Virus record (IMG/VR): IMGVR_UViG_3300050821_009835
Location: 200,913-264,912 of that record
Direction: 5' to 3' (one strand)
Length of the DNA: 64,000 nucleotides
The position numbers and the translations under genes were made by a program. Of this stretch, positions 1 to 64,000 are shown in pieces. How positions within the stretch are numbered: the stretch's first letter is position 1; the number at the start of each line of letters is the position of its first letter. Below the pieces are notes generated by a model, which saw nothing but the letters and a program-made list of their open reading frames with translations, ran no database searches and had not been told where the DNA came from.

Positions 1-1
1 T

Positions 2-781
2 GGCAGTTCCAATGAATGTGAACGTCGTTTGCAGGAGCATTTGCATGATTTACGATTGGGAAAACACGAAAATCCCTATCTTCAAAATGCTTGGAACAAA
101 CATGGGGAGGAGAATTTTCTGTTTGAAATTCTAGAGGTGGTGAAAGACAAGATTTGGCTACGAGCTAGAGAGCAGGCTGGGTTCTCTCGTTTTCATAGTT
201 GTGACCCTAAATTTGGTTTCAATATCTCAAAAGACGCTTGGTGGGCTAGTGTAAATCATGATCCGGAGACGCTAAAAAGAAAAACTGAAAAACTTCGACA
301 ATATTTGAACCTTCCGGAAGTTAAAGCAAAACGGTCAAAGTTGATGAAAGATGTTTGTAATCGTCCTGGTCAACGAGAGAAATTGCAAGCAGCGGGAAAA
401 TTGACAGCGAAGCCTTTTGAGCTAATAGATCCTAAAGGGAAGAGATTTTCTGGAGTTAATTTAAAGGCATTTTGTTTAGCAAACAACTTGGTTTACACAA
501 AAATGTGTGGAGTTAATAACGGAGAGTTTGCCTATTCTGGTTGGAAATACCCTTCATTTAATGAAGAAATTCATAAATTAGAGATTTCCAGAATTCGTTC
601 AAAAGCAGGCATCAAGCGGTACCAGAACCCAAAAGAGCGGGAGAGAGTAGCAAAAAACTCAACCAATTGGCACCATAACCCCAATACTCTAGAAGCTAGA
701 AAACTTCGTGGATTACACATTAGTCAAAGCAAAAAGGGGAAGAAATTCAATAGAACCTCAGCCTCGGGAGTCGCTGCCTAA
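2..781 (+). CDS. GIY-YIG homing endonuclease, 5'-truncated by the window edge
   Basis: Frame is open from base 2 (GSSNECERRLQEHLHDLRLGKHENPYLQNAWNKHGEENFLFEILE), the typical GIY-YIG helix region, with a basic DNA-binding C-terminus. Stop overlaps the next ATG. Confidence 0.85.
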   Translation, partial: GSSNECERRLQEHLHDLRLGKHENPYLQNAWNKHGEENFLFEILEVVKDKIWLRAREQAGFSRFHSCDPKFGFNISKDAWWASVNHDPETLKRKTEKLRQYLNLPEVKAKRSKLMKDVCNRPGQREKLQAAGKLTAKPFELIDPKGKRFSGVNLKAFCLANNLVYTKMCGVNNGEFAYSGWKYPSFNEEIHKLEISRIRSKAGIKRYQNPKERERVAKNSTNWHHNPNTLEARKLRGLHISQSKKGKKFNRTSASGVAA

Positions 782-3699
782 TGTCATCTCTTCCATCCAA
801 TCTCGCAGCAGTTGAACTTTGGCCGATTCGGGCGAAAGGCGCAGTCACACGCCTCAGCCCGTTTTCTGATCCAGCTATCACACAATTTTATCAGAAATCA
901 ATTGAAGAAGGTCGACTCCTCGAAAACTCCATTGCGGATGCGAATGATCAACTTCTGAAGAGGAAACAGCAGCTCTATGACTTGATTACGAATTACGCGC
1001 ACATGCAGAGCATCGGCGTAAACGGCCAGCTCAAGTATACACCTCGTGTAATCAAACTTGCTAATGATGTTGTCCAGATTATCAATGTCATCACGACGAT
1101 TCAGGGTGAACTGCGGGGGGTGTTGGGCGCTTTAACTCAAAACCTTACCATACTTGCATCTATTGAGCGTTCTCTTTTACAGGAAGTTCAAACAACGCTC
1201 AACTCGTTAGCTAATCTTCTTCAAAACATCTGTAATTGGGGCTTGCCTTCACTCCCTTCACTCCCCAATCTATTTCCTGATGGTCTCTGGAACTGGCAGG
1301 GTTTCAACTTTTCTCCCTTGTTCAACTTGAGTCAGTTGTTTAAACCCAATCTCCCGAACTTATCGGCGTTTTCTCAATTTTCGTTTAGTCAGTGTTCTCT
1401 AATGAATCTAGGACTTGTCAATAACCCGAGCACTAACAATCCTCTTCAGATCACAGGCTACAGCGGCAACACTTTGGGTACTCCTCCCACTATACTCCCG
1501 GCTCCGTTGAATGGTTTGATTCTTAATTCCCCAACGCAGGCGCAGTTGAATCAAACTGTAACTCCTGTATACAGTGCCACGACATTTAATCCCAATACGA
1601 GTATGATAGGCAGTCTGCCAGACCCCTCCACCATTTTGAGCGATTATCAGATGCCGAGTGCCACGTATCAATCCAACATTTTAAGTTTGATCCCGGCTAC
1701 ACTCAACCAAGTCATTGAGCCGACAGACGCAGACTATACCAATCCCAATTATGGTGTTCGCAACCCATTGGAAGTGAAGTCACTTGCAACTAGTATCACA
1801 CTTGGGGAAGTGGTGGCTTCAAACTATGACCCTTATATAGTGTCTGCTTGGTTGTTCTACCTCAGTCTCAATTTTACGGGTCGTGCTGGTCTTTGGCTCC
1901 CGAATTTTGCTCAACTATACAGCGCAGTTATCCTCCCATCTCTAACCTCGCTTTCTCAAAATGCAGTGCCTTTTAACAACTTCACGGGTACTGTGGTCGA
2001 TACACCCACAGATATTCCACTTACTGATCTATTGAAGAATCTATCCCCCGGCTTGCTTCAAAACATGCTTTGGAAATTATCGTATATCGAAGCTTCATTG
2101 CTTGGTTACACAAGAAATAAAACCTGGGATTCGGGCGCGGATACATTGTTTACGGCTAGTTTTACGAGTGTAGATCTCGATTACGAGGTAACCCTAATCA
2201 GTGCCGAGGTTACAACTTTGATTTTGGGCCAGACCACGGCTCAATATCCTGTCCCTTGCACATTTCCATCTTCACTTACAACAGTGCTCAATGAAGTTAT
2301 CACGATCGCCACGGCTGATATCAACGCTACGTCAAACTATTTGTCCCCGCACCCACAGTATCGATATGTCTACAATCAGTTTGCTCAAGCAACTGTAGTT
2401 GATCGTTTTTCGCAATTCTGGCGCGAGTTTAACAGCAATCTTATTGTATTCTTGAGCATGGACCCCTACGTTGTACAGCGCGTGGCTTCGTACCCGCAGA
2501 CCTTAGATGGAGTGCTGAATCCTTTGGCGAACACGGTTGATATCGCCGCTTATAATCAAGTATTGAGTGATAGTCTAACTCGTAATAGATCCTGGATTCC
2601 TGGTTCTGATCTTTTGACGCTCCCCATAGCCCCAGTTGTGGCATTCAGCAATACAACTACCCCTCCAAACACAGGATGGAGTGGAACCACTTTTAATAGT
2701 CAAGCATACCTAAATCGCCCGGATATTCAGGCTTTACCCATCCCAACACAAATGGCCATGCTCCGTACGAATATCAGCTACGCGGGCATTATGCAATTTT
2801 CTCAAAATCTTCAGGCTGAAATTCAAACGCAGATGAACAGCATAAATGCTGCACTAGCTCAGATCAGTACTCTGGGTTTCTACACCAGTGACGTCACTGC
2901 GGTAACAGGAGTCGGGGAGACACCCACGCCGATAGAGTTCGATTCTATCACTGCCCCAAACGATTTTGATTTAACGGGATATACCGCCATCCCTCCAGGG
3001 ACAACATTCACGATTCAGAATTCAGGAGTGTTTTCTATTACAGGTCAACTCAACTGGAGCGGCGGAGGGCCAGGAACGTATACGATTCAGATTACTCAAA
3101 ATGGAGGAGTTGTTTTTCAATCGGAACCTATGGTTGGGAGTGGCACTTTCACCCAGCAGTTCGTATCAAATGGGGGTTTCAATCAAGGTGATGAGATTCA
3201 AGTTCTCGCGTACACTACAGCTACGGGTTCAGGCAGCCCCCCAAATATCTTCGTGGGGTCAGGTAGTTTTTTCAGCATGATTTTGTCCATCCCCACTCCC
3301 GGCCTACCACCTGGGCCAATTCCCCCAGTATCTCAGTTGGGTGCCACTAAGACCTTTACAGCTGATGGAAATTTTCCGATAGGAACTGCTGTTAGGGTTG
3401 ACTCCAGTGGCAACGTAGTTGCCGTGGATCCTACAATTGGTAAGCCTGGTCCTCCAGTTCCTTACGTGGATGGGATTGCAACTTCAATTGGAGTTGCGGG
3501 TCAGCCTGTGGATGTCATTGTTAGCTATGGAAGCTACGTTCAAGTTTCTGGCTTACCAGCTTTTACTGTAGGGCAGGGCATCTACGTTGGAATAAGCGGT
3601 TTGGTGACTCAACCCAATCCCAATTTGACTTGGACGATATATGTTGGAATAGCTCTTTCCGACAATACCTTTCTCTTCGAACCCCACATTCCCCAGTAA
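781..3699 (+). CDS. Large virion structural protein with C1q-like and capsid-cement-like C-terminal modules
   Basis: 972 aa, S/T/N/P/L-rich. PIEFD..DFD....FTIQNSGVFSITGQLNW resembles C1q/TNF-like jelly rolls. The final TFTADGNFPIGTAVRVD...GIATS..AGQPVDV resembles cement/DUF2190-like beta modules. Confidence 0.55.
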   Translation: MSSLPSNLAAVELWPIRAKGAVTRLSPFSDPAITQFYQKSIEEGRLLENSIADANDQLLKRKQQLYDLITNYAHMQSIGVNGQLKYTPRVIKLANDVVQIINVITTIQGELRGVLGALTQNLTILASIERSLLQEVQTTLNSLANLLQNICNWGLPSLPSLPNLFPDGLWNWQGFNFSPLFNLSQLFKPNLPNLSAFSQFSFSQCSLMNLGLVNNPSTNNPLQITGYSGNTLGTPPTILPAPLNGLILNSPTQAQLNQTVTPVYSATTFNPNTSMIGSLPDPSTILSDYQMPSATYQSNILSLIPATLNQVIEPTDADYTNPNYGVRNPLEVKSLATSITLGEVVASNYDPYIVSAWLFYLSLNFTGRAGLWLPNFAQLYSAVILPSLTSLSQNAVPFNNFTGTVVDTPTDIPLTDLLKNLSPGLLQNMLWKLSYIEASLLGYTRNKTWDSGADTLFTASFTSVDLDYEVTLISAEVTTLILGQTTAQYPVPCTFPSSLTTVLNEVITIATADINATSNYLSPHPQYRYVYNQFAQATVVDRFSQFWREFNSNLIVFLSMDPYVVQRVASYPQTLDGVLNPLANTVDIAAYNQVLSDSLTRNRSWIPGSDLLTLPIAPVVAFSNTTTPPNTGWSGTTFNSQAYLNRPDIQALPIPTQMAMLRTNISYAGIMQFSQNLQAEIQTQMNSINAALAQISTLGFYTSDVTAVTGVGETPTPIEFDSITAPNDFDLTGYTAIPPGTTFTIQNSGVFSITGQLNWSGGGPGTYTIQITQNGGVVFQSEPMVGSGTFTQQFVSNGGFNQGDEIQVLAYTTATGSGSPPNIFVGSGSFFSMILSIPTPGLPPGPIPPVSQLGATKTFTADGNFPIGTAVRVDSSGNVVAVDPTIGKPGPPVPYVDGIATSIGVAGQPVDVIVSYGSYVQVSGLPAFTVGQGIYVGISGLVTQPNPNLTWTIYVGIALSDNTFLFEPHIPQ

Positions 3700-3727
3700 T
3701 TCGGTATCATTTCAGAAGGAGTTAAAA

Positions 3728-4075
3728 ATGAAGTTGATGATGATGGAAGACGAGATTCATGCCTATCTAATTGATGTGATTGCCGATTTTGTACGTGGCG
3801 GAGGTGTCTCGTTAGGCAATTTAGAGATTATGGCACAGCTGCATCATGCAATAAAGAAGGCTCAGGATATCGATTTTTCCAAGTTAGGGAAAATGACATT
3901 GGATAAAATTGGCTCAGATGGAATTTCTATGGGACTTGACCTGAGCAATCAGCAATCTGACGATAAAACTGAAACTGATCGTATTCGCTGTGAAACAGGA
4001 GGTCCGCTTCCTTATGACAGCGGTCACCCTGACCAACCCTTAATGACTGTTGAGCATCGCGGTCCAGGCTGTTAA
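3728..4075 (+). CDS. Hypothetical protein
   Basis: 115-aa ORF with AGAAGGAG RBS. Confidence 0.6.
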   Translation: MKLMMMEDEIHAYLIDVIADFVRGGGVSLGNLEIMAQLHHAIKKAQDIDFSKLGKMTLDKIGSDGISMGLDLSNQQSDDKTETDRIRCETGGPLPYDSGHPDQPLMTVEHRGPGC

Positions 4076-4107
4076 AACTTTCAATTCCTGAATAGGGGAG
4101 AATTAAA

Positions 4108-4893
4108 ATGTTAACAGATCAGGCTTTACTCGAATTGTGTGTTCAAATCTCTGGTGGGTTTGAAAACTCTGCTGGAGCCTCGTACACTACGGTTGCAGGG
4201 GACGAAGATGGCCAGGGATTCTCGGCTGGCGTGCTACAGTGGAATGCCGGGCAAGGCACCCTTCAAATTCTACTCCAACACATCGGTGCTGCCATGGGTT
4301 GGTCAAAGGCGCAGACTTATTTCAAGTCTGATATTCAACATCTTTCCACATTGAACACGACAGCCGCTGTTCAATTTTGTATTCAGCACTATATTGTCAA
4401 TGGAGGTACAGCGGTTGCTCCTGACGCAAAAACTGCCTGGCAGAATTTTCTGAGTACTCCTGAATCAATAGCTGCCCAGATTCAGATGGCGAGCATGGGT
4501 ATTTTAAGCCACACTAAAAGCCTTGTTTCCCAGTTTACTTCAGCGTATGTTGGCCGTACCCGCCCGTATGCTTTCTTTTTTGATCTTATTACGCAGGAGG
4601 GTGGCATGCGTAATGCTAACGGGGCAGTTCTTCCGGTATCCTCTGCAACGCTGGCAGATTGTCAACCAGCACTTGTGATGGCAAATCAGAATAACCCTAA
4701 ATGCGAGGCAATTTGGGAGATTGTACTTCCTAATGATTCATTAGCACAACTTCTTCTATACTACGCTTATGAGCGTAGCATCTTGGCTAGTCCTCCCTAT
4801 GTCTGGGACGCATTGTCTAGACGTGGGAGCATTGCTTGTTTGGGGGGCATTGTCCATGGAGCCACGGTTAACTTGAAAAATCTCTTGGATTGA
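4108..4893 (+). CDS. Putative lysozyme-fold peptidoglycan hydrolase (endolysin or virion lysin)
   Basis: ISGGFE...VAGDEDGQGFSAGVLQWNAGQGTLQILL matches the GxxDGQGxSxGxLQWNxGQGxLQxLL pattern of phage muralytic proteins. GGGGAG RBS. Confidence 0.6.
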   Translation: MLTDQALLELCVQISGGFENSAGASYTTVAGDEDGQGFSAGVLQWNAGQGTLQILLQHIGAAMGWSKAQTYFKSDIQHLSTLNTTAAVQFCIQHYIVNGGTAVAPDAKTAWQNFLSTPESIAAQIQMASMGILSHTKSLVSQFTSAYVGRTRPYAFFFDLITQEGGMRNANGAVLPVSSATLADCQPALVMANQNNPKCEAIWEIVLPNDSLAQLLLYYAYERSILASPPYVWDALSRRGSIACLGGIVHGATVNLKNLLD

Positions 4894-4895
4894 GT

Positions 4896-5123
4896 TTAGA
4901 TTTCAGCCGTTGTTTTGGACGTTTCATCCCATTCATCCATAACAATTTCAGTAGGAACTTCCACTAATCTACCAGGGGCACCTTGTCTTTTGAGTCCATC
5001 AACAAGTGATTTGGCGAATGCCAAACCCACACCTTTTCTGGTGGTGTACTCGGCGTAGATACCAATAGTGGTAAGAATATCCACGCGATATGCCCTACGA
5101 TTAGAGATAAGTTTCTTACGCAT
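4896..5123 (-). CDS. Hypothetical protein
   Basis: 75-aa ORF, convergent with the lysin gene, in otherwise unoccupied space. Confidence 0.55.
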   Translation of the reverse strand: MRKKLISNRRAYRVDILTTIGIYAEYTTRKGVGLAFAKSLVDGLKRQGAPGRLVEVPTEIVMDEWDETSKTTAEI

Positions 5124-5201
5124 GTAGTAAATCTACGGCAAGAGATAAAAAACTAGCTAAAACACTTCCTCTCCAAGTAGTATAGACGTGGACGACCACA
5201 T

Positions 5202-5494
5202 ATGAAGATCTGGCACAAAACCGTGAAAGAACTCCCACCAGCTCAATTTTTCAGACATACGGCCCCGGTATTCAACTAAAAGAACTCCGTGCTTGGGAAG
5301 CAGCAGGCAAACCCGACATCGGTCGCCCCATTCACTTACTCGTTGTCGCCAACATTGATAATCATCCTCGAATCGAACTTTGGAAACAAGGTACGACTTC
5401 AGAGAATTACTTCAAACAGATAGTTTTAGAGTGGTCTTTCGCACCTGATGTCCCCAAAGAATATTGGGCACCACATGCCCAGAAAACTACCTGA
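5202..5494 (+). pseudogene. Frameshifted small ORF (about 97 aa if a -1 shift occurs in the T5 run at 5247-5251)
   Basis: ATG at 5202 stops at 5277-5279. The -1 frame is open from 5186 to TGA at 5492-5494 but has no ATG/GTG/TTG start. Confidence 0.4.
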
Positions 5495-5524
5495 TTTCTG
5501 AGTCTTTACCGTAGATTCAAAGCG

Positions 5525-6331
5525 ATGATAAAAAGTGAACTGCTCACCGAGATAACGACGGGCGAAGCACAGCGGTTCATCGCAGATGACAACTACGGCT
5601 GCGAAGAGAAGCATAACGGCGAACGCCGCACTATCTGCAAAGACGCCTCTGGAATTCGCAATTTCAATCGGGAAGGCAATCCTGGAAAAGCTCTCCCAGC
5701 TCACGTTATTAACGCTCTGATGAGCCACCCGCTCCCGCAATTCATCATCGACGCAGAATATGAAAAAGGCATTGTGGTTGTTTTGGATGTGCTGGTCATT
5801 GGCGAAGACAACCTGACCACAACGCCCTACAGTGAGCGCAAACGAATTGCTCACAAGCATTTTGAGAATCACTCAATCCTGATCAAGGTCTGCAAAACTG
5901 TAACCGGGAACCGCGCCAAGGCTGCCTTTGTTTTGGAGAAGATGGAAGAAGTAGCGGAAGGCGTCTGCTTCAAGAAACTCGACGCCGTCTTCATTCAGGG
6001 TAAGAACGGCCAACATAAAAAGCTAAAGTTCTGGAAAAGTTTGGACTGCGTGGTGATTGGCCCGAGCCGTCACGACCACAACAGCGTGGAAGTGGGCTTG
6101 TACGACTACTCTGTTATGCTCGCAACGGGTAAGCCACTACTCCGCCGGATCTGTGGAGTGAGTTTAAACGGTAAGCCTTCTGTCAAAATTGGTGATACTC
6201 TAGAGATAGACTACCTGTACGGAACCAAAAGGCTCGAGGTTGTTCAGCCAAACTTGGTTCGTGTTCGTGACGACAAGCGACCTGAGCAATGCACCATCGA
6301 TCAAATTCAAATCAACAAGAATTTCAAATAG
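5525..6331 (+). CDS. Minimal ATP-dependent DNA ligase (adenylation + OB domains)
   Basis: Motif I EEKHNGERR, motif III IDAEY, IIIa VLDVL, IV EGVCFKK, V KKLKF, followed by an OB-fold (LDCVVIG...EIDY...VQPNLVRVRDDK). Confidence 0.8.
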   Translation: MIKSELLTEITTGEAQRFIADDNYGCEEKHNGERRTICKDASGIRNFNREGNPGKALPAHVINALMSHPLPQFIIDAEYEKGIVVVLDVLVIGEDNLTTTPYSERKRIAHKHFENHSILIKVCKTVTGNRAKAAFVLEKMEEVAEGVCFKKLDAVFIQGKNGQHKKLKFWKSLDCVVIGPSRHDHNSVEVGLYDYSVMLATGKPLLRRICGVSLNGKPSVKIGDTLEIDYLYGTKRLEVVQPNLVRVRDDKRPEQCTIDQIQINKNFK

Positions 6332-6339
6332 GAGGATTT

Positions 6340-6471
6340 ATGGGAGAAAAGATCAAGCAAGCCGCGTTGGAGCTTTTGGCGCTCTTGGAAGCCAAGGGCA
6401 AGTTGACCATGGATGAATACATTTTGGCTCAGGCTTTGACCACGTTCAAGAACAACACAAAAGCGGATTGA
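6340..6471 (+). CDS. Small hypothetical protein
   Basis: GGAGG RBS then ATG 6340 (MGEKIKQAALELL...). Confidence 0.55.
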   Translation: MGEKIKQAALELLALLEAKGKLTMDEYILAQALTTFKNNTKAD

Positions 6472-6659
6472 AGATGAAAGACTTCGACATCGCCCTAAAC
6501 GAGAGCCAAACAGACAGCTGGTTTTCTGTTTTCTTTCAGGGGGAATTCCACAAGATCCCCATTAAATTCATGCGGGTGTCAGAACGTAAGGGCCTGTCTG
6601 ATCTTTTAAGGAAACTATGCAATATACCGTGTGATACGGGCAAAATAAATGAAGAATAA
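6468..6659 (+). CDS. Small hypothetical protein
   Basis: Overlaps neighbouring ORFs in an operon-like run. Confidence 0.5.
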   Translation: MKMKDFDIALNESQTDSWFSVFFQGEFHKIPIKFMRVSERKGLSDLLRKLCNIPCDTGKINEE

Positions 6660-6885
6660 ACTAGAAATAAAACCGGGCGAGTCGCGCACGATGTTCGTGG
6701 ACAAGTTCAATACTCTGGAAGACCTCAAAATTGCTATTACTAAAGCAGAGATGGTGAGCAATCAAATCGCAGATGTAATCAACGTGGATGGTCAGTTCGA
6801 GCTTGAGGCTGAATGTCTTAGCGATGGCTCTGTTGTCTACAACGTTGGAATTGTCGGCAATGTTCTCACGAGTTGGCAGGGATAA
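6649..6885 (+). CDS. Small hypothetical protein
   Basis: Overlaps neighbouring ORFs in an operon-like run. Confidence 0.55.
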   Translation: MKNKLEIKPGESRTMFVDKFNTLEDLKIAITKAEMVSNQIADVINVDGQFELEAECLSDGSVVYNVGIVGNVLTSWQG

Positions 6886-7940
6886 CGTCCGGGCAATCGC
6901 GGCGAAGTTCGAGGCCGCCAGGCAAAAGCGTCGTGGGTAATTTACTGTCTCGAAGTCTGTTTCGCGAGGATGTTTTTAATCGCGACCGCTACAAGTGTGT
7001 CAATTGCGGAATGCCTGGTCAAGATGCTCATCACATTCTAGAACGAAGACTTTGGCCTGACGGCGGTTACCACCTTGACAATGGAGCTACAGTTTGTGGT
7101 ACTTGTCACTTAGAAGCTGAAGCGACGTTGATATCTTGCGACACGCTACGCCATAAAGCCGGAATTTCCCGAGTGATTCTTCCACCCCATTTTTATCCAG
7201 ACCAAGAATACGATAAGTGGGGCAACCCAATACTGCCCAATGGCCAGCGCCTTCGTGGAGAATTATTCGAAGATGCATCTGTTCAGAAAGTCCTTGCTCC
7301 TGTATTGCATCTTTTTACAAATCGAGTCAAGTACCCGCGCACTTGGCATTTGCCCTGGTCACCCGGAGCGACCTCTTACGATCGGATTCTAGCAACAACT
7401 GATCACTGGCGAGGTAAACAAGTAGTTATAACAGAGAAGATGGACGGGGAGAACACAACCCTTTACAAAGACTACGTACATGCAAGGTCTCTAGATTACA
7501 GTCCTCATCCTAGTCGCGACAGAGTTAAGGCATTGTGGGGATCCATACAATCAGATATTCCCGACAACTATCGGGTATGCGCCGAGAACGTTACTGCCAC
7601 GCATTCCATCGCGTATAGCAATCTTCCATCGGTTCTTTTAGTATTCAGCATTTGGGATGGTTTAACTTGTCTCAGTTGGAAAGAGACAGTGGAGTGGTGC
7701 GATTTGTTGGGGTTACGAACAGTTCCTGCACTCTATTGCGGAATGTATGAACCAGGTATGTGCCAGGAACTCTGCAAGCAGCTAGATACGGAGAAGCAGG
7801 AAGGGCTTGTTGTGCGACCCGATGGACAATTCCACATGAGAGAATTTTCTGATGTCGTGGGCAAATATGTCCGCTCAAATCACGTACAGACGCACGGTCA
7901 CTGGATGCGTCAGAAACTGGAGTTTAACAAATGCGTTTAG
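6873..7940 (+). CDS. HNH endonuclease domain fused to ATP-dependent RNA ligase
   Basis: N-terminal RDRYKCVNC...DAHHI...GY.LDNGATVC..CH (HNH). C-terminal KYPRTWHLPWSPG, EKMDGEN, EGLVVR and KYVR ligase motifs. True start may be slightly downstream. Confidence 0.85.
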   Translation: MAGITSGQSRRSSRPPGKSVVGNLLSRSLFREDVFNRDRYKCVNCGMPGQDAHHILERRLWPDGGYHLDNGATVCGTCHLEAEATLISCDTLRHKAGISRVILPPHFYPDQEYDKWGNPILPNGQRLRGELFEDASVQKVLAPVLHLFTNRVKYPRTWHLPWSPGATSYDRILATTDHWRGKQVVITEKMDGENTTLYKDYVHARSLDYSPHPSRDRVKALWGSIQSDIPDNYRVCAENVTATHSIAYSNLPSVLLVFSIWDGLTCLSWKETVEWCDLLGLRTVPALYCGMYEPGMCQELCKQLDTEKQEGLVVRPDGQFHMREFSDVVGKYVRSNHVQTHGHWMRQKLEFNKCV

Positions 7941-8374
7941 AGATTAAGCAATGTAAGCGAACCCGCACAATGCAGCCCGACCTTGGGTGCCCCTATGATT
8001 ACACTGAACGCTGGACGGAGCATTGGCTCCATTTTGATGACTACTTAGAGCGTTTGCGATTTCACAACAGAATCATGGATTTGAAACCCAAGGTTAAGGA
8101 GGCTATCGAAACGCGGCGAAATATTGCTATCGAGGAAGCGCAAAAGGTTTTAACTAAGTGGCAGGCTCGATATGAGCTTGAAAAAGAAATCTGGGATCAT
8201 AGGTCCAAGTGGGGAAAATTCTGGAATGTAGAGCCTGATAAACCTTACCTAGAAATCAAAGGGATTCCCGTTTCTGATGTTGAGACGTTCATTCAGAACG
8301 TAAATTCCAATGTTGACCTTTTTTACGGCCCGATTCAAGAGTATGTCTACAAAGGCATCTGGAATTTTGCGTAG
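7931..8374 (+). CDS. Hypothetical protein
   Basis: 147-aa ORF overlapping the upstream stop. Confidence 0.6.
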   Translation: MRLEIKQCKRTRTMQPDLGCPYDYTERWTEHWLHFDDYLERLRFHNRIMDLKPKVKEAIETRRNIAIEEAQKVLTKWQARYELEKEIWDHRSKWGKFWNVEPDKPYLEIKGIPVSDVETFIQNVNSNVDLFYGPIQEYVYKGIWNFA

Positions 8375-8416
8375 GAAACTAGGACCACGAGGTATCAACG
8401 GTATCAAATCATAGGA

Positions 8417-8632
8417 GTGTGTCCAGTGGCTCAGAAGTTACTTTCACAAGCAGGTAAGGAAGAATTGGCACTCGCTCTTCTTTTGCTTAAAGACTTCAAG
8501 TGTGGAGAGAAGTTCGATGTGGATGTTACACGGTCAATTCTTGAGTTAGCCCAAGAGCTGGGTGTTCTCAAAGAATTTTCCGCTTTACTATCCAAATTGC
8601 CTCCAATGAAAGTAATCCCGCGATATGAATGA
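8417..8632 (+). CDS. Hypothetical protein
   Basis: AGGAG RBS, GTG start. Confidence 0.55.
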   Translation: MCPVAQKLLSQAGKEELALALLLLKDFKCGEKFDVDVTRSILELAQELGVLKEFSALLSKLPPMKVIPRYE

Positions 8633-8828
8633 AATCAACTACAACTGCTGCGGGCATAAATGCCATGATGGGAGAGGGCTTAATCCCTGGGTCGAAGTCT
8701 GCGTTGTTTGTGGTTGCCGGAATGAAAAATACAATCCCAATGTGCCTCTCCCGGAGACTATGGAGGAGCTGTTGAACTGGGATAATCCCGATCTCTCGCT
8801 CCGACCTGAGAAATACCGAAACCTTTAG
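8625..8828 (+). CDS. Small Cys-rich (Zn-ribbon-like) protein
   Basis: CCGHKC...CVVCGC. Confidence 0.5.
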   Translation: MNEINYNCCGHKCHDGRGLNPWVEVCVVCGCRNEKYNPNVPLPETMEELLNWDNPDLSLRPEKYRNL

Positions 8829-8832
8829 TGAT

Positions 8833-10404
8833 ATGAAAAAACTCCTCAGCAATTTTTTCTTGGTGATTTTGCTTGCTTCAGCAAGTTTAGCCCAGATTCA
8901 GTCTAGTTTCTTTGGTATGAATCAATCTCATTCCATTGTTTGCCCAAATACTCCACTCAGTTTACAGTATCCGTTGTACGGAGTAAATGCAGCACTTAGA
9001 GATTGGAATTTATGCACTACTCAGTGGGCAGACATAAATTCTGCTAATGGTGTGTACAATTTCGCAAGTCTAGATGGTCTTTTGGCAGGAGCAAAGTCAA
9101 AAAACGTAGATGTGTACATCACGCTAGGAGCTACCCCCAACTGGATATCCTCCAAACCAACAGACACTGCTTGCGACAGAGCCAACAGCTTCGGTCAACC
9201 TGCCGGAATGTGCGATCCTCCTTCCGATATAAACCCAGATGGTACGGGTACGGATACAGCTTGGAGAGCATTCATTACCGCACTAGTTACTCATGTAAGC
9301 ACCAGTAGCTATCTTCAGACGCATGCTCATATCATGTTTTACGAAATTTGGTCTGAGTTTTCTCGTTCAGATAGCATAGGGACCGCAACTTGCAATGCCA
9401 CAGGACCTACCTGTAGCTACCGGGGGACATTCGCCCAGATGCTCAGAATGACGCAAGATTTAAGATGCATAGTAGAAGGTTTTCCAAATGATCCAATCAC
9501 GGCGTTAAATACCACCTGCGGTAACGATAAAACCATGCCAGTAAGAGGGTTAGATCCAACAGCTAGAATAGCAGAAGGTGACGCTGGTGACACTCCTCTG
9601 GATAACGGTAACATTGTCATGCAGAACTATCTGTACTGCAATAATAATCCTCCAGTAAACAGCCAATGTAACTATGGATCTGCGGGAAGTGCAGCGACAG
9701 ATATAATCGACGGTCATCCCTACTTTACCAGCCACGTCCCAGAAGCCCTAATTCCCGTACTTGCAGACATGATCTCCCGCCTGTCATTGACAGATCAAGC
9801 TAAACTTCGATTTGCCAGCGAAGGATCGTGGGGACAGAATTCAACTGTAAATGACCCTATGCTTCAAGCCGCGTATGTCCCAAGATGGTTTGCTGTTTTA
9901 TTGATACAAAAGTTTGACAGAGGATACTGGTGGTCGTGGGACGGTGCTGGTGCTGGGGGAAATGGGGGTTTGTGGAACTCGGTTTCCATGACTTTTCCTC
10001 CCAATCAGTGCAACACAATTGATCCTGTAGTAGGAGGATATGATTGCACAGGTGGGACGGCATTTAGAACTACTATACAGTGGTTTGTTGGAAATACGGT
10101 AACAGGAATAACCTGCCCCACTAGTTGCAGCAACCCAACGTTGGGCGTCTATACCATGACATTCACAGGGGTCAACGGTCAGACGTTTGTCATGGTGTGG
10201 GATAGTTCTCAAACCTCTCCTTGCAGCAATCCCATGTGTGGGCAAACCCCGCTTCCTACATTACCATTTCAAGCAGCAAATTGGCAGGATGTTTTAGGAA
10301 ATAACTATAGCGGGCAGCCAAAAACAATTGGCGCGAGTCCCATTTGGTTAGTAAAGGGAACTGGACCGCTGGCACCACAAAATCTAGGAGCAATCGTAAA
10401 TTAA
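8833..10404 (+). CDS. Secreted clan-A glycoside hydrolase (GH39-like)
   Basis: Signal peptide MKKLLSNFFLVILLASASLA; SFFGM, WADINSANGVYNFASLD, TPNW, YEIWSE, HPY, FASEGSW, RGYWWSWD. Confidence 0.75.
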   Translation: MKKLLSNFFLVILLASASLAQIQSSFFGMNQSHSIVCPNTPLSLQYPLYGVNAALRDWNLCTTQWADINSANGVYNFASLDGLLAGAKSKNVDVYITLGATPNWISSKPTDTACDRANSFGQPAGMCDPPSDINPDGTGTDTAWRAFITALVTHVSTSSYLQTHAHIMFYEIWSEFSRSDSIGTATCNATGPTCSYRGTFAQMLRMTQDLRCIVEGFPNDPITALNTTCGNDKTMPVRGLDPTARIAEGDAGDTPLDNGNIVMQNYLYCNNNPPVNSQCNYGSAGSAATDIIDGHPYFTSHVPEALIPVLADMISRLSLTDQAKLRFASEGSWGQNSTVNDPMLQAAYVPRWFAVLLIQKFDRGYWWSWDGAGAGGNGGLWNSVSMTFPPNQCNTIDPVVGGYDCTGGTAFRTTIQWFVGNTVTGITCPTSCSNPTLGVYTMTFTGVNGQTFVMVWDSSQTSPCSNPMCGQTPLPTLPFQAANWQDVLGNNYSGQPKTIGASPIWLVKGTGPLAPQNLGAIVN

Positions 10405-10414
10405 CGGAGGGAAA

Positions 10415-10672
10415 ATGTTTGTTAAAGATCAAGTAGTTAAAATCCAAAAGGGCCAGAACCATCCATATGTACAGGTCGAGTCTGGGCCATTTAAATTCGT
10501 CAACAGCCCCGAGGATTCTTATCAAGGTTGGATCCTTCTCGAAAAACATCATAATCCATGCAGTGAAACACTCTCCGTTTGCTTCAAAGAAATTGACGCA
10601 ATTTTAGCTTCAGAAGAAGAAATAGCAACTATGACGCAAGGACGGATAAACTTCCATGAGTCTAGCTTCTGA
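10415..10672 (+). CDS. Hypothetical protein
   Basis: GGAGG RBS, 85 aa. Confidence 0.6.
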   Translation: MFVKDQVVKIQKGQNHPYVQVESGPFKFVNSPEDSYQGWILLEKHHNPCSETLSVCFKEIDAILASEEEIATMTQGRINFHESSF

Positions 10673-10976
10673 GGAGTTTGCCAACAAATATTTAAATAAA
10701 TTCTGGATAGAATCTAGCACGGCGGTCTTCACTCGTGAGGAAATCGATGTGCTCAACCGCACTGGACATATCACGGGGGATACAGCGCAACTTCTTTTGG
10801 AACTTTGTTATGATCCTGTACGAGATCTTCATGACTACGCTTGCATCTTCCATAACCGCCATGAGTCTATCCCCTATAATGGAGAACAGTTGATGGGACT
10901 GAAACGTCTTGCTGCCACCCTCATGACTCGGGACGAGCCAAACGGGCTTCGCCAAAATAAATGGATGAAAGGGTAA
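10656..10976 (+). CDS. Hypothetical protein
   Basis: 106 aa, overlaps upstream ORF. Confidence 0.55.
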   Translation: MSLASEEFANKYLNKFWIESSTAVFTREEIDVLNRTGHITGDTAQLLLELCYDPVRDLHDYACIFHNRHESIPYNGEQLMGLKRLAATLMTRDEPNGLRQNKWMKG

Positions 10977-11004
10977 ATCTTCCCGCTACGGAGTATTTAT
11001 ACTA

Positions 11005-11320
11005 GAGACGGTTTGGCTGAACAACACGCAGCCAGCGTGTAAAGCACGGGTCGTGCCGCTGAAAAGCGAAGAAAGTGCGATCTGGTGATACAGTCAATGC
11101 CGCGTAAGGCTGAACACCACTGGATTGTACAATCTAGATGGGCGTAAGAACCGGACAAATCGACATACTCGATGATGGCTGTATCCGGTTGGGAGGCACC
11201 AATCCTTCCCTAGCTGCCGCAAGGCGACTCGTATGGCTGATCCCCTTCGAGGCTAGTGGCCGAATAACGCGACACTGGTTAAGGTTTTGGGGTAATCATT
11301 AGTCCCCACGCCGTCTTTTT
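11005..11320 (+). ncRNA. Unassigned structured ncRNA (about 315 nt)
   Basis: Lies in a 445-bp ORF-free gap. End-to-end helix GAGACGG 11005-11 / CCGTCTT 11311-17 followed by a U-run; many internal helices with GNRA loops. Confidence 0.7.
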
Positions 11321-11330
11321 CATTATTGCC

Positions 11331-11378
11331 ACGGCCTCTGACCCTTGTTATAAAGGGACCTCCTCAGAGGCCGTTTTT
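11331..11378 (+). terminator. Rho-independent terminator-like hairpin
   Basis: ACGGCCTCTGA 11331-41 / TCAGAGGCCGT 11364-74, inner CCCTT/AAGGG, then TTTT. Confidence 0.7.
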
Positions 11379-11421
11379 ATAGCCGTTTTGTTGTAGAGAG
11401 TCGTAGAATGTTAGCATCAAC

Positions 11422-11640
11422 ATGACAGGCGAACGTCTATCTAAAACCCAAGAACTCATCGAGCTAATTTTGGCAGATCTATATAAACGAGAAATCCTCT
11501 CAACGGTAACTCATATCCCAACGATTCTTCTGTATTCCCCAGATCAACTGCGGAAGATGTTAAACAAACACTTATCCGGGCGTTGTTTATCTCAGAATAA
11601 AGAAACCTCTTCCGAGATAAGACTTCTCGGGAGAAAGTAA
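11422..11640 (+). CDS. Hypothetical protein
   Basis: 72-aa ORF upstream of the Clp ATPase. Confidence 0.45.
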   Translation: MTGERLSKTQELIELILADLYKREILSTVTHIPTILLYSPDQLRKMLNKHLSGRCLSQNKETSSEIRLLGRK

Positions 11641-11667
11641 ATTTTAGGACACAATACAGAGGCACTC

Positions 11668-12840
11668 ATGATGGGAACGGGCGTAAAAGCAGCAAAACTT
11701 GACCCCAAAAAGAAGTCCAACGATGCTGTAGAATTTGAAAAAGCTCTCCAGCGCAAAATCGTCGGCCAGGAAGCTGCCGTCGAGAAGATGGTTGAAATCT
11801 ACCAGATGTTCCTGGCTGGGTTGAATCCTCCGGGACGGCCCGTCGGCAATCTGCTTTTTCTCGGACCCACCGGAACTGGTAAAACGCGAGTCGTGGAAGC
11901 CATGGCCGAGAGTCTGTTTGGAGATGCACGCGCCTGCATCAAAATTGATTGTGCAGAATTTCAGCACTCTCACGAAATCGCCAAATTAGTGGGTTCTCCT
12001 CCAGGATATCTTGGTCATCGTGAAACTCACCCCGTTCTTACTCAAGAAGCATTGAATCAATGGCATACGGGTACGCTGAAACTCTCTATTCTCCTTTTTG
12101 ACGAAATTGAAAAGGCTTCGGATGCCCTCTGGCAGTTGCTGCTCGGTATTCTCGACAAAGCCACGCTAACTCTCGGCGATAACCACCGAGTGGATCTGTC
12201 ACAGTGCATCATCATCATGACCTCAAATCTAGGAGCAAGTGAGATGTCAAAGCTCCAGGGCGACGAAGAGAGGATGGGTTTTTCCAAAAAGATTGAGCTC
12301 GAAGATGTAGATGATGATAAGATAGAGGCAGAGGCCAAAGAAGCTTGTAAAAGAAAATTCACCCCGGAATTTATGAATCGTATCGACAAAATTGTAACTT
12401 TCAAAACTCTGCGAGAGGCGCATCTGAAGCAGATTCTAGACATTGAGATTGGCATGGTGCAACAACGTGTGTTGATGGCCTCTGCTGGTAATCAATTTGT
12501 CTTCAAATGTGATGATTTAGCCAAGAATTTTTTGCTCAAAGAAGGTTCGGATGCAAAATATGGTGCACGCCACTTAAAGCGGGCGATCGAAAGATTCTTA
12601 GTTTTCCCTCTAGCTAATCTTGTTGCAACAAAACAGGTTAAATTGGGCGATCTTATTCTTGTTTCTCTGGATAAAGAAGGTAAGGAATTAACCTTTACCA
12701 AAGAAGCGGAAAACGCCATGGTGGAAGCCTTGATGGCAACTTACGGTCGAGAGTCCATTGTACCAGCAACTCCCCTTGCTAAACCGTATGAATTTGGAAA
12801 AGAAAAGCCGCTAACTGCAACTAAGCCATATTACATATGA
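11668..12840 (+). CDS. Single-module ClpB/ClpC NBD2-like AAA+ ATPase
   Basis: IVGQ; Walker A LGPTGTGKT; pore loop GSPPGYLG; Walker B LLFDEIEK; TSN; PEFMNRID; GAR.LKR. No N-domain or NBD1. Confidence 0.9.
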   Translation: MMGTGVKAAKLDPKKKSNDAVEFEKALQRKIVGQEAAVEKMVEIYQMFLAGLNPPGRPVGNLLFLGPTGTGKTRVVEAMAESLFGDARACIKIDCAEFQHSHEIAKLVGSPPGYLGHRETHPVLTQEALNQWHTGTLKLSILLFDEIEKASDALWQLLLGILDKATLTLGDNHRVDLSQCIIIMTSNLGASEMSKLQGDEERMGFSKKIELEDVDDDKIEAEAKEACKRKFTPEFMNRIDKIVTFKTLREAHLKQILDIEIGMVQQRVLMASAGNQFVFKCDDLAKNFLLKEGSDAKYGARHLKRAIERFLVFPLANLVATKQVKLGDLILVSLDKEGKELTFTKEAENAMVEALMATYGRESIVPATPLAKPYEFGKEKPLTATKPYYI

Positions 12841-12842
12841 AC

Positions 12843-13892
12843 TTAAACCCGAGGCAGCATTAAACGTGAAGAACCAGGTTGGGGTTCCTCTACGATTTTG
12901 CGTATTTTGCGCCAATCGCGTTTTGGCATTTCTAGTTTTGCAAGCAGGGCTTCGCTTCGCTTTAGTCGTTTTCTTAGCGGTTTGAGAATTTCTGCTATTT
13001 GCATTTTAATAGAGGCGCTTTCTCGCTTTTGTCTTCCAATCTGATTTTCCGTTTCTTCTTCTGTTATTGATTTCCCTGCCCATTTTAATGGGAGAGTAGC
13101 ACAAATTGATGCCATTGTGTGACCAACCCCTCTGTAGGGAAAAAATCGGCTAATTTTGTAATCAGAGCCTTTAAAGACATGAGCTAGGACAGCAGGCACG
13201 ACGTCATGGGGAATGTAACCCGGCTTTTTCTCAAGGTGGCATTCCTTAGTGATGGGTTGGATGACACTGTTCACCATCTTCCTTCCCCATTTACTTCTAG
13301 GCTGTCGTAACGGTGCTCCTACTAATCGAGCTAATTTATCAAAAGCCTCTCGACCAAATTTCCCACGACGAACGGAGTTAGTAAATGAGATAGATTCTAT
13401 ACCGGAGGTTAAGACTTGGGTGGCCAGGGCCACTTCATAATCTCCGAATACAGCTACAAGATCAGCGTCGACGTCGGATACAATTTCAGGTAATGGGCTA
13501 AACGGATAGTGATATTCGTCGCCACCTTCTTGAAGTCTTTTGATGACTTCTAGTAAATCCCCTTCTATCACTCGTCCTTCAAAATTGTTGGCGTTGGCGT
13601 AATTCAGGATTTCACGAGCAGTTTTAGAATCATTTTCTACGAAAACCATCTGAGAATCAAGAAAACCTCGTAGTCTAAGTTCTTCCACATGACGTGCAAA
13701 AGAGCCAAAATGCGGGCTTCCCATAGTTGCCACAGCCAAGCCTTCGCGAGGATGACTTCGGGGATTCAAGACTCTAAGAATTTCCTGGGTGCTACGCTGT
13801 TTTCCTTGAGAATTGGTGTTGTGGTTGACGTGGCATTTTTTGCGACTTCGATTCAGAGTGGTTAGTTTCCTGAAGCTAATTGTTCCCCTCAT
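12843..13892 (-). CDS. Hypothetical protein, possibly a Rossmann-fold methyltransferase-like
   Basis: Spacing of MVFVEND, IEGDLLEVI and DVDADL resembles class I MTase motifs II-IV. Glycine-rich motif I is degenerate. Confidence 0.35.
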   Translation of the reverse strand: MRGTISFRKLTTLNRSRKKCHVNHNTNSQGKQRSTQEILRVLNPRSHPREGLAVATMGSPHFGSFARHVEELRLRGFLDSQMVFVENDSKTAREILNYANANNFEGRVIEGDLLEVIKRLQEGGDEYHYPFSPLPEIVSDVDADLVAVFGDYEVALATQVLTSGIESISFTNSVRRGKFGREAFDKLARLVGAPLRQPRSKWGRKMVNSVIQPITKECHLEKKPGYIPHDVVPAVLAHVFKGSDYKISRFFPYRGVGHTMASICATLPLKWAGKSITEEETENQIGRQKRESASIKMQIAEILKPLRKRLKRSEALLAKLEMPKRDWRKIRKIVEEPQPGSSRLMLPRV

Positions 13893-13967
13893 CTAAATTC
13901 TCCTTAAGGCTTCATTATACGGCAGAGATGGAGAAATCAGTTATCCCTTATAAAGAAAGTATTAAAC

Positions 13968-14684
13968 ATGCGGGGAACGCTTGCATTGGCCGAAGAATTC
14001 ACGCCGTGGTCTGTAGACGTTGATTGGGAAACTGACAATCTCAATAATGTCTATGTCAAACACAGCATAAATCCTGAACGTCTTGAACAAATCAAGCGCG
14101 AGATAGAATTTGCTGACTTGGTCGAGGACTTGACTGGAAAATACGGCTCGGAGATAAGCTGCCCTTTTCATGGCACTGACTCAACCCCTTCCTTCTATAT
14201 TTATCCCGTCTCTAGAGGTAACAACGGATGGTGCTTCGGTTGTCCGCCAGGCCACCAATATTGGGACCATGTACGTTTTGTTAAAGAACTCCTTGGGTAC
14301 AGTTATCCGAAGGCCGTTGAATATCTAGAAAAACAATACAGCCTACCGTTCATTCCCGATGTAGAAGAGGAAATCGAAGAAGAGGAGGAAACGGGTGAGG
14401 TCACAATTACTGTTGAACCAGAGGATTTGACTGAACTTTTTGTACTCCACGCACGCCGCGAAATACAAACTAATCGTGATACTGAGCAAGCTGAAGAGTT
14501 CTTACGTATTTATTTTGAGGCCGAGAAACTTGTTATAGACGCCAAAGCTCTCAATGAATCGAATGAGCTTGAAGATCCCCAAGAGCGTCGTGAAGAAGTG
14601 AATCGGATGAGAACTCTAGCAGCCATTAAGTTGGCAAGAGTATTAGGAACTGAAGTTGTGGATCAAGTCGTGGGGTCGAAATGA
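13968..14684 (+). CDS. Stand-alone CHC2 zinc-finger protein (DnaG primase Zn-binding domain-like)
   Basis: ISCPFHGTDSTPSFYIY...GWCFGC...DHVRFV.E..G.SY..AVEYL. Confidence 0.85.
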   Translation: MRGTLALAEEFTPWSVDVDWETDNLNNVYVKHSINPERLEQIKREIEFADLVEDLTGKYGSEISCPFHGTDSTPSFYIYPVSRGNNGWCFGCPPGHQYWDHVRFVKELLGYSYPKAVEYLEKQYSLPFIPDVEEEIEEEEETGEVTITVEPEDLTELFVLHARREIQTNRDTEQAEEFLRIYFEAEKLVIDAKALNESNELEDPQERREEVNRMRTLAAIKLARVLGTEVVDQVVGSK

Positions 14685-17600
14685 AGGTTGTACAAGTAGA
14701 TATCAAGCCTGCTTCACTTAGGAAAATCCGTAAAATCAAACCTAAAAAACTTAAGAAGCCCAAGCCGCGTCGTGACCTTCACACGATGTTCCGTAGACAT
14801 CTTTCCACTCTTGATGTTGAGAAGTTAAAGAAGCCCTGGATGGCTTCTAAAGCCTTTCGTTTGATTGACACTAAAGACGCGCTTTGGGAATGGGCGCGGG
14901 GTATCATGGCGGATAAATCCCGTTATCATCTTAATCCAATTGCTAAACAGGAGATGCCTGTCATAGCAGTTGACACGGAAAACACTGGACTAGATACACG
15001 TATCATCACGATCATTGATGAAAACCCTGATGGTACTTTATCTTTTCGTTACGAAGTTAACATTGAAGTTGCCGGATTATGTTTATCAGCCGATGGTATT
15101 GAGGGCATCTATGTCCCGGTTAATCACGAGTTTGGGGCTTGGGTGCGTCCGATCTACGACCCAGCAGATCCCTCTAAAATTATAGAGGAAGGGTACTGGG
15201 GTCCGGCTGTTAACGTCAGCCGTGAAGATGTAGCTGAAGTTCTCCAATGGTTATTTGATCAATGCCATCTTGTCTTTTATAATGCTAAATACGATCGTGA
15301 AGTTATTCGTGTCACACTAGGCATTAACTTCCGGGGCTACCCGTTCTTTGAAGACGTTCAGGTGATGCAATATATCAATGATCCCAAGGCAGACTTGGGC
15401 GACAGGGGCAAATATACTGGTGACAGCGGCGGCCTAAAATCCCTGTCCGCAAATGTTCTTGGCTTGGATCAGATTCATTCTGAGGATTTGCTCAAAGTTA
15501 GAGCCGATTTCTTCAACCCAGTGGGTAACAAAACCACGCTTCGTGTTCAATATGCCCCGTTCACTTGGCTTCCAACTGAAGTGGCTCTTTGGTATGCGGC
15601 AGCTGACTCTATTTGCACCTGGCTTTTGTGGTTTCAAATGAAGAACAAAGCGCGGGAACGCGGTCTTGTTCATCGTATTGATCACGAGTTAGTAGAGTCC
15701 TTGACTTATTTAGAGCGGCAGCGTTTCATCGTAGACATCGCAAAACATAAACGCACGGTTAATTGGCACGATCGTATGCTGTCTGAGATGGGAGCCAAGT
15801 TACGCCTGATGGCGTTGGAGGCTGGATTTGTAGAGGAAAAGAACCCAGACGGTACTGTTGATCCTGATAATCGTTTCAACCCAGACAGCAATCCTCAGTT
15901 GGGGAAATTTCTCTTTGGTGTAAAGAGATTCAAAGTTATACGGATGGGAAAACTTCTCCCATCCGTAGACGCTGAAGTTATCAAGGAATTGCAGAAGCAA
16001 CATCCCGAAGATGAATTCCTTAAGTTGTTCTCTAGATACAAAGCATATGTTGCTCTTCATCCCGAGAGCCTGCGCTTTGATACTCGTGATAATTCCGCTC
16101 GTGTCTATCTAAAGCAGAACGTGGTAGCTGGTGGACGCCTGGCTGCTGCTGGAGGAGACTTTGACATCGATGGTGGGTTTGGTCTTAACCCGCAAGGCAT
16201 TAAACGTGTAGAAGGTAACTGGTGGGTTCGTGGCAACGTGCTGGAACCAGATAATGTTCCGGAAGATCAGGTTGAAGAATACACTGAAGCTGATCTACAC
16301 CCATCTTGTTTCAAAGAAGATAAGGGCATAAAGAAGAAAGCACCCGGGATTGTCAAAAACCACATCGGCAATTATATGGGCTACGCTATTTGCCTTGTCC
16401 CTAAGTGTACTTCTTGCGCTAACAGGCATGGTGTCTTATTAGCGGATTCACGCATGGACGCTAATCAGGTGGTCAATATCCGCACCTTGATGGTTGCGCC
16501 TCCAGGTTTTACCTTCTTCACAATCGATTATAGCAACATTGAAATGCGAGCAGCGGCTAACTGCTCAGGTGAACCGGAATTCATTAAGGAATTCTTAGAG
16601 GGTAAGGGAGATTTTCACTCGCTAACCGCCAGCAAGGTGTTCCCGGCTTTCAACGACCCAAACATCGACAAAGCTGTCAAGAAAGCTCTGCGTTCCCTTG
16701 CTAAGATCATCAACTTTGCCTTGCTGTATGGTGGTACGGAGTACACAATCTATGAGAACATGAAGAAGGAAAAACCGGACATTACTTGGGATGAATGTAA
16801 GGATATGGTCGCCAAGTACTGGGAAGGAGTTCCTGTTTTTGCTGAGTTCTGTAACAAGAAACAGACTATTGCTCGCGAAAAGATGACCTGCACCACAAGT
16901 ACAGGTCGTGTTATTTACTTCAAGTCTGCGATGGATGCTTTAGGCATTCATATGCCCAATGAATCAGAGAAGGATAACTACTGGCAATACCGTAATTTAC
17001 AGAAGAAGGAAGAAGAAGCTAAAAAACAAGGGAACGAAGATCTTGCAGCTAAATGTAAGGTGTTGTATGATCGTATGTGGAAGGATCAAACCACAGGCGT
17101 TCGCAACTACCAAGACTACAATCGTTTCATGGGTAAGATTCAGCGCGTGGCTGTCAATGTACCTCTCCAGGGTCTGGCTGGTGATTTCATGCGTATCAGC
17201 TTGAATCGTATCCGTGCTTGGGCATTGAGCAATCCCATTATTCAATCCGTATTCCGGCTCTTTTGTTCAGTTCATGATGAAATCGATTTCGCCGTTAAGA
17301 ACGAATATTGCCCATTCGTATTGCCTCGTTTGACGCGTCTCATGAAGCTGCGTAAATACCACGAGAAAATGAAGTGGCCCGTCCCGGTTGAGTGTGATTG
17401 CGAATATGGTTTATCATGGGATGTTGAACACCACTTAACAGGTGATGAAGGGCACAAGCCCGCTGGATGGTCTAAAGTTCCGGGAATGGAAAACTACATT
17501 CCCGATGGGGTAGATCCGGTCGATATCAAGACTTTGCGAGATGCCATCGTATCGGGTGATATTCTCCGTAAAACTAACGCTGAGAAATTCCTTAAAGAAA

Positions 17601-18295
17601 ACTTGCATCCACGTTGTGATGAAGCCATTAAAGTAGCACTGGCTCAGACTCAACCTCAAGCTGCTTTACAGGCAATCATCATCGCTTTCCAACTTGATGA
17701 GTATTGGAAAATCGATCATATCCCCGACGGGCAGGACGATACCATGGAGACGTTGGAGCAATTTGAAGCTCGCAACGGTCTTACGGCGAAAGACCGAGGC
17801 GTTATGCCAGAGATGGGTTATTTAGGAGCTATCCCGTTAACGGCGAATATCAAGAGACCGACTCTCCAGGTTCTGGGTAAGGACGTACCTGCTGAAGACG
17901 TTACAATCGTCGTTTCCGATACAGAGATCGCCGTAGAGGAACCTTGTCAGAATTCAGGACCCATAGTGTCAGATTGCGAAGATTGTCACCCAGACCATGA
18001 ATGCCCTGGGCCAAGTACATCGGATGAAGATGTTATAGGAGATTTCGTGAAAAAGAAGCCTGTTGCTGAAACGATTTCAATACAGCCTCCATTGGTACCA
18101 TCTACACCTGGGGCTGAAATCCCAGAATTGATTGATATGGATGCGACGACTATTAAACAATTCAAAACTGCTATGGGAGTTGGAAGGAACAAGATTCGAG
18201 TTCGGTATCAAGGCACGTTATTGGATCTTGGAGATGTTTCATTGACAAAGATCCCGGATGAGTTTATCCATAAGGAGCAACCTGTTGGTGCGTAA
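14681..18295 (+). CDS. Family A DNA polymerase with 3'-5' exonuclease
   Basis: ExoI AVDTENTG, ExoII FYNAKYD, ExoIII YAAAD; motif A IDYSNIEMR, motif B RSLAKIINFALLYG, motif C SVHDEI. Confidence 0.95.
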   Translation: MKVVQVDIKPASLRKIRKIKPKKLKKPKPRRDLHTMFRRHLSTLDVEKLKKPWMASKAFRLIDTKDALWEWARGIMADKSRYHLNPIAKQEMPVIAVDTENTGLDTRIITIIDENPDGTLSFRYEVNIEVAGLCLSADGIEGIYVPVNHEFGAWVRPIYDPADPSKIIEEGYWGPAVNVSREDVAEVLQWLFDQCHLVFYNAKYDREVIRVTLGINFRGYPFFEDVQVMQYINDPKADLGDRGKYTGDSGGLKSLSANVLGLDQIHSEDLLKVRADFFNPVGNKTTLRVQYAPFTWLPTEVALWYAAADSICTWLLWFQMKNKARERGLVHRIDHELVESLTYLERQRFIVDIAKHKRTVNWHDRMLSEMGAKLRLMALEAGFVEEKNPDGTVDPDNRFNPDSNPQLGKFLFGVKRFKVIRMGKLLPSVDAEVIKELQKQHPEDEFLKLFSRYKAYVALHPESLRFDTRDNSARVYLKQNVVAGGRLAAAGGDFDIDGGFGLNPQGIKRVEGNWWVRGNVLEPDNVPEDQVEEYTEADLHPSCFKEDKGIKKKAPGIVKNHIGNYMGYAICLVPKCTSCANRHGVLLADSRMDANQVVNIRTLMVAPPGFTFFTIDYSNIEMRAAANCSGEPEFIKEFLEGKGDFHSLTASKVFPAFNDPNIDKAVKKALRSLAKIINFALLYGGTEYTIYENMKKEKPDITWDECKDMVAKYWEGVPVFAEFCNKKQTIAREKMTCTTSTGRVIYFKSAMDALGIHMPNESEKDNYWQYRNLQKKEEEAKKQGNEDLAAKCKVLYDRMWKDQTTGVRNYQDYNRFMGKIQRVAVNVPLQGLAGDFMRISLNRIRAWALSNPIIQSVFRLFCSVHDEIDFAVKNEYCPFVLPRLTRLMKLRKYHEKMKWPVPVECDCEYGLSWDVEHHLTGDEGHKPAGWSKVPGMENYIPDGVDPVDIKTLRDAIVSGDILRKTNAEKFLKENLHPRCDEAIKVALAQTQPQAALQAIIIAFQLDEYWKIDHIPDGQDDTMETLEQFEARNGLTAKDRGVMPEMGYLGAIPLTANIKRPTLQVLGKDVPAEDVTIVVSDTEIAVEEPCQNSGPIVSDCEDCHPDHECPGPSTSDEDVIGDFVKKKPVAETISIQPPLVPSTPGAEIPELIDMDATTIKQFKTAMGVGRNKIRVRYQGTLLDLGDVSLTKIPDEFIHKEQPVGA

Positions 18296-18358
18296 AGAAG
18301 ACAAAGGCTTGAATTGGTTTAAGGTCACTAAGTTTTGTCCTAAGTATGGAGAAACAAA

Positions 18359-19246
18359 GTGAGCGATAGCCCGGTTACACCAGACATCCCAACTCTGGAT
18401 ATCAAAACACAATTAACGAGTAAAGCCAAGGAATTAAAGCGTGTTCCTGGTTTTCGTACATCTGAAAAGATGTTACCCTACGATTCCACTAAAGTCTACA
18501 CTCAAATGGGTACAGCAGTACAGGCTTCCGCAGCTGCAAATTCAGCAATGCGTAGAATTGCTATCGTTTTAGATGATGTTCAGGTTTCTCGAGATAGTCA
18601 AACTGGGGCTTTGGTCGAAAAACTAAATGATCATGTTAAACGAGTAGACGGCAGGGATCTTCAACTCCTTTTTCAACGACTGAAAGAAGTTAATTCAGCA
18701 GTTGAAGCGGCAAAGAAACAATTAGAGAAGTGCAACGGTGTGTCTCAAGATTGGAGTGAGTACGAATTACTACTTCAGAAATTCACCTCAGTAAAATCAG
18801 CCGAATTGGTGCCGCTCATCTCTAAAGCGTTCGGAGATATGAAATCTGCAATGGTTTGGTATCAAAAGATGCTAGAATCTCATCGCGTAGAAGATCAAGT
18901 GGAGCTTCTTCCTGTGTTGGAAGAGTTAAAGAAAATTGTAGCAAAACTTGGAAAGGCTCGTGAAGACAAGATTCATGCTGCTGTAGCTATGGAAGAGCGG
19001 TTTTCAAAGTCGCGCCGAGCATATTGGGCTGAAAAGCGTAGCAACGCTAATCTGTTGAAAAAGTCCAACCGCACTCGTCCAGTAGTTCATGAAAACATGC
19101 CGTACCCAGTAAACAGCGTAACTCCTGTTGTTTCGCTGGACCCAAAACAGCTTCTAGAACAAGCTGGGGAACAAATCAGAACTAAAGAAAAATTGAAGAA
19201 AACAGCGTTAAAACAGCAAGAAATCGACGAAAAAGAGTCAAATTAG
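18359..19246 (+). CDS. Coiled-coil hypothetical protein
   Basis: 295 aa, heptad-rich, GGAG RBS with GTG start. Confidence 0.6.
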   Translation: MSDSPVTPDIPTLDIKTQLTSKAKELKRVPGFRTSEKMLPYDSTKVYTQMGTAVQASAAANSAMRRIAIVLDDVQVSRDSQTGALVEKLNDHVKRVDGRDLQLLFQRLKEVNSAVEAAKKQLEKCNGVSQDWSEYELLLQKFTSVKSAELVPLISKAFGDMKSAMVWYQKMLESHRVEDQVELLPVLEELKKIVAKLGKAREDKIHAAVAMEERFSKSRRAYWAEKRSNANLLKKSNRTRPVVHENMPYPVNSVTPVVSLDPKQLLEQAGEQIRTKEKLKKTALKQQEIDEKESN

Positions 19247-19274
19247 CCTTTTCGTACGTAGTTAGAGGGCAAGT

Positions 19275-21734
19275 ATGCCAAAACCAAAAGTCGTTCGTGC
19301 TACGAATCGCGACCGTGGTACTAATTTTACAGTAGGAGCTAAGAAGCAGCGTCGAGTTGTTGCTACCGGGTTAGATCCAACCACAGGCAAGAGCCGTGAA
19401 TTCGCTTCGGTTGGGCGCTATTCCAGCACAGACAGTAAAGGTCGCATTGTTGAAGATGTAGGCACTCGTAATCGGATGCGCAATATCAACCGGGCCGCGA
19501 ATGCTTTGGTGTTTGGCGGTGGGTTGGATAAAACAGCTGCTCTCTTTGGTGACTCAATGATGGGCGGGGCTGACATTGTTGATTCTCAGAACATCGGCTA
19601 TTACTCTTACGAGTTTCCTGTAGACGCTCTAGAATTACCACAATCCCGCGCTGAAGAACTCCGTTTCTACCGCCTAGCGTATGATCGTGATCCAATTGTC
19701 TCCCGCGCCATCAATATGCACGTTGAATTGCCTCTCTCTAAGATGACGCTGGAGAAGCCCAAATGCTCCTCCGAAGAATTCAAGGACTACATATTCGATT
19801 GGTATCAAGGTCTGATCAATGACAAGAAACTGTTTTCGGTCTTAATCGACGGTGCCCGTGAATTCTGGCTCCTTGGAGAATGTTTCTTTTATATTGAAGA
19901 GAAACAGAAGACTGAGCCTTGTCCCGTTGCTAAGAAACAAATAGACGAAGAGGAAAAGGGTGAAAGCTCCGACCCTGGAAAAGAGTCCGAATTTAACCCG
20001 CCAATGGGTGGGAGCGCGGGTGATCTAATGGATTGGATTGAACCCACCCGTAAAGCATCACTTATCAAAAAAGCAGCAGCGGTCATTGACACGATTAAGA
20101 AGGGTGGCCTTTCGTTCAATCCAGATGAATCACTCAAGGATGTCATCGCGGAGTTGAAAAAGAAAAAAGCAGCTCTTTTAAAGTTGCAGCGTAAGGTCGC
20201 CAAAGTTATCGGTCGCGTTAATCAGAAAGATGAATATCCGATCCAGGTCACTGCTGATATCTCAAAAATTGCAGAACCTCCAGTCCCCGGCGCGAACCCA
20301 GCCCCAGAACCTGGCAAACCCGGCGCGGACCCAAATGTAGAACCGGCTCCAGGTAGCGAAGGTGCCCCGCAAGGACCGGATGGGATGGCAGATGTGGATG
20401 TTCCAGGTGGTGGTGCAGGTGTGCCTCCAATGGGAGGTGGGGGAGGAGGGGCAGTTACACCAGCTGATCTAGGTGGAGAAGTCAAGGACGCTGTAGCTTT
20501 GGGTGTTAGCATCGACGAACAGCGCGAACTTATGGAGATGCGTCATTATCTTAAGTTGTTAGAGCGTAAGAAGCAACTGTTGGAAGAGTTGCAAGAACTC
20601 CGTGAAAAGCGCAAAGAAGAATTGGAACTTTTCTCCCACGTAACCAATCCAAACTACCGGGGCTTCTTCCGCATTCAGATCCTGCCTCCTGAGCAAATGG
20701 AGATGTCTAACGAGGGTACATTGGAGGATGGCCCTACCATCTATTACAAACCACCCGAAGCTCAAAAGGAACAATATCTCGAAAGCGAGAATACTCCAGC
20801 TGAAGTTAAGGATAAGATTCAGGAAGAGGGCAAGATCCCTTTGAATCAGGACCCGTTTAAGGGTTCTTATGTAATCCATTTTGCTCGTAAAAAAGCAAAC
20901 TATGAATTACACGGGCGTTCTATTGTCCAACCTGTTATCCGATCCTGCATATATCGCGAGAAACTGCGCCAAGTACAATCCACGATTGCTTCTCGTAACA
21001 TGACACCAAAAACGATGGTGACTGCGCCTGGTGTGCCATTGTCAGAAATCATGCAGTTGCGTGCTCATATTGATGAAGCGAAGGCTGACCCAGACTACAC
21101 GATCGTGGTGAATTACGATGCACAATGGAATGAGATTGGATCGGAAGCTCGTTTATTGGCACTGGATGGAGAATACCAACATACTAACTCTGATCTAGCT
21201 ATTGGATTGGGCTTATCCCCTGAAATTCTTATCGGGGAAGGTTTGTATAGCGGAAACCGTATTCAATTGGAAATTCTCAACACAGCATATCTGCAGTTCC
21301 GTGATTTGATTACGGGGATTGTGGAAGATCTGATCTTTAAGCCGTTGGCGATGAAGAAGGGATTTTATGAGATAGATAAATGGGGCAGGCCAAGATGGAT
21401 TTTTCCTAAGGTCACATTCTCCAGAATGGCACTTCGCGACTCTGGTGATTTATTCGACATGATGTTTAATCTTTACGCGAAGGGGTCCCTTCCAGTTTCA
21501 ATAATCTACGAATTTTTAAACATAGATTCTGAAGATTGCAAACGGAAATTGGAAGACGATTTGTTCACTGTAAACGATGCGAAATTCAGCGAACTTCTGT
21601 CAACATTGTATAGTTCAATGGCTGACTTGATCCTATCAAAATCTGATCTTTTAAAACGTGTTATAGAAGGCTTGACCCTGAATGAAGTGGACACAGACGA
21701 TCAAGGACCAGAAGGCAGCGGCGAGGGTATGTGA
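19275..21734 (+). CDS. Portal protein
   Basis: YRLAYDRDPIVSRAINMHVELP, VIHFARK...YELHGRSIV, and helical C-terminus typical of large-phage portals. Large internal low-complexity insertion. Confidence 0.75.
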   Translation: MPKPKVVRATNRDRGTNFTVGAKKQRRVVATGLDPTTGKSREFASVGRYSSTDSKGRIVEDVGTRNRMRNINRAANALVFGGGLDKTAALFGDSMMGGADIVDSQNIGYYSYEFPVDALELPQSRAEELRFYRLAYDRDPIVSRAINMHVELPLSKMTLEKPKCSSEEFKDYIFDWYQGLINDKKLFSVLIDGAREFWLLGECFFYIEEKQKTEPCPVAKKQIDEEEKGESSDPGKESEFNPPMGGSAGDLMDWIEPTRKASLIKKAAAVIDTIKKGGLSFNPDESLKDVIAELKKKKAALLKLQRKVAKVIGRVNQKDEYPIQVTADISKIAEPPVPGANPAPEPGKPGADPNVEPAPGSEGAPQGPDGMADVDVPGGGAGVPPMGGGGGGAVTPADLGGEVKDAVALGVSIDEQRELMEMRHYLKLLERKKQLLEELQELREKRKEELELFSHVTNPNYRGFFRIQILPPEQMEMSNEGTLEDGPTIYYKPPEAQKEQYLESENTPAEVKDKIQEEGKIPLNQDPFKGSYVIHFARKKANYELHGRSIVQPVIRSCIYREKLRQVQSTIASRNMTPKTMVTAPGVPLSEIMQLRAHIDEAKADPDYTIVVNYDAQWNEIGSEARLLALDGEYQHTNSDLAIGLGLSPEILIGEGLYSGNRIQLEILNTAYLQFRDLITGIVEDLIFKPLAMKKGFYEIDKWGRPRWIFPKVTFSRMALRDSGDLFDMMFNLYAKGSLPVSIIYEFLNIDSEDCKRKLEDDLFTVNDAKFSELLSTLYSSMADLILSKSDLLKRVIEGLTLNEVDTDDQGPEGSGEGM

Positions 21735-21742
21735 TCCCCGCG

Positions 21743-21781
21743 TTTTCTGACTTTCTAGGTATTAAGCAGAGGGTCAGAAAA
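21743..21781 (+). promoter_or_regulatory. Hairpin occluding the endonuclease translation start, with a promoter-like sequence in its loop
   Basis: TTTTCTGAC 21743-51 / GTCAGAAAA 21773-81 (last base is the A of ATG). Loop and flank carry GACTTTCTAGGTATTAAG. Confidence 0.5.
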
Positions 21782-22530
21782 TGTTCATCTATCTTATCGT
21801 CAACCATATCACCGGGAAATATTACGTTGGACAACACAAAGGCAAGAGTCTCCAGAAATACCTCGTAGCCAAATTCTGGGATGCCCGTCATCAGAGAAAC
21901 GGACGATCCTATCTCTACAACTCCATGAGAAAACATCCGGACCCTTCGGTCTGGTCCATTCACGCTCTCCTATCCGATATCCAAACCAAAACTGAACTAG
22001 ATAAGTATGAAAAAGAGTTCATCAAGTTTCTTCGTTCACGAGATCCTGAATACGGATACAATATCTGTAAAGGTGGAGAGGGTTTCACTGGTCCGGGGTT
22101 CAGGGGGCCACGTACTGAGGAGTGGAAGCAAAAGATAAGAAAGACCATGAAAGAACGCAACATAAAGCCCCGTTTACGCTGGTCTTCCTTAAAAGACATG
22201 ACTGGGCAAATTATAAATGGTATAGAGATCCTCAGAAGGCTAGAAAATAATAAAGAAGAAGATGCAATCTGGTTTTGCCAGTGTTTTTGTGGTAGAACTT
22301 TTACAGCTGTAGGGAGTTGTTTACGAAGCGGGCATACCCGAAGCTGCGGCTGTCTCAAAATCCAACAGAACGAACAGAACTTGAGTCATGGATCAGAAGC
22401 GGGTTTGAAAAAGATGCGAGATGACCCTCAAGAATTTTCCCGTAGGGTAAAAATGGGGATGAGACGTGCTAAAGCAGCAAGGGAGCGATCCAAACAAAAC
22501 TATCTTTCCCAATCACAGGGTGCTGCATGA
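21781..22530 (+). CDS. GIY-YIG homing endonuclease
   Basis: MFIYLIVNHITGKYYVGQH...YLYNSMRKH...GYNI..GGEG; NUMOD3-like RTEEWKQKI; WFCQCFCG...LRSGHTRSCGC. Confidence 0.9.
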   Translation: MFIYLIVNHITGKYYVGQHKGKSLQKYLVAKFWDARHQRNGRSYLYNSMRKHPDPSVWSIHALLSDIQTKTELDKYEKEFIKFLRSRDPEYGYNICKGGEGFTGPGFRGPRTEEWKQKIRKTMKERNIKPRLRWSSLKDMTGQIINGIEILRRLENNKEEDAIWFCQCFCGRTFTAVGSCLRSGHTRSCGCLKIQQNEQNLSHGSEAGLKKMRDDPQEFSRRVKMGMRRAKAARERSKQNYLSQSQGAA

Positions 22531-22649
22531 AATACTGGCTTCGATTCTTGTTTTTGAATTCTGCGGAATTCGCGGCATTTAGACTGTTACGCCGTCTAGA
22601 GAGTTACAGTCATGAAGTCAACTTTCCAAAACAATCACAGGGAGTGTAA
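22527..22649 (+). CDS. Possible 40-aa ORF (MKYWLRFLF...QSQGV)
   Basis: ATGA overlap with the upstream stop; fills the intergenic gap. Confidence 0.3.
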   Translation: MKYWLRFLFLNSAEFAAFRLLRRLESYSHEVNFPKQSQGV

Positions 22650-22652
22650 CTT

Positions 22653-25600
22653 GTGATTACAGTACTTGACAACACCACATGGGCGCAAGCAGATTTGGAT
22701 GGAAATTCTGCTTTCATAGAAGTCATCGGTCCTGGCAGCCCACCTCAGGAATCCCTCTTTGTTGTTTCTAACAATCGTGCTGATAATTCCTTCATCATTC
22801 TTGAATCCTCCCTTGGAGCAGGTTCCCCTCCTGTGGAACTCTTAGGGAGTTCTTTTACAGTCGTAGCAGAGTATGTTTTTCCCTATGCTGCTGGCACCCC
22901 GCCATTTCCTAATCAAGAATTTGCCCCGTGTGTAGCTTATGATCCGATAGCAGGTGTGATTCATATTGTTGGTCTAAGAAACAATTTGACCAACCCGCGC
23001 TTTTTTGATTTTATCAAATTCCAGTACAACGTCGCAACAGGAGTCCTAACCGGGCCAACTGTGTTAGCAACAACTTCTCTTATCCGATCAGGCTACGACA
23101 TCATCGTATTAGGTAACAGCGACACTGTCATTGGTGTTATTCTAACGGATGCGACCACGATAGGCTCACCCCCAGAAATGCCGGGCCAGAGTTTAGTGAT
23201 TTTCGAGTTGGACCCAAATGACAATCTGGTTTCTGTTACTCAGTTGCTGAATTCTCCAGACAATTCGTCCAGTACTGCGTCCTTGATAACTTATAATTCT
23301 CTGTCATTGGCTTCTCCTGATGGCGTTAATGTAGAGTTATACTGGGAGCAACACCCGCGTTTGATTACGTTTAAAGATCAGCTGTTTCAGATTTTTTTCG
23401 CTCTACGTAGCGGCGGTGTTTGGAATCTCCCTGGGAATCCGATTGAATCCTTTGTTGGGCGTTATTCCGATGATCGTCTCACGGTTCTCCAAGATACACA
23501 AGGAGGACGTTACCTAGCACAAATATTTTATACGCAAACTAACATCCCAGAAGGTATCACTGGGAATTTGCTGCTCGGTTATTTGCAAGGCGGGGGATCT
23601 TGGATATTTCAAATTGTGAAGGGTTCGCTAAACGGTTCAATTGTAGAAGCTACTCTGTCTCTTGATCAAGCTGGTAATGTATTCGTTGCTTATTTGATAG
23701 AGGACCTTCTCACAGGTCAAGTGGGTGGTCCCACTTACCCGATGCAATTAGCATCGGTGAATCTGGCCAACCTCGCCGTAACTAATCTCCCTGGGTGGTA
23801 CAACAATCACAATTTTACTTGGCTTCGAGGCACTAAATCGATCGTTGACGATTTGTCCATGTGGGCTGTTGTGGCAGAAGAGCAAGTTGGTGGGAGTCCG
23901 ACTATTGATACCCCGAGCTATCTCTCGGGCATCCATACTCCTCCCGTGGCTGTATTGTCCCCAGCTTCAGTGGTCGTAGAACGTGGGACTCCACAATTCT
24001 TTGATGCTAGTGCATCCTACGATACTACCGAAGACCCGATTACTTACAATTGGTCAGAAACTAGCCCAGATTTGGTAGATGTAACTCTTGCACCCAATGG
24101 GGATACGGCCATTCTGAATGTCGCTCGCGCTATTGGTGGCGGGCAGCGCATTTTTGACGTTACAGTAGAAGAGACGACTTCTTATTACCCAACCCCCGAA
24201 AACGGATCTATAGCATCCTCACTGGTTACTGTCCCATTTGACCCGCCGTCTTATGTCGAGTTTCTGGGTCTTGCATTTTTGGGGTCTCCTCCGATACCAA
24301 CAATCTATGCCGCTAGAAATACAAGTGTTACAATTACACCAACGTATTTTCCAGAACCCCCGAATGCGGATGCCCTGATGTCCTACACTTGGACACAAAC
24401 GATGGGGGATATGGTTGAACCTTTGAGTTTTTCAACGCCGACTTTTACTTTCCCAACCAATGGGTTGTCGGTGAATGGGGAAACCCTGATGTTCACTGTT
24501 CAAGTCAATGATGGGGTTACAACCACATGGAGTTCTGCCACAAACTATTCTATTGGAGACTCAGCAATTTACAACAACGCTGTTTACACAGCTCAAGAAG
24601 CTAACACGAATGTTTTGCCTCCTAACTCTCCTACAGTTTGGTCGTTCATTGGTTTTAATCTAGCCACTGTTCAGGTGATTGTTGCCTCATACGAAGAACA
24701 GAATCCCTCGTATATCCCTAATACACTTCGATTAGCTCGTGCTATATGGCAAACTGGAGGTTCTCCGCCATCTAATGCTACTATCAGTCAACGTAACTCA
24801 CTGGTGCCCTCCTACAGTTCTTTAAGTGTCTCCGGGGTTTGGTCTAATTTACAGAATATCAAGCGTATTTCTGTCATTAGTGGGCAAAATCGGGAACTCA
24901 TTATTTCGCCTGCGTCAGCGTTGGTGTATGGTGGGGTAGCGCCGAATGTAGTACTGCTTACGCGCTGCCTAACGCCGCTAGGTACCCCAATTCTGGATGC
25001 TTTTCACACAGAACAAGATTACACTCTTGTATTGACGTTGGACGGGAATCCAGCAACATACAAAATCTATCGCTATATGACAGCCTACCATGTTGATACA
25101 GATAACCCGGACGCTTTTATAGATCTGTCAACTATCGTGCCAGAAATGGCCTTTAATACGATAACAGCTACAATTGTTTACAACAACGTTCGTGTTATTG
25201 CTTTATCTGGCCTAAATGGATGTTTGTTGCTTCAAGTAAACTCTCAAACTCTTACCCCTGAAGGTTTTACGGTGTTTTCTGTAGAGTCCAAAAGGCTCTA
25301 CGGTGCGGATAATGTTCAATGGGTTCGTATGGCGAATGTAGAAAGCGTCAATTCTGGTTTGATTCTAATCGGCAGCATTCAAATAGTAGGTAACCCACCT
25401 GTAAGCAGCACTTATGAAACGTTTTATGATCTCCCATCGGGAACTATTTTGGGTGTTTGGGACAAGACTAAATTAGTGAATCAAATTGTGAATACAGGTG
25501 AAATCCTCTTTGAGGCGATTTCTACGTATGGTGGTTTTCCTGCTACTCCTACTATGGGTGTTCCTACTCTTATTGATGGAGTGGTAACTCTATCTTGGTC

Positions 25601-25727
25601 TGAAGTAAACCCAAGTTCTATTGATGGATATGAGATCTTCTATTCAAGTGACGGCGTTTCGTATTCCAGCTTTCAAGTAGGCTCGGGAGCCATTCAGTCC
25701 ATTCAAATCCCATTGTCGCAACTATGA
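22653..25727 (+). CDS. Large virion protein (tail fibre/baseplate-like) with PKD/Ig-like, CBM5/12-like and truncated FN3 domains
   Basis: PPVAVL...FDASASYD...ITYNW (PKD); WSSATNYSIGDSAIYNNAVYTA...PPNSPTVW (chitin-binding-like); ends VTLSW...GYEIFY...IQIPLSQL, lacking the last two FN3 strands. Confidence 0.7.
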   Translation: MITVLDNTTWAQADLDGNSAFIEVIGPGSPPQESLFVVSNNRADNSFIILESSLGAGSPPVELLGSSFTVVAEYVFPYAAGTPPFPNQEFAPCVAYDPIAGVIHIVGLRNNLTNPRFFDFIKFQYNVATGVLTGPTVLATTSLIRSGYDIIVLGNSDTVIGVILTDATTIGSPPEMPGQSLVIFELDPNDNLVSVTQLLNSPDNSSSTASLITYNSLSLASPDGVNVELYWEQHPRLITFKDQLFQIFFALRSGGVWNLPGNPIESFVGRYSDDRLTVLQDTQGGRYLAQIFYTQTNIPEGITGNLLLGYLQGGGSWIFQIVKGSLNGSIVEATLSLDQAGNVFVAYLIEDLLTGQVGGPTYPMQLASVNLANLAVTNLPGWYNNHNFTWLRGTKSIVDDLSMWAVVAEEQVGGSPTIDTPSYLSGIHTPPVAVLSPASVVVERGTPQFFDASASYDTTEDPITYNWSETSPDLVDVTLAPNGDTAILNVARAIGGGQRIFDVTVEETTSYYPTPENGSIASSLVTVPFDPPSYVEFLGLAFLGSPPIPTIYAARNTSVTITPTYFPEPPNADALMSYTWTQTMGDMVEPLSFSTPTFTFPTNGLSVNGETLMFTVQVNDGVTTTWSSATNYSIGDSAIYNNAVYTAQEANTNVLPPNSPTVWSFIGFNLATVQVIVASYEEQNPSYIPNTLRLARAIWQTGGSPPSNATISQRNSLVPSYSSLSVSGVWSNLQNIKRISVISGQNRELIISPASALVYGGVAPNVVLLTRCLTPLGTPILDAFHTEQDYTLVLTLDGNPATYKIYRYMTAYHVDTDNPDAFIDLSTIVPEMAFNTITATIVYNNVRVIALSGLNGCLLLQVNSQTLTPEGFTVFSVESKRLYGADNVQWVRMANVESVNSGLILIGSIQIVGNPPVSSTYETFYDLPSGTILGVWDKTKLVNQIVNTGEILFEAISTYGGFPATPTMGVPTLIDGVVTLSWSEVNPSSIDGYEIFYSSDGVSYSSFQVGSGAIQSIQIPLSQL

Positions 25728-25812
25728 TTGTGGAAGTAATGTTACAATGTTAGACGGAAGTGAAGTACCGTCTCCATTGCTGGCAGTCATGTAAAATTGA
25801 AACAGAATCCCG
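25718..25812. other. 95-bp apparently inverted segment between TC/GA dinucleotides that swaps the C-termini of two convergent genes
   Basis: Flipping between TC 25716-17 and GA 25813-14 gives ...IQIPLSGILFQFYMTASNGDGTSLPSNIVTLLPQS* (complete FN3) on + and ...EAQQALSQL* on -. Confidence 0.6.
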
Positions 25813-26717
25813 GAGAGAGCCTGCTGAGCTTCGAGATGGCTTTGAGCGTAGTATATATTTGCTGGATTATACGCAATTTCTATGTACGACTCTGGAATTT
25901 CAAACGCATCACACCCGTTAGCCCGTGCAAATGGTAGAATTACTAATGGATCCGTGATTGTGTCAGGATTTTGCAGTTGTAGGAAATGATAGACATCGGG
26001 GTATGCTGCAAAAAGGCTTACCCAATCACCGCTGGATTGACCCTGTGTGTCTCCTCCACTAGCCGAGTCGTTTCCGATTCCTAAACCCGCGTTTGCAAAA
26101 ATTTGTCCTGTTCCATAGGTAATTGCATTTGAAATGCAATTGCTCACGTTGTAGCATATTTGTATAGAAGAATTTAGACTCTTTACGAATGCTGCAAGAT
26201 TGGTTAAATAAGCCTGTACCCCCGGTATTCCTCCCCAAGCCGAGGGATTATTTAAGTAGCATGGTGGGCAGGATAAATCCCCTTGAAAGGGGCCAACCCT
26301 GACATAAAGTACGTTGTTGGCATAGTTTGATGCTTCGAGATGAGTGATTAATGCTTGGATGAACGCTTCTTCTCTGGCAACAAAGAATGGAGATACAGTA
26401 ATGGGCAATGGTTGTGGGTAGGCAGGGCACGCTATGGAAGGCGTCCCGGATACTACATATGCTGGGGTTGCCGTATTAGGTCCTGGAGTCGGGGAGAGGC
26501 CAGAACTTCCCGCTAAAGTGACTATAATGGCAACATTTTTGCCTATACTGGTAAATGGAGCATTCATTGCATCGAGAGCTGACCAATTGTAAACTCCTTC
26601 GCTGGTTTCTATTTGCGCCCAGTTGATCCGGGTTGCAAATGTGGAGATATGTGGTACAATATATTCCCAGAATGCTGGAGTGTCCGGGTTGAAACTGCTT
26701 ACGATAGTCATGCCCAT
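25722..26717 (-). CDS. Clan-A glycoside hydrolase-like protein (GH42/GH35-like N-terminal pattern)
   Basis: RINWAQIETSEGVYNWSALD...GKNVAIIV...TPAYV; own RBS (AGGAAGAG); currently ends in an FN3 F/G-strand-like tail. Confidence 0.6.
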   Translation of the reverse strand: MGMTIVSSFNPDTPAFWEYIVPHISTFATRINWAQIETSEGVYNWSALDAMNAPFTSIGKNVAIIVTLAGSSGLSPTPGPNTATPAYVVSGTPSIACPAYPQPLPITVSPFFVAREEAFIQALITHLEASNYANNVLYVRVGPFQGDLSCPPCYLNNPSAWGGIPGVQAYLTNLAAFVKSLNSSIQICYNVSNCISNAITYGTGQIFANAGLGIGNDSASGGDTQGQSSGDWVSLFAAYPDVYHFLQLQNPDTITDPLVILPFARANGCDAFEIPESYIEIAYNPANIYYAQSHLEAQQALSGILFQFYMTASNGDGTSLPSNIVTLLPQS

Positions 26718-26771
26718 ACGTATTCTCTTCCTGTAAAGTAGTATTAAATTGGATTAAAGGAGGATCTGAAA

Positions 26772-26945
26772 GTGAGTCTCTGTCCAGATTATTGCGATTG
26801 TCGCCAATGTAAACATGGTACCCCTGCATGCGAACCATGTAAAGACTGTCGTCAGGAAAGAGAAGTTGCCCAACATCAAATCGATCATCAGCATAGTGTA
26901 GAACGACAACGAGCAAGAATCAAGAAAGCGCCTTGGAGAGAATGA
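26772..26945 (+). CDS. 57-aa Cys-rich protein (not in ORF track)
   Basis: AAGGAGG RBS, GTG start, MSLCPDYCDCRQCKHGTPACEPCKDC... Confidence 0.6.
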   Translation: MSLCPDYCDCRQCKHGTPACEPCKDCRQEREVAQHQIDHQHSVERQRARIKKAPWRE

Positions 26946-26946
26946 A

Positions 26947-27960
26947 GTGCTCTTAAGTAAAAATGATCTCCTCAAAACTCTGCGTTCTCTCAGTGAATTT
27001 GATACTAACGCCAGCCCGTTTGTCGCCGTTCAGCTAGTGGAGAACAGTCTCCCACGCTTCTTTCGTTCCTCCATAAATGGCCAAATCATGTCCTCGGATT
27101 TTGATTTACTAAAAACAGGCAACACTTATGTTTCGCTGTCACATTTTAAGGATTGTCTCAAGGTACTACCAGAAGAGAAGATCGAATTATCACTGGATCC
27201 TAACGGTATTTTGAAGATTTCCTCCTTGGACAACACTTTTGACTCAGAGATTCGTGTGCACACAGTCCCGGTGACTCAGGCAGGTCTCAAAGCACATGAT
27301 TTGGGCGGCGTGGCAACCCGGCTTGGTGCGAATACATTCTTGGGTTGTGACACATCTCCTTTTGCGGCAGCCTCCCCGCCTATGCTGGTTAACGGGCGAC
27401 TCTTTATTTCCACTAAATTCGGCGCAGTAATGTGGAATGGTCCAGATTGGCTCCGCGCTGTTCAATTGCAGCCGCGTGAACCATTTCTAAAGCTGATCAC
27501 GGGAAATTCGGCTGTTGAAGATTTGTTTCTCACTGAGAAGGGTTATTGGGGAACGGCGATTGCGGGCATGGTCATTTTTAGTTACGGTCATCTGCTCGGT
27601 AGAGAACTTTTCGACGCCTATGCTGCCCCTGGTGTGGAGCTAACGCGGTTCCCAGCTGCTCGTCTTGTTCAAGCGTTGCACGCCGCAGCAGGACTTTGCG
27701 ATGATCAAGACAAAGTCGAGATTCGACCTAAAGAAGGCATTGTGGTGCGTGATAAATTCGGCAATGATTCTAGGTTTTCACTAGGCGGTAGTGATGGGTG
27801 GCAAAAATTTACGGCTTTTGGGAGAACGATGAAGACGATTGCCGATGCGCTTTCTCAAGCGGCGGATGAAGAAGCGGTATTACTGGATATACCCAGCTTT
27901 ACAAATCCGACCAAGCGACTTCAACGCGGACCATGGTCTGTGAGTTTTAAAACATTATGA
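26947..27960 (+). CDS. Putative sliding clamp (DnaN-like)
   Basis: 337 aa with three repeats of clamp-like alpha/beta spacing (SKNDLLKTL; VSLSHFKDCLKVLPEEKIEL; FPAARLVQAL; FGRTMKTIADAL...EEAVLL..P). Confidence 0.45.
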   Translation: MLLSKNDLLKTLRSLSEFDTNASPFVAVQLVENSLPRFFRSSINGQIMSSDFDLLKTGNTYVSLSHFKDCLKVLPEEKIELSLDPNGILKISSLDNTFDSEIRVHTVPVTQAGLKAHDLGGVATRLGANTFLGCDTSPFAAASPPMLVNGRLFISTKFGAVMWNGPDWLRAVQLQPREPFLKLITGNSAVEDLFLTEKGYWGTAIAGMVIFSYGHLLGRELFDAYAAPGVELTRFPAARLVQALHAAAGLCDDQDKVEIRPKEGIVVRDKFGNDSRFSLGGSDGWQKFTAFGRTMKTIADALSQAADEEAVLLDIPSFTNPTKRLQRGPWSVSFKTL

Positions 27961-28226
27961 TCGTTGCAATTATCTGCCCGAAATGCAAGGAAATGATCAC
28001 GGAAACTTATCCGCATCCGCTGAACATGCCGTGCTTCGTATGCCGAGAATGTAGGCTGATTCTCGAGCCGCCGAATGGGATGAGAGAAGAGATATCTACA
28101 ACACCCCTGGAAGGTGGAAGCATTCTTCCGTCTCGATTACCTTGGGATGATGGACGGGCCAGAGAAAAGAATTGGATAGGAAGTAAAGCATGGAAAGATT
28201 GGAAACACTCTCAATCTGCTAGATAG
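27957..28226 (+). CDS. Small Zn-ribbon protein
   Basis: CPKC...CFVCREC. Confidence 0.55.
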   Translation: MIVAIICPKCKEMITETYPHPLNMPCFVCRECRLILEPPNGMREEISTTPLEGGSILPSRLPWDDGRAREKNWIGSKAWKDWKHSQSAR

Positions 28227-28597
28227 TGAGTATTACAAGGAGAGGAGATCTTATGGCTAGAGTTGATGATAATCCAAGCGGTATCGTTTTTGATGACGCA
28301 GGTCCAGGAGCAGGTTTAAAAGCACCAGGAGTCCCGAAATCTGCTGATAAAATTGCTCAAGTAGCAGCAAAGGCAAAGAAGACGCCAGGAACGCAAGCTC
28401 AAGCTGCAAAGCCTGTTGCACCCGTAAAACTCAAGAAGGGCACCCCGCAAGTCAAGGTAATTACAGCAGAGCGTTATAAGATGCAGGACAGCATTAATGC
28501 TGCCTTAGTTGAACTTGGAACCGGGGATGTTGTGGCTATTGCTGCTTCGGGTGCGGTTCAAAACGCTTACGAAGTTGTTATCCAATACGTGGTTTAA
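28226..28597 (+). CDS. Hypothetical protein (start probably ATG near 28254)
   Basis: GGAG RBS precedes MARVDD. Confidence 0.55.
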   Translation: MSITRRGDLMARVDDNPSGIVFDDAGPGAGLKAPGVPKSADKIAQVAAKAKKTPGTQAQAAKPVAPVKLKKGTPQVKVITAERYKMQDSINAALVELGTGDVVAIAASGAVQNAYEVVIQYVV

Positions 28598-28609
28598 TTA
28601 TCGATAACA

Positions 28610-29302
28610 ATGGATGAAGTTCTCAGCCATCGTGTGGGTGCTTACTCTCACTTTTTTGGACGCCTCGAGCACCAAATAGACGCTGAGAAAAACCTTATCA
28701 CACGTCTTAAAATTAAAATATCCACACTTGAATCTGAGAAAGCTCAACTAGTAAAAGCAGTGGGGCTGCTCGATAGGGCCATTGCCATTATCAGTGCCAA
28801 TGGTATAGGTAAAATTGAATCTATCGTGACAGCAGGATTGCAACTAGTCTTTCATGATCCGCAGATGGGTTTGATCGTGGAGAAGACAGAAGGTAAACGC
28901 GGCAACTCTTTTCGGCTTCTCGTACGGCAGGGCGCGGTAAAGGGCGATCCTCTTGATAGTAGTTCTGGAGGAGTGGCGAACGTGATTGCTTTCCTTCTCC
29001 GTGTTATTCTTATTAAGAGATTCAAATTGTGTCAGCTTATTGTTTTGGATGAAACCTTTAACAACGTAAGTTCTGAATTTCAACCAAGCGTTAGTCAACT
29101 TCTTCACGAGATGTGTGATAAGTACAAATTTACCATCTTCGCTGTAACTCATTCCCCACGTTTGATACGAGAAGCTGATGCGGTTTACCGCGCTTCTAGA
29201 ACTGAAAATCCAGATGGCACTCGTCAGCCCCCAGTATTGAAGAATATTGAGGGTGCGGAATTAGAGACTTTAAAGCAGTCTCAGGAAACTGAGGTCATCT
29301 AG
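28610..29302 (+). CDS. SbcC/Rad50 (T4 gp46-like) C-terminal half
   Basis: Coiled coil, then signature SSGG, Walker B LIVLDE and H-loop AVTHS. No Walker A. Confidence 0.8.
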   Translation: MDEVLSHRVGAYSHFFGRLEHQIDAEKNLITRLKIKISTLESEKAQLVKAVGLLDRAIAIISANGIGKIESIVTAGLQLVFHDPQMGLIVEKTEGKRGNSFRLLVRQGAVKGDPLDSSSGGVANVIAFLLRVILIKRFKLCQLIVLDETFNNVSSEFQPSVSQLLHEMCDKYKFTIFAVTHSPRLIREADAVYRASRTENPDGTRQPPVLKNIEGAELETLKQSQETEVI

Positions 29303-29308
29303 GTCCAA

Positions 29309-29755
29309 GTGAAACTCAGATCACTGGAAGAAATTGTTGCTAAGTTCAAAGAAGTAGTGCATCGTCATCGTCGTCGCTATCTCCAGCGTAACTTGCGCCC
29401 GTGCCCGCTCAATTGCAAGGCTGCTGAAATCGGGACTGGTCATAAAGTTCTGGGATGTGAAAGCTGTGGCTCCACCAATCCAGATCGTTGTTATGCTCTT
29501 GACAAGTTCGTCCCAATTCTCAATAAAGAAGAATGTGTTAAGCAATTTCGTGAGGATTTGAAGAACCCAGATGTTCTTCTTCGCGATTATCGAGATATTG
29601 TATTTTTCTTATGGGTTTTGGGCGAGCCCATTGAAGGGAGAACAAATGAAAACGTTTTGCAGAAAGTAGAGGCGCAAAAGCTGGATGGAAATAAAGCCGC
29701 TCCAACTCTAGGGCATAGAATTATTCGAAGTAATCGCCCTATGGGAGTTGAATAG
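29309..29755 (+). CDS. Hypothetical Cys-containing protein
   Basis: CPLNC...CESCG....C. Confidence 0.6.
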   Translation: MKLRSLEEIVAKFKEVVHRHRRRYLQRNLRPCPLNCKAAEIGTGHKVLGCESCGSTNPDRCYALDKFVPILNKEECVKQFREDLKNPDVLLRDYRDIVFFLWVLGEPIEGRTNENVLQKVEAQKLDGNKAAPTLGHRIIRSNRPMGVE

Positions 29756-30517
29756 ATGGCGTACAGCGACGAATGGTGGTTTTCGGTTCCTGAGTTGATT
29801 AAGAAAACACGAGAATTCTACACTAGAAACGCGGCCAAGAATCCAAACGCAGACCTGATTTCAGCAACCACACAAAAGATTATTGTCGCTCGTGAATGGC
29901 AACCCGCTCTTTCTCATATTCAAGAGAATTTTCCTCGGGTCTTAACAGAACTAGGCGTGTTTTATGTACCCAAGACTTATGAACCGGGTCCGATGTTTGT
30001 ATTTCCAATTCGTGCTTTAGATGGAACATTTCCAAGAGCGCAAACTAAACCTTGCGAGGGCTCAGTTCTGTGGGGGCAGGGCAATTATCATTGGATTGGG
30101 GAAAAGCTGGTCGGACCGAATTGGCTGGGCAATGATCCAGAGACCCTGAAGCGAATCATTGAACGCAAAGAAGCTACACTGGTGGAAGGCCCGTTTGATT
30201 TGTTGGCGTGCCGACTTCTCACACCAGATCTGCCAATCATGACCCCGCTAACTAAGAGTATTAGCGATAAGCATGAAGCCTACCTCCGTATGCTAGGAGT
30301 TGAAAAATTGAATCTGTTGTTTGATAACGAACGTCCAGATATTGAGAAAGGCAAAGATTTGGGCGGCGGTAATTTGAGTATGCGAGTATTGAAGTACAAG
30401 ATTAAGACCATGAATGTTGAGGTTAAACTTCTCAAAGGCAGCGATCCTTCTGCGGCACTAAAGACTGGGGCAGGAACTAATAACCTGTTATCTTTGCTCA
30501 TGGGGAATGAATTATGA
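29756..30517 (+). CDS. TOPRIM-domain protein (primase catalytic-domain-like, no Zn finger)
   Basis: FVFPIR, TLVEGPFDLLA, LLFDNE, KGSDP. Confidence 0.7.
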   Translation: MAYSDEWWFSVPELIKKTREFYTRNAAKNPNADLISATTQKIIVAREWQPALSHIQENFPRVLTELGVFYVPKTYEPGPMFVFPIRALDGTFPRAQTKPCEGSVLWGQGNYHWIGEKLVGPNWLGNDPETLKRIIERKEATLVEGPFDLLACRLLTPDLPIMTPLTKSISDKHEAYLRMLGVEKLNLLFDNERPDIEKGKDLGGGNLSMRVLKYKIKTMNVEVKLLKGSDPSAALKTGAGTNNLLSLLMGNEL

Positions 30518-30660
30518 AACTTTGGATGTGGATCTTTATGGCTGTATGGTTTATCGGAGGCTTACTCCTCTGTTCTCGAAAACCAACAACATCCGAAGGT
30601 CGCCCCCTACCTCCTTTTGCTTAATCCTGTAGCATTGGAAATCCCAGTATTGAGGACATT

Positions 30661-30879
30661 ATGACTACTGCTAAGGCGGTCGCGGTCAACACTCGGTTTG
30701 GCCTTGTGGAACGAGACTTAACCGAAAAGGAGAAATCGGAGCCCAATTTACCGGAGGGGCTATTCGTTAGACTTCAAAGCGTTGGTTTTTACGGAATTAA
30801 AGATGCAGGCTTTCTCCAGGGGGAAAATGTTTACGTTCCTGCGGAGCTTGTTCGTCAGTCAATTCTCTTCATACGTTAA
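30661..30879 (+). CDS. Hypothetical protein
   Basis: GAGGA RBS, 72 aa. Confidence 0.5.
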   Translation: MTTAKAVAVNTRFGLVERDLTEKEKSEPNLPEGLFVRLQSVGFYGIKDAGFLQGENVYVPAELVRQSILFIR

Positions 30880-31110
30880 AAGGATTCCTATGTCGAAATC
30901 GTGTTTGCATCGAAAGCTAGTGATTTTAACTCCATTTGGTTGGTTTGAACGAGATTTGGAAAATTCGAAGGATTCCGGTACTAGTCCTGAGAATCTTCTT
31001 AAAATCTATCGTAAGAACGGCGTCTGGGGGAATATGCCTCATTCTGGACAAGTAGTGTGGCTGGCGCCAGAGATGGTGACTAACGCGACATTTCAGAGCT
31101 GAGGAAATGC

Positions 31111-31311
31111 ATGACGAGCAGTCCCATTGTAGCTTGTGGTTTTGGCCTCGGGTTAGGAATTATTGCGGGAACTGGAACTGGCGTAGGCTTGCACTATTTC
31201 TCTGTTTGGAATAATTCTGGTCAGGCGGAAGTAATCGGCTTAGTGATGGGAATTGGGGTTGCTCTCACAATCAGTAGCTGGGTTTATTCAACACTTAAGG
31301 GTGACAGATGA
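31111..31311 (+). CDS. Small membrane protein
   Basis: Two Gly-rich hydrophobic segments. Confidence 0.5.
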   Translation: MTSSPIVACGFGLGLGIIAGTGTGVGLHYFSVWNNSGQAEVIGLVMGIGVALTISSWVYSTLKGDR

Positions 31312-31589
31312 GAGTAGAGCTTGAATCTGCAAACCAGGCATACGGTGAGCATCGAGACTCTTGTTATCTTTGCGGCGCTGTCGATCTCCAGATGCGGCCT
31401 ACCGAAATTTCTAGATGCCCAGAGGGTCAAAAACTGGTTCGGTCAGCGGCTCAAGAGAGTCGCATAAAAGGTTGGAAACTCAAAATCACCTCAGAAGATC
31501 TGTTGTTTTTGGAGCAAGTAGGTATTGAAAATGGCATTGTCCACCCACAAATCGGAAGTCGTGCCATTCGTGATGGAGAAGCATCCTGA
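31308..31589 (+). CDS. Hypothetical protein
   Basis: H...CYLC...C putative metal site. Confidence 0.5.
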   Translation: MRVELESANQAYGEHRDSCYLCGAVDLQMRPTEISRCPEGQKLVRSAAQESRIKGWKLKITSEDLLFLEQVGIENGIVHPQIGSRAIRDGEAS

Positions 31590-32688
31590 TGCGGATTCGC
31601 TTTCGATCGTCAAGGTTTGGAACTTCACGTGCGTCGTCCGCACGGAAGATTGGCTCGGGACCACTAAGGCGGTGTACATCACGCCTGATTCCGTGCTACC
31701 GAACCTCCCCGAGTATCGATGGCTTAAAGACACCCCCAACCTCCGAAAAGACCGTGAAATCCTAGCCAAGAAACTTGCTGCTGAACCGGAAAGCGATCTT
31801 GCTCGTATTGCATACAACGAGGGGATTGCTGCACTAGAAGCCCGAATTGACGGCAATACTAAGTACCTTCGAATCGCGGCTAAGAGGCTGCGTGGCGTGT
31901 GGTCTATGGGTATGCTTCTACCCTGCCCAGAAGGCAAAGAAATTGGGGATGACTGTGCGGAGCTGCTCGGCATCACGCACTACGAACCACCCCCGGAGCC
32001 GCTGTTCAATGCCTCGGGACGTCATCAGGGCGCGGATGTAGGCCCACCACCACCCGTACCCCTAGCTCCTAAGTATGACATCGAGTCTGCTTACCGTTAC
32101 GCCTCGGAGGTCTTTGAGCCGGGTGAGATGGTCTATGTCACGGAGAAATTGGATGGTCAGAATGCTCGTTTCACTATGGCTGATGATCCGTTTCATGGGG
32201 AAATTCTTCAGCAGGCTAAGATGTATGCGGGTTCTCGTACGGAATGGAAGCTTGAAGAAGGCGAGAGCAATTGGTGGCAAGTTCAAAAACAGAACCCTTG
32301 GATCCCAGAATGGTGCGACTCAAATCGTAACAAACTCCTCTATGGTGAAAATTTTGGATGGGTTCAGAAGATGCGCTATGGCGCGACAGTACCAGGCACT
32401 CTATGGTTTCGCGCTTTCGATATTCTGGATGTTACTCGTTGGTTGGACGCTGAAGAATTCATTGCTGCTCTACCAGAAGATCGCCGTGTGCCCATGCTTG
32501 GCATTATGCCCTATAATTTTGAGCAGCTCGTCAAATTAGCTGACGGAAAATCTTTGATTCCTGGTGCTAGTGATCAGATAAGGGAGGGCATTGTAATCAA
32601 GCCTCTGAAAGAACGTTATCACCAGAAATTAGGCCGCGTTGTTCTTAAGATTGTTTCCAATGTGTATTTAGCTGAGTCAGCAAGATAA
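31525..32688 (+). CDS. RNA ligase, DRB0094 family
   Basis: N-terminal OB HPDADSL...LRGVWSMG; EKLDGQN, GENFG, FRAFDI, REGIVIKP, KIVSNVYL. Confidence 0.9.
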   Translation: MKMALSTHKSEVVPFVMEKHPDADSLSIVKVWNFTCVVRTEDWLGTTKAVYITPDSVLPNLPEYRWLKDTPNLRKDREILAKKLAAEPESDLARIAYNEGIAALEARIDGNTKYLRIAAKRLRGVWSMGMLLPCPEGKEIGDDCAELLGITHYEPPPEPLFNASGRHQGADVGPPPPVPLAPKYDIESAYRYASEVFEPGEMVYVTEKLDGQNARFTMADDPFHGEILQQAKMYAGSRTEWKLEEGESNWWQVQKQNPWIPEWCDSNRNKLLYGENFGWVQKMRYGATVPGTLWFRAFDILDVTRWLDAEEFIAALPEDRRVPMLGIMPYNFEQLVKLADGKSLIPGASDQIREGIVIKPLKERYHQKLGRVVLKIVSNVYLAESAR

Positions 32689-32931
32689 AGCGGTATTTGA
32701 ACGAAGAGGAGAAGAAATCAATGAGTGCGCCCTAAAACTCAAACTTGAGGGCTAGAGATGAACAAAGTAGAACAACTGCGGGAGATCATCAAACGGATGC
32801 ACAAGCGTCCCGGGATGAATACGGGGGCATATTGGCGCGGTGAGTGCGCTGACGGCTGTCATGCTTGTGAAGCCCTCGCCGTATTGGAAGAACTTTATCC
32901 GGTTGTTGTGACTCGAAAATAAGGAGCGTGT

Positions 32932-33162
32932 ATGGTTGATTTTATCGTTCAAGCATTGGCAGCCGTGTTACTGTTTTTCGGCCTCTGGTCAATGGGGAAC
33001 AACCAGTTGCGTGGACCGTTTGTAACCATGGTTGCTGAAATCTTCACAACTGCTGTTGGGATTATGCATCATACTTGGAGTATCATCCTCATTGGAACTG
33101 TATTGGCTTTTGTGCAAGGGCGGAATTTCCTTAAGTGGCGTAAAGAAGGAATAGCCTGGTAA
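32932..33162 (+). CDS. Small 3-TM membrane protein, PnuC/SemiSWEET-like half transporter candidate
   Basis: Three hydrophobic segments, ending GRNFLKW; AAGGAG RBS. Confidence 0.35.
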   Translation: MVDFIVQALAAVLLFFGLWSMGNNQLRGPFVTMVAEIFTTAVGIMHHTWSIILIGTVLAFVQGRNFLKWRKEGIAW

Positions 33163-33178
33163 GTCTAGGAGAATAAAC

Positions 33179-34543
33179 ATGCTGTTTGGTAAAGGTCAGT
33201 GGGCTATTCTTGGCCTTAAAGTAGATTCCTTCCCGAAATTCCAAGCTACTCTGGCTGATCCATTGAAGACGCTGCTTGTTTCTCAATTGGTGGCAAGCAT
33301 CCGTACACGCTTCAAAAATTGCTCTACAGTTGGCATCAATCCGTTTGATAAACCGCGCATGGATGAGGTTTTGGCGGAATCCCCTAATTCTGTATCTTTG
33401 GTAGACCCCGGCGTAGAGGATATTCAGCACTATCTAGAACTTCGTGAAACCATGGGGCCGGATTACTCTGCTACGTTTGATCCTCTTTGCTACGCTAAGG
33501 CATATGGAGCGGTGGAGCCGGATTTCGTTTTGGACGCCAACCTGTTCAATACTTACGGTTTCTGGGTTGTCTTCAACGATTATGAGGATGTAAGCGATGT
33601 TGCCAGCAAAAAGGAACAACTGGCATACGAAACCCTGGGCCGTCCGTATAAATTTGCTGTTAAGGATGACAAATCTCGCATTGACTTAACTGCAAATGGA
33701 TTCTCCATTCATGCTCGGAAGCAATTTCCAGTCATTGTAGATTATCAGACTGGGCGAGTCTTTATTGCTTCTTCAAACACAGAAGAGATATTGACCGTGC
33801 GTCAAATGTTGGAGAATATGGGCGCGGTTGTGAATAGCGTGTACTGGTCTTTTGGTAAACCAGATTGGACTAGAGATTTCTTGACTAAGATCTCGGAAAC
33901 AACAAAGTTTGAGGCGGAATTTCAAAAACGTACAGAAGAACGTACAAGATTTACAAAAGAACAAGTTGAGAAACTGGAAGACAAAATGATGGAGAGAATT
34001 GTTTCCACCTTCTTCTCCTTAGCAGAACTCCCTACAGGACAATGGGCCGGACTGAAAGCTCCCACCCGTCTTAAGATGATGAAGACTGCTGAACCTGTAT
34101 CCTGTGCTGATCCTACCGCAGCGTTCTACATCCGTTACATGGCTAATGAATTTGAAGTTGTCTCTGCTGGCGTGGTTTTCCAAGAGTTGACTAGTCGACT
34201 CATGAAGGATAAGGAGATTCCAGTTCGGCATGACCTTTTTACTCTGACGATCGATGACAACATCAATAATTTTGATGCCGGGGCTGCGATGTTGAAGGGG
34301 TTTGACCTGCCTAAATATAAGAACGAAATGAAGCAATTCTTAAAGCAGAAGGGGCAAGCTGCAATCAAAGATTACTGGTACAACTGGTGCTCTGGTATGC
34401 GAGGAGCTATTGCATACTTCGTTGACAATGTAGCAGAAACGCTCGATCTTAAGGCTTCGTCCAACATAAAGCCGGATGAGTATGGTTTGCTCGCAGCCAA
34501 ATATGATGCAGCAGAAGTTAGCGACATCGCTGCGAATCTTTAA
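33179..34543 (+). CDS. Hypothetical protein (454 aa), weak RdgC-like segment
   Basis: VIVDYQTGRVFIASSNTEEILTVRQML resembles the RdgC core; AGGAG RBS. Confidence 0.4.
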   Translation: MLFGKGQWAILGLKVDSFPKFQATLADPLKTLLVSQLVASIRTRFKNCSTVGINPFDKPRMDEVLAESPNSVSLVDPGVEDIQHYLELRETMGPDYSATFDPLCYAKAYGAVEPDFVLDANLFNTYGFWVVFNDYEDVSDVASKKEQLAYETLGRPYKFAVKDDKSRIDLTANGFSIHARKQFPVIVDYQTGRVFIASSNTEEILTVRQMLENMGAVVNSVYWSFGKPDWTRDFLTKISETTKFEAEFQKRTEERTRFTKEQVEKLEDKMMERIVSTFFSLAELPTGQWAGLKAPTRLKMMKTAEPVSCADPTAAFYIRYMANEFEVVSAGVVFQELTSRLMKDKEIPVRHDLFTLTIDDNINNFDAGAAMLKGFDLPKYKNEMKQFLKQKGQAAIKDYWYNWCSGMRGAIAYFVDNVAETLDLKASSNIKPDEYGLLAAKYDAAEVSDIAANL

Positions 34544-34551
34544 GGATATGT

Positions 34552-35076
34552 ATGTCAGAAAATAAACTATGGGAAGGCACACGTGGAGAAGGGTGCCATG
34601 GGTTTCCAAGACCGCACGCAGCACCCCCGGATTCCTTTGATCTGGATAAAAAATTTCCTCGAGTCATGATCGCCGCCATTGTTACTCGTGGTTCTGAAAT
34701 CTTATTGGGACGTAGTAAGGAGGCTAAATGGGTTATCCCCGGCGGAGAAGTCAAGCCATTTGAATCACTCCCCAACACGATTACACGAATCTTAAGAGAA
34801 GAAGCAAATGTTGATATTCGCCCCGGTTCGACACTTTTTGTTTCCGAAAATTTCAAACCAGAGATTGATCATCTGATTGCAATATATGTTGAAGCAGATT
34901 ACTTGGGTGGGTACCTCAAGGCGGGCGGCAATTTCAAAGATGTTTGTTGGGTGGATGTTCGTCAACTTGGGGATATGCAGGATGCTATGAGTCAGCTTAC
35001 GATTGATGCACTGCACAAATTTAGCCTCATCTTGAAAGCGCGGGCTATTCAAAAGAAACAGAGTGTATTTCCGTGA
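34552..35076 (+). CDS. Nudix hydrolase
   Basis: WVIPGGEVKPFES...RILREEANV Nudix box. Confidence 0.85.
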   Translation: MSENKLWEGTRGEGCHGFPRPHAAPPDSFDLDKKFPRVMIAAIVTRGSEILLGRSKEAKWVIPGGEVKPFESLPNTITRILREEANVDIRPGSTLFVSENFKPEIDHLIAIYVEADYLGGYLKAGGNFKDVCWVDVRQLGDMQDAMSQLTIDALHKFSLILKARAIQKKQSVFP

Positions 35077-35853
35077 GTGGGCTGTTGGATTTACTGATGG
35101 CCTTTCAGATGTTGCTCAGGGAAGCCTGGCATTTTATTCGGGATGTATTTTTGGTTATCGCTGGGTTAGCGATAATTGCATACTGGTGGCCTCGTAAGGG
35201 AAAATAATGCAAACGACAAAGAAACTGCAATTGACATTAGAAATAGCGGGGAAATCTCGGAAACAGAGAAATTGAGTAGTTTTATTCAGAGCGAATTGGG
35301 ACGTATTTCTAAACTCCCTGGTGTTGTTACTTATGAAATCACAATAGATCATTCGTTGGGTGAACCAATACCGGGTGACCCAACGTTTGGAATGACAGAA
35401 GGTCCTGTTGATAGCTGCCTTCCTAAACTGAGTTGGTGGAAGAGAATCGCTAATATAACCGATTTCTACCACTACGTAGTATTATACAGAAGCAGTACTT
35501 TCCGTGGGAACCACGGTTTAGCCGTCTGTCTTGGGTTGAAGTAAGACCTGATTGGGGGCGGAATCCATGAAATGGAAGTTCACAGATATGAATTACCAAC
35601 GCCAAACACGAATTACCACAACGACCACGCAAGTGGGCGTCTCTGGTTCGTGTGTAACCGTTGGCAAGTAAGACCAAGGTTAGATCGATCCGAAGACGCT
35701 CTCCAGTGATGGAGGGCATTTTTGTTTTATGGAGGAATCTATGGAAACAAATTGGCATGAATGGACGAGTTGTGAATTTTACGGTCATGTTTTCCAGACC
35801 GATGAAGAAACTGGCCGCACTCATTGCACAGACTGCGGTGAAAAAACCGAAGA

Positions 35854-35930
35854 CCACGAGTAGCTCAGTTGGTAGCAGCAATTGGCCGATAACCGATAGG
35901 TCGCAGGTTCGATCCCTGCCTCGTGGACCA
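35854..35930 (+). tRNA. trnI: tRNA-Ile(GAU), CCA encoded, C at position 33
   Basis: Acceptor CCACGAG/CTCGTGG; anticodon arm ATTGG-CCGATAA-CCGAT; T-loop TTCGATC; ACCA end. Confidence 0.9.
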
Positions 35931-36017
35931 AAATTTTAATGGAGGCCAAATATGGCTGAAGAAAAGGAACAGCACGAGGAGTATCCGATGAACGGGCCTT
36001 GTTGCTAGAGGAATTTT

Positions 36018-36099
36018 GCTAGGATGGCTCAGCGGCGACAGCAGCAGTTTCGTACACTGCCATACAAACACAGGGGTTCGAGTCCCCTTCCTAGCTCCA
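36018..36099 (+). tRNA. trnT: tRNA-Thr(CGU), 11-nt variable region, CCA encoded
   Basis: Acceptor GCTAGGA/TCCTAGC; arm GCAGT-TTCGTAC-ACTGC; variable CATACAAACAC; T-arm AGGGG-TTCGAGT-CCCCT. Confidence 0.85.
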
Positions 36100-36104
36100 A
36101 GTTT

Positions 36105-36177
36105 GCAGATGTAACACAATTGGCAGTGTACTTCCTTGGTAAGGAAGAGGTTGTGGGTTCGACTCCCATCGTCTGCT
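36105..36177 (+). tRNA. trnT: tRNA-Thr(GGU), no encoded CCA
   Basis: Acceptor GCAGATG/CGTCTGC; arm CTTCC-TTGGTAA-GGAAG; T-loop TTCGACT. Confidence 0.9.
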
Positions 36178-36215
36178 CTTTCGTGACTTTCTTTAAGAAA
36201 GGTTCATGACGAATT

Positions 36216-36395
36216 ATGAATAACGGGTGCCCATGTAGCAGCTGTCATCCATACGGTGCAGCTTATTGTTGGTGTTTTCTCCACAGACTAGAGCACCCGT
36301 TAGTAGAGAAGATTATCAATGCGGAGAGCTGGCGTGAAACCAGCCAATTGATGAATGAACTTTACACGACGTATTTGAGTCGTTTAGGAAGATAA
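36216..36395 (+). CDS. 59-aa Cys-rich protein inside the tRNA cluster
   Basis: MNNGCPCSSCHPYGAAYCWCFLH...; AAGAAAGG upstream. Confidence 0.5.
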   Translation: MNNGCPCSSCHPYGAAYCWCFLHRLEHPLVEKIINAESWRETSQLMNELYTTYLSRLGR

Positions 36396-36399
36396 GTTT

Positions 36400-36485
36400 G
36401 CTGGTATCGCATAGTGGCCGATTGCAGCAGTTTTGTAAACTGCCGGAGAAATCCCACGGGGGTCCAAATCCCTCTGCCAGCTCCA
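36400..36485 (+). tRNA. trnT: tRNA-Thr(UGU), long variable arm, atypical T-loop, CCA encoded
   Basis: Acceptor GCTGGTA/TGCCAGC; arm GCAGT-TTTGTAA-ACTGC; variable CGGAGAAATCCCAC; T-loop TCCAAAT. Confidence 0.85.
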
Positions 36486-36492
36486 AAATTTT

Positions 36493-36579
36493 AGGGCGGT
36501 CGGGTAATGGCATCCCACCTGACTTTGAATCAGACGAGCCTTCGGCTCATTGTAGGTTCGAATCCTACCCGCCCTGCCA
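36493..36579 (+). tRNA. trnQ: tRNA-Gln(UUG), long variable arm, CCA encoded
   Basis: Acceptor AGGGCGG/CCGCCCT, G73; loop CTTTGAA; variable CGAGCCTTCGGCTCATT; T-arm GTAGG-TTCGAAT-CCTAC. Confidence 0.85.
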
Positions 36580-36737
36580 ACTCCAATAACTACGGCAAGA
36601 TAGGGCGACCAGATTTGTAGCTGTTAGTGTTAGTGCATAATACCCGAAATTCCCACCTCATCCGTAGCTTAACTCCAAGGACGTGTGTTCTGTAGTATCT
36701 GAATAACAGTCCTAATTCGAAGTTCAGGAGAGAAGAC

Positions 36738-37550
36738 ATGAAGTTATTTCGTTCAGTAGTACTCGCAACAATTCTGTTGGCGGCTGCATTTGTTTTGGCT
36801 CAAAAACAGACTGGAAATCAAACTCAGAACGGCAAGCAGAACTGCACAGGTATTGGCCAGTGTCAGGGTCAACAACAGAATCAAGGGCAGCAGCAGGGTC
36901 AGAATCAGACAGGCACTAACACTCAGTCTGGAGTGAACACGGGTACCAATACTCAATCAGGCACCAATACTCAATCAGGCACTAACACTCAGTCCGGTAA
37001 GATCACCAGCAACAATTCCAACACTTCTGCTGGCGGTGCAGCTACTGCTCAGAACAGTCAGACGAGTAACAGCGTCTACAATGATTCTCGTCAGACGCCG
37101 CCTACTTTCGTTACTCCTCCCTTCCCCACCGATCATTGTCAAGCAACGGGTGGCGGTGGCGGGGCAGGAGGCGCATTCAGCTTTGGCATCTCCGGCAGTC
37201 ACACCAACAAGGAATGTCAGCAAGTTTCAACCGCACAAGCCTTTGCTGCTCTTGGAAATCCTACTGCGGCGGCTAAGATTCTGTGTGCCACCAAAACTGC
37301 TAAGCAGGCCAACCTCACCTTTGAGGATTGCCTAAAGATTGCTCAGCCACAAGAACAGGTGGCACCAACCCCAGCGCCTGTAGCTGAGCCTGTAGCCCCA
37401 GCACCGATCGTCGTACCTGCTCCGCAGGTTACGATTAACATCCCTCCGCAAGTAGTGACTGCGCTTATTCCACCGTTGACAGAAACTCCTACGGTGGTAA
37501 TAAAACACAAAAAGAAATCCAGGCCTTGTGTTCAATCTTCTGAAAAATAA
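36738..37550 (+). CDS. Secreted Q/N/T/G-rich protein with Cys-containing core and Pro-rich tail
   Basis: Signal peptide MKLFRSVVLATILLAAAFVLA; AGGAG RBS. Confidence 0.7.
   Translation: MKLFRSVVLATILLAAAFVLAQKQTGNQTQNGKQNCTGIGQCQGQQQNQGQQQGQNQTGTNTQSGVNTGTNTQSGTNTQSGTNTQSGKITSNNSNTSAGGAATAQNSQTSNSVYNDSRQTPPTFVTPPFPTDHCQATGGGGGAGGAFSFGISGSHTNKECQQVSTAQAFAALGNPTAAAKILCATKTAKQANLTFEDCLKIAQPQEQVAPTPAPVAEPVAPAPIVVPAPQVTINIPPQVVTALIPPLTETPTVVIKHKKKSRPCVQSSEK
36912..36998 (+). repeat. Degenerate 18-bp coding tandem repeat (TNTQSG)
   Basis: ACYAAYACTCARTCNGGN units, four full copies plus a partial. Confidence 0.75.
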
Positions 37551-37602
37551 TTGGGAGTAAAGCGAAGAGGTAAACGGGTCTCCAGTTAATTGGAGACCCG
37601 TT

Positions 37603-38394
37603 TTGCCAGTATTAGATTCTATGATTCAAAAAGCTACAGCCAAAGGTATGCGCCCGTATCAAGAAGATACTTCATTCATTTGTACTCATCCTCACGGCGA
37701 TCTTTTCGGTGTGTTTGACGGTCATGGTGGTCTAAATTGTTCTACATATCTTAGTGAACATTTTCCAGAAGCGTTCATTACACATTACGAAGAAGTCTAT
37801 GGTGATGCATACGAGGATTCTGTCGATGAGAAAGAAGTTTCTTTTTACAAATTTCTATCAAAAGCTGCTATGCGCAAAGCGTTTTATCAAATGGCAGATG
37901 AAACCAAACAGATGAGAAATGGTTCAACGGCCTCTGTGATTTGGGTGTTTCGTAAATTAAATTTTGCTGTTTGTGCGGTAATTGGCGATTCTCCTATTAT
38001 TGTTGGGACTGGTAAAAGGAGCTATCACTTAGGGCCGGATCACAATGCACGTTCCAACACAAAAGAGCGGGAAGCGGCTGAGAAACGTGGGGCATTTTGG
38101 GACGGTTATTATCTGTGCCATAGTTGGCATGGGGGCGGACTTCAAATGAGCCGCGCTTTGGGGGATTGTTCTCTACCGTTTCTTAGTCGTGTACCTCAAA
38201 TCTATACTCAAAAGGTGCACGATTTTGTGTTAGTTGGAACGGATGGTATTCTAGACCCAGGGCATAAGAGTCATGATATGGTGCCGGGTATGGTAAAGGC
38301 AGTTCGTGAAGGAGCTACTGCGAATCAAATCGTCGCGACAGCACTCGCAGTTCCCACCGGGGACAACGCCACTTGTCTGATTTGGAGACCATAA
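37603..38394 (+). CDS. PP2C/PPM-family Ser/Thr protein phosphatase
   Basis: RPYQED, FGVFDGHGG, GSTA, IGDS, MSRALGD, GTDG, DNAT. Confidence 0.9.
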   Translation: MPVLDSMIQKATAKGMRPYQEDTSFICTHPHGDLFGVFDGHGGLNCSTYLSEHFPEAFITHYEEVYGDAYEDSVDEKEVSFYKFLSKAAMRKAFYQMADETKQMRNGSTASVIWVFRKLNFAVCAVIGDSPIIVGTGKRSYHLGPDHNARSNTKEREAAEKRGAFWDGYYLCHSWHGGGLQMSRALGDCSLPFLSRVPQIYTQKVHDFVLVGTDGILDPGHKSHDMVPGMVKAVREGATANQIVATALAVPTGDNATCLIWRP

Positions 38395-40314
38395 TTGCAG
38401 CTCAACGAGGAACAGCTTCTAGCTGTAGAACATTCCATTGGGAGCCCGGCAGTATTGGTAGCGGGTGCAGGTAGTGGTAAAACAAGAGTTCTTACTGAAC
38501 GTGTTCGTTGGTTGATGAAGCAAGGCATTGCCCCTCGCCGGATTTGCGTTCTAACTTTTACTAACAAAGCTGCGGGGGAATTAGTCAATCGTTTGGGTCT
38601 TGGGCCAGAAGTTCCTCGTGATCAGGTTCCCCGCGTTAGCACAATTCACTCTCTTGCTCTTAGTGCCATTCGTCGCAATCCTCAAGGTTTTGGCCTTTTG
38701 TCTCGTGTTTCCCCACTTGATGAAGGTGATGCGGGCAGTATGATTAAGAAAATCATCGATCGCTTAGAATTAGATGAAAATCAGTGGGCAATGTTGGAAG
38801 TGATAAGTTACCACCGTGCTCGTGGTCTTTGCTTTTCTAGTGACTATACAGATGAAATCCATAAAATCTCGGAAAAGGCGCACGGCGGTTATCATGCTAT
38901 GGATGCTGGACGGCTTGCTATCTGGAAGGCATACGAGGCGGAGAAGAAAGCCAATTCCGTAGTTGACTTCGATGATATGGTACATCTAGTCGTTCATCGC
39001 GGTAAAATGGATAGCACCTGGCGCGGGAAACTTGAAAAGACCTTCGAGTTTTTATTGATGGATGAAGCACAGGATACCAACCCGATTCAATGGGCGTTTG
39101 TCAATTTATTAGTTGCACCAGACAATCCAAATCTATATGTTGTCGGTGACATGAATCAGAGCATCTACGGCTTTAATGGGGCTACCCCGGAACTCCTTAA
39201 AGAATACAGTGAGGGTTGGCGCGGTGTTGTTCCTAAACTTTACAAGATTCAACGCAATCATCGTTCTGTCCCCGAAATTGTTAATCTCGCGAATGCTACC
39301 TGCGCTAAAATGACCAATTCGATTCCACTGAAAATGGAATCCTGGCGAGGGATCAATAATGAACATGGTACCACCAAATTGATGAAAGCGTGCGAACCAC
39401 GCGACATTGCTGTTCAGATAGCAACAGAAATTTACCATGATGCCAACCTTAAAAAGAATCCCATAGTCTATCGTGACAACGCTGTGTTAGTCCGTAGCGG
39501 TAAGACTCAAGTCCGGGATATAGAAGCTGAGTTGGTAAAGCGGCGCATCCCTTATGTGGTGCGCGGCGGCCTGTCCCTCCTTCAGACGGAAGAGGTTCGC
39601 GATTTGATGGCGTATATGAGGCTCATTGCAAACCCAAACGATTTCATGGCGCTCGTACGGGCTTCAGGTATTCCAAAGCGTGGCGTGGGGCCGAAGGCGC
39701 TAGAGGATATTCGTGATCGAGCCAAGCTACAGCACAGCAATGACTTGGTTGCTGCCAGCGCCAGCGACAAGAAATTGGGCGGTTTCGCTGCCATGATAAA
39801 GAGTCTTGGAGATTACCGAGATGATCCTTTCAAGGCGCTTCAAGAACTCATTCGTCTTCTTAATTATGGTCAGATCATTCAGGATAAGTACAAGCGTGAA
39901 CCGGAGCGAGTACAGCAGAAATTGGAGAATATCAATCGTTTACAGATGATGTTTCAAATTCTCCTTGAGGAGAATGAAATGACCATCGAGGATCTGGTGT
40001 TCCAGTTGAGTATGAATAAACAATCTGAGCAATCAAATAAAGACGAAGGGAAGGTTGTCATTAGTACGATCCATTCTGCTAAAGGATTGGAATTTCGGCG
40101 CGTATACGTGACCAATTGTTACGAAGGCTCCCTTCCTCATAAATTTTCAATGGGATCCCCATCGGAAATTGAGGAGGAAAGGCGGCTTTTTTATGTGGCA
40201 TGTACTAGGGCCAAGGACAACCTTACACTCTGCCTCCCAGCAATGATTCAACACGGTCCAAATACTACTGCTTTAACTCCCAGCAGATTTCTATACGAAA
40301 TTGGCGTTCACTGA
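38395..40314 (+). CDS. UvrD/PcrA/Rep superfamily 1 helicase
   Basis: AGAGSGKT, TFTNKAA, STIHS, MDEAQD, VGDMNQSIY, NHRS, STIHSAKGLEF, EERRLFYVACTRA. Confidence 0.95.
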   Translation: MQLNEEQLLAVEHSIGSPAVLVAGAGSGKTRVLTERVRWLMKQGIAPRRICVLTFTNKAAGELVNRLGLGPEVPRDQVPRVSTIHSLALSAIRRNPQGFGLLSRVSPLDEGDAGSMIKKIIDRLELDENQWAMLEVISYHRARGLCFSSDYTDEIHKISEKAHGGYHAMDAGRLAIWKAYEAEKKANSVVDFDDMVHLVVHRGKMDSTWRGKLEKTFEFLLMDEAQDTNPIQWAFVNLLVAPDNPNLYVVGDMNQSIYGFNGATPELLKEYSEGWRGVVPKLYKIQRNHRSVPEIVNLANATCAKMTNSIPLKMESWRGINNEHGTTKLMKACEPRDIAVQIATEIYHDANLKKNPIVYRDNAVLVRSGKTQVRDIEAELVKRRIPYVVRGGLSLLQTEEVRDLMAYMRLIANPNDFMALVRASGIPKRGVGPKALEDIRDRAKLQHSNDLVAASASDKKLGGFAAMIKSLGDYRDDPFKALQELIRLLNYGQIIQDKYKREPERVQQKLENINRLQMMFQILLEENEMTIEDLVFQLSMNKQSEQSNKDEGKVVISTIHSAKGLEFRRVYVTNCYEGSLPHKFSMGSPSEIEEERRLFYVACTRAKDNLTLCLPAMIQHGPNTTALTPSRFLYEIGVH

Positions 40315-40343
40315 GTAGTATACAACAGGAAAAGGAGAAACCG

Positions 40344-40502
40344 ATGCTCACCGAACCCGGACTCAACACGCTTCAGAGTAGGGAACTTGCCGACCGAATT
40401 GAAGAGGCAGTTGGGCCACTCCGCGAACGTATCCAAGAACTTGAGAGCAAAGTAGAACGTTTAGAACAACAAATTCCCTCATCAGAAAGTTGGAGGTTTT
40501 AG
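40344..40502 (+). CDS. 52-aa coiled-coil protein (not in ORF track)
   Basis: AAGGAG RBS; LRERIQELESKVERLEQQI. Confidence 0.55.
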   Translation: MLTEPGLNTLQSRELADRIEEAVGPLRERIQELESKVERLEQQIPSSESWRF

Positions 40503-41474
40503 TTGAATAAGCCATCTTGGGGCGTAATCGTTGGCCGTTTTCAAGTGCACGAACTCCATGAAGGTCACATGGACTTATTCCGCGCCGTCATGGGACGCCA
40601 TAATCGTGTAATTGTTTTTGTGGGTAAGTCTCCGAATGGAATGACCAAACGTAACCCGCTAGATTTCGTTACTCGCAAGGCGATGATTCAAGCAAAGTTC
40701 CCTAATTTTACAGTTCTTCCTTTGATTGATTGTATGACAGACGAGGCGTGGTCTGATTCTCTGGACGCCAAAATCCGAGAGGTTGTTGACTATGGCGACG
40801 TTACTCTGTATGGGGGCCGTGACAGTTTCGTGCCTCATTACCACGGTGCCTATCCTCCTGTTGAACTCGCTTTGCCTACCACGGAGCACATCAAAGGCGA
40901 AGACATTCGGGCAAAGTTGACAAATACGATCATCGAGTCCGCTGATTTTCGCGCTGGCGCTATTTACTCCGCGATGAATCAGTGGCCCAAAGCCATTACT
41001 TGCGTGGATGTAGTCATGTATCACTACTCTTGGTCAGATGTGAATAAAAACAATGACGACATGGAGTTCCTTCTCTGCAAGAAATACGGTGAGCCTGGTT
41101 GGCGTTTCGTGGGTGGCCACACTAAACCGATAACTGAGACTTTTGAACAGGATGCCAAAGATGAAGCTAGGGAAGAAGTGGGCCAATATCTAACCAAAAT
41201 GGAGTATATTGGCAGCTGTTATGTTCCCGACTGGCGCTGGGCGGCTGAGCAGGATAAAGTCAAGACGCTCGTGTTCGCCTCCGAGACTATGACTCTATCC
41301 GCTGCAGCAAAGGACGACATTTCTGAAGCGAAATGGTTTTCTATTCGTGAACTGAAAGAGGGGCTCCTCAACCCGGTTCATCACCCGATATTAAAGCTCG
41401 TACAAGAAGGATTCAGAAAGGAATTCAAACTATATGCCGCGCCCATTTCAACCGCGTCCGTTGCACAAGACTGA
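40503..41474 (+). CDS. nadM: Bifunctional NMN adenylyltransferase / Nudix (ADP-ribose pyrophosphatase)
   Basis: VGRFQ...HEGH, RNPL, D..W, YGGRDSF; C-terminal GGH....ET...A..EAREEVG, DDI..AKWF. Confidence 0.9.
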   Translation: MNKPSWGVIVGRFQVHELHEGHMDLFRAVMGRHNRVIVFVGKSPNGMTKRNPLDFVTRKAMIQAKFPNFTVLPLIDCMTDEAWSDSLDAKIREVVDYGDVTLYGGRDSFVPHYHGAYPPVELALPTTEHIKGEDIRAKLTNTIIESADFRAGAIYSAMNQWPKAITCVDVVMYHYSWSDVNKNNDDMEFLLCKKYGEPGWRFVGGHTKPITETFEQDAKDEAREEVGQYLTKMEYIGSCYVPDWRWAAEQDKVKTLVFASETMTLSAAAKDDISEAKWFSIRELKEGLLNPVHHPILKLVQEGFRKEFKLYAAPISTASVAQD

Positions 41475-42864
41475 CAGCTATAAGGTTGGTCACTGGAGAT
41501 TCATTGTCCCGGGAACTACGGAGATGCTCTACTACTACGAAGCTCGTGGCGGCGAGTATCCATACACTGTACTATTTGATCTCCAAGGAAACATTCAACG
41601 CAACATCGAAGGTCGTTTCGCCACTCTAACTGATGTTGAGGAGGCAGAATTTAAGGCGGGTCTCCATTTTGGCACGGATCGTGCTTTCAATAAAGAGGGC
41701 TGGCGCCACGTCATCAACAAGCATGGCGGTCACCTACCTTTGGATATCCGCGCTGTGAAAGAAGGCATTCCTGTAGAAGTGAAGAACGTTATGTGGACAA
41801 TGAAGAACTCATGCCCTGATTGTGCTTGGGTTCCTGGTTGGACAGAAACAATTCTGGAGCATACCTGGTACGGCTCCGGCGTTGTCACCAAATCTCGGTA
41901 TTCCAAAGAAATGATTGCTGAATTTCTTTCGGGTACAGCAGATGATTTTTCTACTTTGCCTTTTCAGCTGCATGACTTCGGTGGTCGCGGCGTCACTTGT
42001 GATCTACAAATGGGCATCGGGGCAGCGGCTCATTTAGTCAATTTCCAAGGCACTGATACATTGCCTGGTCTAGACTACATTGAGCAGTTTTATGGGTTTG
42101 GAATCGAAAACGAAATGCCCGGCTTTTCTGTATTCGCTACAGAGCATTCTGTCACTACAATGTGGAAACGGGAGTATGAATCCCAGTTTGTAGAGAACGC
42201 TTTGAATGAGGTTCCGTCGGGAATTCTTTCTTTGGTTGGAGATAGCTATGATATCTTCAACTTCACGGCTAATATCATCGGCGGGACTTACCGCGAACGC
42301 ATTCGCAATCGAGATGGTAAGGTTGTTGTTCGCCCCGACTCAGGTGATTCAGTTGCAGTAACACTTCGAGTACTTGACATTTTGGCAGAGAAATTTGGCA
42401 TTCGTGAGAATGACAAAGGTTACAAGGTTCTCCCGCCCTGTGTAGGTGTGCTGTGGGGAGATGGCATTGATCACTATGGCATTCGAAAAATTTTGCAGGC
42501 CATGAAGGACGCCAAGTGGTCCGCATCTAACATTGTCTTCGGTATGGGCGGAGGGTTGCTTCAGAAGATTAACCGCGATACGCAGAAGGTTGCTATTAAA
42601 TGCTGTAATGCGGTAGTCAACGGCGGCCAAGTTGAGATTTGGAAAGACCCCGTTACTGACCCAGGTAAGGCTTCTAAGCGAGGACGCTTGGCACTTCTGG
42701 AAGATTCGAATGACCAATATCGCACGGTGCAATACAAGGATGAAAGGGCGGGTTGCCCATTTGATCTCCTTGAGCCAGTTTTTCTTAATGGTGAATTATT
42801 AAGATTTCAGAAGTTCCCGGAGATTCGTAAGCTGGCGGAGGTTGTTCTTCCTGTTTACGTATAG
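41434..42864 (+). CDS. nadV: Nicotinamide phosphoribosyltransferase
   Basis: TDSYKVGH, LHDFGGRG, HLVNFQGTD, ATEHS, SLVGDSYD, VRPDSGD, GDG, FGMGGGLLQKINRDT, SKRGRL. Confidence 0.95.
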   Translation: MPRPFQPRPLHKTDSYKVGHWRFIVPGTTEMLYYYEARGGEYPYTVLFDLQGNIQRNIEGRFATLTDVEEAEFKAGLHFGTDRAFNKEGWRHVINKHGGHLPLDIRAVKEGIPVEVKNVMWTMKNSCPDCAWVPGWTETILEHTWYGSGVVTKSRYSKEMIAEFLSGTADDFSTLPFQLHDFGGRGVTCDLQMGIGAAAHLVNFQGTDTLPGLDYIEQFYGFGIENEMPGFSVFATEHSVTTMWKREYESQFVENALNEVPSGILSLVGDSYDIFNFTANIIGGTYRERIRNRDGKVVVRPDSGDSVAVTLRVLDILAEKFGIRENDKGYKVLPPCVGVLWGDGIDHYGIRKILQAMKDAKWSASNIVFGMGGGLLQKINRDTQKVAIKCCNAVVNGGQVEIWKDPVTDPGKASKRGRLALLEDSNDQYRTVQYKDERAGCPFDLLEPVFLNGELLRFQKFPEIRKLAEVVLPVYV

Positions 42865-42891
42865 CTGTTCGTACTCCACCTATCGTAGATT

Positions 42892-43110
42892 GTGAGTGGA
42901 GGGAATATGATTAAGAAAATCAGGAAGTTGAACGCACGTAAGCAGATGAAATTCGTCCGTAGACCTTCAACGCCCAGAACGGACTGGAGAGATCTAGGTG
43001 AAGGTTTTGGATGGCGAGCCTTTGTAACGGAACGAAATCCCGAACCCGAGGGTGTAGAATGCCCTCAACCAGAAAAGCTCGATTTGTGGGCGGAAACTCT
43101 TTGGGTGTAG
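42892..43110 (+). CDS. Hypothetical protein
   Basis: Short basic ORF. Confidence 0.45.
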   Translation: MSGGNMIKKIRKLNARKQMKFVRRPSTPRTDWRDLGEGFGWRAFVTERNPEPEGVECPQPEKLDLWAETLWV

Positions 43111-43125
43111 TATTGAACTGGTATT

Positions 43126-43569
43126 ATGCCCCCAATTTCTAACCCCAACGCTCGCCAAATCGGTGGTACCCATTACAATCAGGTCTCAATTCAACATTGG
43201 GACCTTGTTCTAACCAATCGCCTTCCTTATCTTGAAGCACAAGCCACCAAATATGTGACTCGTTGGAAAAAGAAGAATCAGGCTGTCGCCGATATCGATA
43301 AGTCGCAGCACTATCTAGAGAAGCTGATTGTTTCTATTCAAGAAGGCTTCTTGCCGATGCCCACTCCAGAGTTTACATCATGCGGGTCTCCTAGAGTGCC
43401 ATTGACAAACCTGGATGAATTCGCTTCTCAAAACAAGATCGGCGATGTTGAAAAGACAATCTTCTACCTTCTCTTGACTTACACTACAATGGATGAACTT
43501 GAAAGGATACGCATACTTCTTGCTCATCTCATGATAGAGGCAAAAGAATTTGAAGCATCTCTGGTATGA
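43126..43569 (+). CDS. DUF3310-like protein
   Basis: QIGGTHY....QHWD...YLE..ATKYVTRWKKKN...DIDK..HYL. Confidence 0.75.
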   Translation: MPPISNPNARQIGGTHYNQVSIQHWDLVLTNRLPYLEAQATKYVTRWKKKNQAVADIDKSQHYLEKLIVSIQEGFLPMPTPEFTSCGSPRVPLTNLDEFASQNKIGDVEKTIFYLLLTYTTMDELERIRILLAHLMIEAKEFEASLV

Positions 43570-43694
43570 ACTGGTAGCCGTATGAAGATGATCTGCCCAG
43601 CTTGTAAGAAGATTATGGAACGAGACCCTAGAACTTCTTCATTTACTAAGAAAAATCATGTTAGGTCGTTCTGTGAAACTACAGGTAAATCAGT

Positions 43695-44009
43695 ATGGCT
43701 AAAGCCAGTACGAAAGGCAGTATGAATATTCTAGAATTTCTCCTTCTCCTTGAATCCACTGTCCCTCCCCCATTAAATTGTCATCACGTAATACTTGCCG
43801 CAAAATATGGCAGTGATAAAGAAGGTTGGAATAACCGTCTCGCCGTTCAAATCAATGTGAATGGCAAGTTTCAATGCTTCTTTCTGGATGACGCGGATCT
43901 TGCAACAGAAGCGGCAGTATTAGTGAGTAGGATCACTATGCTGTTGACAGGCACTGTTCTGGCAACTAAAATTCAATACAGCAGAGAAGCAAGTTCGTTT
44001 GTGGAATAA
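43695..44009 (+). CDS. Hypothetical protein (start probably MNILEF)
   Basis: ORF continuity in the operon. Confidence 0.5.
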   Translation: MAKASTKGSMNILEFLLLLESTVPPPLNCHHVILAAKYGSDKEGWNNRLAVQINVNGKFQCFFLDDADLATEAAVLVSRITMLLTGTVLATKIQYSREASSFVE

Positions 44010-44012
44010 TCT

Positions 44013-44288
44013 ATGCCCTACACTGAACCTCAAGATCGTGTTAAGGTTGATGAATTGATTGCGGGTGCCGTTTCTCACACTGGTGATTGGTCCGCTGGGG
44101 ATCTTACCTACGGGTTGACAAAACTAGTCGTGGCTTGGATCAAAAGCCATGGTAAGAAGTACCTGAATCTAGCCATCGTTATGGGCTGCCTCTTTTGTAC
44201 GGCCTTTGAACTTTATCGCCGAGTGATTGCGCCATACGAGGATAAAAAGCGCCAAGATAATGGCGATGTTTATGGTGACATTCTCTAA
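44013..44288 (+). CDS. Conserved small phage protein (MPY...GDLTY...YRR...PYED.K...NGDVY family)
   Basis: Recognisable family pattern, function unknown. Confidence 0.65.
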   Translation: MPYTEPQDRVKVDELIAGAVSHTGDWSAGDLTYGLTKLVVAWIKSHGKKYLNLAIVMGCLFCTAFELYRRVIAPYEDKKRQDNGDVYGDIL

Positions 44289-44888
44289 ATGAGTGTCATC
44301 TATGGTTTTCGCGGCGCAAATGGTTCTGGTAAATCGACTCTTGTCCGTCAACTCATGAAGCATATTGGCGTTGTAGCTGATCTTACAGAGCCCTCCGGTA
44401 AGGTCTGGGGGTACGAACTCCAGAACAACATCCGTGTCTTGGGTCGATATGAAACTCAATGCGGCGGTGTGGATGCCATAAAAGAAGTTCGTGTACCCGG
44501 TCAGTCCGGATTTGTAAACACTCGAAAGGGAATTACACTCCTTGCCTCTCTAGGGCATGTCATTTTTGAAGGAGTGCTATGGTCAACCGTTTTCAAGAGT
44601 AGCGACCTCATCGCTCGGGCGCTCCCTCAACATCATTTTATCTTTGCCATGCTAGATACCCCGGCTGAAGTTTGCATTGAACGAGTGCGGGCAAGACGGT
44701 TGGAAAAAGGCAATCATAAACCCTTCAACCCACGAGAGCTATTGTCGAAGGTGGAACAGATCCGAAGACGACAAGAAGATTTGAAGAAAGCTGGGTATGA
44801 TACTCGGACGATACCGTATCAGTCGGCTTTATCTACGGTATGCGGTTGGCTTGCTGAGGAAGGTGTGTTAATCCAACCGCCAGTTTGA
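44289..44888 (+). CDS. P-loop nucleotide kinase
   Basis: RGANGSGKST, LGRY...CGGVD, IFEG, LDTP.EVC.ERV..RR lid. Confidence 0.75.
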   Translation: MSVIYGFRGANGSGKSTLVRQLMKHIGVVADLTEPSGKVWGYELQNNIRVLGRYETQCGGVDAIKEVRVPGQSGFVNTRKGITLLASLGHVIFEGVLWSTVFKSSDLIARALPQHHFIFAMLDTPAEVCIERVRARRLEKGNHKPFNPRELLSKVEQIRRRQEDLKKAGYDTRTIPYQSALSTVCGWLAEEGVLIQPPV

Positions 44889-45460
44889 GACGGAAGTAGG
44901 TTTGTGCTTTCCCAAGATTTTACAACCTTCAGCGCCCAATTGATAAGCTGCTCATGCCCTTCGTCGTTTCCTTTGATTTCCAAGTTGAAAGGCTTACCAA
45001 TTATTTCTCGAATCTTTGGTTCTAAGGCAGCTGCCTGCTCTTCTGTTTCTCGACGTTCTCCAGCGCGATAGGCATGTGCGCGCTGGATAAAGACGTTGTA
45101 AGTACCATGGCCATTCAAATGGTAATAGGTTGCGCAATTTTCTAGAAGTGCTTGTAATTCTTTATGGTAGGGAAGATGCTCAGAGTACAGAGAACCCTGC
45201 TGAAAAGGGCATTCTGCGATTGCAATATCAACCCTAAATCGTTCAAGCCGTTTCACACGCTCGAATTGCAAAGCACTAATAAGAAACTGATTGTCATCCA
45301 GTTGACAGGTGGATTGACTGTACATGTGCTCTCGAGCTTGTTCCCCAACTAATTCAACATGGTAGTGAGCTTTTTTAAAAGCAAGGAAAAGGGCTGCGGC
45401 GGCAGTTGTTTTCCCACCTCCCGGTGGAGACCACAAGTTAAAAAGTAGCATGAAACCCAA
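44819..45460 (-). CDS. NadR-C/AAA_28-like P-loop kinase or ATPase
   Basis: NLWSPPGGGKTT, ELVGEQARE, ECP, R..ETEEQA. Confidence 0.65.
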   Translation of the reverse strand: MGFMLLFNLWSPPGGGKTTAAAALFLAFKKAHYHVELVGEQAREHMYSQSTCQLDDNQFLISALQFERVKRLERFRVDIAIAECPFQQGSLYSEHLPYHKELQALLENCATYYHLNGHGTYNVFIQRAHAYRAGERRETEEQAAALEPKIREIIGKPFNLEIKGNDEGHEQLINWALKVVKSWESTNLLPSQTGGWINTPSSASQPHTVDKAD

Positions 45461-45491
45461 TACCGGAATCTTCTACAGGAGCAATTTTTAA

Positions 45492-46418
45492 ATGGTAACT
45501 CTTACTAATGGGAAGACCCTCCAAGCGGGGGATCTTGATATCTGCGTTCGAGGTGCAGACGGATCCATGATCGATCCCGCAGCGATTACTTACAGCATCT
45601 TCCAAATTGATAAGCAGATTCCCGTTCGCCCCACTCTAGCATACTCTTACGACCAGATGCAGCCGGACAAACTATCATCGCATTCGGTAAACCCTGAATC
45701 CACATTGGTTTACGGGCCAATGCAAGTTCCCACTCGCTCTTCGCAGGGATGTTACTATGTTCCTATCACTGTCCCAACAACATGGCATGGTGTCTTTCGT
45801 CTTGTCTGGTATCTGACGCAGTATGCAGGTGGTCAGCAGAACATGGTTCATGAAGAATTCGCGGTTGAAAATGTTGACCCAACTTCCATGAGTTTTGAGG
45901 CTCCCTCCGTCCAGATGGCAAAGGCTCCGCGCACTACTCACAAATACACGAAAGCGATTATGTATGTGCGGGAACTACTTTCAGATGATAACCCGGATCG
46001 AAACTATCACTTTCGTCCCCCAACTCCGAGTAAGGTGGTTGCGGGTTATACGACTCGTGTGGGGTATATCTGGACGGATCAGACGATTATTCGTATGTTG
46101 GAGATGTCGATACAGGACTTGAATACGTGGAATCCAATGAACTTAACAGCCTACACGTTGGATACTCTTCCTTTAAATTGGAGTTCAGCAGCGGCAACAG
46201 GTGCAGCGGCGAAGTGTTTGAATCGGGAAGGCGCTCGTTGGGCGGCGGATGAATTCAGTTTTTCGTTGAACGGTGTCAGTTTGGATATCAATAAGGCTGC
46301 ACTCTATCAGGGAATGGGTGCTCAGTACCGGGCAGAATTTTCAGAAATGGCCCCGTTAGTCACAGCTAACCGCCCTGGATCCGTGGGTTTACGTCAGCAA
46401 CGCTGGCTTTTGGGATGA
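45492..46418 (+). CDS. Putative neck / head-tail adaptor protein
   Basis: Ig-like N-terminus, then YVRELLSD.NPDRNY.F..P...GYIW.D; FSFSLNGVSLDI; structural gene context. Confidence 0.6.
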   Translation: MVTLTNGKTLQAGDLDICVRGADGSMIDPAAITYSIFQIDKQIPVRPTLAYSYDQMQPDKLSSHSVNPESTLVYGPMQVPTRSSQGCYYVPITVPTTWHGVFRLVWYLTQYAGGQQNMVHEEFAVENVDPTSMSFEAPSVQMAKAPRTTHKYTKAIMYVRELLSDDNPDRNYHFRPPTPSKVVAGYTTRVGYIWTDQTIIRMLEMSIQDLNTWNPMNLTAYTLDTLPLNWSSAAATGAAAKCLNREGARWAADEFSFSLNGVSLDINKAALYQGMGAQYRAEFSEMAPLVTANRPGSVGLRQQRWLLG

Positions 46419-46513
46419 TGGATTACCTGTTCCCGCTTATTTGGCCTCTGTGCAATTTGTATCATGTCCTTAGATAACTCATCAATAATCCAACTATCAG
46501 TATTATTGGTAGA

Positions 46514-48541
46514 ATGGACAAAATTCAACGGAAACAGCTTTTCTTAGAATATGCTTCCGATTCAAAAACCTGGTACGCAAAAGTACCTACTCTAGAGCCC
46601 TGTGAACTAGGTTGTGGAAGACGAGCCGCCTTTCTCCTTAAAAACTCTTGGCTCTTCTGTTGCCAAAATTCAGCCAAGCGATGCCTCAATCCTCTGCTCA
46701 CATCCAACCTTATCTGTTATGGATGTGGGCAGTCAGCTTCTTTGTTGCAAACCTGCGGACCTGTCTGTGGGAAACTCCCAACAGGAATCCGTTGCCCCGT
46801 CGCTGCAGAAGAAAACAAACTACGCAGGAAATCCTCCGCAAAACAGCATTTTCAGGATCCTGTATTTGCCACCCAACGTCAGAAAAGGTTTGTTGCTACC
46901 ATGATGAGTCGCCACGGCGCTCCGTCTGCTATGGCTTCTCCGGAACTCCGTAAGAAGATTTCTGCAACGATCCAAGAAAAGTACGGTGCGGATTGGGCAC
47001 CTAGCATCCCTGGTGTTTTCGATGCGGCTCGTCAACGTTGCCAAGACGAACATGGAGTGGATCATTGGACTAAACTAGACTCTACGAAACAAGCTCGAGC
47101 TGCAACTTGCCTAAAACAATATGGATTCTCCAATCCTGTAAAGTCCCCCATCGTGTTGAACAAACGCAGACAGAATTGGCGCAATAAATATGGGGCAGAT
47201 CACCCTCAGCAGATTAAGGCAATCACTGATCGTCGATACAAAACGTGGTTGAAAAATCAAGGCGGTTTAGTCTTTGGAAGTCCAACTTGGTGGAACAAAT
47301 ACCAGCCTTCCTACCAACAACGTACAGGATTTGCTCATCCCACTCAAGATCCTGAACGCATTAGAAAATGGATGAAGACCTTCTATCCCAGTTGTTTCCG
47401 TACTAAAGAAATGGTTCTTCCTTCAGGGAACACCATCCAGTTCCAAGGGTATGAGGACAAAGCCATCAACCATTTGCTAAAGAGTTATCGTGAGAATGGC
47501 CTGCTCTGGGGAGATGAGATCCCGCAAATTACCTATGTTAAACCTGACGGGGAGCCGGGATTGTATTTCCCTGATCTTTGTCTCGAACACGAGAAGATTC
47601 TCATAGAAGTTAAATCCACTTATACCTTGATGGAGGAGATACAACGAGGATTGCTCAGGGCCAAGTTCCAGGGAGCGTTAAAAGCAGGCTGGAATCCTCG
47701 AGTAGAAGTCTGGTCCGAGAGGGAAGATTTTCCCGTGGAGATTGACGCTAACCTGATTTGTCAGGATGACGGATTTGAGTCGTTCTCTTCCTTCATTTTA
47801 GAGTTGTGGCCAGAAGCCAAAATTTCTTTCTACGAAATAGAAGTCCCGGACATCGGCGCTATTGACTACCGCGTCCTGTACCAATTCATGAGTGGGGTGA
47901 AAAAGAAATTCAAAACTCCCCATTTTGTCGTGTTTGAAGATGAGTGGAAAACAAGACCCAATATCGTAAAAAACTTCTTGTTTTCCCTTGTTAAGTCGAA
48001 ACGACAGGGAAGTCGTATCGTACCTCAATTCCTTACTCATGGTCGCCTACTCCCTGAGCACAAAATATTCCTGCAAGAGCAGCACTACCTAGGAGCAGTA
48101 AAAACGGGAGGATTGGTGATTTCCGCCATCTGGGAAGGGAAGATTGTGGGCCTTTGGGTGTTCAAGAAGCGAAATTCTGAAACTGCGGAGTGGACTCGAG
48201 CTTGCTGGGACCACAACTTTAAGGCTTGGCAACCTCATGGTGAAGCTCTCCAGATAGCCAAGGAGAAGTTAGCGCAGCAAGGAATAAAGGAGATGGTGAG
48301 TTTCTCTGACAACCGATATCATTCAGGAAAACTCTACGAGGCTTTGGGATTTTCTAAAACAGGTGAATTACCTCCGGATTACATGTACACCGACGGGCAC
48401 GAACGCCAGCACAAATTCCGTTTTCGGGTTCCCGCAGGCGTCCCTGAGGAAGAATTCGCCGCCCGCAAAGGCTGGTACAGAATTCAAGACCTAGGGAAAT
48501 TGAGATTCGGTCTAGAAACGTCGTCACCTCCAAGCAAGTAA
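46514..48541 (+). CDS. Multidomain Hef-like homing endonuclease (repeats + PD-(D/E)XK + GNAT-like)
   Basis: CxCG/CxGC motifs; (K/R)YG..(H/N)P repeats; YFPDL...ILIEVKS; FLQEQHYLG...VSFSDNRY..GKLYEALGF...PDYMY. Confidence 0.7.
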   Translation: MDKIQRKQLFLEYASDSKTWYAKVPTLEPCELGCGRRAAFLLKNSWLFCCQNSAKRCLNPLLTSNLICYGCGQSASLLQTCGPVCGKLPTGIRCPVAAEENKLRRKSSAKQHFQDPVFATQRQKRFVATMMSRHGAPSAMASPELRKKISATIQEKYGADWAPSIPGVFDAARQRCQDEHGVDHWTKLDSTKQARAATCLKQYGFSNPVKSPIVLNKRRQNWRNKYGADHPQQIKAITDRRYKTWLKNQGGLVFGSPTWWNKYQPSYQQRTGFAHPTQDPERIRKWMKTFYPSCFRTKEMVLPSGNTIQFQGYEDKAINHLLKSYRENGLLWGDEIPQITYVKPDGEPGLYFPDLCLEHEKILIEVKSTYTLMEEIQRGLLRAKFQGALKAGWNPRVEVWSEREDFPVEIDANLICQDDGFESFSSFILELWPEAKISFYEIEVPDIGAIDYRVLYQFMSGVKKKFKTPHFVVFEDEWKTRPNIVKNFLFSLVKSKRQGSRIVPQFLTHGRLLPEHKIFLQEQHYLGAVKTGGLVISAIWEGKIVGLWVFKKRNSETAEWTRACWDHNFKAWQPHGEALQIAKEKLAQQGIKEMVSFSDNRYHSGKLYEALGFSKTGELPPDYMYTDGHERQHKFRFRVPAGVPEEEFAARKGWYRIQDLGKLRFGLETSSPPSK

Positions 48542-48606
48542 GGCGATTAAGACCATACCTATCAATGCGATACTCTCGAGTATGAGTCTTTCTGTCTTGT
48601 AAGTCA

Positions 48607-49965
48607 TTAGTTGAATTCGACCAGATAGCGGATATTCGCTTGCGACGTACGATAGACAATTTGCTCGTCGTTGATTACGCCAGAGCGACCCGGCTTGGCC
48701 CAGCAAGAATCATAACCGAGGCGTTTGCCGTTGCCGCTACCGCTCGGGATGTACTCCTTGCCCATCGCCACGTCAACCATGAACATGTAGCAGTTCTTGT
48801 CACGCGACCCGCCGTCCCAGTAGCCGTATGCATAATTTAAACTTTTTGTGCTCATCGCGGAGAAGTAGAGACCAGTCCCATACATCGCCCCTGTGGTTTG
48901 AACCGTGCTCAATTCGGTGGGCAAAACAAATCCACGTTTCAAAATCGAAAGCACATTGAACATGCGAGTGCCATGCCACAAAGATTTGATGTTACCAACC
49001 TTCTTACCGTCAGCATTAAAGGCCGCTTCCATGTGCGGGATGCGAACTTCGTATACACGAACCGGGCGAAGATGTGAGCACTCGTGACGTCCTTTGCTGT
49101 CGTAGTACATCCGCTCGATTTTGGAGATCACGTTGCGATCGTCGACCAGTTTCAATTCGCAGTTGAAAGTCTGAGCCAGTGGTTTCGCATTCACCTTGTT
49201 GACGTTGTTGATCGCGTCAGTCTGGCGCTGGTTGGCGATTTCGATAGAAGATTCTAACTGGTCTAGCAACTGAGTCTGCTTGTCCAATTGAATAAAATTC
49301 GTGTGCCATCCGCGCTTAAAGCCAACTTTCTGAGGAACATTACGAAGATAGTTGCCTAACAATTGCTGATAGGAGAGGTCTTCAGTTCGGCCCGATCTTA
49401 CATATGGGGCCATTTGATCCAGGTACTTACGAGCAGCTTTTACAGCTTCGATGGTCACAACGCCAAGAGCCGTGCGAACGATACCTGTTTCGAGGTCAAT
49501 GTCCAACTCGCCGCCTGATGCCACCAACAATTCATGACGGTTGGCTTTGGCCAATTTCTTCACTAAGGCAGATGTAATGGGGCATTTTCCACCGATTTCA
49601 GCAACCGCAACACGCTTCACTTCTTCTTTCGCCATCTGCTTGGGGGCGACGGAGCCTTGTGATCCACCAACGGTGGTGATTAACGTGTAGCTCGGGCCAT
49701 CCTTTTTGTTGGTTTTTTCACGAATCTTTGAAGCCAGGGTTTTCTCATTGAACATTTCTACTTTTGATTCGGGTTTATCCGCTCCCACACGGCCCCAAGT
49801 AAAGCGGATATCACCTGTCAGCATCTTGCCCTTGCTCATTTCGGATACAGGAGTGCTCAAGCGTTCGTACTTCCACCACTTGTTGTTATTATTTGCTGGA
49901 TCGACAGCGACATACATCTTTGTCTCGATGACTTTTACCTCGGGGGCTGTGGCCGTAGCTGTCAT
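48607..49965 (-). CDS. Poly(ADP-ribose) polymerase: WGR + regulatory helical + catalytic domains
   Basis: TWGRVG; LG.V...AV.AA...L...YLRNVP; LWHGT, GAMYGTGLYFS, KSLNY, DVAMG, YDS, NDEQIVY (H-Y-E triad). Confidence 0.92.
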   Translation of the reverse strand: MTATATAPEVKVIETKMYVAVDPANNNNKWWKYERLSTPVSEMSKGKMLTGDIRFTWGRVGADKPESKVEMFNEKTLASKIREKTNKKDGPSYTLITTVGGSQGSVAPKQMAKEEVKRVAVAEIGGKCPITSALVKKLAKANRHELLVASGGELDIDLETGIVRTALGVVTIEAVKAARKYLDQMAPYVRSGRTEDLSYQQLLGNYLRNVPQKVGFKRGWHTNFIQLDKQTQLLDQLESSIEIANQRQTDAINNVNKVNAKPLAQTFNCELKLVDDRNVISKIERMYYDSKGRHECSHLRPVRVYEVRIPHMEAAFNADGKKVGNIKSLWHGTRMFNVLSILKRGFVLPTELSTVQTTGAMYGTGLYFSAMSTKSLNYAYGYWDGGSRDKNCYMFMVDVAMGKEYIPSGSGNGKRLGYDSCWAKPGRSGVINDEQIVYRTSQANIRYLVEFN

Positions 49966-50023
49966 GTAATTATTCTACTGGATCTAAACGAAATTCAGCT
50001 AACTTTTCGATCCTTTATTAGCC

Positions 50024-51382
50024 ATGGTACAAAGTCTCCTCATTTTTAATAGCAGTTTTGTCGGAAGTCGGGATTTGTGGTGGGTGGACTCTCCTGATGC
50101 GATTAAGGGCTACAATGTGTATCGGTCCCACGATGCACCGAATCCTGCTCCAAATCAATTTTCCCCTTACGGGCCGCCCTCTCAGCTAGAGTTGGGGCAG
50201 GTACATTGGGAACTTTTAAACAAGACAGGCCCAATTCAAGGCCATTTCTATCGTGATATGACAACCTTGGAAACGGTTTCTTACACAGTCGGGCCAAATG
50301 AGTTTGTTGAGCAGCAGCAATTTGGGCGATTTGGCATTCATCTTCGGGGTATCCCCTATAGTGAAGTTGTCACTGGACGTCCCATGGTTGCCATTAGCCC
50401 AGACGATGTCACAGTTACTATTGACGGCGTTCCCCATCGTCCTGCTGAAGTACAGGGAATGGATCAAGCTGTATGGTTGAAGATGGATAACACGATCATT
50501 CCTGGTGGTCCAGATGTGGCATTAGCTGATGTGAGTAACGGCATTGTCTGGAAAGCAGATTATACGGGAACGGTGGGCTCGCCGCCTAAACTTCATGTAT
50601 TCCAAGTGACTTATCAGAAGCTGGTGAACTATGTAGATGTCTATACAAGTTTAACCCGTGCTTGGTATACCGTAGTTCCAGTAGGCGACAAGGGTGAATG
50701 CCATAAACCTGGTGCCCAGAATACTCAGGTTGTTAACACTCAACAGATTGAAAACCTGACATGGGAGTGGGCTGAAGCGGTCCGGCGTAATCAATGGGTC
50801 TTCGAAATGGAAGGTGAACCTGCTCGGATTCTGCTTCGTAAGAGTCGTGGGGAAATTTGCGGCTGCCGTGGAAGTGATACAGGCAATCAGCAACCTCGTA
50901 CAGCCTGCCCTATTTGTTATGAAACAGGATGGATTGGTGGTTATATCGGGCCGTATGATATCGTCTTTGTTCCACCGGATACAGCTCTAATTCGAGAATT
51001 GAACGAGGGTGGTGTTAAGGCTACGCGCACGTCGCGTTCCTATTTAACGGTCACCCCGATTGTTCAGTCTGGGGATATTGTTGTGCGTCGGAATGGAGAG
51101 CGTTTGGTTATTGGTAATGTAACCACAAAATCCACTCGTGGAATTATTTTACAACAAGAGTTTGATGTTGAGCTACGTCCTTTAAAAGATACAATTTATC
51201 TGATCCCTGTGGATCAACAACTGCCTGTAGTGTACAACCCGGTGGTTCAAAACAACCCAGTTCAGGGTATTGGGAATGGCGAGGGTGTTGTAGATCCCCG
51301 ACAAACTACCCCAGATAAACCATTAGAGAATCCGAATTTGGGGATTGGGAGAACACCGACTTGGGCAAAAATTCAAAACTGA
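50024..51382 (+). CDS. Putative head-tail joining / neck protein
   Basis: EGEPARILLRK..GEICGC...CPICYETGWIGGY...; VQSGDIVVRRNGER; structural context. Confidence 0.6.
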   Translation: MVQSLLIFNSSFVGSRDLWWVDSPDAIKGYNVYRSHDAPNPAPNQFSPYGPPSQLELGQVHWELLNKTGPIQGHFYRDMTTLETVSYTVGPNEFVEQQQFGRFGIHLRGIPYSEVVTGRPMVAISPDDVTVTIDGVPHRPAEVQGMDQAVWLKMDNTIIPGGPDVALADVSNGIVWKADYTGTVGSPPKLHVFQVTYQKLVNYVDVYTSLTRAWYTVVPVGDKGECHKPGAQNTQVVNTQQIENLTWEWAEAVRRNQWVFEMEGEPARILLRKSRGEICGCRGSDTGNQQPRTACPICYETGWIGGYIGPYDIVFVPPDTALIRELNEGGVKATRTSRSYLTVTPIVQSGDIVVRRNGERLVIGNVTTKSTRGIILQQEFDVELRPLKDTIYLIPVDQQLPVVYNPVVQNNPVQGIGNGEGVVDPRQTTPDKPLENPNLGIGRTPTWAKIQN

Positions 51383-51434
51383 CTCGATACATTACAGCAA
51401 AATCAACTACCACACGCAATTTAGAGAGGTAAAC

Positions 51435-51956
51435 ATGGCAAACGCAAAACAACTGGCCGATCTAGTCGTTAAAACAGCAGGAATTCTCTGTGTCGACGAC
51501 GCACCTGGAAGTAATCCTGATTTACAGGCGATAGTGGGTGATCCAGACGATAGCAGAACATCTCCCTTTGCTCAATTCAAACCCAACCCAGGAGGTACCC
51601 AAATACCTAACCCGTTATCGGCAGTTCAAGGTGACGAGATGTTCTTTGCCTATGCTATGACTCCTGGAGCAGTGTTTCAAGATCATTCAGGCCAGCAATG
51701 GATAGTGGAAAGCTATGGTTGGGATGGACAAGTAGAAATTTCTAACAGATGGTACCCGGCTATTCGCGCTCAAGTATCCATTGTAGATGTTCGTCGATCC
51801 ATAGATCAGGTTGTGGAGCCTGTTCAATTCACCGTTCCTCCGCCTCCTGCTGGTGTGGATTATGGCACTCTTTTGGTAAAGGAAAATAATAACAATGCCA
51901 CGACCATCGATGCTCATGCTGGTCAAGGAGTATCTTCTACGAGTGGTGGTTGGTAA
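51435..51956 (+). CDS. Hypothetical virion-associated protein
   Basis: GAGG RBS then MANAKQ (track start at 51345 is probably too early). Confidence 0.55.
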   Translation: MANAKQLADLVVKTAGILCVDDAPGSNPDLQAIVGDPDDSRTSPFAQFKPNPGGTQIPNPLSAVQGDEMFFAYAMTPGAVFQDHSGQQWIVESYGWDGQVEISNRWYPAIRAQVSIVDVRRSIDQVVEPVQFTVPPPPAGVDYGTLLVKENNNNATTIDAHAGQGVSSTSGGW

Positions 51957-52019
51957 AACTTCAAACTGCAGAAATAAGGGGGCGAGGGGCGTAAGTCCTT
52001 TGTTATCAATATCGTAGAC

Positions 52020-53726
52020 TTGACAGGCAGTTATCTTATTTCATATCTTTTACGTCAAATTAAGGACATTGTAGCACGGAGCCCTCGGTTTCGCAATGCT
52101 CTTGGCGATACTACTTTCCAAAATAATCAAATGATTCAATGGGGCAATGTTCAGGCAGTTATTAAAAATCTGTCTGCTTCAGGCACTCGTTTGTCTCCTG
52201 ATTATTACATGTGTACTCAACGAGGTCGCGTAACCGTTGCGAAAATGGGCGATTTTGAGGGTTCTTTTATTGAATGGCCACTTGAGTATGATAAAACTCG
52301 TCAAACCCCAATTTCTGGAGTTTATAACATTCAAATTGATGCTACTAATGAGAAGAATCAACAAATTGATCTCACTATGCAGCTATTCAAATGGACACAG
52401 GGTAATCTCAAGAATGCGCAGGGAAGTGTCGTTTATTTCAGCCCGACATTATCTGATACGGGCGAAAATATACCCGGACTGCCTCCTCAGTTCCCTCATT
52501 TGGACCTTACCACGTTGATTGCAACAGAAGCTGAAACTGGGAAATCTATTCAGATTCAAGCGTACAATTCTTCTGTAGGTGGATTTTTATACGTGTTAAC
52601 ACCATGTCAAACACTCGTGTTAACGCTGCCAAATGGGCAAACTTTAAACCAGAACGGCTCGGATTACTGGTATCAACGATCCAGTACAGTCATTATTTGT
52701 CAGTCTACAATCGGTGGCTCAGAACTACTGAATATTGATGTGCCTTTTGTTTCAGCTCAATTTCAAGATCAAAGTGGGTATGTTTTGCGACCCAACATTG
52801 ATTTTACTTGGCAGAAGGCTAATTGGATAGAACTATCTTCTTCTTCTCCAGCTGGAAGCACAATCTCCGCTGTTATTGTACAAAAAGTAGCACCTGCTGG
52901 AAATACAGCTACCAATCCAGAGAACATACTGAACATTGGGTATGTGCAGGGAACAGATTCCTTAATTCCAAGTCAGGTTAATATCTACACACCTGCAGGG
53001 ACCTTTACAGCCGTTCCGGTGAATACTGATGGGACTGTTACTCTTCCAACTTTGTTGACACCTGGTCAATGGTTGCGTTATGATATTCGCATTTCAACCC
53101 CACCTGTTACTATGCGTGGCAAGAAATATCAAATGAATGGTTTTGTAAAAACAATCGTAGACAGCACACTTTCAGCAGCCGAGCAAGCCGAGCCTTCAAA
53201 TAGAATTGTTTATTTGGATCCTGTCACTCGCCAAACTGTAGACCCATTACCCGGTTTGGCGGTAGCGATTGGGGATAGTGTTGTGGTTGGAGATCAATGC
53301 GCACTTGTAGTTAACCCGGAAATTACAGAAACGTATGAAATTTATGGGTCGAAAGATAATATTTCATTTACATTAGACACCAAAGCTAACGATCTCCAGA
53401 CAGCCTCCGATCTTGCAGAATTGATTAAGGCGCAGTTTCTCGTATTCAAGCGAGAGAACATGGAACGGGATGGTATAACCATTTTTGAGGCACCTCGTAA
53501 CATGACGAGCGTGCAGCGCGATATTTCAGGAATTAACCCAGAATACACGTTTTCTCAGGCGTTTACTGGTATGGCCGATTGGAAAGTCTACCGTCCGCTG
53601 GTTACTCGAATGGCATCGTTTGAGCTTACAGTTTCAGGGTACCTGCCAGATTTTCAGGGGAAACTGCAACTTCCTTCTCGTATACAATCGGCTGGGGCTG
53701 ATCAATTTCTCACTAGTTATGCCTGA
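52020..53726 (+). CDS. Putative tail terminator / completion protein with inserted beta domains
   Basis: C-terminal FTLDTKANDLQTASDLAELI...REN.E.DGI; upstream of the sheath. Confidence 0.5.
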   Translation: MTGSYLISYLLRQIKDIVARSPRFRNALGDTTFQNNQMIQWGNVQAVIKNLSASGTRLSPDYYMCTQRGRVTVAKMGDFEGSFIEWPLEYDKTRQTPISGVYNIQIDATNEKNQQIDLTMQLFKWTQGNLKNAQGSVVYFSPTLSDTGENIPGLPPQFPHLDLTTLIATEAETGKSIQIQAYNSSVGGFLYVLTPCQTLVLTLPNGQTLNQNGSDYWYQRSSTVIICQSTIGGSELLNIDVPFVSAQFQDQSGYVLRPNIDFTWQKANWIELSSSSPAGSTISAVIVQKVAPAGNTATNPENILNIGYVQGTDSLIPSQVNIYTPAGTFTAVPVNTDGTVTLPTLLTPGQWLRYDIRISTPPVTMRGKKYQMNGFVKTIVDSTLSAAEQAEPSNRIVYLDPVTRQTVDPLPGLAVAIGDSVVVGDQCALVVNPEITETYEIYGSKDNISFTLDTKANDLQTASDLAELIKAQFLVFKRENMERDGITIFEAPRNMTSVQRDISGINPEYTFSQAFTGMADWKVYRPLVTRMASFELTVSGYLPDFQGKLQLPSRIQSAGADQFLTSYA

Positions 53727-53744
53727 AGATTGGAAGAGTCGAAT

Positions 53745-54158
53745 ATGCGTTATGAATTTCGTTGTGAAAAATGCAAACTTGTAGTGGAACATCTTCAATC
53801 CATTAAGGATCCACTTCCTGATAAATTAAAATGCCCCCGGCCAGGATGTAATGGGCAATGCAGCCTTATTATTACTGCACCTATGATTTCTAAATCAGGG
53901 ATGACCCACGAACCCTTTGATATTGCGGTTGGGAGAGATGCAGAAGTGCGTTGGGCGGATATCCATCGTCGCCAGAATACGAGAAATAAAGTTCGTCAGG
54001 AAAGTGGAGAACAGGCTTTGGTTATGACTGGGCGAAACGAATTTCAACCAGTCAAGGGTGCAAAATTAACTCCTATAGCCATTGGTCCTGATATCCCAAA
54101 AGAATCTGGGCCAGAATCTAGAGGCACGAAAAAGATTCTTTCGGAGTTAGCTAGTTAG
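53745..54158 (+). CDS. FmdB-like zinc-ribbon protein
   Basis: MRYEFRCEKC.....HLQSI.D....KCP..GC. Confidence 0.75.
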   Translation: MRYEFRCEKCKLVVEHLQSIKDPLPDKLKCPRPGCNGQCSLIITAPMISKSGMTHEPFDIAVGRDAEVRWADIHRRQNTRNKVRQESGEQALVMTGRNEFQPVKGAKLTPIAIGPDIPKESGPESRGTKKILSELAS

Positions 54159-54231
54159 CCTGCATTCGGCAAACAAAAGCGACTTCAGCATTTTAATTAG
54201 ACGAGCGGAACATACGCTTAGGAGATAGAAT

Positions 54232-57200
54232 ATGGCAATTTTTGGGTCAACATCATATAATCCACCTGGGATTTATACATCAGTCGTTTTTGCAAATACC
54301 GGGGCACCACTTTTTCAGGCTGCTCGTATCCCGGTGGTGATCGGTGAAGGCACTCAATACTTTACTCAGACCAATGTTGAATTGTTCCGTGGATCTTCAA
54401 GCGTTGCAGACGATCAGGCAGTTAATGAGAACATCACCAATCAGGTAACTGGGCTTACTCGTAATTTTCAGACCACTTATTTCCCAGTCACAGACGGAAC
54501 AGGTAAGGGAATCACTTCTAATGATCCTGCTAGTGTTCAAGTCACAAGCATTGATACAAATGGTAATCAGATTCCTGTCACTGTGATTTCTTTAAACGGT
54601 GCAACTGGTCAATTTAGTACACAGACCATTGTCCCGACTGGGTTTGAACTTTTTATTACTTACTTTTTCAAACGTGGCGACACGTTCATCGCGAATGAAA
54701 ATGAGGCGGCTCAGATTCCAGCTTTTGCAACTCAGACTGTTGTTGGGGCAGCTGCGGGAAGTCCACCAACAGTCGGCTCTGTTACCCTCAGTCTTGCTAA
54801 TCCTGGAGTTTTGGGAAACCTGGTCAGCTTGCAGTTCGTAGCAGGTCCGGCTGTTCCAGATGCTTTGGCTGTAACTGGAGCTGGCACAGATGAAATCATC
54901 ATCAACACTACTTCACAGGCTTCGACTCCACGCACTTTGACTGATCTCGTTTCTTTGATTAACGCAGGGATCCTGACTCTGGATGGCGGTTATTTGACTG
55001 CTGGCAGTATCGCGGGTAATCCATTAACTACATTGATTGCAGGTGGCGCGGTTCTATTTGCCGGTGGTGTAGGTCAGTCTACGAATACGACTTTCCAGAC
55101 CAAATTTGGTCCAATTACGGATGGATCTAATGGTGGTATTGTCACAACCAATCCAACCTTAATCACAGTCTTAGTCGATGGGCTGCCAGCAGTTGTTTCT
55201 TCTTTGAATGGGGCGCAGAGTCAATTCACCCTGGCTCAGCCTGTGGCATACGGTAGCACGCTCACGGCTTCTTATTACTACAACACCTGGGCCAACACGT
55301 TTGATTTACTCCCAGCTTCCAACGTCCAAAGCATTGTTGAGGTTGGCCTCGGACCGAATCGTAGCGATTTTGTCGAGGATGTTGACTTCACTCTTGGCGT
55401 AGACGCCGACGGCAATGGTACCGTCATTTGGGGTCCGGCTGTCAATGAAGCCATTGGGGTTTCTGCTACTGGTGAAACTGCTAATTTTACTCCTCAAGAG
55501 ATTGTCGCATCTGTGGTTGACGAACAAGTATTCCTTCGTCCAATTACAGGTTCTGTCAATGGCAGAAACGCAGTTTTTATTCTGCAGGATACACCAACGG
55601 ATGGAACGGGACAGAATAAGGCTACAAACAACCCATCTTTGATCAACGTGTATGTAGGCGAAGATCCTTTGGAGGCGTTCTTTGCCGGCCCGCAAACTGT
55701 GCTACGACTTTCTGGAACTGCACAGCAATTCACGCTTCAAAATCCTCCGGCGTCTGGAAATGGCGTCTGGGCCAGTTACTATCGCAACACACTCGAAACT
55801 CATGAATATTCCGTAACAGTTGTCAATCCGGGTTATGGCGGATTGGGTTCGTTTATCGTTACAGATGAACTGGAACGAATTGCACCTTTGGCGACTTTTG
55901 TCAGTGGCCACGTAGCACAGAATGCCGGATTCCAAGCAACAGGCATTGTTTACCCAAATGGTACCCCTGATCTTCAAGCTCAGGCGGGTGCAGCGGTTGA
56001 TGAAACTGTTACTTTAACGTTCAACAATGACGGTTCCGCTACTTTAATCCCAGCGACTTCTGCGGGGGTAGTTATTCCTGGTGCTTCAGGTAATTTGACT
56101 TTTACAGCAGGTATCCCAGGTGCGGGCGGAAACTCAGTAACGATAGCGGTTGATGTAACAACTCAGTACCCGCAAGCCTCTGCCCCGGTCTTAGTGAGTG
56201 GGAACGCAATTACTATCTATGCCAATTACAACGGAACGTTGGCAACAAATGCCCAAATTGCAGCTTATTTCCCCTCTGCTGAAACGACAACGGGTGGGGT
56301 GATTACGGCTCATTTTACGGCAGGATCTCCAAAGGTTACAGCAGCAACGGCATTGACTGGCGGAGCGAACGCTGTCACAGTCCCTGTGACTCATAGCTAC
56401 ACGGTCACTTCCAACAATTCTGTGGGTGGTTCTGGAACTGCTGGCAGTAACATTGGGTATCTTGATCAAACCTATGAAGATTTGGCTACAGGGTTCCGTA
56501 TTACAGTTGTAAACCCCGCAGACCATGCCTCTTACGGTGTGCTCAGCATTCCAGAAGGTTACAATTTCGTCCCTGGCGATACACTCACTTTCCAAGTGAA
56601 TGTCGATGCTGCAAGTGGTTCACATCCAGCGGTTCGTTTCTGTGGAACCCCAGGTGTCGCACCTGCTCAATTCAACAATTTGATTTGTATTCCTGGTCTT
56701 CACTTGACTGTCATCAGCAATTTCCAGAGTACAGCGGGAGACTCTGTAATTCTTAGCACTTTCCGTGGAAGCGGCGCTGGCCCGAATGTAGGTGAGTATT
56801 ACTACGTCACCTTCACTACAGGTAAAACTGCTGCCGATTATGCAATTAAGGTCTACAATAATCCTTCGGACGCATACACTGCATATGGTCAGCCATCTAC
56901 AGTCAATCGCCTTAGCTTGGGAATTCAATTCTTGACTGAGAATGGAACGCAAACCTTTGCAGCCATTCAGGTTCCTGTCGTACCAGGAACTAATCAGGCG
57001 GCGGATAGCGATTTCATTGCTGCAATTCAGAGCTTGGCTGCCGCGCTGCCGGGTACAGATGATCAATATGTTGCTGGCGTCATTCCTCTCAGCACCAGCA
57101 CAACGGTGCACCAGAGTTTGAGTCGCTTCTTGATCACCCAGTCAGCTCCAACAATTCAAGCATTTGGAATTGGTTTCGTGGGATATGATCAATTCACAAC

Positions 57201-57846
57201 TGCCAACGAAGCTGTTGCAAATGCAGTAGCTCTGCAAAATGAGCGCATGATCGCCATTGGAAATGCGGTTGCTGGAGTACTCATCACAGATCCTAAGACG
57301 GGTGTTTCAGTTGAATATCCAGTTTCGGGTGAGTTCATGGCGGCTGGTTTGGCAGGTTTGGAATTCAACCCAGCCAACGATGTTGCTACAACTCTTACCA
57401 ACCAGCAGATCACTGGATTCAGTCGTCTGCTCATTATGTATGATATTCCAACCATGAATTTGATGGCTGCAAGTGGGCTGACTGTTCTCTTGAATAATCA
57501 GGGTGCATTGAAAGTTCGCCACTACAAGACAACAGACCCAACTTCTACTCTTACGAGTGAACCAACCAGTGTTACTTCAATCGACTACCTACGGGAGTCT
57601 TTCGAATCTGGGATGCAGCAGTTCATCGGTCGTAAACTGGTGACAGCTCTGGTGACAGATGTTCAAGTTCAAGCCAATAGCATTTTGAACAGTTGGGTGC
57701 AGAACAACCTGGGTTCTGGGTACATGAACCTAGTGGTGCAGCCAGATGCCTCTGATCCGACAACAGTCGATATCAGTGTGCTTGTAAAGCCAATGTTCTC
57801 GCTTTTGTATATTCCCGTAACGTTTACTGTTACGACGAGCCTCTAA
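54232..57846 (+). CDS. Tail sheath protein
   Basis: YNPPGIYT N-terminus; C-terminal GEFMAAGLAG, N.VATTLT...ITGF, VRHYKTT, DYLR...FIGRK, VDISV..KPMFSLLYI.V. Confidence 0.9.
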   Translation: MAIFGSTSYNPPGIYTSVVFANTGAPLFQAARIPVVIGEGTQYFTQTNVELFRGSSSVADDQAVNENITNQVTGLTRNFQTTYFPVTDGTGKGITSNDPASVQVTSIDTNGNQIPVTVISLNGATGQFSTQTIVPTGFELFITYFFKRGDTFIANENEAAQIPAFATQTVVGAAAGSPPTVGSVTLSLANPGVLGNLVSLQFVAGPAVPDALAVTGAGTDEIIINTTSQASTPRTLTDLVSLINAGILTLDGGYLTAGSIAGNPLTTLIAGGAVLFAGGVGQSTNTTFQTKFGPITDGSNGGIVTTNPTLITVLVDGLPAVVSSLNGAQSQFTLAQPVAYGSTLTASYYYNTWANTFDLLPASNVQSIVEVGLGPNRSDFVEDVDFTLGVDADGNGTVIWGPAVNEAIGVSATGETANFTPQEIVASVVDEQVFLRPITGSVNGRNAVFILQDTPTDGTGQNKATNNPSLINVYVGEDPLEAFFAGPQTVLRLSGTAQQFTLQNPPASGNGVWASYYRNTLETHEYSVTVVNPGYGGLGSFIVTDELERIAPLATFVSGHVAQNAGFQATGIVYPNGTPDLQAQAGAAVDETVTLTFNNDGSATLIPATSAGVVIPGASGNLTFTAGIPGAGGNSVTIAVDVTTQYPQASAPVLVSGNAITIYANYNGTLATNAQIAAYFPSAETTTGGVITAHFTAGSPKVTAATALTGGANAVTVPVTHSYTVTSNNSVGGSGTAGSNIGYLDQTYEDLATGFRITVVNPADHASYGVLSIPEGYNFVPGDTLTFQVNVDAASGSHPAVRFCGTPGVAPAQFNNLICIPGLHLTVISNFQSTAGDSVILSTFRGSGAGPNVGEYYYVTFTTGKTAADYAIKVYNNPSDAYTAYGQPSTVNRLSLGIQFLTENGTQTFAAIQVPVVPGTNQAADSDFIAAIQSLAAALPGTDDQYVAGVIPLSTSTTVHQSLSRFLITQSAPTIQAFGIGFVGYDQFTTANEAVANAVALQNERMIAIGNAVAGVLITDPKTGVSVEYPVSGEFMAAGLAGLEFNPANDVATTLTNQQITGFSRLLIMYDIPTMNLMAASGLTVLLNNQGALKVRHYKTTDPTSTLTSEPTSVTSIDYLRESFESGMQQFIGRKLVTALVTDVQVQANSILNSWVQNNLGSGYMNLVVQPDASDPTTVDISVLVKPMFSLLYIPVTFTVTTSL

Positions 57847-57870
57847 GTGAGTTGTAATTAAAGGATCTAG

Positions 57871-58314
57871 ATGTTAATTCACACAATCATCGGCCAGAAT
57901 CAAGGCATTATAAGCGTAACGGTCCAGTGTTCATTCAATGGGCAACCGTCGCCGCAACAAGATGCCATAGACAAATCCAAAATCTCTGCTTTTGGGGATC
58001 CTCCGATTAACATCGCGGGCAATTTTACTGACCCAAACAACAATCAATTCACTTTCCAATTCCCGACAACAGAATTGTGGGTTGGAGTAACAACCCAACT
58101 GTCATCACAAACAGCAAGATTTTATGTGGCGTTACCGGCAACAACAGTTCCCGGCCAATGTCCCCCAGTTCAGGGACCGTTGGATTGTATTACACCAAAT
58201 CCATCTGAAGCTGCGGATGCCTGGGTTGATGTAATTCAGTCGCGTATTTCGCAGGCTATGCTGGCATTACGATTGCAGATGTTGGTCCCGGTTATCCCCG
58301 ACGTATACGTTTAA
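57871..58314 (+). CDS. Hypothetical virion-associated protein
   Basis: AAGGA RBS, follows the sheath. Confidence 0.55.
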   Translation: MLIHTIIGQNQGIISVTVQCSFNGQPSPQQDAIDKSKISAFGDPPINIAGNFTDPNNNQFTFQFPTTELWVGVTTQLSSQTARFYVALPATTVPGQCPPVQGPLDCITPNPSEAADAWVDVIQSRISQAMLALRLQMLVPVIPDVYV

Positions 58315-58316
58315 AC

Positions 58317-58332
58317 CCATTGTTTACAATGG
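58317..58332. promoter_or_regulatory. Intergenic palindrome CCATTGT-TT-ACAATGG
   Basis: Perfect 7-bp inverted repeat in a 35-bp gap. Confidence 0.3.
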
Positions 58333-58348
58333 TCAGTGGAGAATGTGA

Positions 58349-59926
58349 ATGAAGTCGGCAATGTTAAATCGTCGTTTTAAAAAGCAAGCTACGGTGTTGG
58401 TTTCGCGCCAGACGCTCGAGCAGGCCATTATGGAAGGCCAAGCACTGGCTGAGAATTTACTTCAAACCAATCCAAATGATCCTTCATTGGATCAAATTGA
58501 ACAAGCAGTCGCTCGGCTGCAAGGTGTTTTTCAGGAGCCTGATTTAGAGGACAAACTGGACGACGCAAAACAACCGGGTTTCGCTGCTGAGATTAAAAAG
58601 GACGTGGATATGATCGCACAAACAAGACAGCAAGCTCGTGGAAATGGTGCAGCACCAATTGAAGCCGGGGCAGGTTCTAGTGATCGTGCTTGGACTACAG
58701 ATCGTGACGAAGACGGCAAGCCCAAGGCTCCAATACATGAGGAAATCCCTCGCATTCCATTAAGTGCAGCAAAAAAGAAAAAGGTGGCGGAACCCCCTGT
58801 GGCTGATCCTGCTGCGGCAGCGCCTGCACCATCAGCAGGAGGAGGCAACCCGATTGACTACATCCCAACTGAATCTTTGCTTAAGATTATCAGCGATATG
58901 CCAAAGGATGAAGATTTTGCTCAGAACAAGGGTAAACAGGACGCACTCATTCAGTTGACCAACATTCTCAAATCGCGTCCTGTAGTACCGCCAAAGCCAG
59001 AACCAGGCGCACAACCAGCTGCTATGCCTGTTGCGGCCTCTAAAAATGCCAAGGGAGAACCATTTGGCGGCAAGCAAGCTCCTCCATTCGGTTCTAAGAA
59101 AGAAGAAGGAAATGACAAGAAGGAAGATAAGGAAGCTTCTGCTAAGACAGCAGACGGTCAAATCTACGAGGCTCACCCGGCTGCTCCAGAACCTGCGACA
59201 GCTTTTGTCTCGGAAATCCCCCAATCCCAAGGTCACGTAGAACAGACCAAAGAGGCAACAAGCGGCGTCAGCCGTAAGAACGAACGTACAGATGAAGTTC
59301 CGTTCATCGGTAAGGATGCTGCGAGCAAGACTGCCGTAGCACCTCCGGGGTGGGAAGGCACTGTAAAAAGCATGAAGAATGAGAAGGGCATCGATAATCC
59401 CTATGCCCTGGCCTGGTCTATGAAAGACAAAGGCTTTACTCCGCATAAGGCATCCTTCGTTCTTCGTAAGCGCGGCGCGAAGTACCTCGTCGACAAATTC
59501 GCAGCAGGAACATCCCCTACGCAATGGACTGATGACGGCAAGAAAGGCGACATCATCGAAGATGGCGGACGTACTCCTGAAGTAGCTCAAGCTCACAAAC
59601 TTCGTGACGAAGCCCCGGCCAAGCTGGAACGCCCGGCTACGACTGATATGATGAAGTTGGCCTCAGCAGTCAAGGATGCAGAAGGCGTGGGTGAGAAACT
59701 CAAAGCCATGTATCTGGATGCCAAACCACTTCTCAATGAAAATTCCACAGCTCCGGTTCGTAATTTTGTCGAGTGTATCTACAAAGCATACAGTTTATGT
59801 GAAGATGCTGTGAAGACTCTCAACAAACAGGAATTGCAAGAGAAAGCTGAAGAGGAAGCCGCTGAGATAAAGAAGAACAACAAGAAATCTTCGTTGCTTG
59901 GTTTAGCCTACGCAGCTGCGGAATGA
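58349..59926 (+). CDS. Low-complexity A/K/E/P-rich head-associated (scaffold or internal) protein candidate
   Basis: Disordered composition; APPGWEGTVKSMK...DNPYALAWSMK module seen in large-phage head proteins. Confidence 0.45.
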   Translation: MKSAMLNRRFKKQATVLVSRQTLEQAIMEGQALAENLLQTNPNDPSLDQIEQAVARLQGVFQEPDLEDKLDDAKQPGFAAEIKKDVDMIAQTRQQARGNGAAPIEAGAGSSDRAWTTDRDEDGKPKAPIHEEIPRIPLSAAKKKKVAEPPVADPAAAAPAPSAGGGNPIDYIPTESLLKIISDMPKDEDFAQNKGKQDALIQLTNILKSRPVVPPKPEPGAQPAAMPVAASKNAKGEPFGGKQAPPFGSKKEEGNDKKEDKEASAKTADGQIYEAHPAAPEPATAFVSEIPQSQGHVEQTKEATSGVSRKNERTDEVPFIGKDAASKTAVAPPGWEGTVKSMKNEKGIDNPYALAWSMKDKGFTPHKASFVLRKRGAKYLVDKFAAGTSPTQWTDDGKKGDIIEDGGRTPEVAQAHKLRDEAPAKLERPATTDMMKLASAVKDAEGVGEKLKAMYLDAKPLLNENSTAPVRNFVECIYKAYSLCEDAVKTLNKQELQEKAEEEAAEIKKNNKKSSLLGLAYAAAE

Positions 59927-59953
59927 TCTGTTGTTTTAATCTGGTTTTAAACA

Positions 59954-59985
59954 GAAGACGCCTGTTTTTAATCGGGCGTCTTTTT
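59954..59985 (+). terminator. Rho-independent terminator
   Basis: AAGACGCCT / GGGCGTCTT stem followed by a T-run. Confidence 0.8.
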
Positions 59986-60004
59986 ACTTTGAAAAGGGAG
60001 ATTT

Positions 60005-60373
60005 ATGGGTGATAGATTTATTGGGTGGCTTGAAAAAACGGGTCATGATATAGAAAGTGCTTCTGTTAGATCTCTCCCTTACATAGCTACAGCAGGAGAG
60101 GCCACTGTTACTTTATTTTTACCAAGTGCAGCCCCTGCTATCAATTCGACCATCAATACAATTATCGCTACTGAACAAAAATACACCGCACTTGGAAGAC
60201 AGACTGGGAGTGGTGAGGAGAAGTTGGCCGATGTTATTGGGATCACTGGCCCCGCAATTGAGAAGCTTCTTCAGACTGCTGGAAAACCCAATACTTCTGC
60301 TGATGTTGCTAACGTGGTCAATTCATTAGTGACAATCATGAATTTAACTCCAACCGCCTCTACAAAAGCGTAA
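60005..60373 (+). CDS. Hypothetical protein, weakly holin-like
   Basis: GGGAG RBS; G.G.EKL motif with a hydrophobic mid-segment. Confidence 0.4.
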   Translation: MGDRFIGWLEKTGHDIESASVRSLPYIATAGEATVTLFLPSAAPAINSTINTIIATEQKYTALGRQTGSGEEKLADVIGITGPAIEKLLQTAGKPNTSADVANVVNSLVTIMNLTPTASTKA

Positions 60374-60376
60374 ATT

Positions 60377-61168
60377 ATGAAAAGGGTACTACTAGCCACT
60401 AAAATAGGTTGTCCCGTTATTTTAACGGTGGCAATTTGCCTTTTCCTTTGGCGAGCAGATAGAGCTTATCATCAGTTTCTTGGCGGTGTAACTCTTGCTC
60501 CTATCGCAAAAAACATCAATGATAGTATAGGAACAATCCCAAAGGTAACTGATGCTTTTTCAACCGCTGTTAATAATGCTTCAGCGGCGGCTTCAAATCT
60601 TAGTGCAGTAATTGCGGATGAACATAAATCGCAAACAGTGCAGAATAAAGAGTTAACAAAGATCATGGGAGAAGCTCGAGTCGCAATTACTCGAACTGAT
60701 TGTAACTTCAATGGTGGACCTGGATATGAGGGTGGCCCGCCCTGTGTGGGACTTCTACCCACTGTTCAAGAAACATTTAATCAACTCAAGCTTAGTCTCG
60801 AAGAAGTTGATAAGCTGACGGAAGCAGGGACATCTTTAGCTAATTCGGGAACAGCAGCAGTAAACTCGTTGAATTTAAGGATTTCTGACCCCAAGATTGA
60901 TTCAATCTTGGCGCACACAGATATGTTTATGCTCCATGCTCAAAACTCAGCAGATAATGTTGATATATTTACGCAACACGGCGACCACATCATTAGTTAC
61001 TTTGACGAACGTCTAACATCCCCAAGAGGCTTTATCAAAACGCTGGGTGCAGGACTTTTGGGTTTGGTGGTACCTGTAGCCAATTCATACTCAGCTTGGG
61101 GTAAACCGACTGCTGTAGTTAACACATTAACAGTTAAGAAACATTCGAAGGGAAAATCTGTTAAATAG
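60377..61168 (+). CDS. Membrane-anchored coiled-coil protein (spanin- or MCE-like candidate)
   Basis: N-terminal TM segment, long heptad region, two Cys. Confidence 0.4.
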   Translation: MKRVLLATKIGCPVILTVAICLFLWRADRAYHQFLGGVTLAPIAKNINDSIGTIPKVTDAFSTAVNNASAAASNLSAVIADEHKSQTVQNKELTKIMGEARVAITRTDCNFNGGPGYEGGPPCVGLLPTVQETFNQLKLSLEEVDKLTEAGTSLANSGTAAVNSLNLRISDPKIDSILAHTDMFMLHAQNSADNVDIFTQHGDHIISYFDERLTSPRGFIKTLGAGLLGLVVPVANSYSAWGKPTAVVNTLTVKKHSKGKSVK

Positions 61169-61173
61169 GGAAT

Positions 61174-61938
61174 TTACGTTAAAATACTAGCGGTGTTATA
61201 GCGAATACTGGGCTCAAGTTCTGAGAACGGTTTATTCCAGCGTAGGGCAGAACCTTTGCGACCTAACCAAGAGCGGTACTCATCCGTCATTAGAGCACTA
61301 ATTTTACGTAAATTAGCAGCCGTGTTGGGATGAGCGGATTTACCTTTTTGAGTCTCTGAACGTGCTTGTCTTACTTCTAGCGGAATTTCTCTACCTCGAA
61401 GTTTCTTGGCTCGTTTCTCTATCCACTCTGGGGATTGTTTTCTGCCGCGAGTTTTCTTACCCTGCGCTTCATAGGATGCTCGATTTCTAAGTAGTCCTCT
61501 AGCTTTTCTCTTTTTCCAACCAGCACGTAGGGATTCTTTGTGTGCTTCTGACAACGGTATACCAGTTAGAGCCTTGGAAACATTAGCATTCCATTCTGAA
61601 GTTCTCCAACGAATTACAGGTGGAATAGCTGCATAAGGATTATCGTTGTAGCAATGATCTCCCCAATGAGCATTGATAGCAAGTTGCTCATTATGTCTCA
61701 GTTCTTTCTTAATAGGTGAGCAATGGATGATTGGTTCAAATTCAAAAGCAGATTCTCCATATTTATTCCAATCAGCCTGAAGCCTTAAGTTATGATGGAC
61801 CCCTTTTCTAAGTTCCGCTAAGTGTTCTTTAAACCATCTTCGTTGAAAATTTTTAGAGCTTCCAACGTACACCCAATCTACTGCTGTACAACGAATGAGA
61901 TACACTCCACTATTTAGAATTGGAATATCTGTATACAT
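61174..61938 (-). CDS. GIY-YIG homing endonuclease with NUMOD3 repeats
   Basis: SGVYLIRC...VYVGSS.NFQRRW..H...L..G.HHN..LQ.DWNKYG; LSEAHKESL, QSPEWIEKR. Confidence 0.92.
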   Translation of the reverse strand: MYTDIPILNSGVYLIRCTAVDWVYVGSSKNFQRRWFKEHLAELRKGVHHNLRLQADWNKYGESAFEFEPIIHCSPIKKELRHNEQLAINAHWGDHCYNDNPYAAIPPVIRWRTSEWNANVSKALTGIPLSEAHKESLRAGWKKRKARGLLRNRASYEAQGKKTRGRKQSPEWIEKRAKKLRGREIPLEVRQARSETQKGKSAHPNTAANLRKISALMTDEYRSWLGRKGSALRWNKPFSELEPSIRYNTASILT

Positions 61939-62036
61939 ATCTATCTTGGGTTAGAAAGTCGCAATATCGCTAATTAAAAACGATCGCAAGATTTTTCCCA
62001 TTAAAGTAGGGTCGTTACCCTTTAAGGAGCTAACTT

Positions 62037-62905
62037 ATGTCACAACTTGGCTTAATAGCTAGGCCAAGAAAAATCTCTTCTGATTGACTTGAACCCTGAA
62101 ATGGGAACAAGGCGGAACCCGTAAAAGGGACCGTGAGAGACTAAGCGAAGAGACTCCGAAAAGGAGATGCGATAGTCCGCTCTCATGGGAATTATAAACC
62201 ATGAGAGGTAGGCAGAAATGCCCTACCCTCGTTCAAAGAGCGAGTAACAAAAAGGATATTTATCGTCAAGGTACCTCGGCACAGACTGAAACAGTTGTAA
62301 GCAGCCGATTTACTATTTTCAGCCCCGCTGTGGATGTGGGCAAATTCGTGAAATTGGGCGTGACTTCATCCTTCACGATCACAGAATCTAAGACCGTTGA
62401 TGCAGTACGCGGCCTTGGTTACGGTGATATCATCGCAGAATTAGTGCCTGGTGTCACTCAACCGATGACACTGGCGATCACTCGTACAGCTCTCTATCTA
62501 GCTAACCTCATGCAGATGATGGGTTATAAGGCGGGAGTATCGGGTGCTGTTCGTTCACTCAAACATCACAAGTGGCCCTTTGATATTCGTACTGAAATTG
62601 TTTTCTCGCAGATCGCTTCAGAAGACCCGAATATCCAGAATGCTACTTTAGCAGATATCCCGAATGAAGGCGGTTTAAACAATACGGGCAATCCTGGTCT
62701 ATATGCGGTTGCAACCGTATACGAAGGCTGCTGGATGGAGAACTACAACACAGGGTACCAGATTGAACAGGCCGCCGTGACTGAAGACTGCTCCGTTGTT
62801 GTTACAGACGTTTTCGACGTGGCTGGTAGTGTCTATGGTGAATTTATTGACAGTGGTAACAATACTGGCGATGCTACTGGTCGCTCTCTAATCTTCACCA
62901 CCTAA
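62037..62905 (+). CDS. Tail tube protein, spliced: join(62037..62052,62256..62905)
   Basis: AAGGAG RBS, ATG 62037. Spliced N-terminus MSQLGYIYRQGTSAQTETVVSSRF; tube-like VGV..SF..TESK.VD.VRGLGYGD.IAELVPG..PM.L.I.R. Confidence 0.85.
62053..62255 (+). ncRNA. ORF-less group I intron, 203 nt
   Basis: P1 CTTGGCT/GGCCAAG with U.G at the 5' splice site; P3 TCTCTTC/GAAGAGA; P4-P5 CTTG..CCC-TGAAAT-GGG..CAAG; P6 GCGG/CCGT; P7 G-A-GACTA/TAGTCC; P8 CTCC-GAAAA-GGAG; P9 TCTCATGG/CCATGAGA; terminal G; splicing restores the frame. Confidence 0.93.
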
Positions 62906-62911
62906 CAATCT

Positions 62912-62940
62912 AGGCGAAGGCATTTAAAATGCCTTCGCCT
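62912..62940. terminator. Perfect long hairpin after the tube gene (terminator or stabilising stem)
   Basis: AGGCGAAGGCATTT-A-AAATGCCTTCGCCT; no strong U-tract. Confidence 0.55.
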
Positions 62941-62957
62941 CATTAAGGTTGCCCGAA

Positions 62958-64000
62958 ATGAACACCTTGACGAATAACCCTGAAGACAGAGTGCCTATAA
63001 ATGAAGCTGGTTTCAAAAAACCACTTAGACAAAAGAAAGGCAATGGTTATCCTTTTGGAGAATCGGAACTTCGATTGGTGCCAGTTTCTTCTTTATACCC
63101 AACTCAAGAGATTGTAATTTCTTCAATAGTGAGTAAACACATGAACTCTCTTGAAACAAGGCCTCCAGAAGTTGTGGACACGAATGGAAAACTTCTTGTA
63201 GCTGATGGTCATCATCGGATTGCTGCTGCGATAGCTAAAGGAGACAAAAATATCTTGGTATCTGTATTTCCCAAGTGGGGGGCTAAAGGAAGTACTGAAG
63301 GTTGGGGTGAAGTAAGAACTTGGAAGATAAATAAAGCTAACGCTAACGCTAACGATAGTCCACTTCTACAACATCATAAGACCAAAGTTGCACTAGACGC
63401 ACTCCTTGAAATGTATGCTGACCCCACTCGTGCTACTGAGACGGGCGATTGGCACGCTGACCCTGACTATGATGATCCACTCGCCATGAAGGGGACAGAA
63501 CCTGAAAACGTGAAGTACGGCGACGCACCCCTTCCCGCTCAGAAAACAGATGGAGTAGATCCAACATTGAATCCTGAAGACAAAATCTTCAAACGCAGTA
63601 AACCCGCAGCGGATCTCTCAATGGTCATTTCTGCCGCTGGCGGACGGAGTTTTATGTACAAACATTTCAAAGATGCGCATACTGCTCACGCTCATCTTGT
63701 AGAGACAGCGCGTTACTATCATGTTGCTGACTTCGGTCAAATTTGGGCTTGGGCGGAGAAGAATTTTCCTGTTAAAGAAGCTGTAGTCGAACAGAAATTA
63801 ACTCCTAAGATGTTACCTCAGCGCGATGATATGCGCGGACATTTGGATGAGGATGTTAAAGACGAGATAAATGAGATAGTGGATGCTCCTGTAATGCAAG
63901 GTGCGAAAGGTGTGCATATCGGGGCGTCGCAAGCAGAAATTTTGAAGGCGTTTGACCATCTTCTGAATCTTTTGTATGGTACAAGTCCAAATGAACTTAG
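62958..64000 (+). CDS. ParB/Srx-like N-terminal domain fused to a low-complexity region, runs off the window (not in ORF track)
   Basis: Frame open from ATG 62958 to the window end; VPVSSLYPTQ...PPEVV....LLVADGHHRIAAA. Confidence 0.75.
   Translation, partial: MNTLTNNPEDRVPINEAGFKKPLRQKKGNGYPFGESELRLVPVSSLYPTQEIVISSIVSKHMNSLETRPPEVVDTNGKLLVADGHHRIAAAIAKGDKNILVSVFPKWGAKGSTEGWGEVRTWKINKANANANDSPLLQHHKTKVALDALLEMYADPTRATETGDWHADPDYDDPLAMKGTEPENVKYGDAPLPAQKTDGVDPTLNPEDKIFKRSKPAADLSMVISAAGGRSFMYKHFKDAHTAHAHLVETARYYHVADFGQIWAWAEKNFPVKEAVVEQKLTPKMLPQRDDMRGHLDEDVKDEINEIVDAPVMQGAKGVHIGASQAEILKAFDHLLNLLYGTSPNEL

What the first reader, a model, noticed from the sequence alone, without database searches (positions are those of the whole stretch)
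25716..25814. 95-bp inversion splits an FN3 domain across two convergent genes, and both orientations stay in frame
Seen: the 1024-aa virion protein ends PATPTMGVPTLIDGVVTLSWSEVNPSSIDGYEIFY...SIQIPLSQL (FN3 strands A-E only). The opposite-strand glycosidase-like gene ends ...QQALSGILFQFYMTASNGDGTSLPSNIVTLLPQS (FN3 F-G pattern). Inverting 25718-25812 between a shared TC dinucleotide yields a complete FN3 on + and a tidy ...EAQQALSQL* end on -. There is no longer inverted repeat and no recombinase in the window. Options (inference): a switchable C-terminal swap; a fixed inversion that lets the enzyme dock on the virion by donor-strand complementation; or an amplification or assembly chimera.
Basis: partly seen in the sequence, partly recalled or inferred. 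Interest (0 to 1): 0.72.

Follow-up and report, generated by a model that had tools for sequence, protein, structure and literature searches.

The report
Small inversion splits a phage FN3 domain
In an uncultivated soil jumbo phage, a real 95-base inversion across the touching ends of two convergent genes moved the last two strands of an FN3 domain from a large surface-type protein onto a neighbouring glycosidase-like enzyme; it looks like a one-off mutation rather than a switch, but the two halves are predicted to fit back together.

Summary
Flipping 25718..25812 gives the + protein a complete C-terminal FN3 and ends the - protein at ...ALSQL*. Homologues show that the flipped state is ancestral. 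22 of 26 relatives of the 1024-aa protein end in the F-G strand motif. All five relatives of the 331-aa enzyme end 2-5 (in one case about 20, unrelated) residues after the ..AL motif. The enzyme's 29-aa tail matches the missing part of the FN3 family profile (positions 75-102, against 1-76 for the big protein).

The two closest relatives lack the enzyme gene. It therefore arrived in a ~1.2-kb insert, and the inversion followed or accompanied that.

The junctions stand in three assemblies, including an independent Logan contig at depth about 24. No inverted repeat flanks the segment that could confuse an assembler, so it is not an assembly artefact. There are also no flanking repeats for a recombinase, and no serine or tyrosine recombinase in the 265-kb record, so a programmed switch is unlikely. 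Staying in frame had a 1-in-3 chance.

A complex prediction rebuilds the FN3 from the two proteins (0.73 against 0.01 for the best control). Natural split-FN3 docking is therefore possible but unproven.

The parts
22653..25727 (+). Gene of the 1024-aa protein P0001. It has an N-terminal beta-propeller, PKD-like and CBM5/12-like modules, a second beta domain and a truncated C-terminal FN3. Its own sequence ends at S1022 (codon TC|G, 25716-25718); Q1023, L1024 and the stop come from the inverted segment.
   Evidence: 26 homologues of 887-1779 aa on phage-sized contigs. AF2 mean pLDDT is 70.5. The propeller resembles GH145/PL42/sialidase propellers (TM by target about 0.6).
25539..25717 (+). The FN3 part left in P0001 (strands A to E, about residues 963-1022).
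   Evidence: It matches family-profile positions 1-76 only (67.3 bits). There is no Pfam fn3 hit as it stands. pLDDT is about 50-55 in the AF2 model.
25718..25812 (.). The inverted segment: 95 bp at the least, 25716..25814 if the flanking TC/GA dinucleotides are counted. It holds 91 nt of the ancestral 3' end of the + gene and 4 nt further.
25722..25811 (-). FN3 strands F and G plus the old stop codon, now read as residues 303-331 and the stop of the - gene.
   Evidence: Family-profile positions 75-102. 18/30 identities to the C-end of P0009, E 6e-10. It carries every nearly invariant F-G residue of the family (F, A, D, G, S). It is disordered in the AF2 model of P0002 (pLDDT below 50).
25813..26717 (-). 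The own body of the glycosidase-like TIM-barrel protein P0002 (residues 1-302). It has no signal peptide.
   Evidence: Homologues P0003-P0007 end just after the ..AL motif, and four of the five have N-terminal signal-like peptides.
26772..26945 (+). A 57-aa cysteine-rich ORF with a strong ribosome-binding site. Together with P0002 it fills the ~1.2-kb stretch that is absent from the two closest relatives.
   Evidence: and the synteny.
26947..27960 (+). The conserved 337-aa gene. In relatives it follows the big protein's gene directly, so it marks the right edge of the insert.
   Evidence: The window from 26966 on aligns to L003 8337-8670 at 75% identity.

Best explanation
This is a genuine, derived, unprogrammed DNA inversion. 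The ancestor of this soil jumbo phage had a large beta-propeller/PKD/CBM protein ending in a complete FN3 domain. A ~1.2-kb insert brought a glycosidase-like TIM-barrel gene in convergent orientation, with its 3' end abutting or overlapping the FN3 gene's stop codon. A 95-bp piece spanning both stop codons was then turned round by illegitimate recombination at a 2-bp microhomology (TC/GA). This may instead have happened within the same complex event as the insertion. Both breakpoints lie after the second base of a Ser codon, so each gene reads the other's tail in frame. The big protein loses FN3 strands F-G and gains Q-L-stop. The enzyme loses S-Q-L-stop and gains the 29-residue F-G hairpin as a floppy tail. 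The inverted form is the only one seen in the sampled population. Shown: the inversion, its polarity (derived), the insert, the lack of switch machinery, and the structural complementarity of the two halves. Inferred: the way it arose, and that it is most likely a recent, tolerated lesion of an accessory domain rather than an evolved device. If both proteins are made together, the halves may well reassociate.
For: Searches show that the tail belongs to the FN3 family and not to the enzyme family. 22 of 26 relatives of the big protein end in the F-G motif, and P0001 is the only family member without it anywhere. One search shows the DNA homology to the closest relative running on the opposite strand as the window stands, and collinear when flipped. 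Searches show that the two closest relatives have the order big gene then 337/338-aa gene with 14-16 nt between, and no enzyme gene. Searches show identical junctions in three assemblies, with word depth about 24 in the Logan contig. Searches show no inverted repeat at the ends beyond 2 bp, and both breakpoints in phase 2. Searches show no Resolvase hit and no Phage_integrase hit over the cut-off in 264.9 kb. Searches show the tail disordered on the enzyme and the FN3 stub at low confidence on the big protein.
Against: Only contigs, not raw reads, could be laid, and contigs drop minor variants, so a minority of flipped molecules cannot be excluded. The three assemblies probably rest on the same or sister samples and are not independent. 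The record is estimated 78% complete, so a recombinase could lie in the missing part. The FN3 end is conserved across the family, which argues that losing it should cost something. The tail shows no decay and all conserved F-G residues are intact, which fits either a very recent event or selection to keep it.
Confidence: 0.75

Rival explanations
1. Adaptive split-FN3 docking. The inversion is kept because the enzyme's F-G tail inserts into the big protein's incomplete FN3 (fragment or donor-strand complementation). This would tether a signal-less glycosidase-like enzyme to a surface or virion protein.
For: Complex prediction of P0001:940-1024 with P0002 scored 0.73, against 0.01 for the best of 3 controls; that mark was reached by 58 of 80 solved complexes and 2 of 110 mismatched pairs. 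Enzyme residues 304-327 touch the stub at the places where FN3 strands A, B and C lie, as FN3 topology requires. The stub's pLDDT rises from 46-49 with unrelated partners to 75. The enzyme has no signal peptide and no other anchoring module, unlike its relatives. High-affinity fragment complementation of an FN3 domain is on record by title (Dutta et al. 2005, Protein Sci 14:2838, as listed in the references of PMC11666773; the paper itself was not held). Both tails are in frame and undecayed.
Against: The pass is expected for any two halves of one domain, so it shows likeness and not use. Being in frame has a 1-in-3 chance. There is a single genome, no relative with the same arrangement, and no expression or virion data. 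That the big protein is in the virion is itself unproven.
Confidence: 0.2
2. Programmed, reversible inverton that switches the C-termini of both genes, as in Mu G, P1 C, shufflons or partial-intergenic invertons.
For: Inversions that exchange C-terminal parts of phage fibre genes are well known. Both orientations are open in both genes.
Against: There is no inverted repeat at the ends beyond TC/GA, whereas known invertons are bounded by inverted repeats recognised by site-specific recombinases (10.1101/2023.03.11.532203). No serine or tyrosine recombinase was found in the record. Only one orientation appears in every contig found. One 'phase' would merely break a domain instead of offering an alternative one.
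Confidence: 0.04
3. Artefact of amplification, library preparation or assembly.
For: All assemblies seem to come from one soil project, and the junction words are held by one run only.
Against: De Bruijn assemblers cannot create junction words that are not in reads, and they invert a segment only between repeats at least as long as the word; none is present. The Logan contig, made by a different pipeline, is identical over 4.5 kb at depth about 24. Chimeric molecules would be rare and would not form the consensus.
Confidence: 0.02

Closest known systems
Invertible tail-fibre segments of phages Mu (G/Gin) and P1 (C/Cin), shufflons, and 'partial intergenic' or intragenic invertons (10.1101/2023.03.11.532203)
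   Same: A DNA inversion changes which C-terminal coding sequence is joined to a gene body. In phages it affects surface or adhesion proteins.
   Different: Those are bounded by inverted repeats, driven by a dedicated recombinase, reversible, and offer alternative complete modules. Here there is 2 bp of microhomology, no recombinase was found, only one orientation is seen, and the result is a split domain.
Donor-strand complementation of Ig-like pilins (chaperone-usher pili)
   Same: An Ig-like sandwich lacks C-terminal strand(s) in one polypeptide and could be completed by strand(s) from another polypeptide.
   Different: In pili it is an evolved assembly system with one missing strand and a chaperone. 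Here two strands (F and G) were removed by a single mutation, and completion is only predicted.
Engineered FN3 fragment complementation (Dutta, Batori, Koide and Koide 2005; title seen)
   Same: Two fragments of one FN3 domain reassemble non-covalently.
   Different: That is a laboratory construct. This would be a natural case, with each fragment fused to a large protein.
Microhomology-bounded small inversions as structural variants (illegitimate recombination or template switching)
   Same: A short segment is inverted, with 2-bp microhomology and no recombinase sites.
   Different: It falls exactly on the overlapping ends of two convergent genes at equal codon phase, giving a reciprocal in-frame tail exchange.

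Membership tests
Programmed invertible segment / inverton | Inverted repeats at the two ends of the segment | tested here: not met
   Only TC/GA is shared. No repeat pair brackets 25717/25813.
Programmed invertible segment / inverton | Site-specific recombinase (serine invertase or tyrosine recombinase) encoded by the element or genome | tested here: not met
   PF00239 gave no match. PF00589 gave only a 13-bit fragment with two stops, below the cut-off, in the 264.9-kb record. The record is about 78% complete.
Programmed invertible segment / inverton | Both orientations coexist in a population | not testable with these tools
   Only contigs are served. Every contig has the same orientation. 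Minor variants would be dropped.
Fibronectin type III domain (PF00041) | One contiguous match to the whole seven-strand profile | tested here: met
   This holds for the flipped reading: positions 1-102 of the 105-position family profile, 89.7 bits. Homologue C-ends hit Pfam fn3 up to position 80-83 of 84, E 8.5e-5 to 2.7e-10. As the window stands, P0001 gives no fn3 hit. The flipped protein itself was not sent to Pfam.
Donor-strand / fragment complementation pair | One chain lacks terminal strands of the sandwich and another chain carries exactly those strands | tested here: met
   Profile positions 1-76 lie on P0001 and 75-102 on P0002; alignment A2.
Donor-strand / fragment complementation pair | The two chains form a complex | tested here: inconclusive
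   The prediction scored 0.73 against 0.01 for the best control; the mark was reached by 58 of 80 solved complexes and 2 of 110 mismatched pairs. This is a model's confidence, and it is expected for halves of one domain. There is no physical data.
Clan GH-A type glycoside hydrolase (GH35/GH42-like) for P0002 | (beta/alpha)8 barrel fold | tested here: met
   AF2 gave pLDDT 77.5 and pTM 0.79. Foldseek hit GH35, GH14 and GH10 barrels, E about 1e-8, TM 0.5-0.6.
Clan GH-A type glycoside hydrolase (GH35/GH42-like) for P0002 | Sequence-family membership over a curated threshold | tested here: not met
   Pfam Glyco_hydro_42 scored 10.8 bits against a cut-off of 21, E 0.31. The profile against PDB gave E 0.2 at best.
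Clan GH-A type glycoside hydrolase (GH35/GH42-like) for P0002 | Catalytic Glu pair at the ends of strands 4 and 7 | not tested
   The invariant E37 and E273 of alignment A1 were not placed on the barrel.
Phage virion (structural) protein for P0001 | Match to a known structural family, or proteomic evidence | tested here: not met
   No PHROG match. The only supports are position next to a portal-like gene and a surface-type domain make-up.

The most novel reading that the evidence does not exclude
A single 95-bp inversion created, in one step, a natural two-chain FN3. The big surface protein keeps strands A-E and the newly acquired, anchor-less glycosidase-like enzyme carries strands F-G, so the enzyme is non-covalently docked onto the phage protein by fragment complementation. 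This would be a one-mutation route from two unrelated neighbours to a specific protein complex.
Probability: 0.2. Interest if true: 0.8.

Novelty: new variant of a known kind. Interest (0 to 1): 0.5.

Why it matters
If the two halves do reassociate, this would be a natural example of how a trivial DNA rearrangement can turn two neighbouring genes into an obligate binding pair. It would also show how a phage might hang a freshly acquired enzyme onto an existing surface protein without evolving an adaptor. That bears on the origin of protein complexes, on phage depolymerase acquisition, and on the design of split-domain tags. If they do not reassociate, it is a clean, well-polarised example of a microhomology-bounded inversion caught in a wild phage population. 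It is also a caution for annotation: both ORFs look intact, yet one carries a broken domain and the other a foreign tail.

Tried and rejected
- No DNA-level relatives were found in the GenBank phage collection. IMG/VR held no relative of either protein by pattern scan.
- Pfam on the two pieces separately gave no fn3 hit. The split was shown instead with a profile built from 19 homologues.
- The scan of JGI metagenome contigs with the 24-mer left of the breakpoint found only the 340-kb contig with the same orientation. The flipped-junction 26-mer is absent from IMG/VR.
- A second run search with the 151-nt junction stretch listed only the probable source run, so there is no independent sample across the junction. 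The RNA run X2 and DNA run X3 hold identical pieces of both genes, but none spans the junction.
- The 95-bp segment has no second copy in the record, and there is no composition anomaly over the insert.
- PHROGs and the ESM Atlas gave nothing useful for P0001 or P0002.
- The two 1204-aa ORFs of the window are unrelated.
- The Dutta et al. 2005 paper could not be read.
- The flipped protein was not sent to Pfam or to structure prediction, because it is not a sequence of the window and would have had to be typed.

Full report
**What is there.** The window is bases 200913-264912 of a 264,912-bp IMG/VR virus record from a soil metagenome, with CheckV completeness 78%. The + gene 22653..25727 encodes a 1024-aa protein (P0001) ending ...SIQIPLSQL*. 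The - gene 25722..26717 encodes a 331-aa protein (P0002) ending ...EAQQALS followed by a 29-residue tail, GILFQF...LLPQS*. The genes converge and overlap by 6 bp. Flipping 25718..25812 gives a 1051-aa + protein and a 304-aa - protein ending ...EAQQALSQL*. Flipping 25716..25814 gives the identical sequence, because TC and GA flank the segment.

**Polarity: the flipped state is ancestral.**
- Enzyme family. Five homologues of P0002 (29-53% identity) all cover about 90% of it and stop just after the conserved ..AL motif (...ALQLP*...VLQLK*...ALALP*...VLQISCKV*). One has a longer, unrelated end, and none has the 29-aa tail.
- Big-protein family. 26 homologues of P0001 were found (36-66% identity over the C-terminal third). 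22 carry the FN3 F-G motif about 22 residues from their C-end, three carry it internally, and P0001 is the only family member without it anywhere. P0002 carries it 24 residues from its end.
- Family profile. A profile was built from the last ~105 residues of 19 homologues. It matches P0001 as it stands over positions 1-76 (67.3 bits), the P0002 tail over positions 75-102 (13.3 bits), and the flipped + protein over 1-102 in one piece (89.7 bits) (alignment).
- Direct comparisons. The tail aligns to the end of P0009 with 18/30 identities, E 6e-10. At the DNA level, window 25744-25772 matches the closest relative on the opposite strand, and the flipped window is collinear over 116 nt across the breakpoint.
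- Pfam. The homologues' C-ends hit fn3 up to profile position 80-83 of 84 (E 8.5e-5 to 2.7e-10). P0001 as it stands gives no fn3 hit.

**Context.**
- Synteny. In the two closest relatives, the big gene is followed after 14-16 nt by the 337/338-aa gene, which in the window starts at 26947. These relatives are L003 (an 82.8-kb contig, 66% identity) and L008 (a 26.9-kb contig). Neither has a minus-strand enzyme gene.
- The insert. The enzyme gene and a 57-aa Cys-rich + ORF (26772..26945) therefore form a ~1.2-kb insert peculiar to this phage. In the flipped state, the last codons of the enzyme (S-Q-L-stop) overlap the big gene's last codon and stop (TCATAG / CTATGA). The insert thus abutted the FN3 gene's end, and the inversion spans both stops.
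- The enzyme. P0002 folds as a (beta/alpha)8 barrel (pLDDT 77.5). The barrel ends in a helix at 290-302, and the tail is disordered (pLDDT below 50 from 304). The barrel resembles GH35, GH14 and GH10 enzymes (Foldseek E about 1e-8, TM 0.5-0.6). Sequence-level membership is not reached. Four of its five relatives have N-terminal signal-like peptides and P0002 has none.
- The big protein. P0001 is an N-terminal beta-propeller (similar to GH145/PL42/sialidase propellers), followed by PKD-like and CBM5/12-like modules, a second beta domain and the FN3 stub. The stub is modelled at pLDDT about 50-55. Upstream lie a homing endonuclease and a portal-like gene. 'Virion protein' is therefore a reasonable guess, not a finding.

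**Real or artefact.** The same junctions occur in three assemblies: the IMG/VR record, the JGI contig Ga0210388_10000011 (340,335 bp, 0 mismatches over 13.5 kb), and a Logan contig of 56,210 bp from run SRR7093796 (word depth 24.3, 0 differences over 4.5 kb). These probably share a sample, so they are not independent biological replicates, but they come from different assemblers. A graph assembler cannot invent junction words, and it inverts a segment only between inverted repeats at least one word long. Here the shared sequence is 2 bp. Chimeric molecules would not form a consensus at this depth. No contig with the flipped junction was found.

**Switch or accident.**
- Known invertons are bounded by inverted repeats recognised by site-specific recombinases (10.1101/2023.03.11.532203). 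No such repeats exist here.
- The record has no Resolvase-family hit and no Phage_integrase hit over the cut-off.
- One 'phase' would merely break a domain.
- Both breakpoints lie after the second base of a Ser codon. A reciprocal in-frame exchange needs only equal phases, which has probability 1/3.
- The best reading is therefore a one-off illegitimate inversion at 2-bp microhomology. It arose either after the insertion or as part of one complex insertion event.
- In the restored orientation, the left breakpoint sits in the loop of a perfect 6-bp palindrome (AATCCC, 7 nt, GGGATT). That might have favoured breakage or template switching, but such a match is not rare by chance (my estimate is about 0.1).

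**Consequence.** As the window stands, the big protein has an FN3 lacking strands F-G, and the enzyme has a floppy F-G hairpin. A complex prediction of P0001:940-1024 with full P0002 supports binding:
- The score was 0.73, against 0.01 for the best of 3 controls. That mark was reached by 58 of 80 solved complexes and 2 of 110 mismatched pairs. My own alignments were used, so these counts hold only roughly.
- The interface is enzyme residues 304-327 against stub residues at the places where, by my reading of the alignment, strands A, B and C lie. This is as FN3 topology demands (F beside C, G beside A).
- The stub's pLDDT is 75 with the enzyme, against 46-49 with unrelated partners.

This shows that the halves still fit. 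That is expected of two pieces of one domain, and it says nothing about use. High-affinity FN3 fragment complementation is on record by title (Dutta et al. 2005, listed in PMC11666773; the paper was not readable). I give about 0.2 to the reading that the pair is functionally docked and retained for that reason. I give about 0.75 to the plain reading: a recent, tolerated structural mutation, with or without incidental reassociation.

**Verdict.** The artefact and switch interpretations are disfavoured, the fixed inversion is supported, and docking is plausible but untested. It is a new variant of known kinds (C-terminal exchange by inversion; strand complementation of Ig-like folds), found in a single uncultivated genome.

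Noticed in passing
window 26772..26945 (+): A 57-aa ORF rich in Cys (CxxxCxCxxC...CxxCxxC pattern) with a strong AAAGGAGG ribosome-binding site. It is divergent from the enzyme gene and ends one base before the start codon of the 337-aa gene. It is absent from the two closest relatives, so it is part of the same ~1.2-kb insert.
   Followed up: partly
window 21781..22530 (+): Homing endonuclease (PHROG 314/374/7168, GIY-YIG/HNH type, E 6e-19) between the portal-like gene (19275..21734) and the big protein's gene. Relative L003 has a 254-aa gene at that place, plus a NUMOD3 endonuclease after its 338-aa gene that the window lacks. Relative L008 has neither. Mobile endonuclease genes come and go around this locus.
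   Followed up: partly
window 25705..25724 in the flipped reading: In the restored orientation the left breakpoint lies in the loop of a perfect 6-bp palindrome (AATCCC, 7 nt, GGGATT). As the window stands, this shows up as a direct repeat AATCCC at 25706 and 25806. It is a possible breakage or template-switch site, but weak statistically.
   Followed up: partly
P0002 against P0003-P0007 (alignment A1); L005: Four of the five relatives of the enzyme have N-terminal hydrophobic signal-like peptides, and the phage copy starts right at the barrel. One relative (P0004, 49% identity) lies in the same JGI sample (3300050821) on a 12.7-kb contig, beside an SLT lytic transglycosylase, a resolvase and DNA methylases. 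This could be a local donor pool.
   Followed up: no
window 23674-23829, 25274-25459, 26335-26686, 27837-28000: A soil metatranscriptome run (X2) holds contigs identical to pieces of both convergent genes and of the next gene. This may mean transcription or carried-over DNA. No piece spans the junction.
   Followed up: no
window 22653..23930 (P0001 residues 1-425): The N-terminal part of the big protein models as a multi-bladed beta-propeller resembling GH145 rhamnosidase, PL42 lyase and sialidase propellers (TM by target about 0.6). The big protein may therefore itself be a carbohydrate-active enzyme or binder.
   Followed up: partly

What the first reader, a model, noticed from the sequence alone, without database searches (positions are those of the whole stretch)
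32932..49965. Candidate self-contained phage NAD+ cycle feeding a PARP
Seen within 17 kb: NAMPT (41434), NMNAT-Nudix (40503), a second Nudix (34552), a NadR-C-like kinase (44819), a PnuC-like half transporter (32932) and PARP (48607). Known chemistry closes a loop: PARP releases nicotinamide, NAMPT makes NMN, NMNAT remakes NAD+, Nudix clears ADP-ribose, and PnuC plus an NR kinase would import precursor. Phage NAMPT/NMNAT pairs are known (KVP40 NadV/NatV; NARP2 anti-defence), but coupling to a phage-owned NAD+ consumer is my inference. No PARG or macrodomain eraser is visible in this window.
Basis: partly seen in the sequence, partly recalled or inferred. Interest (0 to 1): 0.75.

Follow-up and report, generated by a model that had tools for sequence, protein, structure and literature searches.

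The report
Phage NAD+ salvage operon plus stray PARP
A 340-kb soil phage carries a known type of NAD+-rebuilding gene pair and, a few kilobases away, a separately acquired PARP-like enzyme; the two sit near each other but the evidence does not show that one was built to feed the other.

Summary
All six ORFs exist at the stated coordinates. Four calls hold: NadV-type NAMPT, NadM-type NMNAT-Nudix (overlapping ORFs, one operon), a second Nudix, and a WGR-helical-ART PARP with an intact H-Y-E triad. The "NadR-C-like kinase" is only a stand-alone AAA_28 P-loop protein. It shows no specific likeness to a NadR kinase domain. The "PnuC-like half transporter" is a conserved 76-aa, three-helix membrane protein with only remote, indirect links to PnuC.

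NAMPT plus NMNAT is the published NARP2 pathway, and NAD+ "synthesis plus utilisation" in jumbo phages, PARP included, has already been proposed. A dedicated coupling is not supported:
- PARP lies on the opposite strand, in a ~3.6-kb lineage-specific insertion between backbone genes that are adjacent in three relatives.
- Clade relatives keep NadM-NAMPT without PARP.
- One relative has PARP elsewhere and no NadM-NAMPT at the syntenic slot.
- 7 of 18 complete PARP phages lack any NAPRTase-family gene.

No Macro, PARG or ARH gene turned up in the genome regions searched. NADAR, DUF4326, an NAD+-dependent ligase and Ku are present. Verdict: a new member of known kinds, of modest interest.

The parts
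40503..41474 (+). NadM-type bifunctional NMN adenylyltransferase / Nudix hydrolase (323 aa). First gene of the salvage operon; overlaps the next ORF by 41 nt.
   Evidence: Pfam CTP_transf_like E 0.0018 (aa 9-64) plus NUDIX E 2e-10 (aa 183-298). Weak NadM-Nudix NCBIfam hits. Best PDB relatives 2qjt and 2qjo (NadM-Nudix). 50% identical orthologues next to NAMPT in G089 and G071.
41434..42864 (+). NadV-type nicotinamide phosphoribosyltransferase (NAMPT, 476 aa).
   Evidence: NAMPT_N E 1e-20 plus NAPRTase E 3e-43. NF006629 494 bits, above the 405 cut-off. 39-44% identical to the nadV genes of KVP40-like and Xanthomonas jumbo phages.
48607..49965 (-). PARP-like ADP-ribosyltransferase (452 aa) with WGR, helical regulatory and ART domains. 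Transcribed against the surrounding genes.
   Evidence: Pfam PARP E 2e-20 and WGR E 0.0013. PDB PARP1/2/3, E about 1e-13 to 1e-14. H331, Y367 and E434 invariant. Model pLDDT 79.5. Foldseek matches PARP1/2 WGR-HD-CAT chains on DNA breaks, TMq 0.60-0.67.
49702..49932 (-). WGR domain of the PARP (aa 12-88).
   Evidence: Pfam WGR aa 20-88. Beta-rich N-terminal domain in the model.
49201..49623 (-). Helical (regulatory-type) domain of the PARP (aa 115-255).
   Evidence: Helices 115-255 in the model. phmmer alignments to the PARP1/2/3 regulatory plus catalytic fragments start at aa 150-166.
48613..49158 (-). ART catalytic domain of the PARP (aa 270-451) with the H-Y-E triad.
46514..48541 (+). DUF7487 protein (675 aa), inserted together with PARP; function unknown.
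   Evidence: Pfam DUF7487 E 1e-39. Absent, like PARP, between the w45492 and w50024 homologues in G002, G089 and G071.
34552..35076 (+). Stand-alone Nudix hydrolase (174 aa); substrate not determinable from sequence.
   Evidence: Pfam NUDIX E 9e-11. Only weak, sub-threshold NCBIfam hits (NudG-like 1e-5, NAD+ diphosphatase 0.005). Nudix box GEVKPFESLPNTITRILREEANV read.
44819..45460 (-). Stand-alone AAA_28-family P-loop protein (about 210 aa from the Met at codon 4). NR-kinase role unproven.
   Evidence: Pfam AAA_28 E 1.7e-4, below cut-off. Atlas neighbours are AAA_28 (score 0.96, TM 0.74). Homologues carry PF13521. No match to NadR. Absent in G002, G089 and G071.
32932..33162 (+). 76-aa three-helix membrane protein, remotely PnuC-like (candidate 'half-PnuC').
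   Evidence: Negative results.

Best explanation
The window is the last 64 kb of a 264.9-kb contig of a ~340-kb soil jumbo phage. The flagged span holds two independent NAD+-related modules embedded in replication and repair genes.

Module 1 is a NARP2-type salvage operon. NadM-type NMNAT-Nudix (40503-41474) is followed by NadV-type NAMPT (41434-42864) on the same strand, with ORFs overlapping. NAMPT condenses nicotinamide with PRPP to NMN, and NadM adenylates NMN to NAD+. Its Nudix domain hydrolyses ADP-ribose or NAD+. This operon is an old feature of the phage clade. By analogy with KVP40 NadV/NatV, it rebuilds NAD+ during infection, both against NAD+-depleting host defences and for all NAD+-using phage enzymes. 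The gene calls are shown here; the activities are inferred from family membership.

Module 2 is a PARP2/3-like enzyme (WGR, helical domain, ART, H-Y-E intact) on the opposite strand. It arrived with a DUF7487 gene as a ~3.6-kb lineage-specific insertion. Its architecture predicts a nucleic-acid-end-activated ADP-ribosyltransferase that modifies itself or nearby proteins, releasing nicotinamide. This is inferred, and whether it makes poly or mono adducts is unknown.

Nicotinamide released by PARP can be recycled by Module 1, so a metabolic link exists by mass action. It is incidental rather than a dedicated, co-inherited cycle.

The extra Nudix, the AAA_28 protein and the 76-aa membrane protein are separate accessory genes. 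Their roles in NAD+ metabolism are unproven.
For: Gene identities.

Operon structure of NadM-NAMPT: a 41-nt overlap on the same strand. The same order and overlap are conserved in G089 and G071 at 50% and 44% identity, and the genes are adjacent in G003.

PARP as an insertion:
- The w45492 and w50024 homologues abut in G089.
- In G071 and G002 they are separated only by a w21781-like gene.
- PARP and DUF7487 are absent from that slot in all three relatives.
- PARP's neighbours differ in all five closest PARP loci and in cultured phages.

Distribution:
- A NAPRTase-family gene without PARP in 3 of 4 complete PolA relatives, and in 11 of 28 backbone-marker fragments (0 of 28 with PARP above cut-off).
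- PARP without a NAPRTase-family gene in 7 of 18 complete IMG/VR genomes and in Cellulophaga phages.
- PARP-positive jumbo genomes have a NAPRTase-family gene in 11 of 14. This is indistinguishable from 3 of 4 in PARP-negative relatives (Fisher p = 1).
- In GenBank phages the NAPRTase family occurs in 2016 records and PARP in 16.

Another phage NAD+ consumer: an NAD+-dependent ligase domain at C1:78591-79316, E 1.8e-43.

Literature:
- NARP2 is defined as Nampt + Nmnat and counters Thoeris and DSR2 (bioRxiv 10.1101/2024.02.11.579819).
- NadV occurs in 33% of jumbo phages, and every NadM phage has NadV (PMC9503650).
Against: PARP-bearing jumbo genomes carry a NAPRTase-family gene more often (11 of 14) than the published 33% for jumbo phages (binomial p = 6e-4).

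In 6 of 19 complete genomes holding both genes, PARP lies within 30 kb of the NAPRTase-family gene, against 3.7 expected (p = 0.15). Several short PARP fragments also hold such a gene 12-25 kb away. Loose regional linkage therefore cannot be excluded.

No enzymatic activity was measured. The host is unknown, and no expression timing is available. An RNA library holds pieces of NadM, NAMPT and the AAA_28 gene, but DNA carry-over is not excluded, and none was listed for PARP.
Confidence: 0.65

Rival explanations
1. One reading: a dedicated, self-contained phage NAD+ cycle. PARP consumes NAD+ and releases nicotinamide, NAMPT and NadM remake NAD+, Nudix enzymes clear ADP-ribose, and a half-PnuC plus an NR kinase import precursor. 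The genes were selected to work together.
For: - All the chemistry is established for the families involved.
- The genes lie within 17 kb.
- PARP-bearing jumbo genomes have a NAPRTase-family gene in 11 of 14, against a literature base rate of 33% (PMC9503650).
- PARP lies 13-29 kb from that gene in G003, G007, G010, G020, LR756500 and LR756511.
- Li et al. 2024 propose synthesis plus utilisation, with PARP as one consumer (PMC11662467).
Against: - PARP and DUF7487 are a lineage-specific insertion, and NadM-NAMPT predates it in the clade.
- Both single-gene states occur among relatives.
- PARP is on the opposite strand with no shared transcription unit.
- No Macro, PARG or ARH was found to release free ADP-ribose.
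- The NR kinase and PnuC assignments are weak.
- No PRPP synthetase is encoded, so the cycle is not self-contained for PRPP.
Confidence: 0.12
2. PARP works mainly as part of phage DNA-end or DNA-break handling, sensing nicks or ends through its WGR domain alongside the phage's own Ku, NAD+-dependent ligase and 5'-3' exonuclease. It has no special relation to NAD+ salvage. This concerns PARP's role and is compatible with the best explanation.
For: - The whole-chain fold matches PARP1/2 WGR-HD-CAT bound to DNA double-strand breaks.
- The phage encodes Ku (300 aa) and a 5'-3' exonuclease in the 340-kb assembly.
- It encodes an NAD+-dependent ligase adenylation domain, UvrD, and an RdgC-like protein.
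- In Cellulophaga phages PARP sits one gene away from a DNA ligase.
Against: - None of these genes is adjacent to PARP here.
- Co-occurrence of PARP with Ku was not tested.
- DNA binding and activation were not tested.
- Phage ARTs are generally thought to act on host targets early in infection (PMC9503650).
Confidence: 0.35
3. The 76-aa membrane protein and the AAA_28 protein form a split, NARP3-like nicotinamide-riboside route. Import occurs through a dimeric half-PnuC, NR is phosphorylated to NMN, and the NMN feeds NadM, supplementing NARP2.
For: - Atlas neighbours of the 76-aa protein are 76-87-aa viral clusters in which 50% or 18% of members carry PF04973.
- hhalign gives 87% (E 3.7e-6) to a 72-aa phage ORF that hits PF04973 at 7.8e-11.
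- Other half-size PF04973 ORFs exist in jumbo phages G013 and G020.
- AAA_28 is the Pfam family of the NadR kinase domain.
- NARP3 (PnuC plus a NadR-like enzyme) is an experimentally shown phage pathway (PMC13464706).
Against: - The 76-aa protein itself has no significant PF04973 match.
- Only 2 of 19 homologues hit weakly.
- There is no match to a full-length phage PnuC or to the PDB.
- The dimer prediction gave no verdict.
- The AAA_28 profile does not match NadR or a phage NadR-like protein.
- The two genes are 12 kb apart on opposite strands, with unrelated genes between them (RdgC-like, PP2C, UvrD).
- The AAA_28 gene is missing from relatives.
Confidence: 0.1

Closest known systems
NARP2 / KVP40 NadV-NatV NAD+ salvage pathway (Lee et al. 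2017; Osterman et al. 2024, bioRxiv 10.1101/2024.02.11.579819)
   Same: A NadV-type NAMPT next to a bifunctional NMNAT-Nudix, on the same strand, in a large phage. NAMPT is about 40% identical to KVP40 nadV.
   Different: - The NMNAT half is very divergent: under Pfam and NCBIfam cut-offs, and only E 3e-4 to Francisella NadM.
- Activity and anti-defence effect are untested.
- The host is unknown (soil metagenome).
Phage and bacterial PARP homologues (PART family; Xanthomonas phages XacN1 and Xoo-sp13, Stenotrophomonas RAS14, Klebsiella FBKp34, Cellulophaga phi17:2; eukaryotic PARP1-3)
   Same: - WGR, helical domain and ART architecture with the H-Y-E triad.
- 31-35% identical over 97% of its length to PARPs of cultured phages.
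- 41-65% identical to five IMG/VR phage PARPs.
   Different: - Most PARP phages examined also carry a Macro domain (19 of 26), and 3 of 26 carry a bacterial-type PARG. This phage has neither.
- It has no zinc fingers or BRCT domain, unlike PARP1.
- Product length (mono or poly) and targets are unknown.
'NAD-jumbo phages' with independent synthesis and utilisation of NAD+ (Li et al. 2024, PMC11662467) and the viral NAD+-ADPr network survey (Iyer et al. 2022, PMC9503650)
   Same: Co-presence in one jumbo phage of salvage genes (NAMPT, NadM), NAD+ consumers (LigA-type ligase, PARP) and ADPr-processing domains (Nudix, NADAR, DUF4326).
   Different: Those papers describe genome-level co-presence. 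Here the history of the locus was resolved and shows that PARP was added later to a clade that already had the salvage operon.
NARP3 (PnuC-like transporter + NadR-like NMNAT/RNK; PMC13464706)
   Same: Possible NR import and phosphorylation functions: a PnuC-like membrane protein and an AAA_28 P-loop protein.
   Different: - No full-length PnuC.
- No bifunctional NadR.
- The genes are not adjacent and lie on opposite strands.
- Homology is weak or absent in direct tests.

Membership tests
NARP2 (phage NAMPT + NMNAT NAD+ reconstitution pathway) | NadV/Nampt-type nicotinamide phosphoribosyltransferase | tested here: met
   PF18127 plus PF04095. NF006629 494 bits against a 405 cut-off.
NARP2 (phage NAMPT + NMNAT NAD+ reconstitution pathway) | NMN adenylyltransferase (NadM/NatV type, fused to Nudix) encoded in the same phage | tested here: met
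   The architecture is met: an HxGH-type nucleotidyltransferase N-domain plus NUDIX. The best PDB hits are NadM-Nudix proteins. Sequence scores lie below the curated cut-offs, so the call rests on architecture and context.
NARP2 (phage NAMPT + NMNAT NAD+ reconstitution pathway) | The two genes are linked (operon) | tested here: met
   Same strand with a 41-nt overlap. The arrangement is conserved in G089, G071 and G003.
NARP2 (phage NAMPT + NMNAT NAD+ reconstitution pathway) | Restores NAD+ and overcomes NAD+-depleting defence systems | not testable with these tools
   Needs expression against Thoeris, DSR or SIR2-HerA, with NAD+ measurement.
PARP (PARP1-3-like poly/mono ADP-ribosyltransferases) | ART fold with the H-Y-E catalytic triad | tested here: met
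   PF00644 E 2e-20. H331, Y367 and E434 invariant. Foldseek probability 1.00 to PARP catalytic domains.
PARP (PARP1-3-like poly/mono ADP-ribosyltransferases) | Helical regulatory domain preceding the ART domain | tested here: met
   Helices at aa 115-255 in the model. Alignments to the PARP1/2/3 regulatory plus catalytic fragments start at aa 150-166. PF02877 itself was not reported at E <= 0.01.
PARP (PARP1-3-like poly/mono ADP-ribosyltransferases) | WGR nucleic-acid-binding domain | tested here: met
   PF05406 E 0.0013, 19.2 bits, under the 22-bit cut-off. The whole chain superposes on WGR-HD-CAT chains of PARP1/2, TMq 0.60-0.67 over about 500 columns. The conserved N..NKxW and GRVG motifs are present.
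PARP (PARP1-3-like poly/mono ADP-ribosyltransferases) | DNA/RNA-end-stimulated ADP-ribosylation, with polymer formation | not testable with these tools
   Needs a biochemical assay.
Complete PAR cycle (PARP + PARG/Macro/ARH eraser) | A PAR- or MAR-hydrolysing eraser encoded with the PARP | tested here: not met
   PF01661, PF05028, PF10021 and PF03747 are absent at E <= 1 from the 264.9-kb contig. None appears among the precomputed Pfam hits of genes called over roughly 253-340 kb of the full assembly; one end gene was not looked up. Only NADAR and DUF4326 are present.
NARP3 (PnuC-like transporter + NadR-like enzyme) | PnuC-type (PF04973) NR transporter | tested here: inconclusive
   PF04973 has no match in the contig or on the 76-aa protein. 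Remote links exist only through Atlas neighbours, 2 of 19 homologues and hhalign to a half-size PF04973 ORF.
NARP3 (PnuC-like transporter + NadR-like enzyme) | Bifunctional NadR-like NMNAT + ribosylnicotinamide kinase | tested here: not met
   The AAA_28 protein is stand-alone. It shows no similarity to the NadR-like protein of phage FBKp34 by BLASTP or hhalign beyond the P-loop, and no NadR hit in the PDB.
NARP3 (PnuC-like transporter + NadR-like enzyme) | Two-gene cassette (adjacent genes) | tested here: not met
   32932-33162(+) and 44819-45460(-) are 11.7 kb apart on opposite strands.

The most novel reading that the evidence does not exclude
This phage runs an eraser-less PARP whose NAD+ drain is tolerated because the clade's pre-existing NARP2 operon buffers it. 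It also supplements that operon with a previously undescribed split NR route: a homodimeric three-helix 'half-PnuC' (a SemiSWEET-like counterpart of PnuC) plus a stand-alone AAA_28 NR kinase. That would make PARP acquisition contingent on prior possession of salvage. It would also define a new minimal vitamin-B3 transporter family in phages.
Probability: 0.1. Interest if true: 0.6.

Novelty: new member of a known kind. Interest (0 to 1): 0.3.

Why it matters
NAD+ is a central battleground between phages and bacterial defences. It matters whether phage NAD+ salvage exists only to counter host NADases or also to pay for the phage's own NAD+-burning enzymes.

Here the locus history says the salvage operon came first and PARP was bolted on later. 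This favours a general-supply role for salvage. It leaves the function of phage PARPs, which are rare (16 of 50,697 GenBank phage records), as the open question.

The case also flags two things:
- A phage PARP for which no eraser was found, unusual among PARP phages.
- A small family of 72-77-aa PnuC-like membrane proteins that may deserve a transport assay.

Tried and rejected
- **Megablast against GenBank phages:** the 10-kb region gave no match, so there is no close cultured relative.
- **PADLOC:** no defence-system identity for any of the ten proteins beyond weak P-loop or Nudix hits.
- **Profile of the 76-aa family against the PDB:** no PnuC or SemiSWEET hit. hhalign to the full-length PnuC of FBKp34 and to the 74-aa ORF of G013 gave no support.
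- **Homodimer prediction of the 76-aa protein:** no verdict; not used as evidence.
- **AAA_28 protein and profile against the PDB and a phage NadR-like protein:** only generic P-loop matches such as APS kinase and SRP54.
- **The 454-aa ORF between the 76-aa gene and the Nudix:** checked as a possible NAD+ enzyme, but its Atlas neighbours are RdgC-like, so it was dropped.
- **First structure job with GenBank-derived rows:** Repeated with permitted IMG/VR rows only.
- **The genome search on the 340-kb metagenome record:** not possible. I walked it instead with the look-up of encoding contigs.
- **Promoter and terminator scan of 40-51.5 kb:** no more sites than shuffles, so uninformative.
- **Sub-threshold PARP Pfam matches (14-17 bits) in seven clade fragments:** two representative fragments (G071 and G089) were checked by tblastn with the window's PARP and not confirmed there.
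- **RNA evidence:** a soil metatranscriptome holds 213-513-nt contigs identical to NadM, NAMPT and neighbouring genes. None was listed for PARP. DNA carry-over cannot be excluded, so no expression claim is made.
- **PRPP synthetase, SIR2 and KptA in the contig:** none convincing.

Full report
**What the sequence is.** The window is G000:C1:200913-264912, the last 64 kb of a 264,912-bp IMG/VR viral contig that CheckV rates 78% complete. The same phage was assembled elsewhere as a 340,335-bp contig and as a 264,969-bp contig plus a 75,412-bp contig, in other assemblies. The public runs that hold this DNA are labelled soil metagenome. G000 corresponds to roughly the first 264.9 kb of the 340-kb assembly. 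No GenBank phage is similar at the DNA level. The window also encodes a family-A DNA polymerase, a ClpX-like ATPase and two RNA ligases. This is an uncultured jumbo phage.

**Checking the observation.** Four calls are solid.
- NAMPT (41434-42864+) has NAMPT_N and NAPRTase domains and passes the NCBIfam equivalog cut-off, 494 against 405 bits.
- The upstream ORF (40503-41474+) overlaps it by 41 nt. It has an HxGH-type nucleotidyltransferase N-domain and a Nudix C-domain. Its best solved relatives are the NadM-Nudix enzymes of Francisella and Synechocystis, although scores are low.
- 34552-35076(+) is a Nudix hydrolase of undeterminable specificity.
- 48607-49965(-) is a PARP. The Pfam catalytic domain scores E 2e-20, with a weak WGR match, and PARP1/2/3 are the best PDB relatives. 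H331, Y367 and E434 are invariant in 12 and in 24 homologues. An AlphaFold model (pLDDT 79.5) superposes over its whole length on the WGR-helical-catalytic chains of human PARP1 and PARP2 bound to DNA breaks, TMq 0.60-0.67.

Two calls are weaker.
- The "NadR-C-like kinase" (44819-45460-) is a real, conserved gene of the AAA_28 family. Neither the protein nor a profile of its homologues matches NadR in the PDB or the NadR-like NMNAT/RNK protein of Klebsiella phage FBKp34 beyond the P-loop.
- The "PnuC-like half transporter" (32932-33162+) is a conserved 76-aa protein with three predicted helices and 19 homologues of 76-77 aa.
  - Against the call: it has no significant PF04973 match of its own, PF04973 is absent from the contig, and its profile finds no PnuC in the PDB or in FBKp34.
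  - For the call: its nearest ESM-Atlas clusters are 76-87-aa viral proteins of which 50% or 18% carry PF04973. Two of 19 homologues hit PF04973 weakly. The profile aligns at 87% probability (E 3.7e-6) to a 72-aa ORF of another jumbo phage that itself hits the N-terminal half of PF04973 at 7.8e-11.
  - A remote half-PnuC is therefore plausible but unproven. A dimer prediction gave no verdict.

**The span is not a compact cluster.** Between the 76-aa gene and the Nudix lies an RdgC-like protein. Between the Nudix and NadM lie PP2C and UvrD. Between NAMPT and PARP lie DUF3310, DUF6899, a 5-hmdU-DNA-kinase-like protein, the AAA_28 gene on the other strand, an unknown 308-aa protein and a DUF7487 protein. 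Only NadM and NAMPT form an operon.

**Erasers and other NAD+ genes in the genome.** The 264.9-kb contig has no match at E <= 1 to Macro, eukaryotic-type PARG, bacterial-type PARG or ARH. I walked the rest of the 340-kb assembly. The precomputed Pfam hits of its genes include none of these either, with one end gene not looked up. The following are present:
- NADAR at C1:137170-137550, E 1.5e-21.
- DUF4326, which Iyer et al. predict to process ADPr phosphates (PMC9503650).
- An NAD+-dependent DNA-ligase adenylation domain at C1:78591-79316, E 1.8e-43.
- Ku, a 5'-3' exonuclease and rIIB.

There is no PRPP synthetase and no SIR2. PARP is therefore not the only phage NAD+ consumer. The step from protein-bound ADP-ribose to free ADP-ribose is not obviously covered by the phage, and PRPP must come from the host.

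**Co-occurrence across phages.** In GenBank phages a NAPRTase-family gene occurs in 2016 of 50,697 records and PARP in 16. Of ten PARP records examined, eight have a NAPRTase-family gene; the two Cellulophaga phages do not. In all six cultured phages that have both genes, they are 60-190 kb apart.

An alignment-based scan of IMG/VR found 61 PARP loci. Among the 18 contigs at least 90% complete, 11 have a NAPRTase-family gene: 11 of 14 above 200 kb and 0 of 4 below. That exceeds the published 33% for jumbo phages (p = 6e-4). It equals the 3 of 4 seen in complete, PARP-less relatives of this very phage found through its DNA polymerase (Fisher p = 1). Proximity within 30 kb is seen in 6 of 19 complete genomes against 3.7 expected (p = 0.15).

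**Locus history in relatives (the most telling result).** Three relatives share the window's backbone.
- In G089 and G071 the NadM-Nudix and NAMPT genes are present in the same order (50% and 44% identity). The homologues of window genes 45492-46418 and 50024-51382 lie next to each other. tblastn finds no PARP.
- In G002, UvrD is followed within about 1.6 kb by the DUF3310 gene, with no NadM-NAMPT between them. The backbone continues as in the window but without DUF7487, PARP or the AAA_28 gene. G002's PARP sits about 7 kb upstream of UvrD on the same strand.
- Of 28 further clade fragments carrying a backbone marker that lies 2 kb from PARP in the window, 11 hold a NAPRTase-family gene and none holds a PARP above cut-off.

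Window 46514-49965 (DUF7487 + PARP) is therefore a lineage-specific insertion of about 3.6 kb into a clade that already had the salvage operon. Both "salvage without PARP" and "PARP without salvage at the locus" occur among relatives. PARP's neighbours also differ in all five closest PARP loci.

**How it most likely works.** NadM-NAMPT is a NARP2-type pathway: nicotinamide + PRPP gives NMN, and NMN + ATP gives NAD+. KVP40 experiments show this raises NAD+ during infection and defeats NAD+-depleting defences (bioRxiv 10.1101/2024.02.11.579819). The pathway serves whatever uses NAD+ in the infected cell, including the phage ligase and PARP. PARP's architecture predicts activation by nucleic-acid ends and auto- or trans-ADP-ribosylation. 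Its targets, and whether it makes polymer, are unknown. A role near DNA ends (with Ku, ligase and exonuclease) and a host-takeover role are both open. The metabolic link between PARP and salvage is real by mass action but not a dedicated, co-inherited system.

**Comparison with what is known.**
- NARP2 membership is met on three of four defining features; the fourth, activity, is untestable here.
- PARP membership is met on fold, triad and domain architecture.
- NARP3 membership is not met.
- A full PARP/eraser cycle is not met. This is unusual, since 19 of 26 PARP phages examined have a Macro domain and 3 have a bacterial-type PARG.
- The broader idea that jumbo phages both make and use NAD+, with PARP listed as a consumer, is already in print (PMC11662467). 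The viral NAD+-ADPr network, including PART-family ARTs, NadV/NadM, NADAR and DUF4326, has been surveyed (PMC9503650).

**Expression.** A soil metatranscriptome library holds short contigs identical to NadM, NAMPT, DUF3310, DUF6899/kinase and the AAA_28 gene. No RNA run was listed for the PARP gene. DNA carry-over is not excluded, so I draw no conclusion.

**Verdict.** The salvage pair and the PARP are real, and their co-presence is of a kind already described. The evidence from relatives argues against a purpose-built cycle. This is a new member of known kinds, of modest interest. The eraser-less PARP and the candidate half-PnuC family are the two points worth a bench test.

Noticed in passing
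window 44289-44888 (+); also 43126-43569, 44013-44288; 340-kb assembly about 333.5 kb (L114:18069-18944): A 5-hmdU DNA kinase-like P-loop protein (PF18748, E 5e-7) sits with DUF3310 and DUF6899 genes, and an HMUDK_hel protein lies elsewhere in the genome. This suggests thymidine hypermodification of the phage DNA.
   Followed up: no
G000:C1:78591-79316 (+), outside the window: NAD+-dependent DNA ligase adenylation domain (E 1.8e-43) in a 402-aa ORF. It is a second phage-owned NAD+ consumer.
   Followed up: partly
G000:C1:137170-137550 (-) = L001: NADAR domain protein (E 1.5e-21), the only classical ADPr-processing domain found besides Nudix. A DUF4326 protein (98 aa) lies at about 330 kb of the 340-kb assembly (L114:14729-15025).
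   Followed up: partly
340-kb assembly about 308.7-309.6 kb (L112:8919-9821), L112:1946-2926, L112:7474-8784: The part of the genome missing from the IMG/VR contig encodes Ku (300 aa), a 5'-3' exonuclease and an rIIB-like protein. Ku together with a WGR-PARP is a suggestive pairing for DNA-end handling.
   Followed up: no
L104:1522-1740 (-) in G020; L105:1501-1725 (+) in G013: Other jumbo phages carry 72-74-aa ORFs that match only the N- or C-terminal half of the PnuC family PF04973 (E 7.8e-11 and 2.6e-5). Half-size PnuC-like proteins may be a recurrent phage feature. In G013 the ORF is flanked by a small P-loop kinase and a 188-aa ORF that I did not identify.
   Followed up: partly
G000:C1:113111-113314 (-), inside a 1823-aa ORF: Weak, sub-threshold KptA/ART-like match (PF01885, E 0.007) within a very large ORF. 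It may be an ART-like domain in a large, perhaps virion-associated, protein.
   Followed up: no
window 6873-7940 (+) and 31525-32688 (+): Two RNA-ligase-family genes (PF09414), the first fused to an HNH nuclease domain. No KptA or 2H partner was found, so an RNA-repair set, if any, is incomplete.
   Followed up: no
window 33179-34543 (+): A 454-aa protein with no Pfam, PHROG or NCBIfam hit. Its ESM-Atlas neighbours are RdgC-like recombination-associated proteins (score 0.92; poor model, pLDDT 0.44).
   Followed up: partly
window 21781-22530 (+) and copies in L013, L115, L171: A 249-aa protein has extra, partly 85%-identical copies at different positions in related phages, including inside the slot where PARP sits here. 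It behaves like a mobile gene such as a homing endonuclease. A GIY-YIG gene (61174-61938 -) and several HNH genes are also present.
   Followed up: no
PARP-bearing phage genomes: Macro domains occur in 19 of 26 PARP-bearing complete or GenBank phage genomes and in 0 of 4 PARP-less relatives of this phage (Fisher p = 0.012, small n, not corrected for ancestry). Bacterial-type PARG occurs in 3 of 26. This phage is an exception, with PARP but no Macro or PARG.
   Followed up: partly
L103 (Klebsiella phage FBKp34, MW394390.1 113.5-117.1 kb): A PARP-bearing cultured phage carries an adjacent NadR-like (348 aa) plus full-length PnuC (232 aa) pair, a NARP3-type cassette, as well as a NAPRTase-family gene.
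   Followed up: no

What the first reader, a model, noticed from the sequence alone, without database searches (positions are those of the whole stretch)
48607..49965. Phage-encoded PARP with eukaryote-like WGR-regulatory-catalytic architecture and intact H-Y-E triad
Seen: TWGRVG (WGR), a helical segment matching the PARP regulatory domain (TALGVVTIEAVKAARKYL...NYLRNVP), and catalytic LWHGT, GAMYGTGLYFS, KSLNY and NDEQIVY. Known: this layout is that of PARP2/3 and the Herpetosiphon bacterial PARP, the catalytic Glu is needed for chain elongation, and WGR senses DNA breaks. Well-known phage ADP-ribosyltransferases (T4 Alt/ModA/ModB) are mono-ARTs of a different clade. Inference: a DNA-break-activated PAR writer used in repair, in host takeover, or to modify DNA or defence proteins. 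It sits antisense inside the morphogenesis block like an inserted module.
Basis: partly seen in the sequence, partly recalled or inferred. Interest (0 to 1): 0.8.

Follow-up and report, generated by a model that had tools for sequence, protein, structure and literature searches.

The report
Jumbo-phage PARP (WGR–helical–catalytic) gene
A soil jumbo phage carries an intact three-domain poly(ADP-ribose)-polymerase-type gene in a variable slot between tail/neck genes; the call is correct, but phage genes of this type are already annotated and catalogued, and none has been tested biochemically.

Summary
ORF 48607-49965 (-) encodes a 452-aa protein with every quoted motif. It matches the Pfam PARP catalytic domain (E 2e-20). 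As a family profile it aligns end to end with the WGR-helical-catalytic chains of human PARP1/2 (E ~1e-31). Its AlphaFold model superposes on those chains (TM 0.62-0.65). H331 and Y367 are invariant and E434 is kept in every intact relative.

The genome is a ~340-kb soil jumbo myophage known only from metagenomes. The gene lies antisense, beside a homing-endonuclease-like gene, in a slot that one related phage fills with other small ORFs. It is therefore an accessory insert.

It is not new in kind. Klebsiella phage FBKp34's GenBank record names the same three domains. XacN1 and Xoo-sp13 carry annotated PARPs, PHROG 23333 covers the family, and three surveys (2014, 2021, 2022) list phage PARPs.

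The nearest relatives are phage and bacterial (40-70% identity). Herpetosiphon PARP and human PARPs are about 20-25% identical.

DNA-break activation and polymer synthesis are inferred from homology only. The triad does not separate mono from poly (PARP3).

Verdict: new member of a known kind, modest interest. The main open point is that no experiment on any phage PARP was found.

The parts
48607..49965 (-). PARP gene, 452 aa plus stop codon. The N-terminus is conserved in relatives, so the ATG at 49965 is the likely start.
49678..49932 (-). WGR domain, residues ~12-96. N26, N28, K29 and G58 are invariant, N27 and R59 nearly so, and W57 is W/Y/F across the family. It carries a 12-residue insertion specific to this subclade.
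   Evidence: Pfam WGR 19.2 bits, sub-threshold. The profile aligns to the PARP1/PARP2 WGR domain. 35/47 relatives hit PF05406. Residue counts are; pLDDT is 87-92.
49201..49629 (-). Helical (PARP regulatory/HD-like) domain, residues ~113-255, with six predicted helices.
   Evidence: phmmer and profile alignments to the PARP1/2/3 helical domain. 25/47 relatives hit PF02877. Secondary structure.
48610..49164 (-). ART (PARP catalytic) domain, residues ~268-452.
   Evidence: PF00644 E 2.2e-20. Foldseek TM (target-normalised) 0.58-0.72 to PARP1/2/3/4 catalytic domains.
48973..48975 (-). Codon of H331, the triad His in LWHGT. G332 follows it.
   Evidence: 47/47 conserved; aligned to the HaPARP His
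48865..48867 (-). Codon of Y367, the triad Tyr in GLYFS. K374, S375 and Y378 of the nicotinamide pocket motif follow at 48832-48846.
   Evidence: 47/47 conserved
48664..48666 (-). Codon of E434, the catalytic Glu in NDEQIVY.
   Evidence: 46/47; the only exception is a truncated duplicate copy
46514..48541 (+). Neighbour in the same variable slot: a 675-aa protein with a Cys-rich N-terminus, DUF7487 and a homing-endonuclease-like C-terminus. It converges on the PARP gene.
   Evidence: absent from the syntenic locus L006
45492..46418 (+). Conserved left flank of the slot. There is only a weak lead to a head-completion/adaptor protein.
   Evidence: 46% identical homologue in L006; atlas leads
50024..51382 (+). 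Conserved right flank of the slot, divergent from PARP across a 58-bp spacer. There is only a weak lead to a neck protein.
   Evidence: 40% identical homologue in L006, followed by the same gene order up to the tail sheath; atlas leads
40503..42864 (+). NAD+ salvage pair 5.7 kb upstream: a NadM-like NMN adenylyltransferase/Nudix fusion and NadV. This is a possible substrate supply for PARP; the link is inferred.

Best explanation
This is an intact accessory gene of an uncultured soil jumbo myophage (~340 kb). It encodes a bacterial/phage-type three-domain PARP: an N-terminal WGR nucleic-acid-break sensor, a helical autoinhibitory domain, and a C-terminal diphtheria-toxin-like ART domain with the H331-Y367-E434 triad.

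The likely mechanism follows PARP1/2/3 and Herpetosiphon PARP. WGR binds a DNA (or RNA) end or nick. This loosens the helical domain and opens the NAD+ site. The enzyme then transfers ADP-ribose from NAD+ to itself and to nearby proteins or nucleic-acid ends, probably as short or long chains, and releases nicotinamide. The phage's own NadV/NadM pair can recycle that nicotinamide to NAD+.

Shown here: identity, domain order, conserved catalytic residues, purifying conservation, phage origin, and placement in a variable slot.

Inferred: catalysis, break dependence, chain length, targets, and biological role (phage DNA break handling or host takeover).
For: Domains: PF00644, E 2e-20; profile E ~1e-31 across WGR, HD and CAT of PARP1/2; 47/47, 35/47 and 25/47 relatives hit the three Pfam domains. 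The AlphaFold model has pLDDT 79, and its top Foldseek hits are PARP1/PARP2 WGR-CAT chains on DNA breaks, TM 0.62-0.65.

Residues: H331, G332, Y367, K374 and Y378 are 47/47. E434 is 46/47. N26, N28, K29 and G58 are 47/47, and R59 is 46/47.

Loop length: the short segment before the catalytic Glu is shared with Herpetosiphon PARP. That enzyme makes PAR in a DNA-dependent way (papers read).

Family: it is large and conserved, with 491 90%-identity clusters and 640 50%-identity clusters at E<=1e-30.

Phage context.

Variable slot.

Links to break repair and reversibility in relatives: a PARP-185aa-LigA operon in Gemmobacter and an ADP-ribosylglycohydrolase 3.2 kb from the PARP of a 64%-identical phage relative.

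NAD+ salvage nearby.
Against: There is no biochemical evidence for this or any phage PARP in the searched literature. H-Y-E does not prove polymer synthesis, since PARP3 is a mono-ART. On the single sequence, WGR is below Pfam's cutoff and PARP_reg is not detected. No eraser (macro, PARG or ARH) was found in the 64-kb window. No functional partner is conserved beside the gene across phage loci. NadV is so common in phages (1,772 records) that its presence is not specific support. No recognisable Shine-Dalgarno or promoter signal precedes the gene. A soil metatranscriptome shows fragments of the neighbours but none of PARP; this is weak, because a gap in contig data proves nothing. The pocket geometry of the model was not measured.
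Confidence: 0.65

Rival explanations
1. The fold and sensor are the same, but the enzyme is a mono-ADP-ribosyltransferase like PARP3. It would tag itself or one or a few host or phage proteins with single ADP-ribose units rather than writing polymers.
For: PARP3 shares the architecture and the H-Y-E triad yet is a mono-ART, and it is the best single-sequence PDB hit (E 2.5e-14). The position corresponding to PARP1's Tyr two residues before the catalytic Glu (my recollection of PARP1 numbering) is Asn (N432, 46/47). No PAR-specific eraser (PARG) was seen. The only eraser near a relative is ARH/DraG type.
Against: The profile scores slightly better to PARP1/2 than to PARP3 (1e-31 against 5e-25). 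Herpetosiphon PARP has the same short loop and makes PAR. E434 is conserved in every intact relative examined.
Confidence: 0.25
2. The main substrate is nucleic acid rather than protein. The enzyme would ADP-ribosylate terminal phosphates at DNA or RNA breaks. That could protect or mark phage DNA ends, or act within an RNA/DNA end-repair pathway.
For: The papers listed include reviews noting that nucleic acids can be substrates of reversible ADP-ribosylation (PMC8385414; PMC8883491). That PARP1-3 themselves do this in vitro is my own recollection, not something read here. The window is rich in end-joining enzymes: an ATP-dependent DNA ligase at 5525-6331 and RNA ligases at 6873-7940 and 31525-32688. 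In L090 the PARP lies ~900 bp downstream of a T4 Rnl1-type RNA ligase. In Gemmobacter it is in an operon with LigA.
Against: The linkage to ligases is not conserved. Nothing in the sequence separates protein from nucleic-acid acceptors.
Confidence: 0.12
3. A host-takeover or counter-defence enzyme. It would modify host RNA polymerase, nucleoid or defence proteins, or deliberately drain or redirect NAD+. DNA breaks from host-genome degradation would serve as the trigger.
For: Iyer et al. propose that phage PARPs act like T4 ARTs but with chains. In cultured and metagenomic phages the gene usually sits in arrays of small co-directional genes that look like early or accessory genes. The phage carries its own NAD+ salvage pathway.
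Against: No target is known and expression timing is unknown. In this window the gene is not in an early-gene array. NadV/NadM are explained well enough as counter-defence on their own.
Confidence: 0.2
4. Functionless cargo: a recently acquired or decaying gene carried with the adjacent homing-endonuclease-like gene.
For: It sits in a variable slot next to a homing-endonuclease-like gene. It has no SD motif. No transcript fragments were seen.
Against: The ORF is full length with all catalytic and sensor residues intact. There are hundreds of conserved relatives at 44-70% identity that keep the same invariant positions. The DUF7487 gene does not accompany PARP in the other loci examined.
Confidence: 0.03

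Closest known systems
Annotated PARPs of cultured jumbo and large phages: Klebsiella phage vB_KpM_FBKp34 QQV91759.1, Xanthomonas phages XacN1 BBA65562.1 and Xoo-sp13, Stenotrophomonas phages RAS14/CM1, Klebsiella 05F01/KP13-16; PHROG 23333
   Same: They match over the full length (97-98% coverage) with the same ~420-450 aa three-domain layout. FBKp34's record explicitly lists the WGR, regulatory and catalytic domains. All are phage accessory genes.
   Different: They are only 31-35% identical and branch in other parts of the tree: XacN1/RAS14 with actinobacterial PARPs, FBKp34 alone. Their gene context differs, being co-directional arrays of small genes. None has been characterised experimentally.
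Bacterial PARPs closest in sequence: Gemmobacter caeni, Paracoccus sp. ME4 plasmid, Variovorax sp. WDL1, and Blastocatellia/Armatimonadota MAGs
   Same: 39-42% identity over the whole length, with the same architecture and triad. They are the nearest named neighbours in the tree.
   Different: They are cellular or plasmid-borne. Gemmobacter's gene is in an operon with a 185-aa protein and an NAD+-dependent DNA ligase. That operon is absent from the phage loci.
Herpetosiphon aurantiacus PARP (HaPARP) and Clostridioides difficile CD160 PARP, the two biochemically tested bacterial PARPs
   Same: WGR-helical-catalytic order, H-Y-E triad, and a short segment before the catalytic Glu. Per the papers read, both make PAR in vitro, HaPARP is DNA-dependent, and both are reversed by PARG.
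   Different: Identity to HaPARP is only ~24-25% overall and it lies in the opposite major clade of the tree. CdPARP was not retrieved here. The window shows no PARG.
Human PARP1 (WGR-HD-CAT part), PARP2 and PARP3
   Same: Fold and domain order match: Foldseek TM 0.62-0.65 to DNA-bound PARP1/2 chains and a profile E of ~1e-31. The NNNK[FYW][YW] and [WYF]GR motifs of WGR, and the HG, Y, KS..Y and E motifs of the NAD+ site, are shared.
   Different: Identity is about 18-21%. There are no zinc fingers, no BRCT and no N-terminal tail. The loop before the catalytic Glu is ~25-30 residues shorter than in PARP1. It is not a recent eukaryotic acquisition.
T4 Alt / ModA / ModB
   Same: They are phage-encoded and use NAD+ to ADP-ribosylate macromolecules.
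   Different: They belong to the R-S-E clade, are mono-ARTs (ModB also RNAylates), and have no WGR or helical domain. No sequence match was seen here.

Membership tests
PARP catalytic domain (Pfam PF00644; H-Y-E ARTD clade) | Significant match to the family model above its curated cutoff | tested here: met
   73.5 bits against a cutoff of 26.7, E 2.2e-20, residues 282-404. 47/47 relatives also hit.
PARP catalytic domain (Pfam PF00644; H-Y-E ARTD clade) | His-Tyr-Glu triad at the aligned positions of the NAD+ site | tested here: met
   H331, Y367 and E434 align to the triad of PARP1/2/3 and HaPARP. They are conserved 47/47, 47/47 and 46/47.
PARP catalytic domain (Pfam PF00644; H-Y-E ARTD clade) | ART fold with the triad lining the NAD+ pocket | tested here: inconclusive
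   The fold matches PARP1/2/3/4 catalytic domains, TM (target-normalised) 0.58-0.72, with pLDDT 81-94 around the triad.
PARP catalytic domain (Pfam PF00644; H-Y-E ARTD clade) | NAD+-dependent ADP-ribosyl transfer; polymer versus monomer product | not testable with these tools
   This needs an enzyme assay. The triad alone does not decide poly versus mono (PARP3).
WGR domain (PF05406) | Match to the Pfam model above the gathering score on this sequence alone | tested here: not met
   19.2 bits against 22, E 0.0013, residues 20-88.
WGR domain (PF05406) | Homology by family profile, by relatives and by fold, with the [WYF]-G-R motif | tested here: met
   The profile aligns positions 12-60 to the PARP1/PARP2 WGR domain within a full-length hit of E ~1e-31. 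35/47 relatives hit PF05406, best E 9e-15. W57, G58 and R59 are present. The beta-rich N-terminal domain has pLDDT 87-92, and full-length Foldseek hits go to WGR-containing chains.
PARP regulatory / helical domain (PF02877) | Match to the Pfam model on this sequence alone | tested here: not met
   No PF02877 hit even at E<=1.
PARP regulatory / helical domain (PF02877) | Helical domain between WGR and ART that is homologous to the PARP1-3 HD | tested here: met
   phmmer and profile alignments to PARP1/2/3 start at query residues ~114-166, inside the helical domain. 25/47 relatives hit PF02877. Six helices are predicted across residues 113-255.
DNA-dependent PARPs (PARP1/2/3, HaPARP type) | Activation of catalysis by DNA breaks through WGR and HD | not testable with these tools
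   Inferred from architecture only. The reference behaviour comes from the papers read.
Complete reversible PAR system (writer plus PARG/macro/ARH eraser) | An eraser gene in the same genome | tested here: inconclusive
   No eraser was found in the 64-kb window, but only about a fifth of the genome is visible. An ARH-type gene lies 3.2 kb from the PARP in relative L092 and is missing at the same place in another relative.
T4 Alt/ModA/ModB-type phage ARTs (R-S-E clade) | R-S-E motif and Alt/Mod family match | tested here: not met
   Only PARP and WGR were hit in Pfam, and PHROG 23333/18612 in PHROGs. The active site is H-Y-E.

The most novel reading that the evidence does not exclude
The gene may be the writer of a phage-run, self-supplied ADP-ribosylation circuit. 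In this reading a break-sensing PARP is fed by the phage's own NadV/NadM salvage pathway and, in some relatives, reset by a phage ARH-type hydrolase. It would flag breaks in phage DNA made by restriction, CRISPR or the many homing endonucleases of these genomes, and couple them to phage ligases. That would be a viral analogue of the eukaryotic PARP-ligase repair axis. A wider version is that abundant soil jumbo phages are the vehicles that move three-domain PARPs between bacterial phyla.
Probability: 0.1. Interest if true: 0.7.

Novelty: new member of a known kind. Interest (0 to 1): 0.3.

Why it matters
Phage PARPs have been listed in surveys since 2014, but the searches here found no paper that tests one. 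This report shows three things. The three-domain type forms a large, conserved family: 640 clusters at 50% identity with E<=1e-30. One well-supported clade of that family sits on soil contigs of up to ~450 kb. The gene moves between variable genome slots and between phages and bacteria. That makes the family a reasonable target for asking what break-sensing ADP-ribosylation does in a prokaryotic virus. It also bears on how PARPs spread among bacteria. As a single locus it adds no new architecture or mechanism.

Tried and rejected
- Megablast of 20 kb around the gene against 50,697 phage records found no match, so no close cultured relative exists.
- NCBIfam has no model that hits the PARP.
- The promoter/terminator scan of 48300-50300 found no more sites than shuffled sequence. 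The convergent spacer 48530-48620 folds no better than shuffles, z 0.63. No regulatory element is claimed.
- I tested NadV co-occurrence as a specific link to PARP and rejected it, because NadV is in 1,772 phage records.
- I looked for the Gemmobacter 185-aa partner and LigA next to PARP elsewhere. The partner recurs only in the Paracoccus plasmid. The only other ligase match is in the planctomycete locus L061, so neither is a general partner.
- I looked for the L092 ARH homologue in the window, in all fetched loci and in IMG/VR, and found none. The IMG/VR scan reaches only close relatives.
- The L004 tandem PARP pair is a 99.9%-identical 2.3-kb repeat that truncates copy 1. It is a recent duplication or an assembly artefact, not evidence of paralogue divergence.
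- Eukaryotic PARPs were not put in the tree, because no tool supplied their full sequences as usable references. The direction of transfer and any 'eukaryote-like' origin are therefore untested, and the tree is midpoint-rooted only.
- PADLOC was not searched.
- The read-laying result is contig-level, so the absence of PARP fragments in RNA is not counted as evidence of silence.
Full report
OBSERVATION. A 452-aa ORF with an ATG start occupies 48607-49965 on the minus strand, as reported.
- NNNNKWW at residues 25-31
- TWGRVG at 56-61
- TALGVVTIEAVKAARKYL at 165-182
- NYLRNVP at 205-211
- LWHGT at 329-333
- GAMYGTGLYFS at 359-369
- KSLNY at 374-378
- NDEQIVY at 432-438

The N-terminus is conserved in relatives, so the start codon is credible.

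DOMAINS. On the single sequence, Pfam gives a clear PARP catalytic hit: PF00644, 73.5 bits against a cutoff of 26.7, E 2.2e-20. The WGR hit is sub-threshold (19.2 against 22 bits) and PARP_reg gets no hit. The other two domains are nevertheless real, for four reasons:
- phmmer against PDB aligns residues ~150-406 to the helical plus catalytic fragments of PARP3, PARP1 and PARP2, E 2.5e-14 to ~1e-13.
- A profile of 47 relatives (A1) aligns positions 12-438 in one stretch to the WGR-HD-CAT chain of PARP1 (4dqy_C), and positions 12-389 plus a short C-terminal stretch to PARP2, at E ~1e-31. PARP2's 'NNNKYY ... WGRVG' lies on the family's 'NNNKFW ... [WY]GRVG'.
- Scanned one by one, 47/47 relatives hit PF00644, 35/47 hit PF05406 and 25/47 hit PF02877.
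- An AlphaFold2 model built on A1 (mean pLDDT 79, pTM 0.62) shows a beta-rich N-terminal domain, a six-helix middle domain and an ART domain. Its best PDB matches are the WGR-containing chains of PARP1 and PARP2 bound to DNA double-strand breaks, TM 0.61-0.65 for all but the top-ranked hit (7aeo_A, 0.43). Isolated catalytic fragments follow at TM (target-normalised) 0.58-0.72.

CATALYTIC AND SENSOR RESIDUES. In A1 the following are conserved in 47/47 sequences: H331, G332, Y367, K374 and Y378. S375 is S or A. E434 is 46/47, and the one exception is a truncated duplicate. In WGR, N26, N28, K29, G58, K84 and Y93 are invariant, R59 is 46/47, and position 57 is W, Y or F. H, Y and E align with the triad of Herpetosiphon aurantiacus PARP (locus L089) and of PARP1/2/3.

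The segment between the 'AMG' strand and the catalytic Glu is about 25-30 residues shorter than in PARP1. The same short form is found in HaPARP, which makes PAR in a DNA-dependent way according to the papers read. So the short form does not argue against polymerase activity. Pocket geometry could not be measured because model coordinates are not exposed.

WHAT GENOME THIS IS. The protein is recorded on contigs of 265 and 340 kb from soil metagenomes, and the 265-kb contig is in IMG/VR. The window encodes the following:
- a portal-like protein, a tail-sheath-like protein, and a DNA polymerase; a 238-aa ORF at 13968-14684 has weak primase similarity
- an ATP-dependent DNA ligase and two or three RNA ligases
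- a Lon-like protease, a UvrD helicase and a PP2C phosphatase
- a 5-hmdU-kinase-like protein
- several homing endonucleases
- five tRNAs

No cultured phage is similar at the DNA level. This is an uncultured jumbo myophage. Shine-Dalgarno motifs precede 26 of 42 genes against a background of 0.11, so the host uses them. The PARP gene has none.

IS IT AN INSERT? The gene runs opposite to its neighbours. One other minus-strand gene, 44819-45460, is called nearby. The PARP gene converges on a 675-aa gene with DUF7487 and a homing-endonuclease-like C-terminus at 46514-48541.

A related IMG/VR contig (L006) keeps homologues of 45492-46418 and of 50024-51382, 51345-51956, 52020-53726, 53730-54158, the tail sheath and 57871-58314, all in the same order. 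Between the first two it holds ~4.9 kb of small ORFs, with no PARP and no DUF7487. So the slot is variable and PARP is an accessory insert. This rests on one comparison.

The flanks give only weak leads to adaptor/head-completion and neck proteins. The only firm morphogenesis call nearby is the tail-sheath hit, E 2.6e-19.

In other relatives the PARP sits elsewhere:
- among small co-directional genes (L002; the P0010 contig; XacN1, RAS14, FBKp34)
- near a UvrD helicase, a Nudix gene and thymidine-hypermodification genes (L003)
- ~900 bp after a T4 Rnl1-type RNA ligase (L090)
- in what looks like a cellular or mobile-element context (L091)

No partner is conserved across phage loci.

RELATIVES AND PHYLOGENY. 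The word-indexed search found 491 clusters at 90% identity with E<=1e-5. The top ones are 60-71% identical, and many lie on 250-450 kb contigs. The exhaustive profile search found 5,613 representatives at E<=1e-3, 2,930 at 1e-10 and 640 at 1e-30. Most of the 150 listed are full-length proteins of about 420-460 aa.

The genome scan found bacterial homologues at up to 40-42% identity:
- Gemmobacter caeni
- a Paracoccus plasmid
- Variovorax
- Blastocatellia, Armatimonadota and Gemmataceae MAGs

Herpetosiphon homologues are about 24-25% identical.

I built a 75-row maximum-likelihood tree (quick search, SH-aLRT support, midpoint root). It shows:
- The window lies in a starred 14-row clade of metagenomic sequences, which sits inside a starred 23-row metagenomic clade.
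- Next to that clade are further metagenomic rows and the Proteobacterial PARPs.
- XacN1 and RAS14 group with actinobacterial PARPs.
- FBKp34 sits alone on a long branch.
- The Herpetosiphon, Bacillus and Chthonomonadaceae sequences form the opposite major clade.

The labelled phage sequences therefore do not form one group, which suggests repeated exchange with bacteria. Direction cannot be inferred without a root. Eukaryotic sequences were not included.

WHAT IS ALREADY KNOWN.
- tblastn finds annotated 'poly (ADP-ribose) polymerase' genes in Xoo-sp13, XacN1 and FBKp34, and in Cellulophaga phages (catalytic part only).
- FBKp34's record states 'contains WGR domain; Poly(ADP-ribose) polymerase, regulatory domain; and catalytic domain'.
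- PHROG 23333 matches at 9e-49.
- BFVD holds viral models with the full fold, the best at TM 0.78-0.84 and 32% identity.
- Perina et al. 2014 list PARPs in Aeromonas phage Aeh1 and Cellulophaga phage phi4:1.
- Iyer et al. 2021 point to XacN1's BBA65562.1 and suggest it acts like the T4 ARTs but with chains.
- Iyer et al. 2022 count PART/PARP among the most frequent viral ART families.
- Bacterial three-domain PARPs are reviewed, and two are shown active in vitro.

Four literature searches found no experimental work on any phage PARP. The library covers open-access papers and bioRxiv only.

MECHANISM. By homology, the most likely mechanism runs as follows. WGR binds a nucleic-acid break. The helical domain releases autoinhibition. 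The ART domain then uses NAD+ to ADP-ribosylate itself and nearby acceptors, releasing nicotinamide. Every step of this mechanism is inferred.

Three observations fit a break-repair, reversible, NAD+-cycling reading, but none is general:
- In Gemmobacter caeni the PARP is followed, with overlapping stop and start codons, by a 185-aa gene and an NAD+-dependent DNA ligase with BRCT. The 185-aa partner recurs only on the Paracoccus plasmid.
- In L092 (64% identical PARP) an ADP-ribosylglycohydrolase (PF03747) lies 3.2 kb downstream in the same gene array. It is missing at the same place in another relative and has no homologue in the window.
- The window has NadV (494 bits against a cutoff of 405) and a NadM-like NMNAT/Nudix fusion 5.7 kb upstream. 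This pair could recycle the nicotinamide that PARP releases. However, NadV is in 1,772 phage records and is explained well enough as counter-defence.

Whether the product is polymer or monomer cannot be read from the sequence. PARP3 has the same architecture and triad and is a mono-ART.

EXPRESSION. A soil metatranscriptome holds near-identical fragments of 50159-52081 and of 48278-48435, but none of the PARP ORF. These are assembler contigs at low depth, so the gap is not evidence of silence. At most it hints that PARP is not co-expressed with its plus-strand neighbours. The promoter/terminator scan and the fold of the spacer gave nothing above shuffled controls.

VERDICT. The 'inserted module' reading is supported by one synteny comparison. 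The functional claims are reasonable homology inference, not findings.

The case is a new and fairly divergent member of a known, already annotated kind: 31-35% identity to cultured-phage PARPs, and part of a large soil jumbo-phage clade. Interest is modest at 0.3. Its value lies in flagging an abundant family that has not been tested experimentally, not in a new architecture.

Noticed in passing
window 40503-42864 (+): NAD+ salvage pair. The first gene is a NadM-like NMN adenylyltransferase with a C-terminal Nudix domain; its N-terminal hits are far below curated cutoffs. It overlaps NadV by 41 nt, and NadV scores 494 bits, above the equivalog cutoff. This is the known phage NAD+ reconstitution pathway.
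   Followed up: partly
window 35854-36579 (+): Cluster of five tRNA genes: Ile-GAT, Thr-CGT, Thr-GGT, Thr-TGT and Gln-TTG. Three of them are unusually long (82-87 nt) for these isotypes.
   Followed up: no
window 43126-43569 and 44289-44888 (+); L003 15074-16951: A 5-hmdU DNA kinase-like gene and DUF3310 lie in the window, and ADDT/aGPT-Pplase genes occur in relatives. This suggests the phage lineage hypermodifies thymidine in its DNA.
   Followed up: no
window 46514-48541 (+): A 675-aa protein with a Cys-rich N-terminus, DUF7487 (two stretches) and a C-terminus matching homing-endonuclease PHROGs 3339/559. It shares the variable slot with PARP. Another assembly calls the same gene as 546 aa.
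   Followed up: partly
window 6873-7940 (+): RNA ligase (phrog_24030, E 3e-118) whose residues ~30-85 also match HNH endonuclease families. There is a second RNA ligase (DRB0094 type) at 31525-32688 and an ATP-dependent DNA ligase fragment-like gene at 5525-6331.
   Followed up: no
window 21781-22530 (+), 61174-61938 (-): Further homing-endonuclease-like genes, the second of GIY-YIG type. Together with the DUF7487 gene, that makes at least three in 64 kb.
   Followed up: no
L004 4900-10000: A 2.34-kb tandem repeat, 99.9% identical, carries three small genes plus PARP. The junction replaces the C-terminus of copy 1, which loses its catalytic Glu. This is either a very recent duplication or an assembly artefact near the contig end.
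   Followed up: yes
L010 6013-9931 (Gemmobacter caeni): Apparent operon with overlapping stop and start codons: PARP, a 185-aa unknown protein, and an NAD+-dependent DNA ligase with BRCT. The 185-aa protein recurs after the PARP on a Paracoccus plasmid (L011 7296-7877).
   Followed up: partly
L092 1-17365: The jumbo-phage relative carries an ADP-ribosylglycohydrolase (12596-13870) 3.2 kb after its PARP. It also has an amino-acid permease immediately upstream, tRNA-synthetase-like fragments, an R2K ATP-grasp protein and an M24 peptidase.
   Followed up: partly
window 51404-51959 (+): This is the strongest and longest metatranscriptome fragment in the region (556 nt, word depth 8.4). It covers most of the ORF at 51345-51956, a protein with no family match, possibly an abundant late protein.
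   Followed up: no
window 46514, 49965, 50024, 52020, 53730 (gene starts): Five consecutive genes, including PARP, lack a Shine-Dalgarno-like motif, although 26 of 42 genes in the window have one. Some of the mechanical start codons may be wrong.
   Followed up: partly
window 37603-38394 (+), 11668-12840 (+): A PP2C-type protein phosphatase and a Lon-like ATP-dependent protease domain protein. These are regulatory enzymes uncommon in small phages.
   Followed up: no
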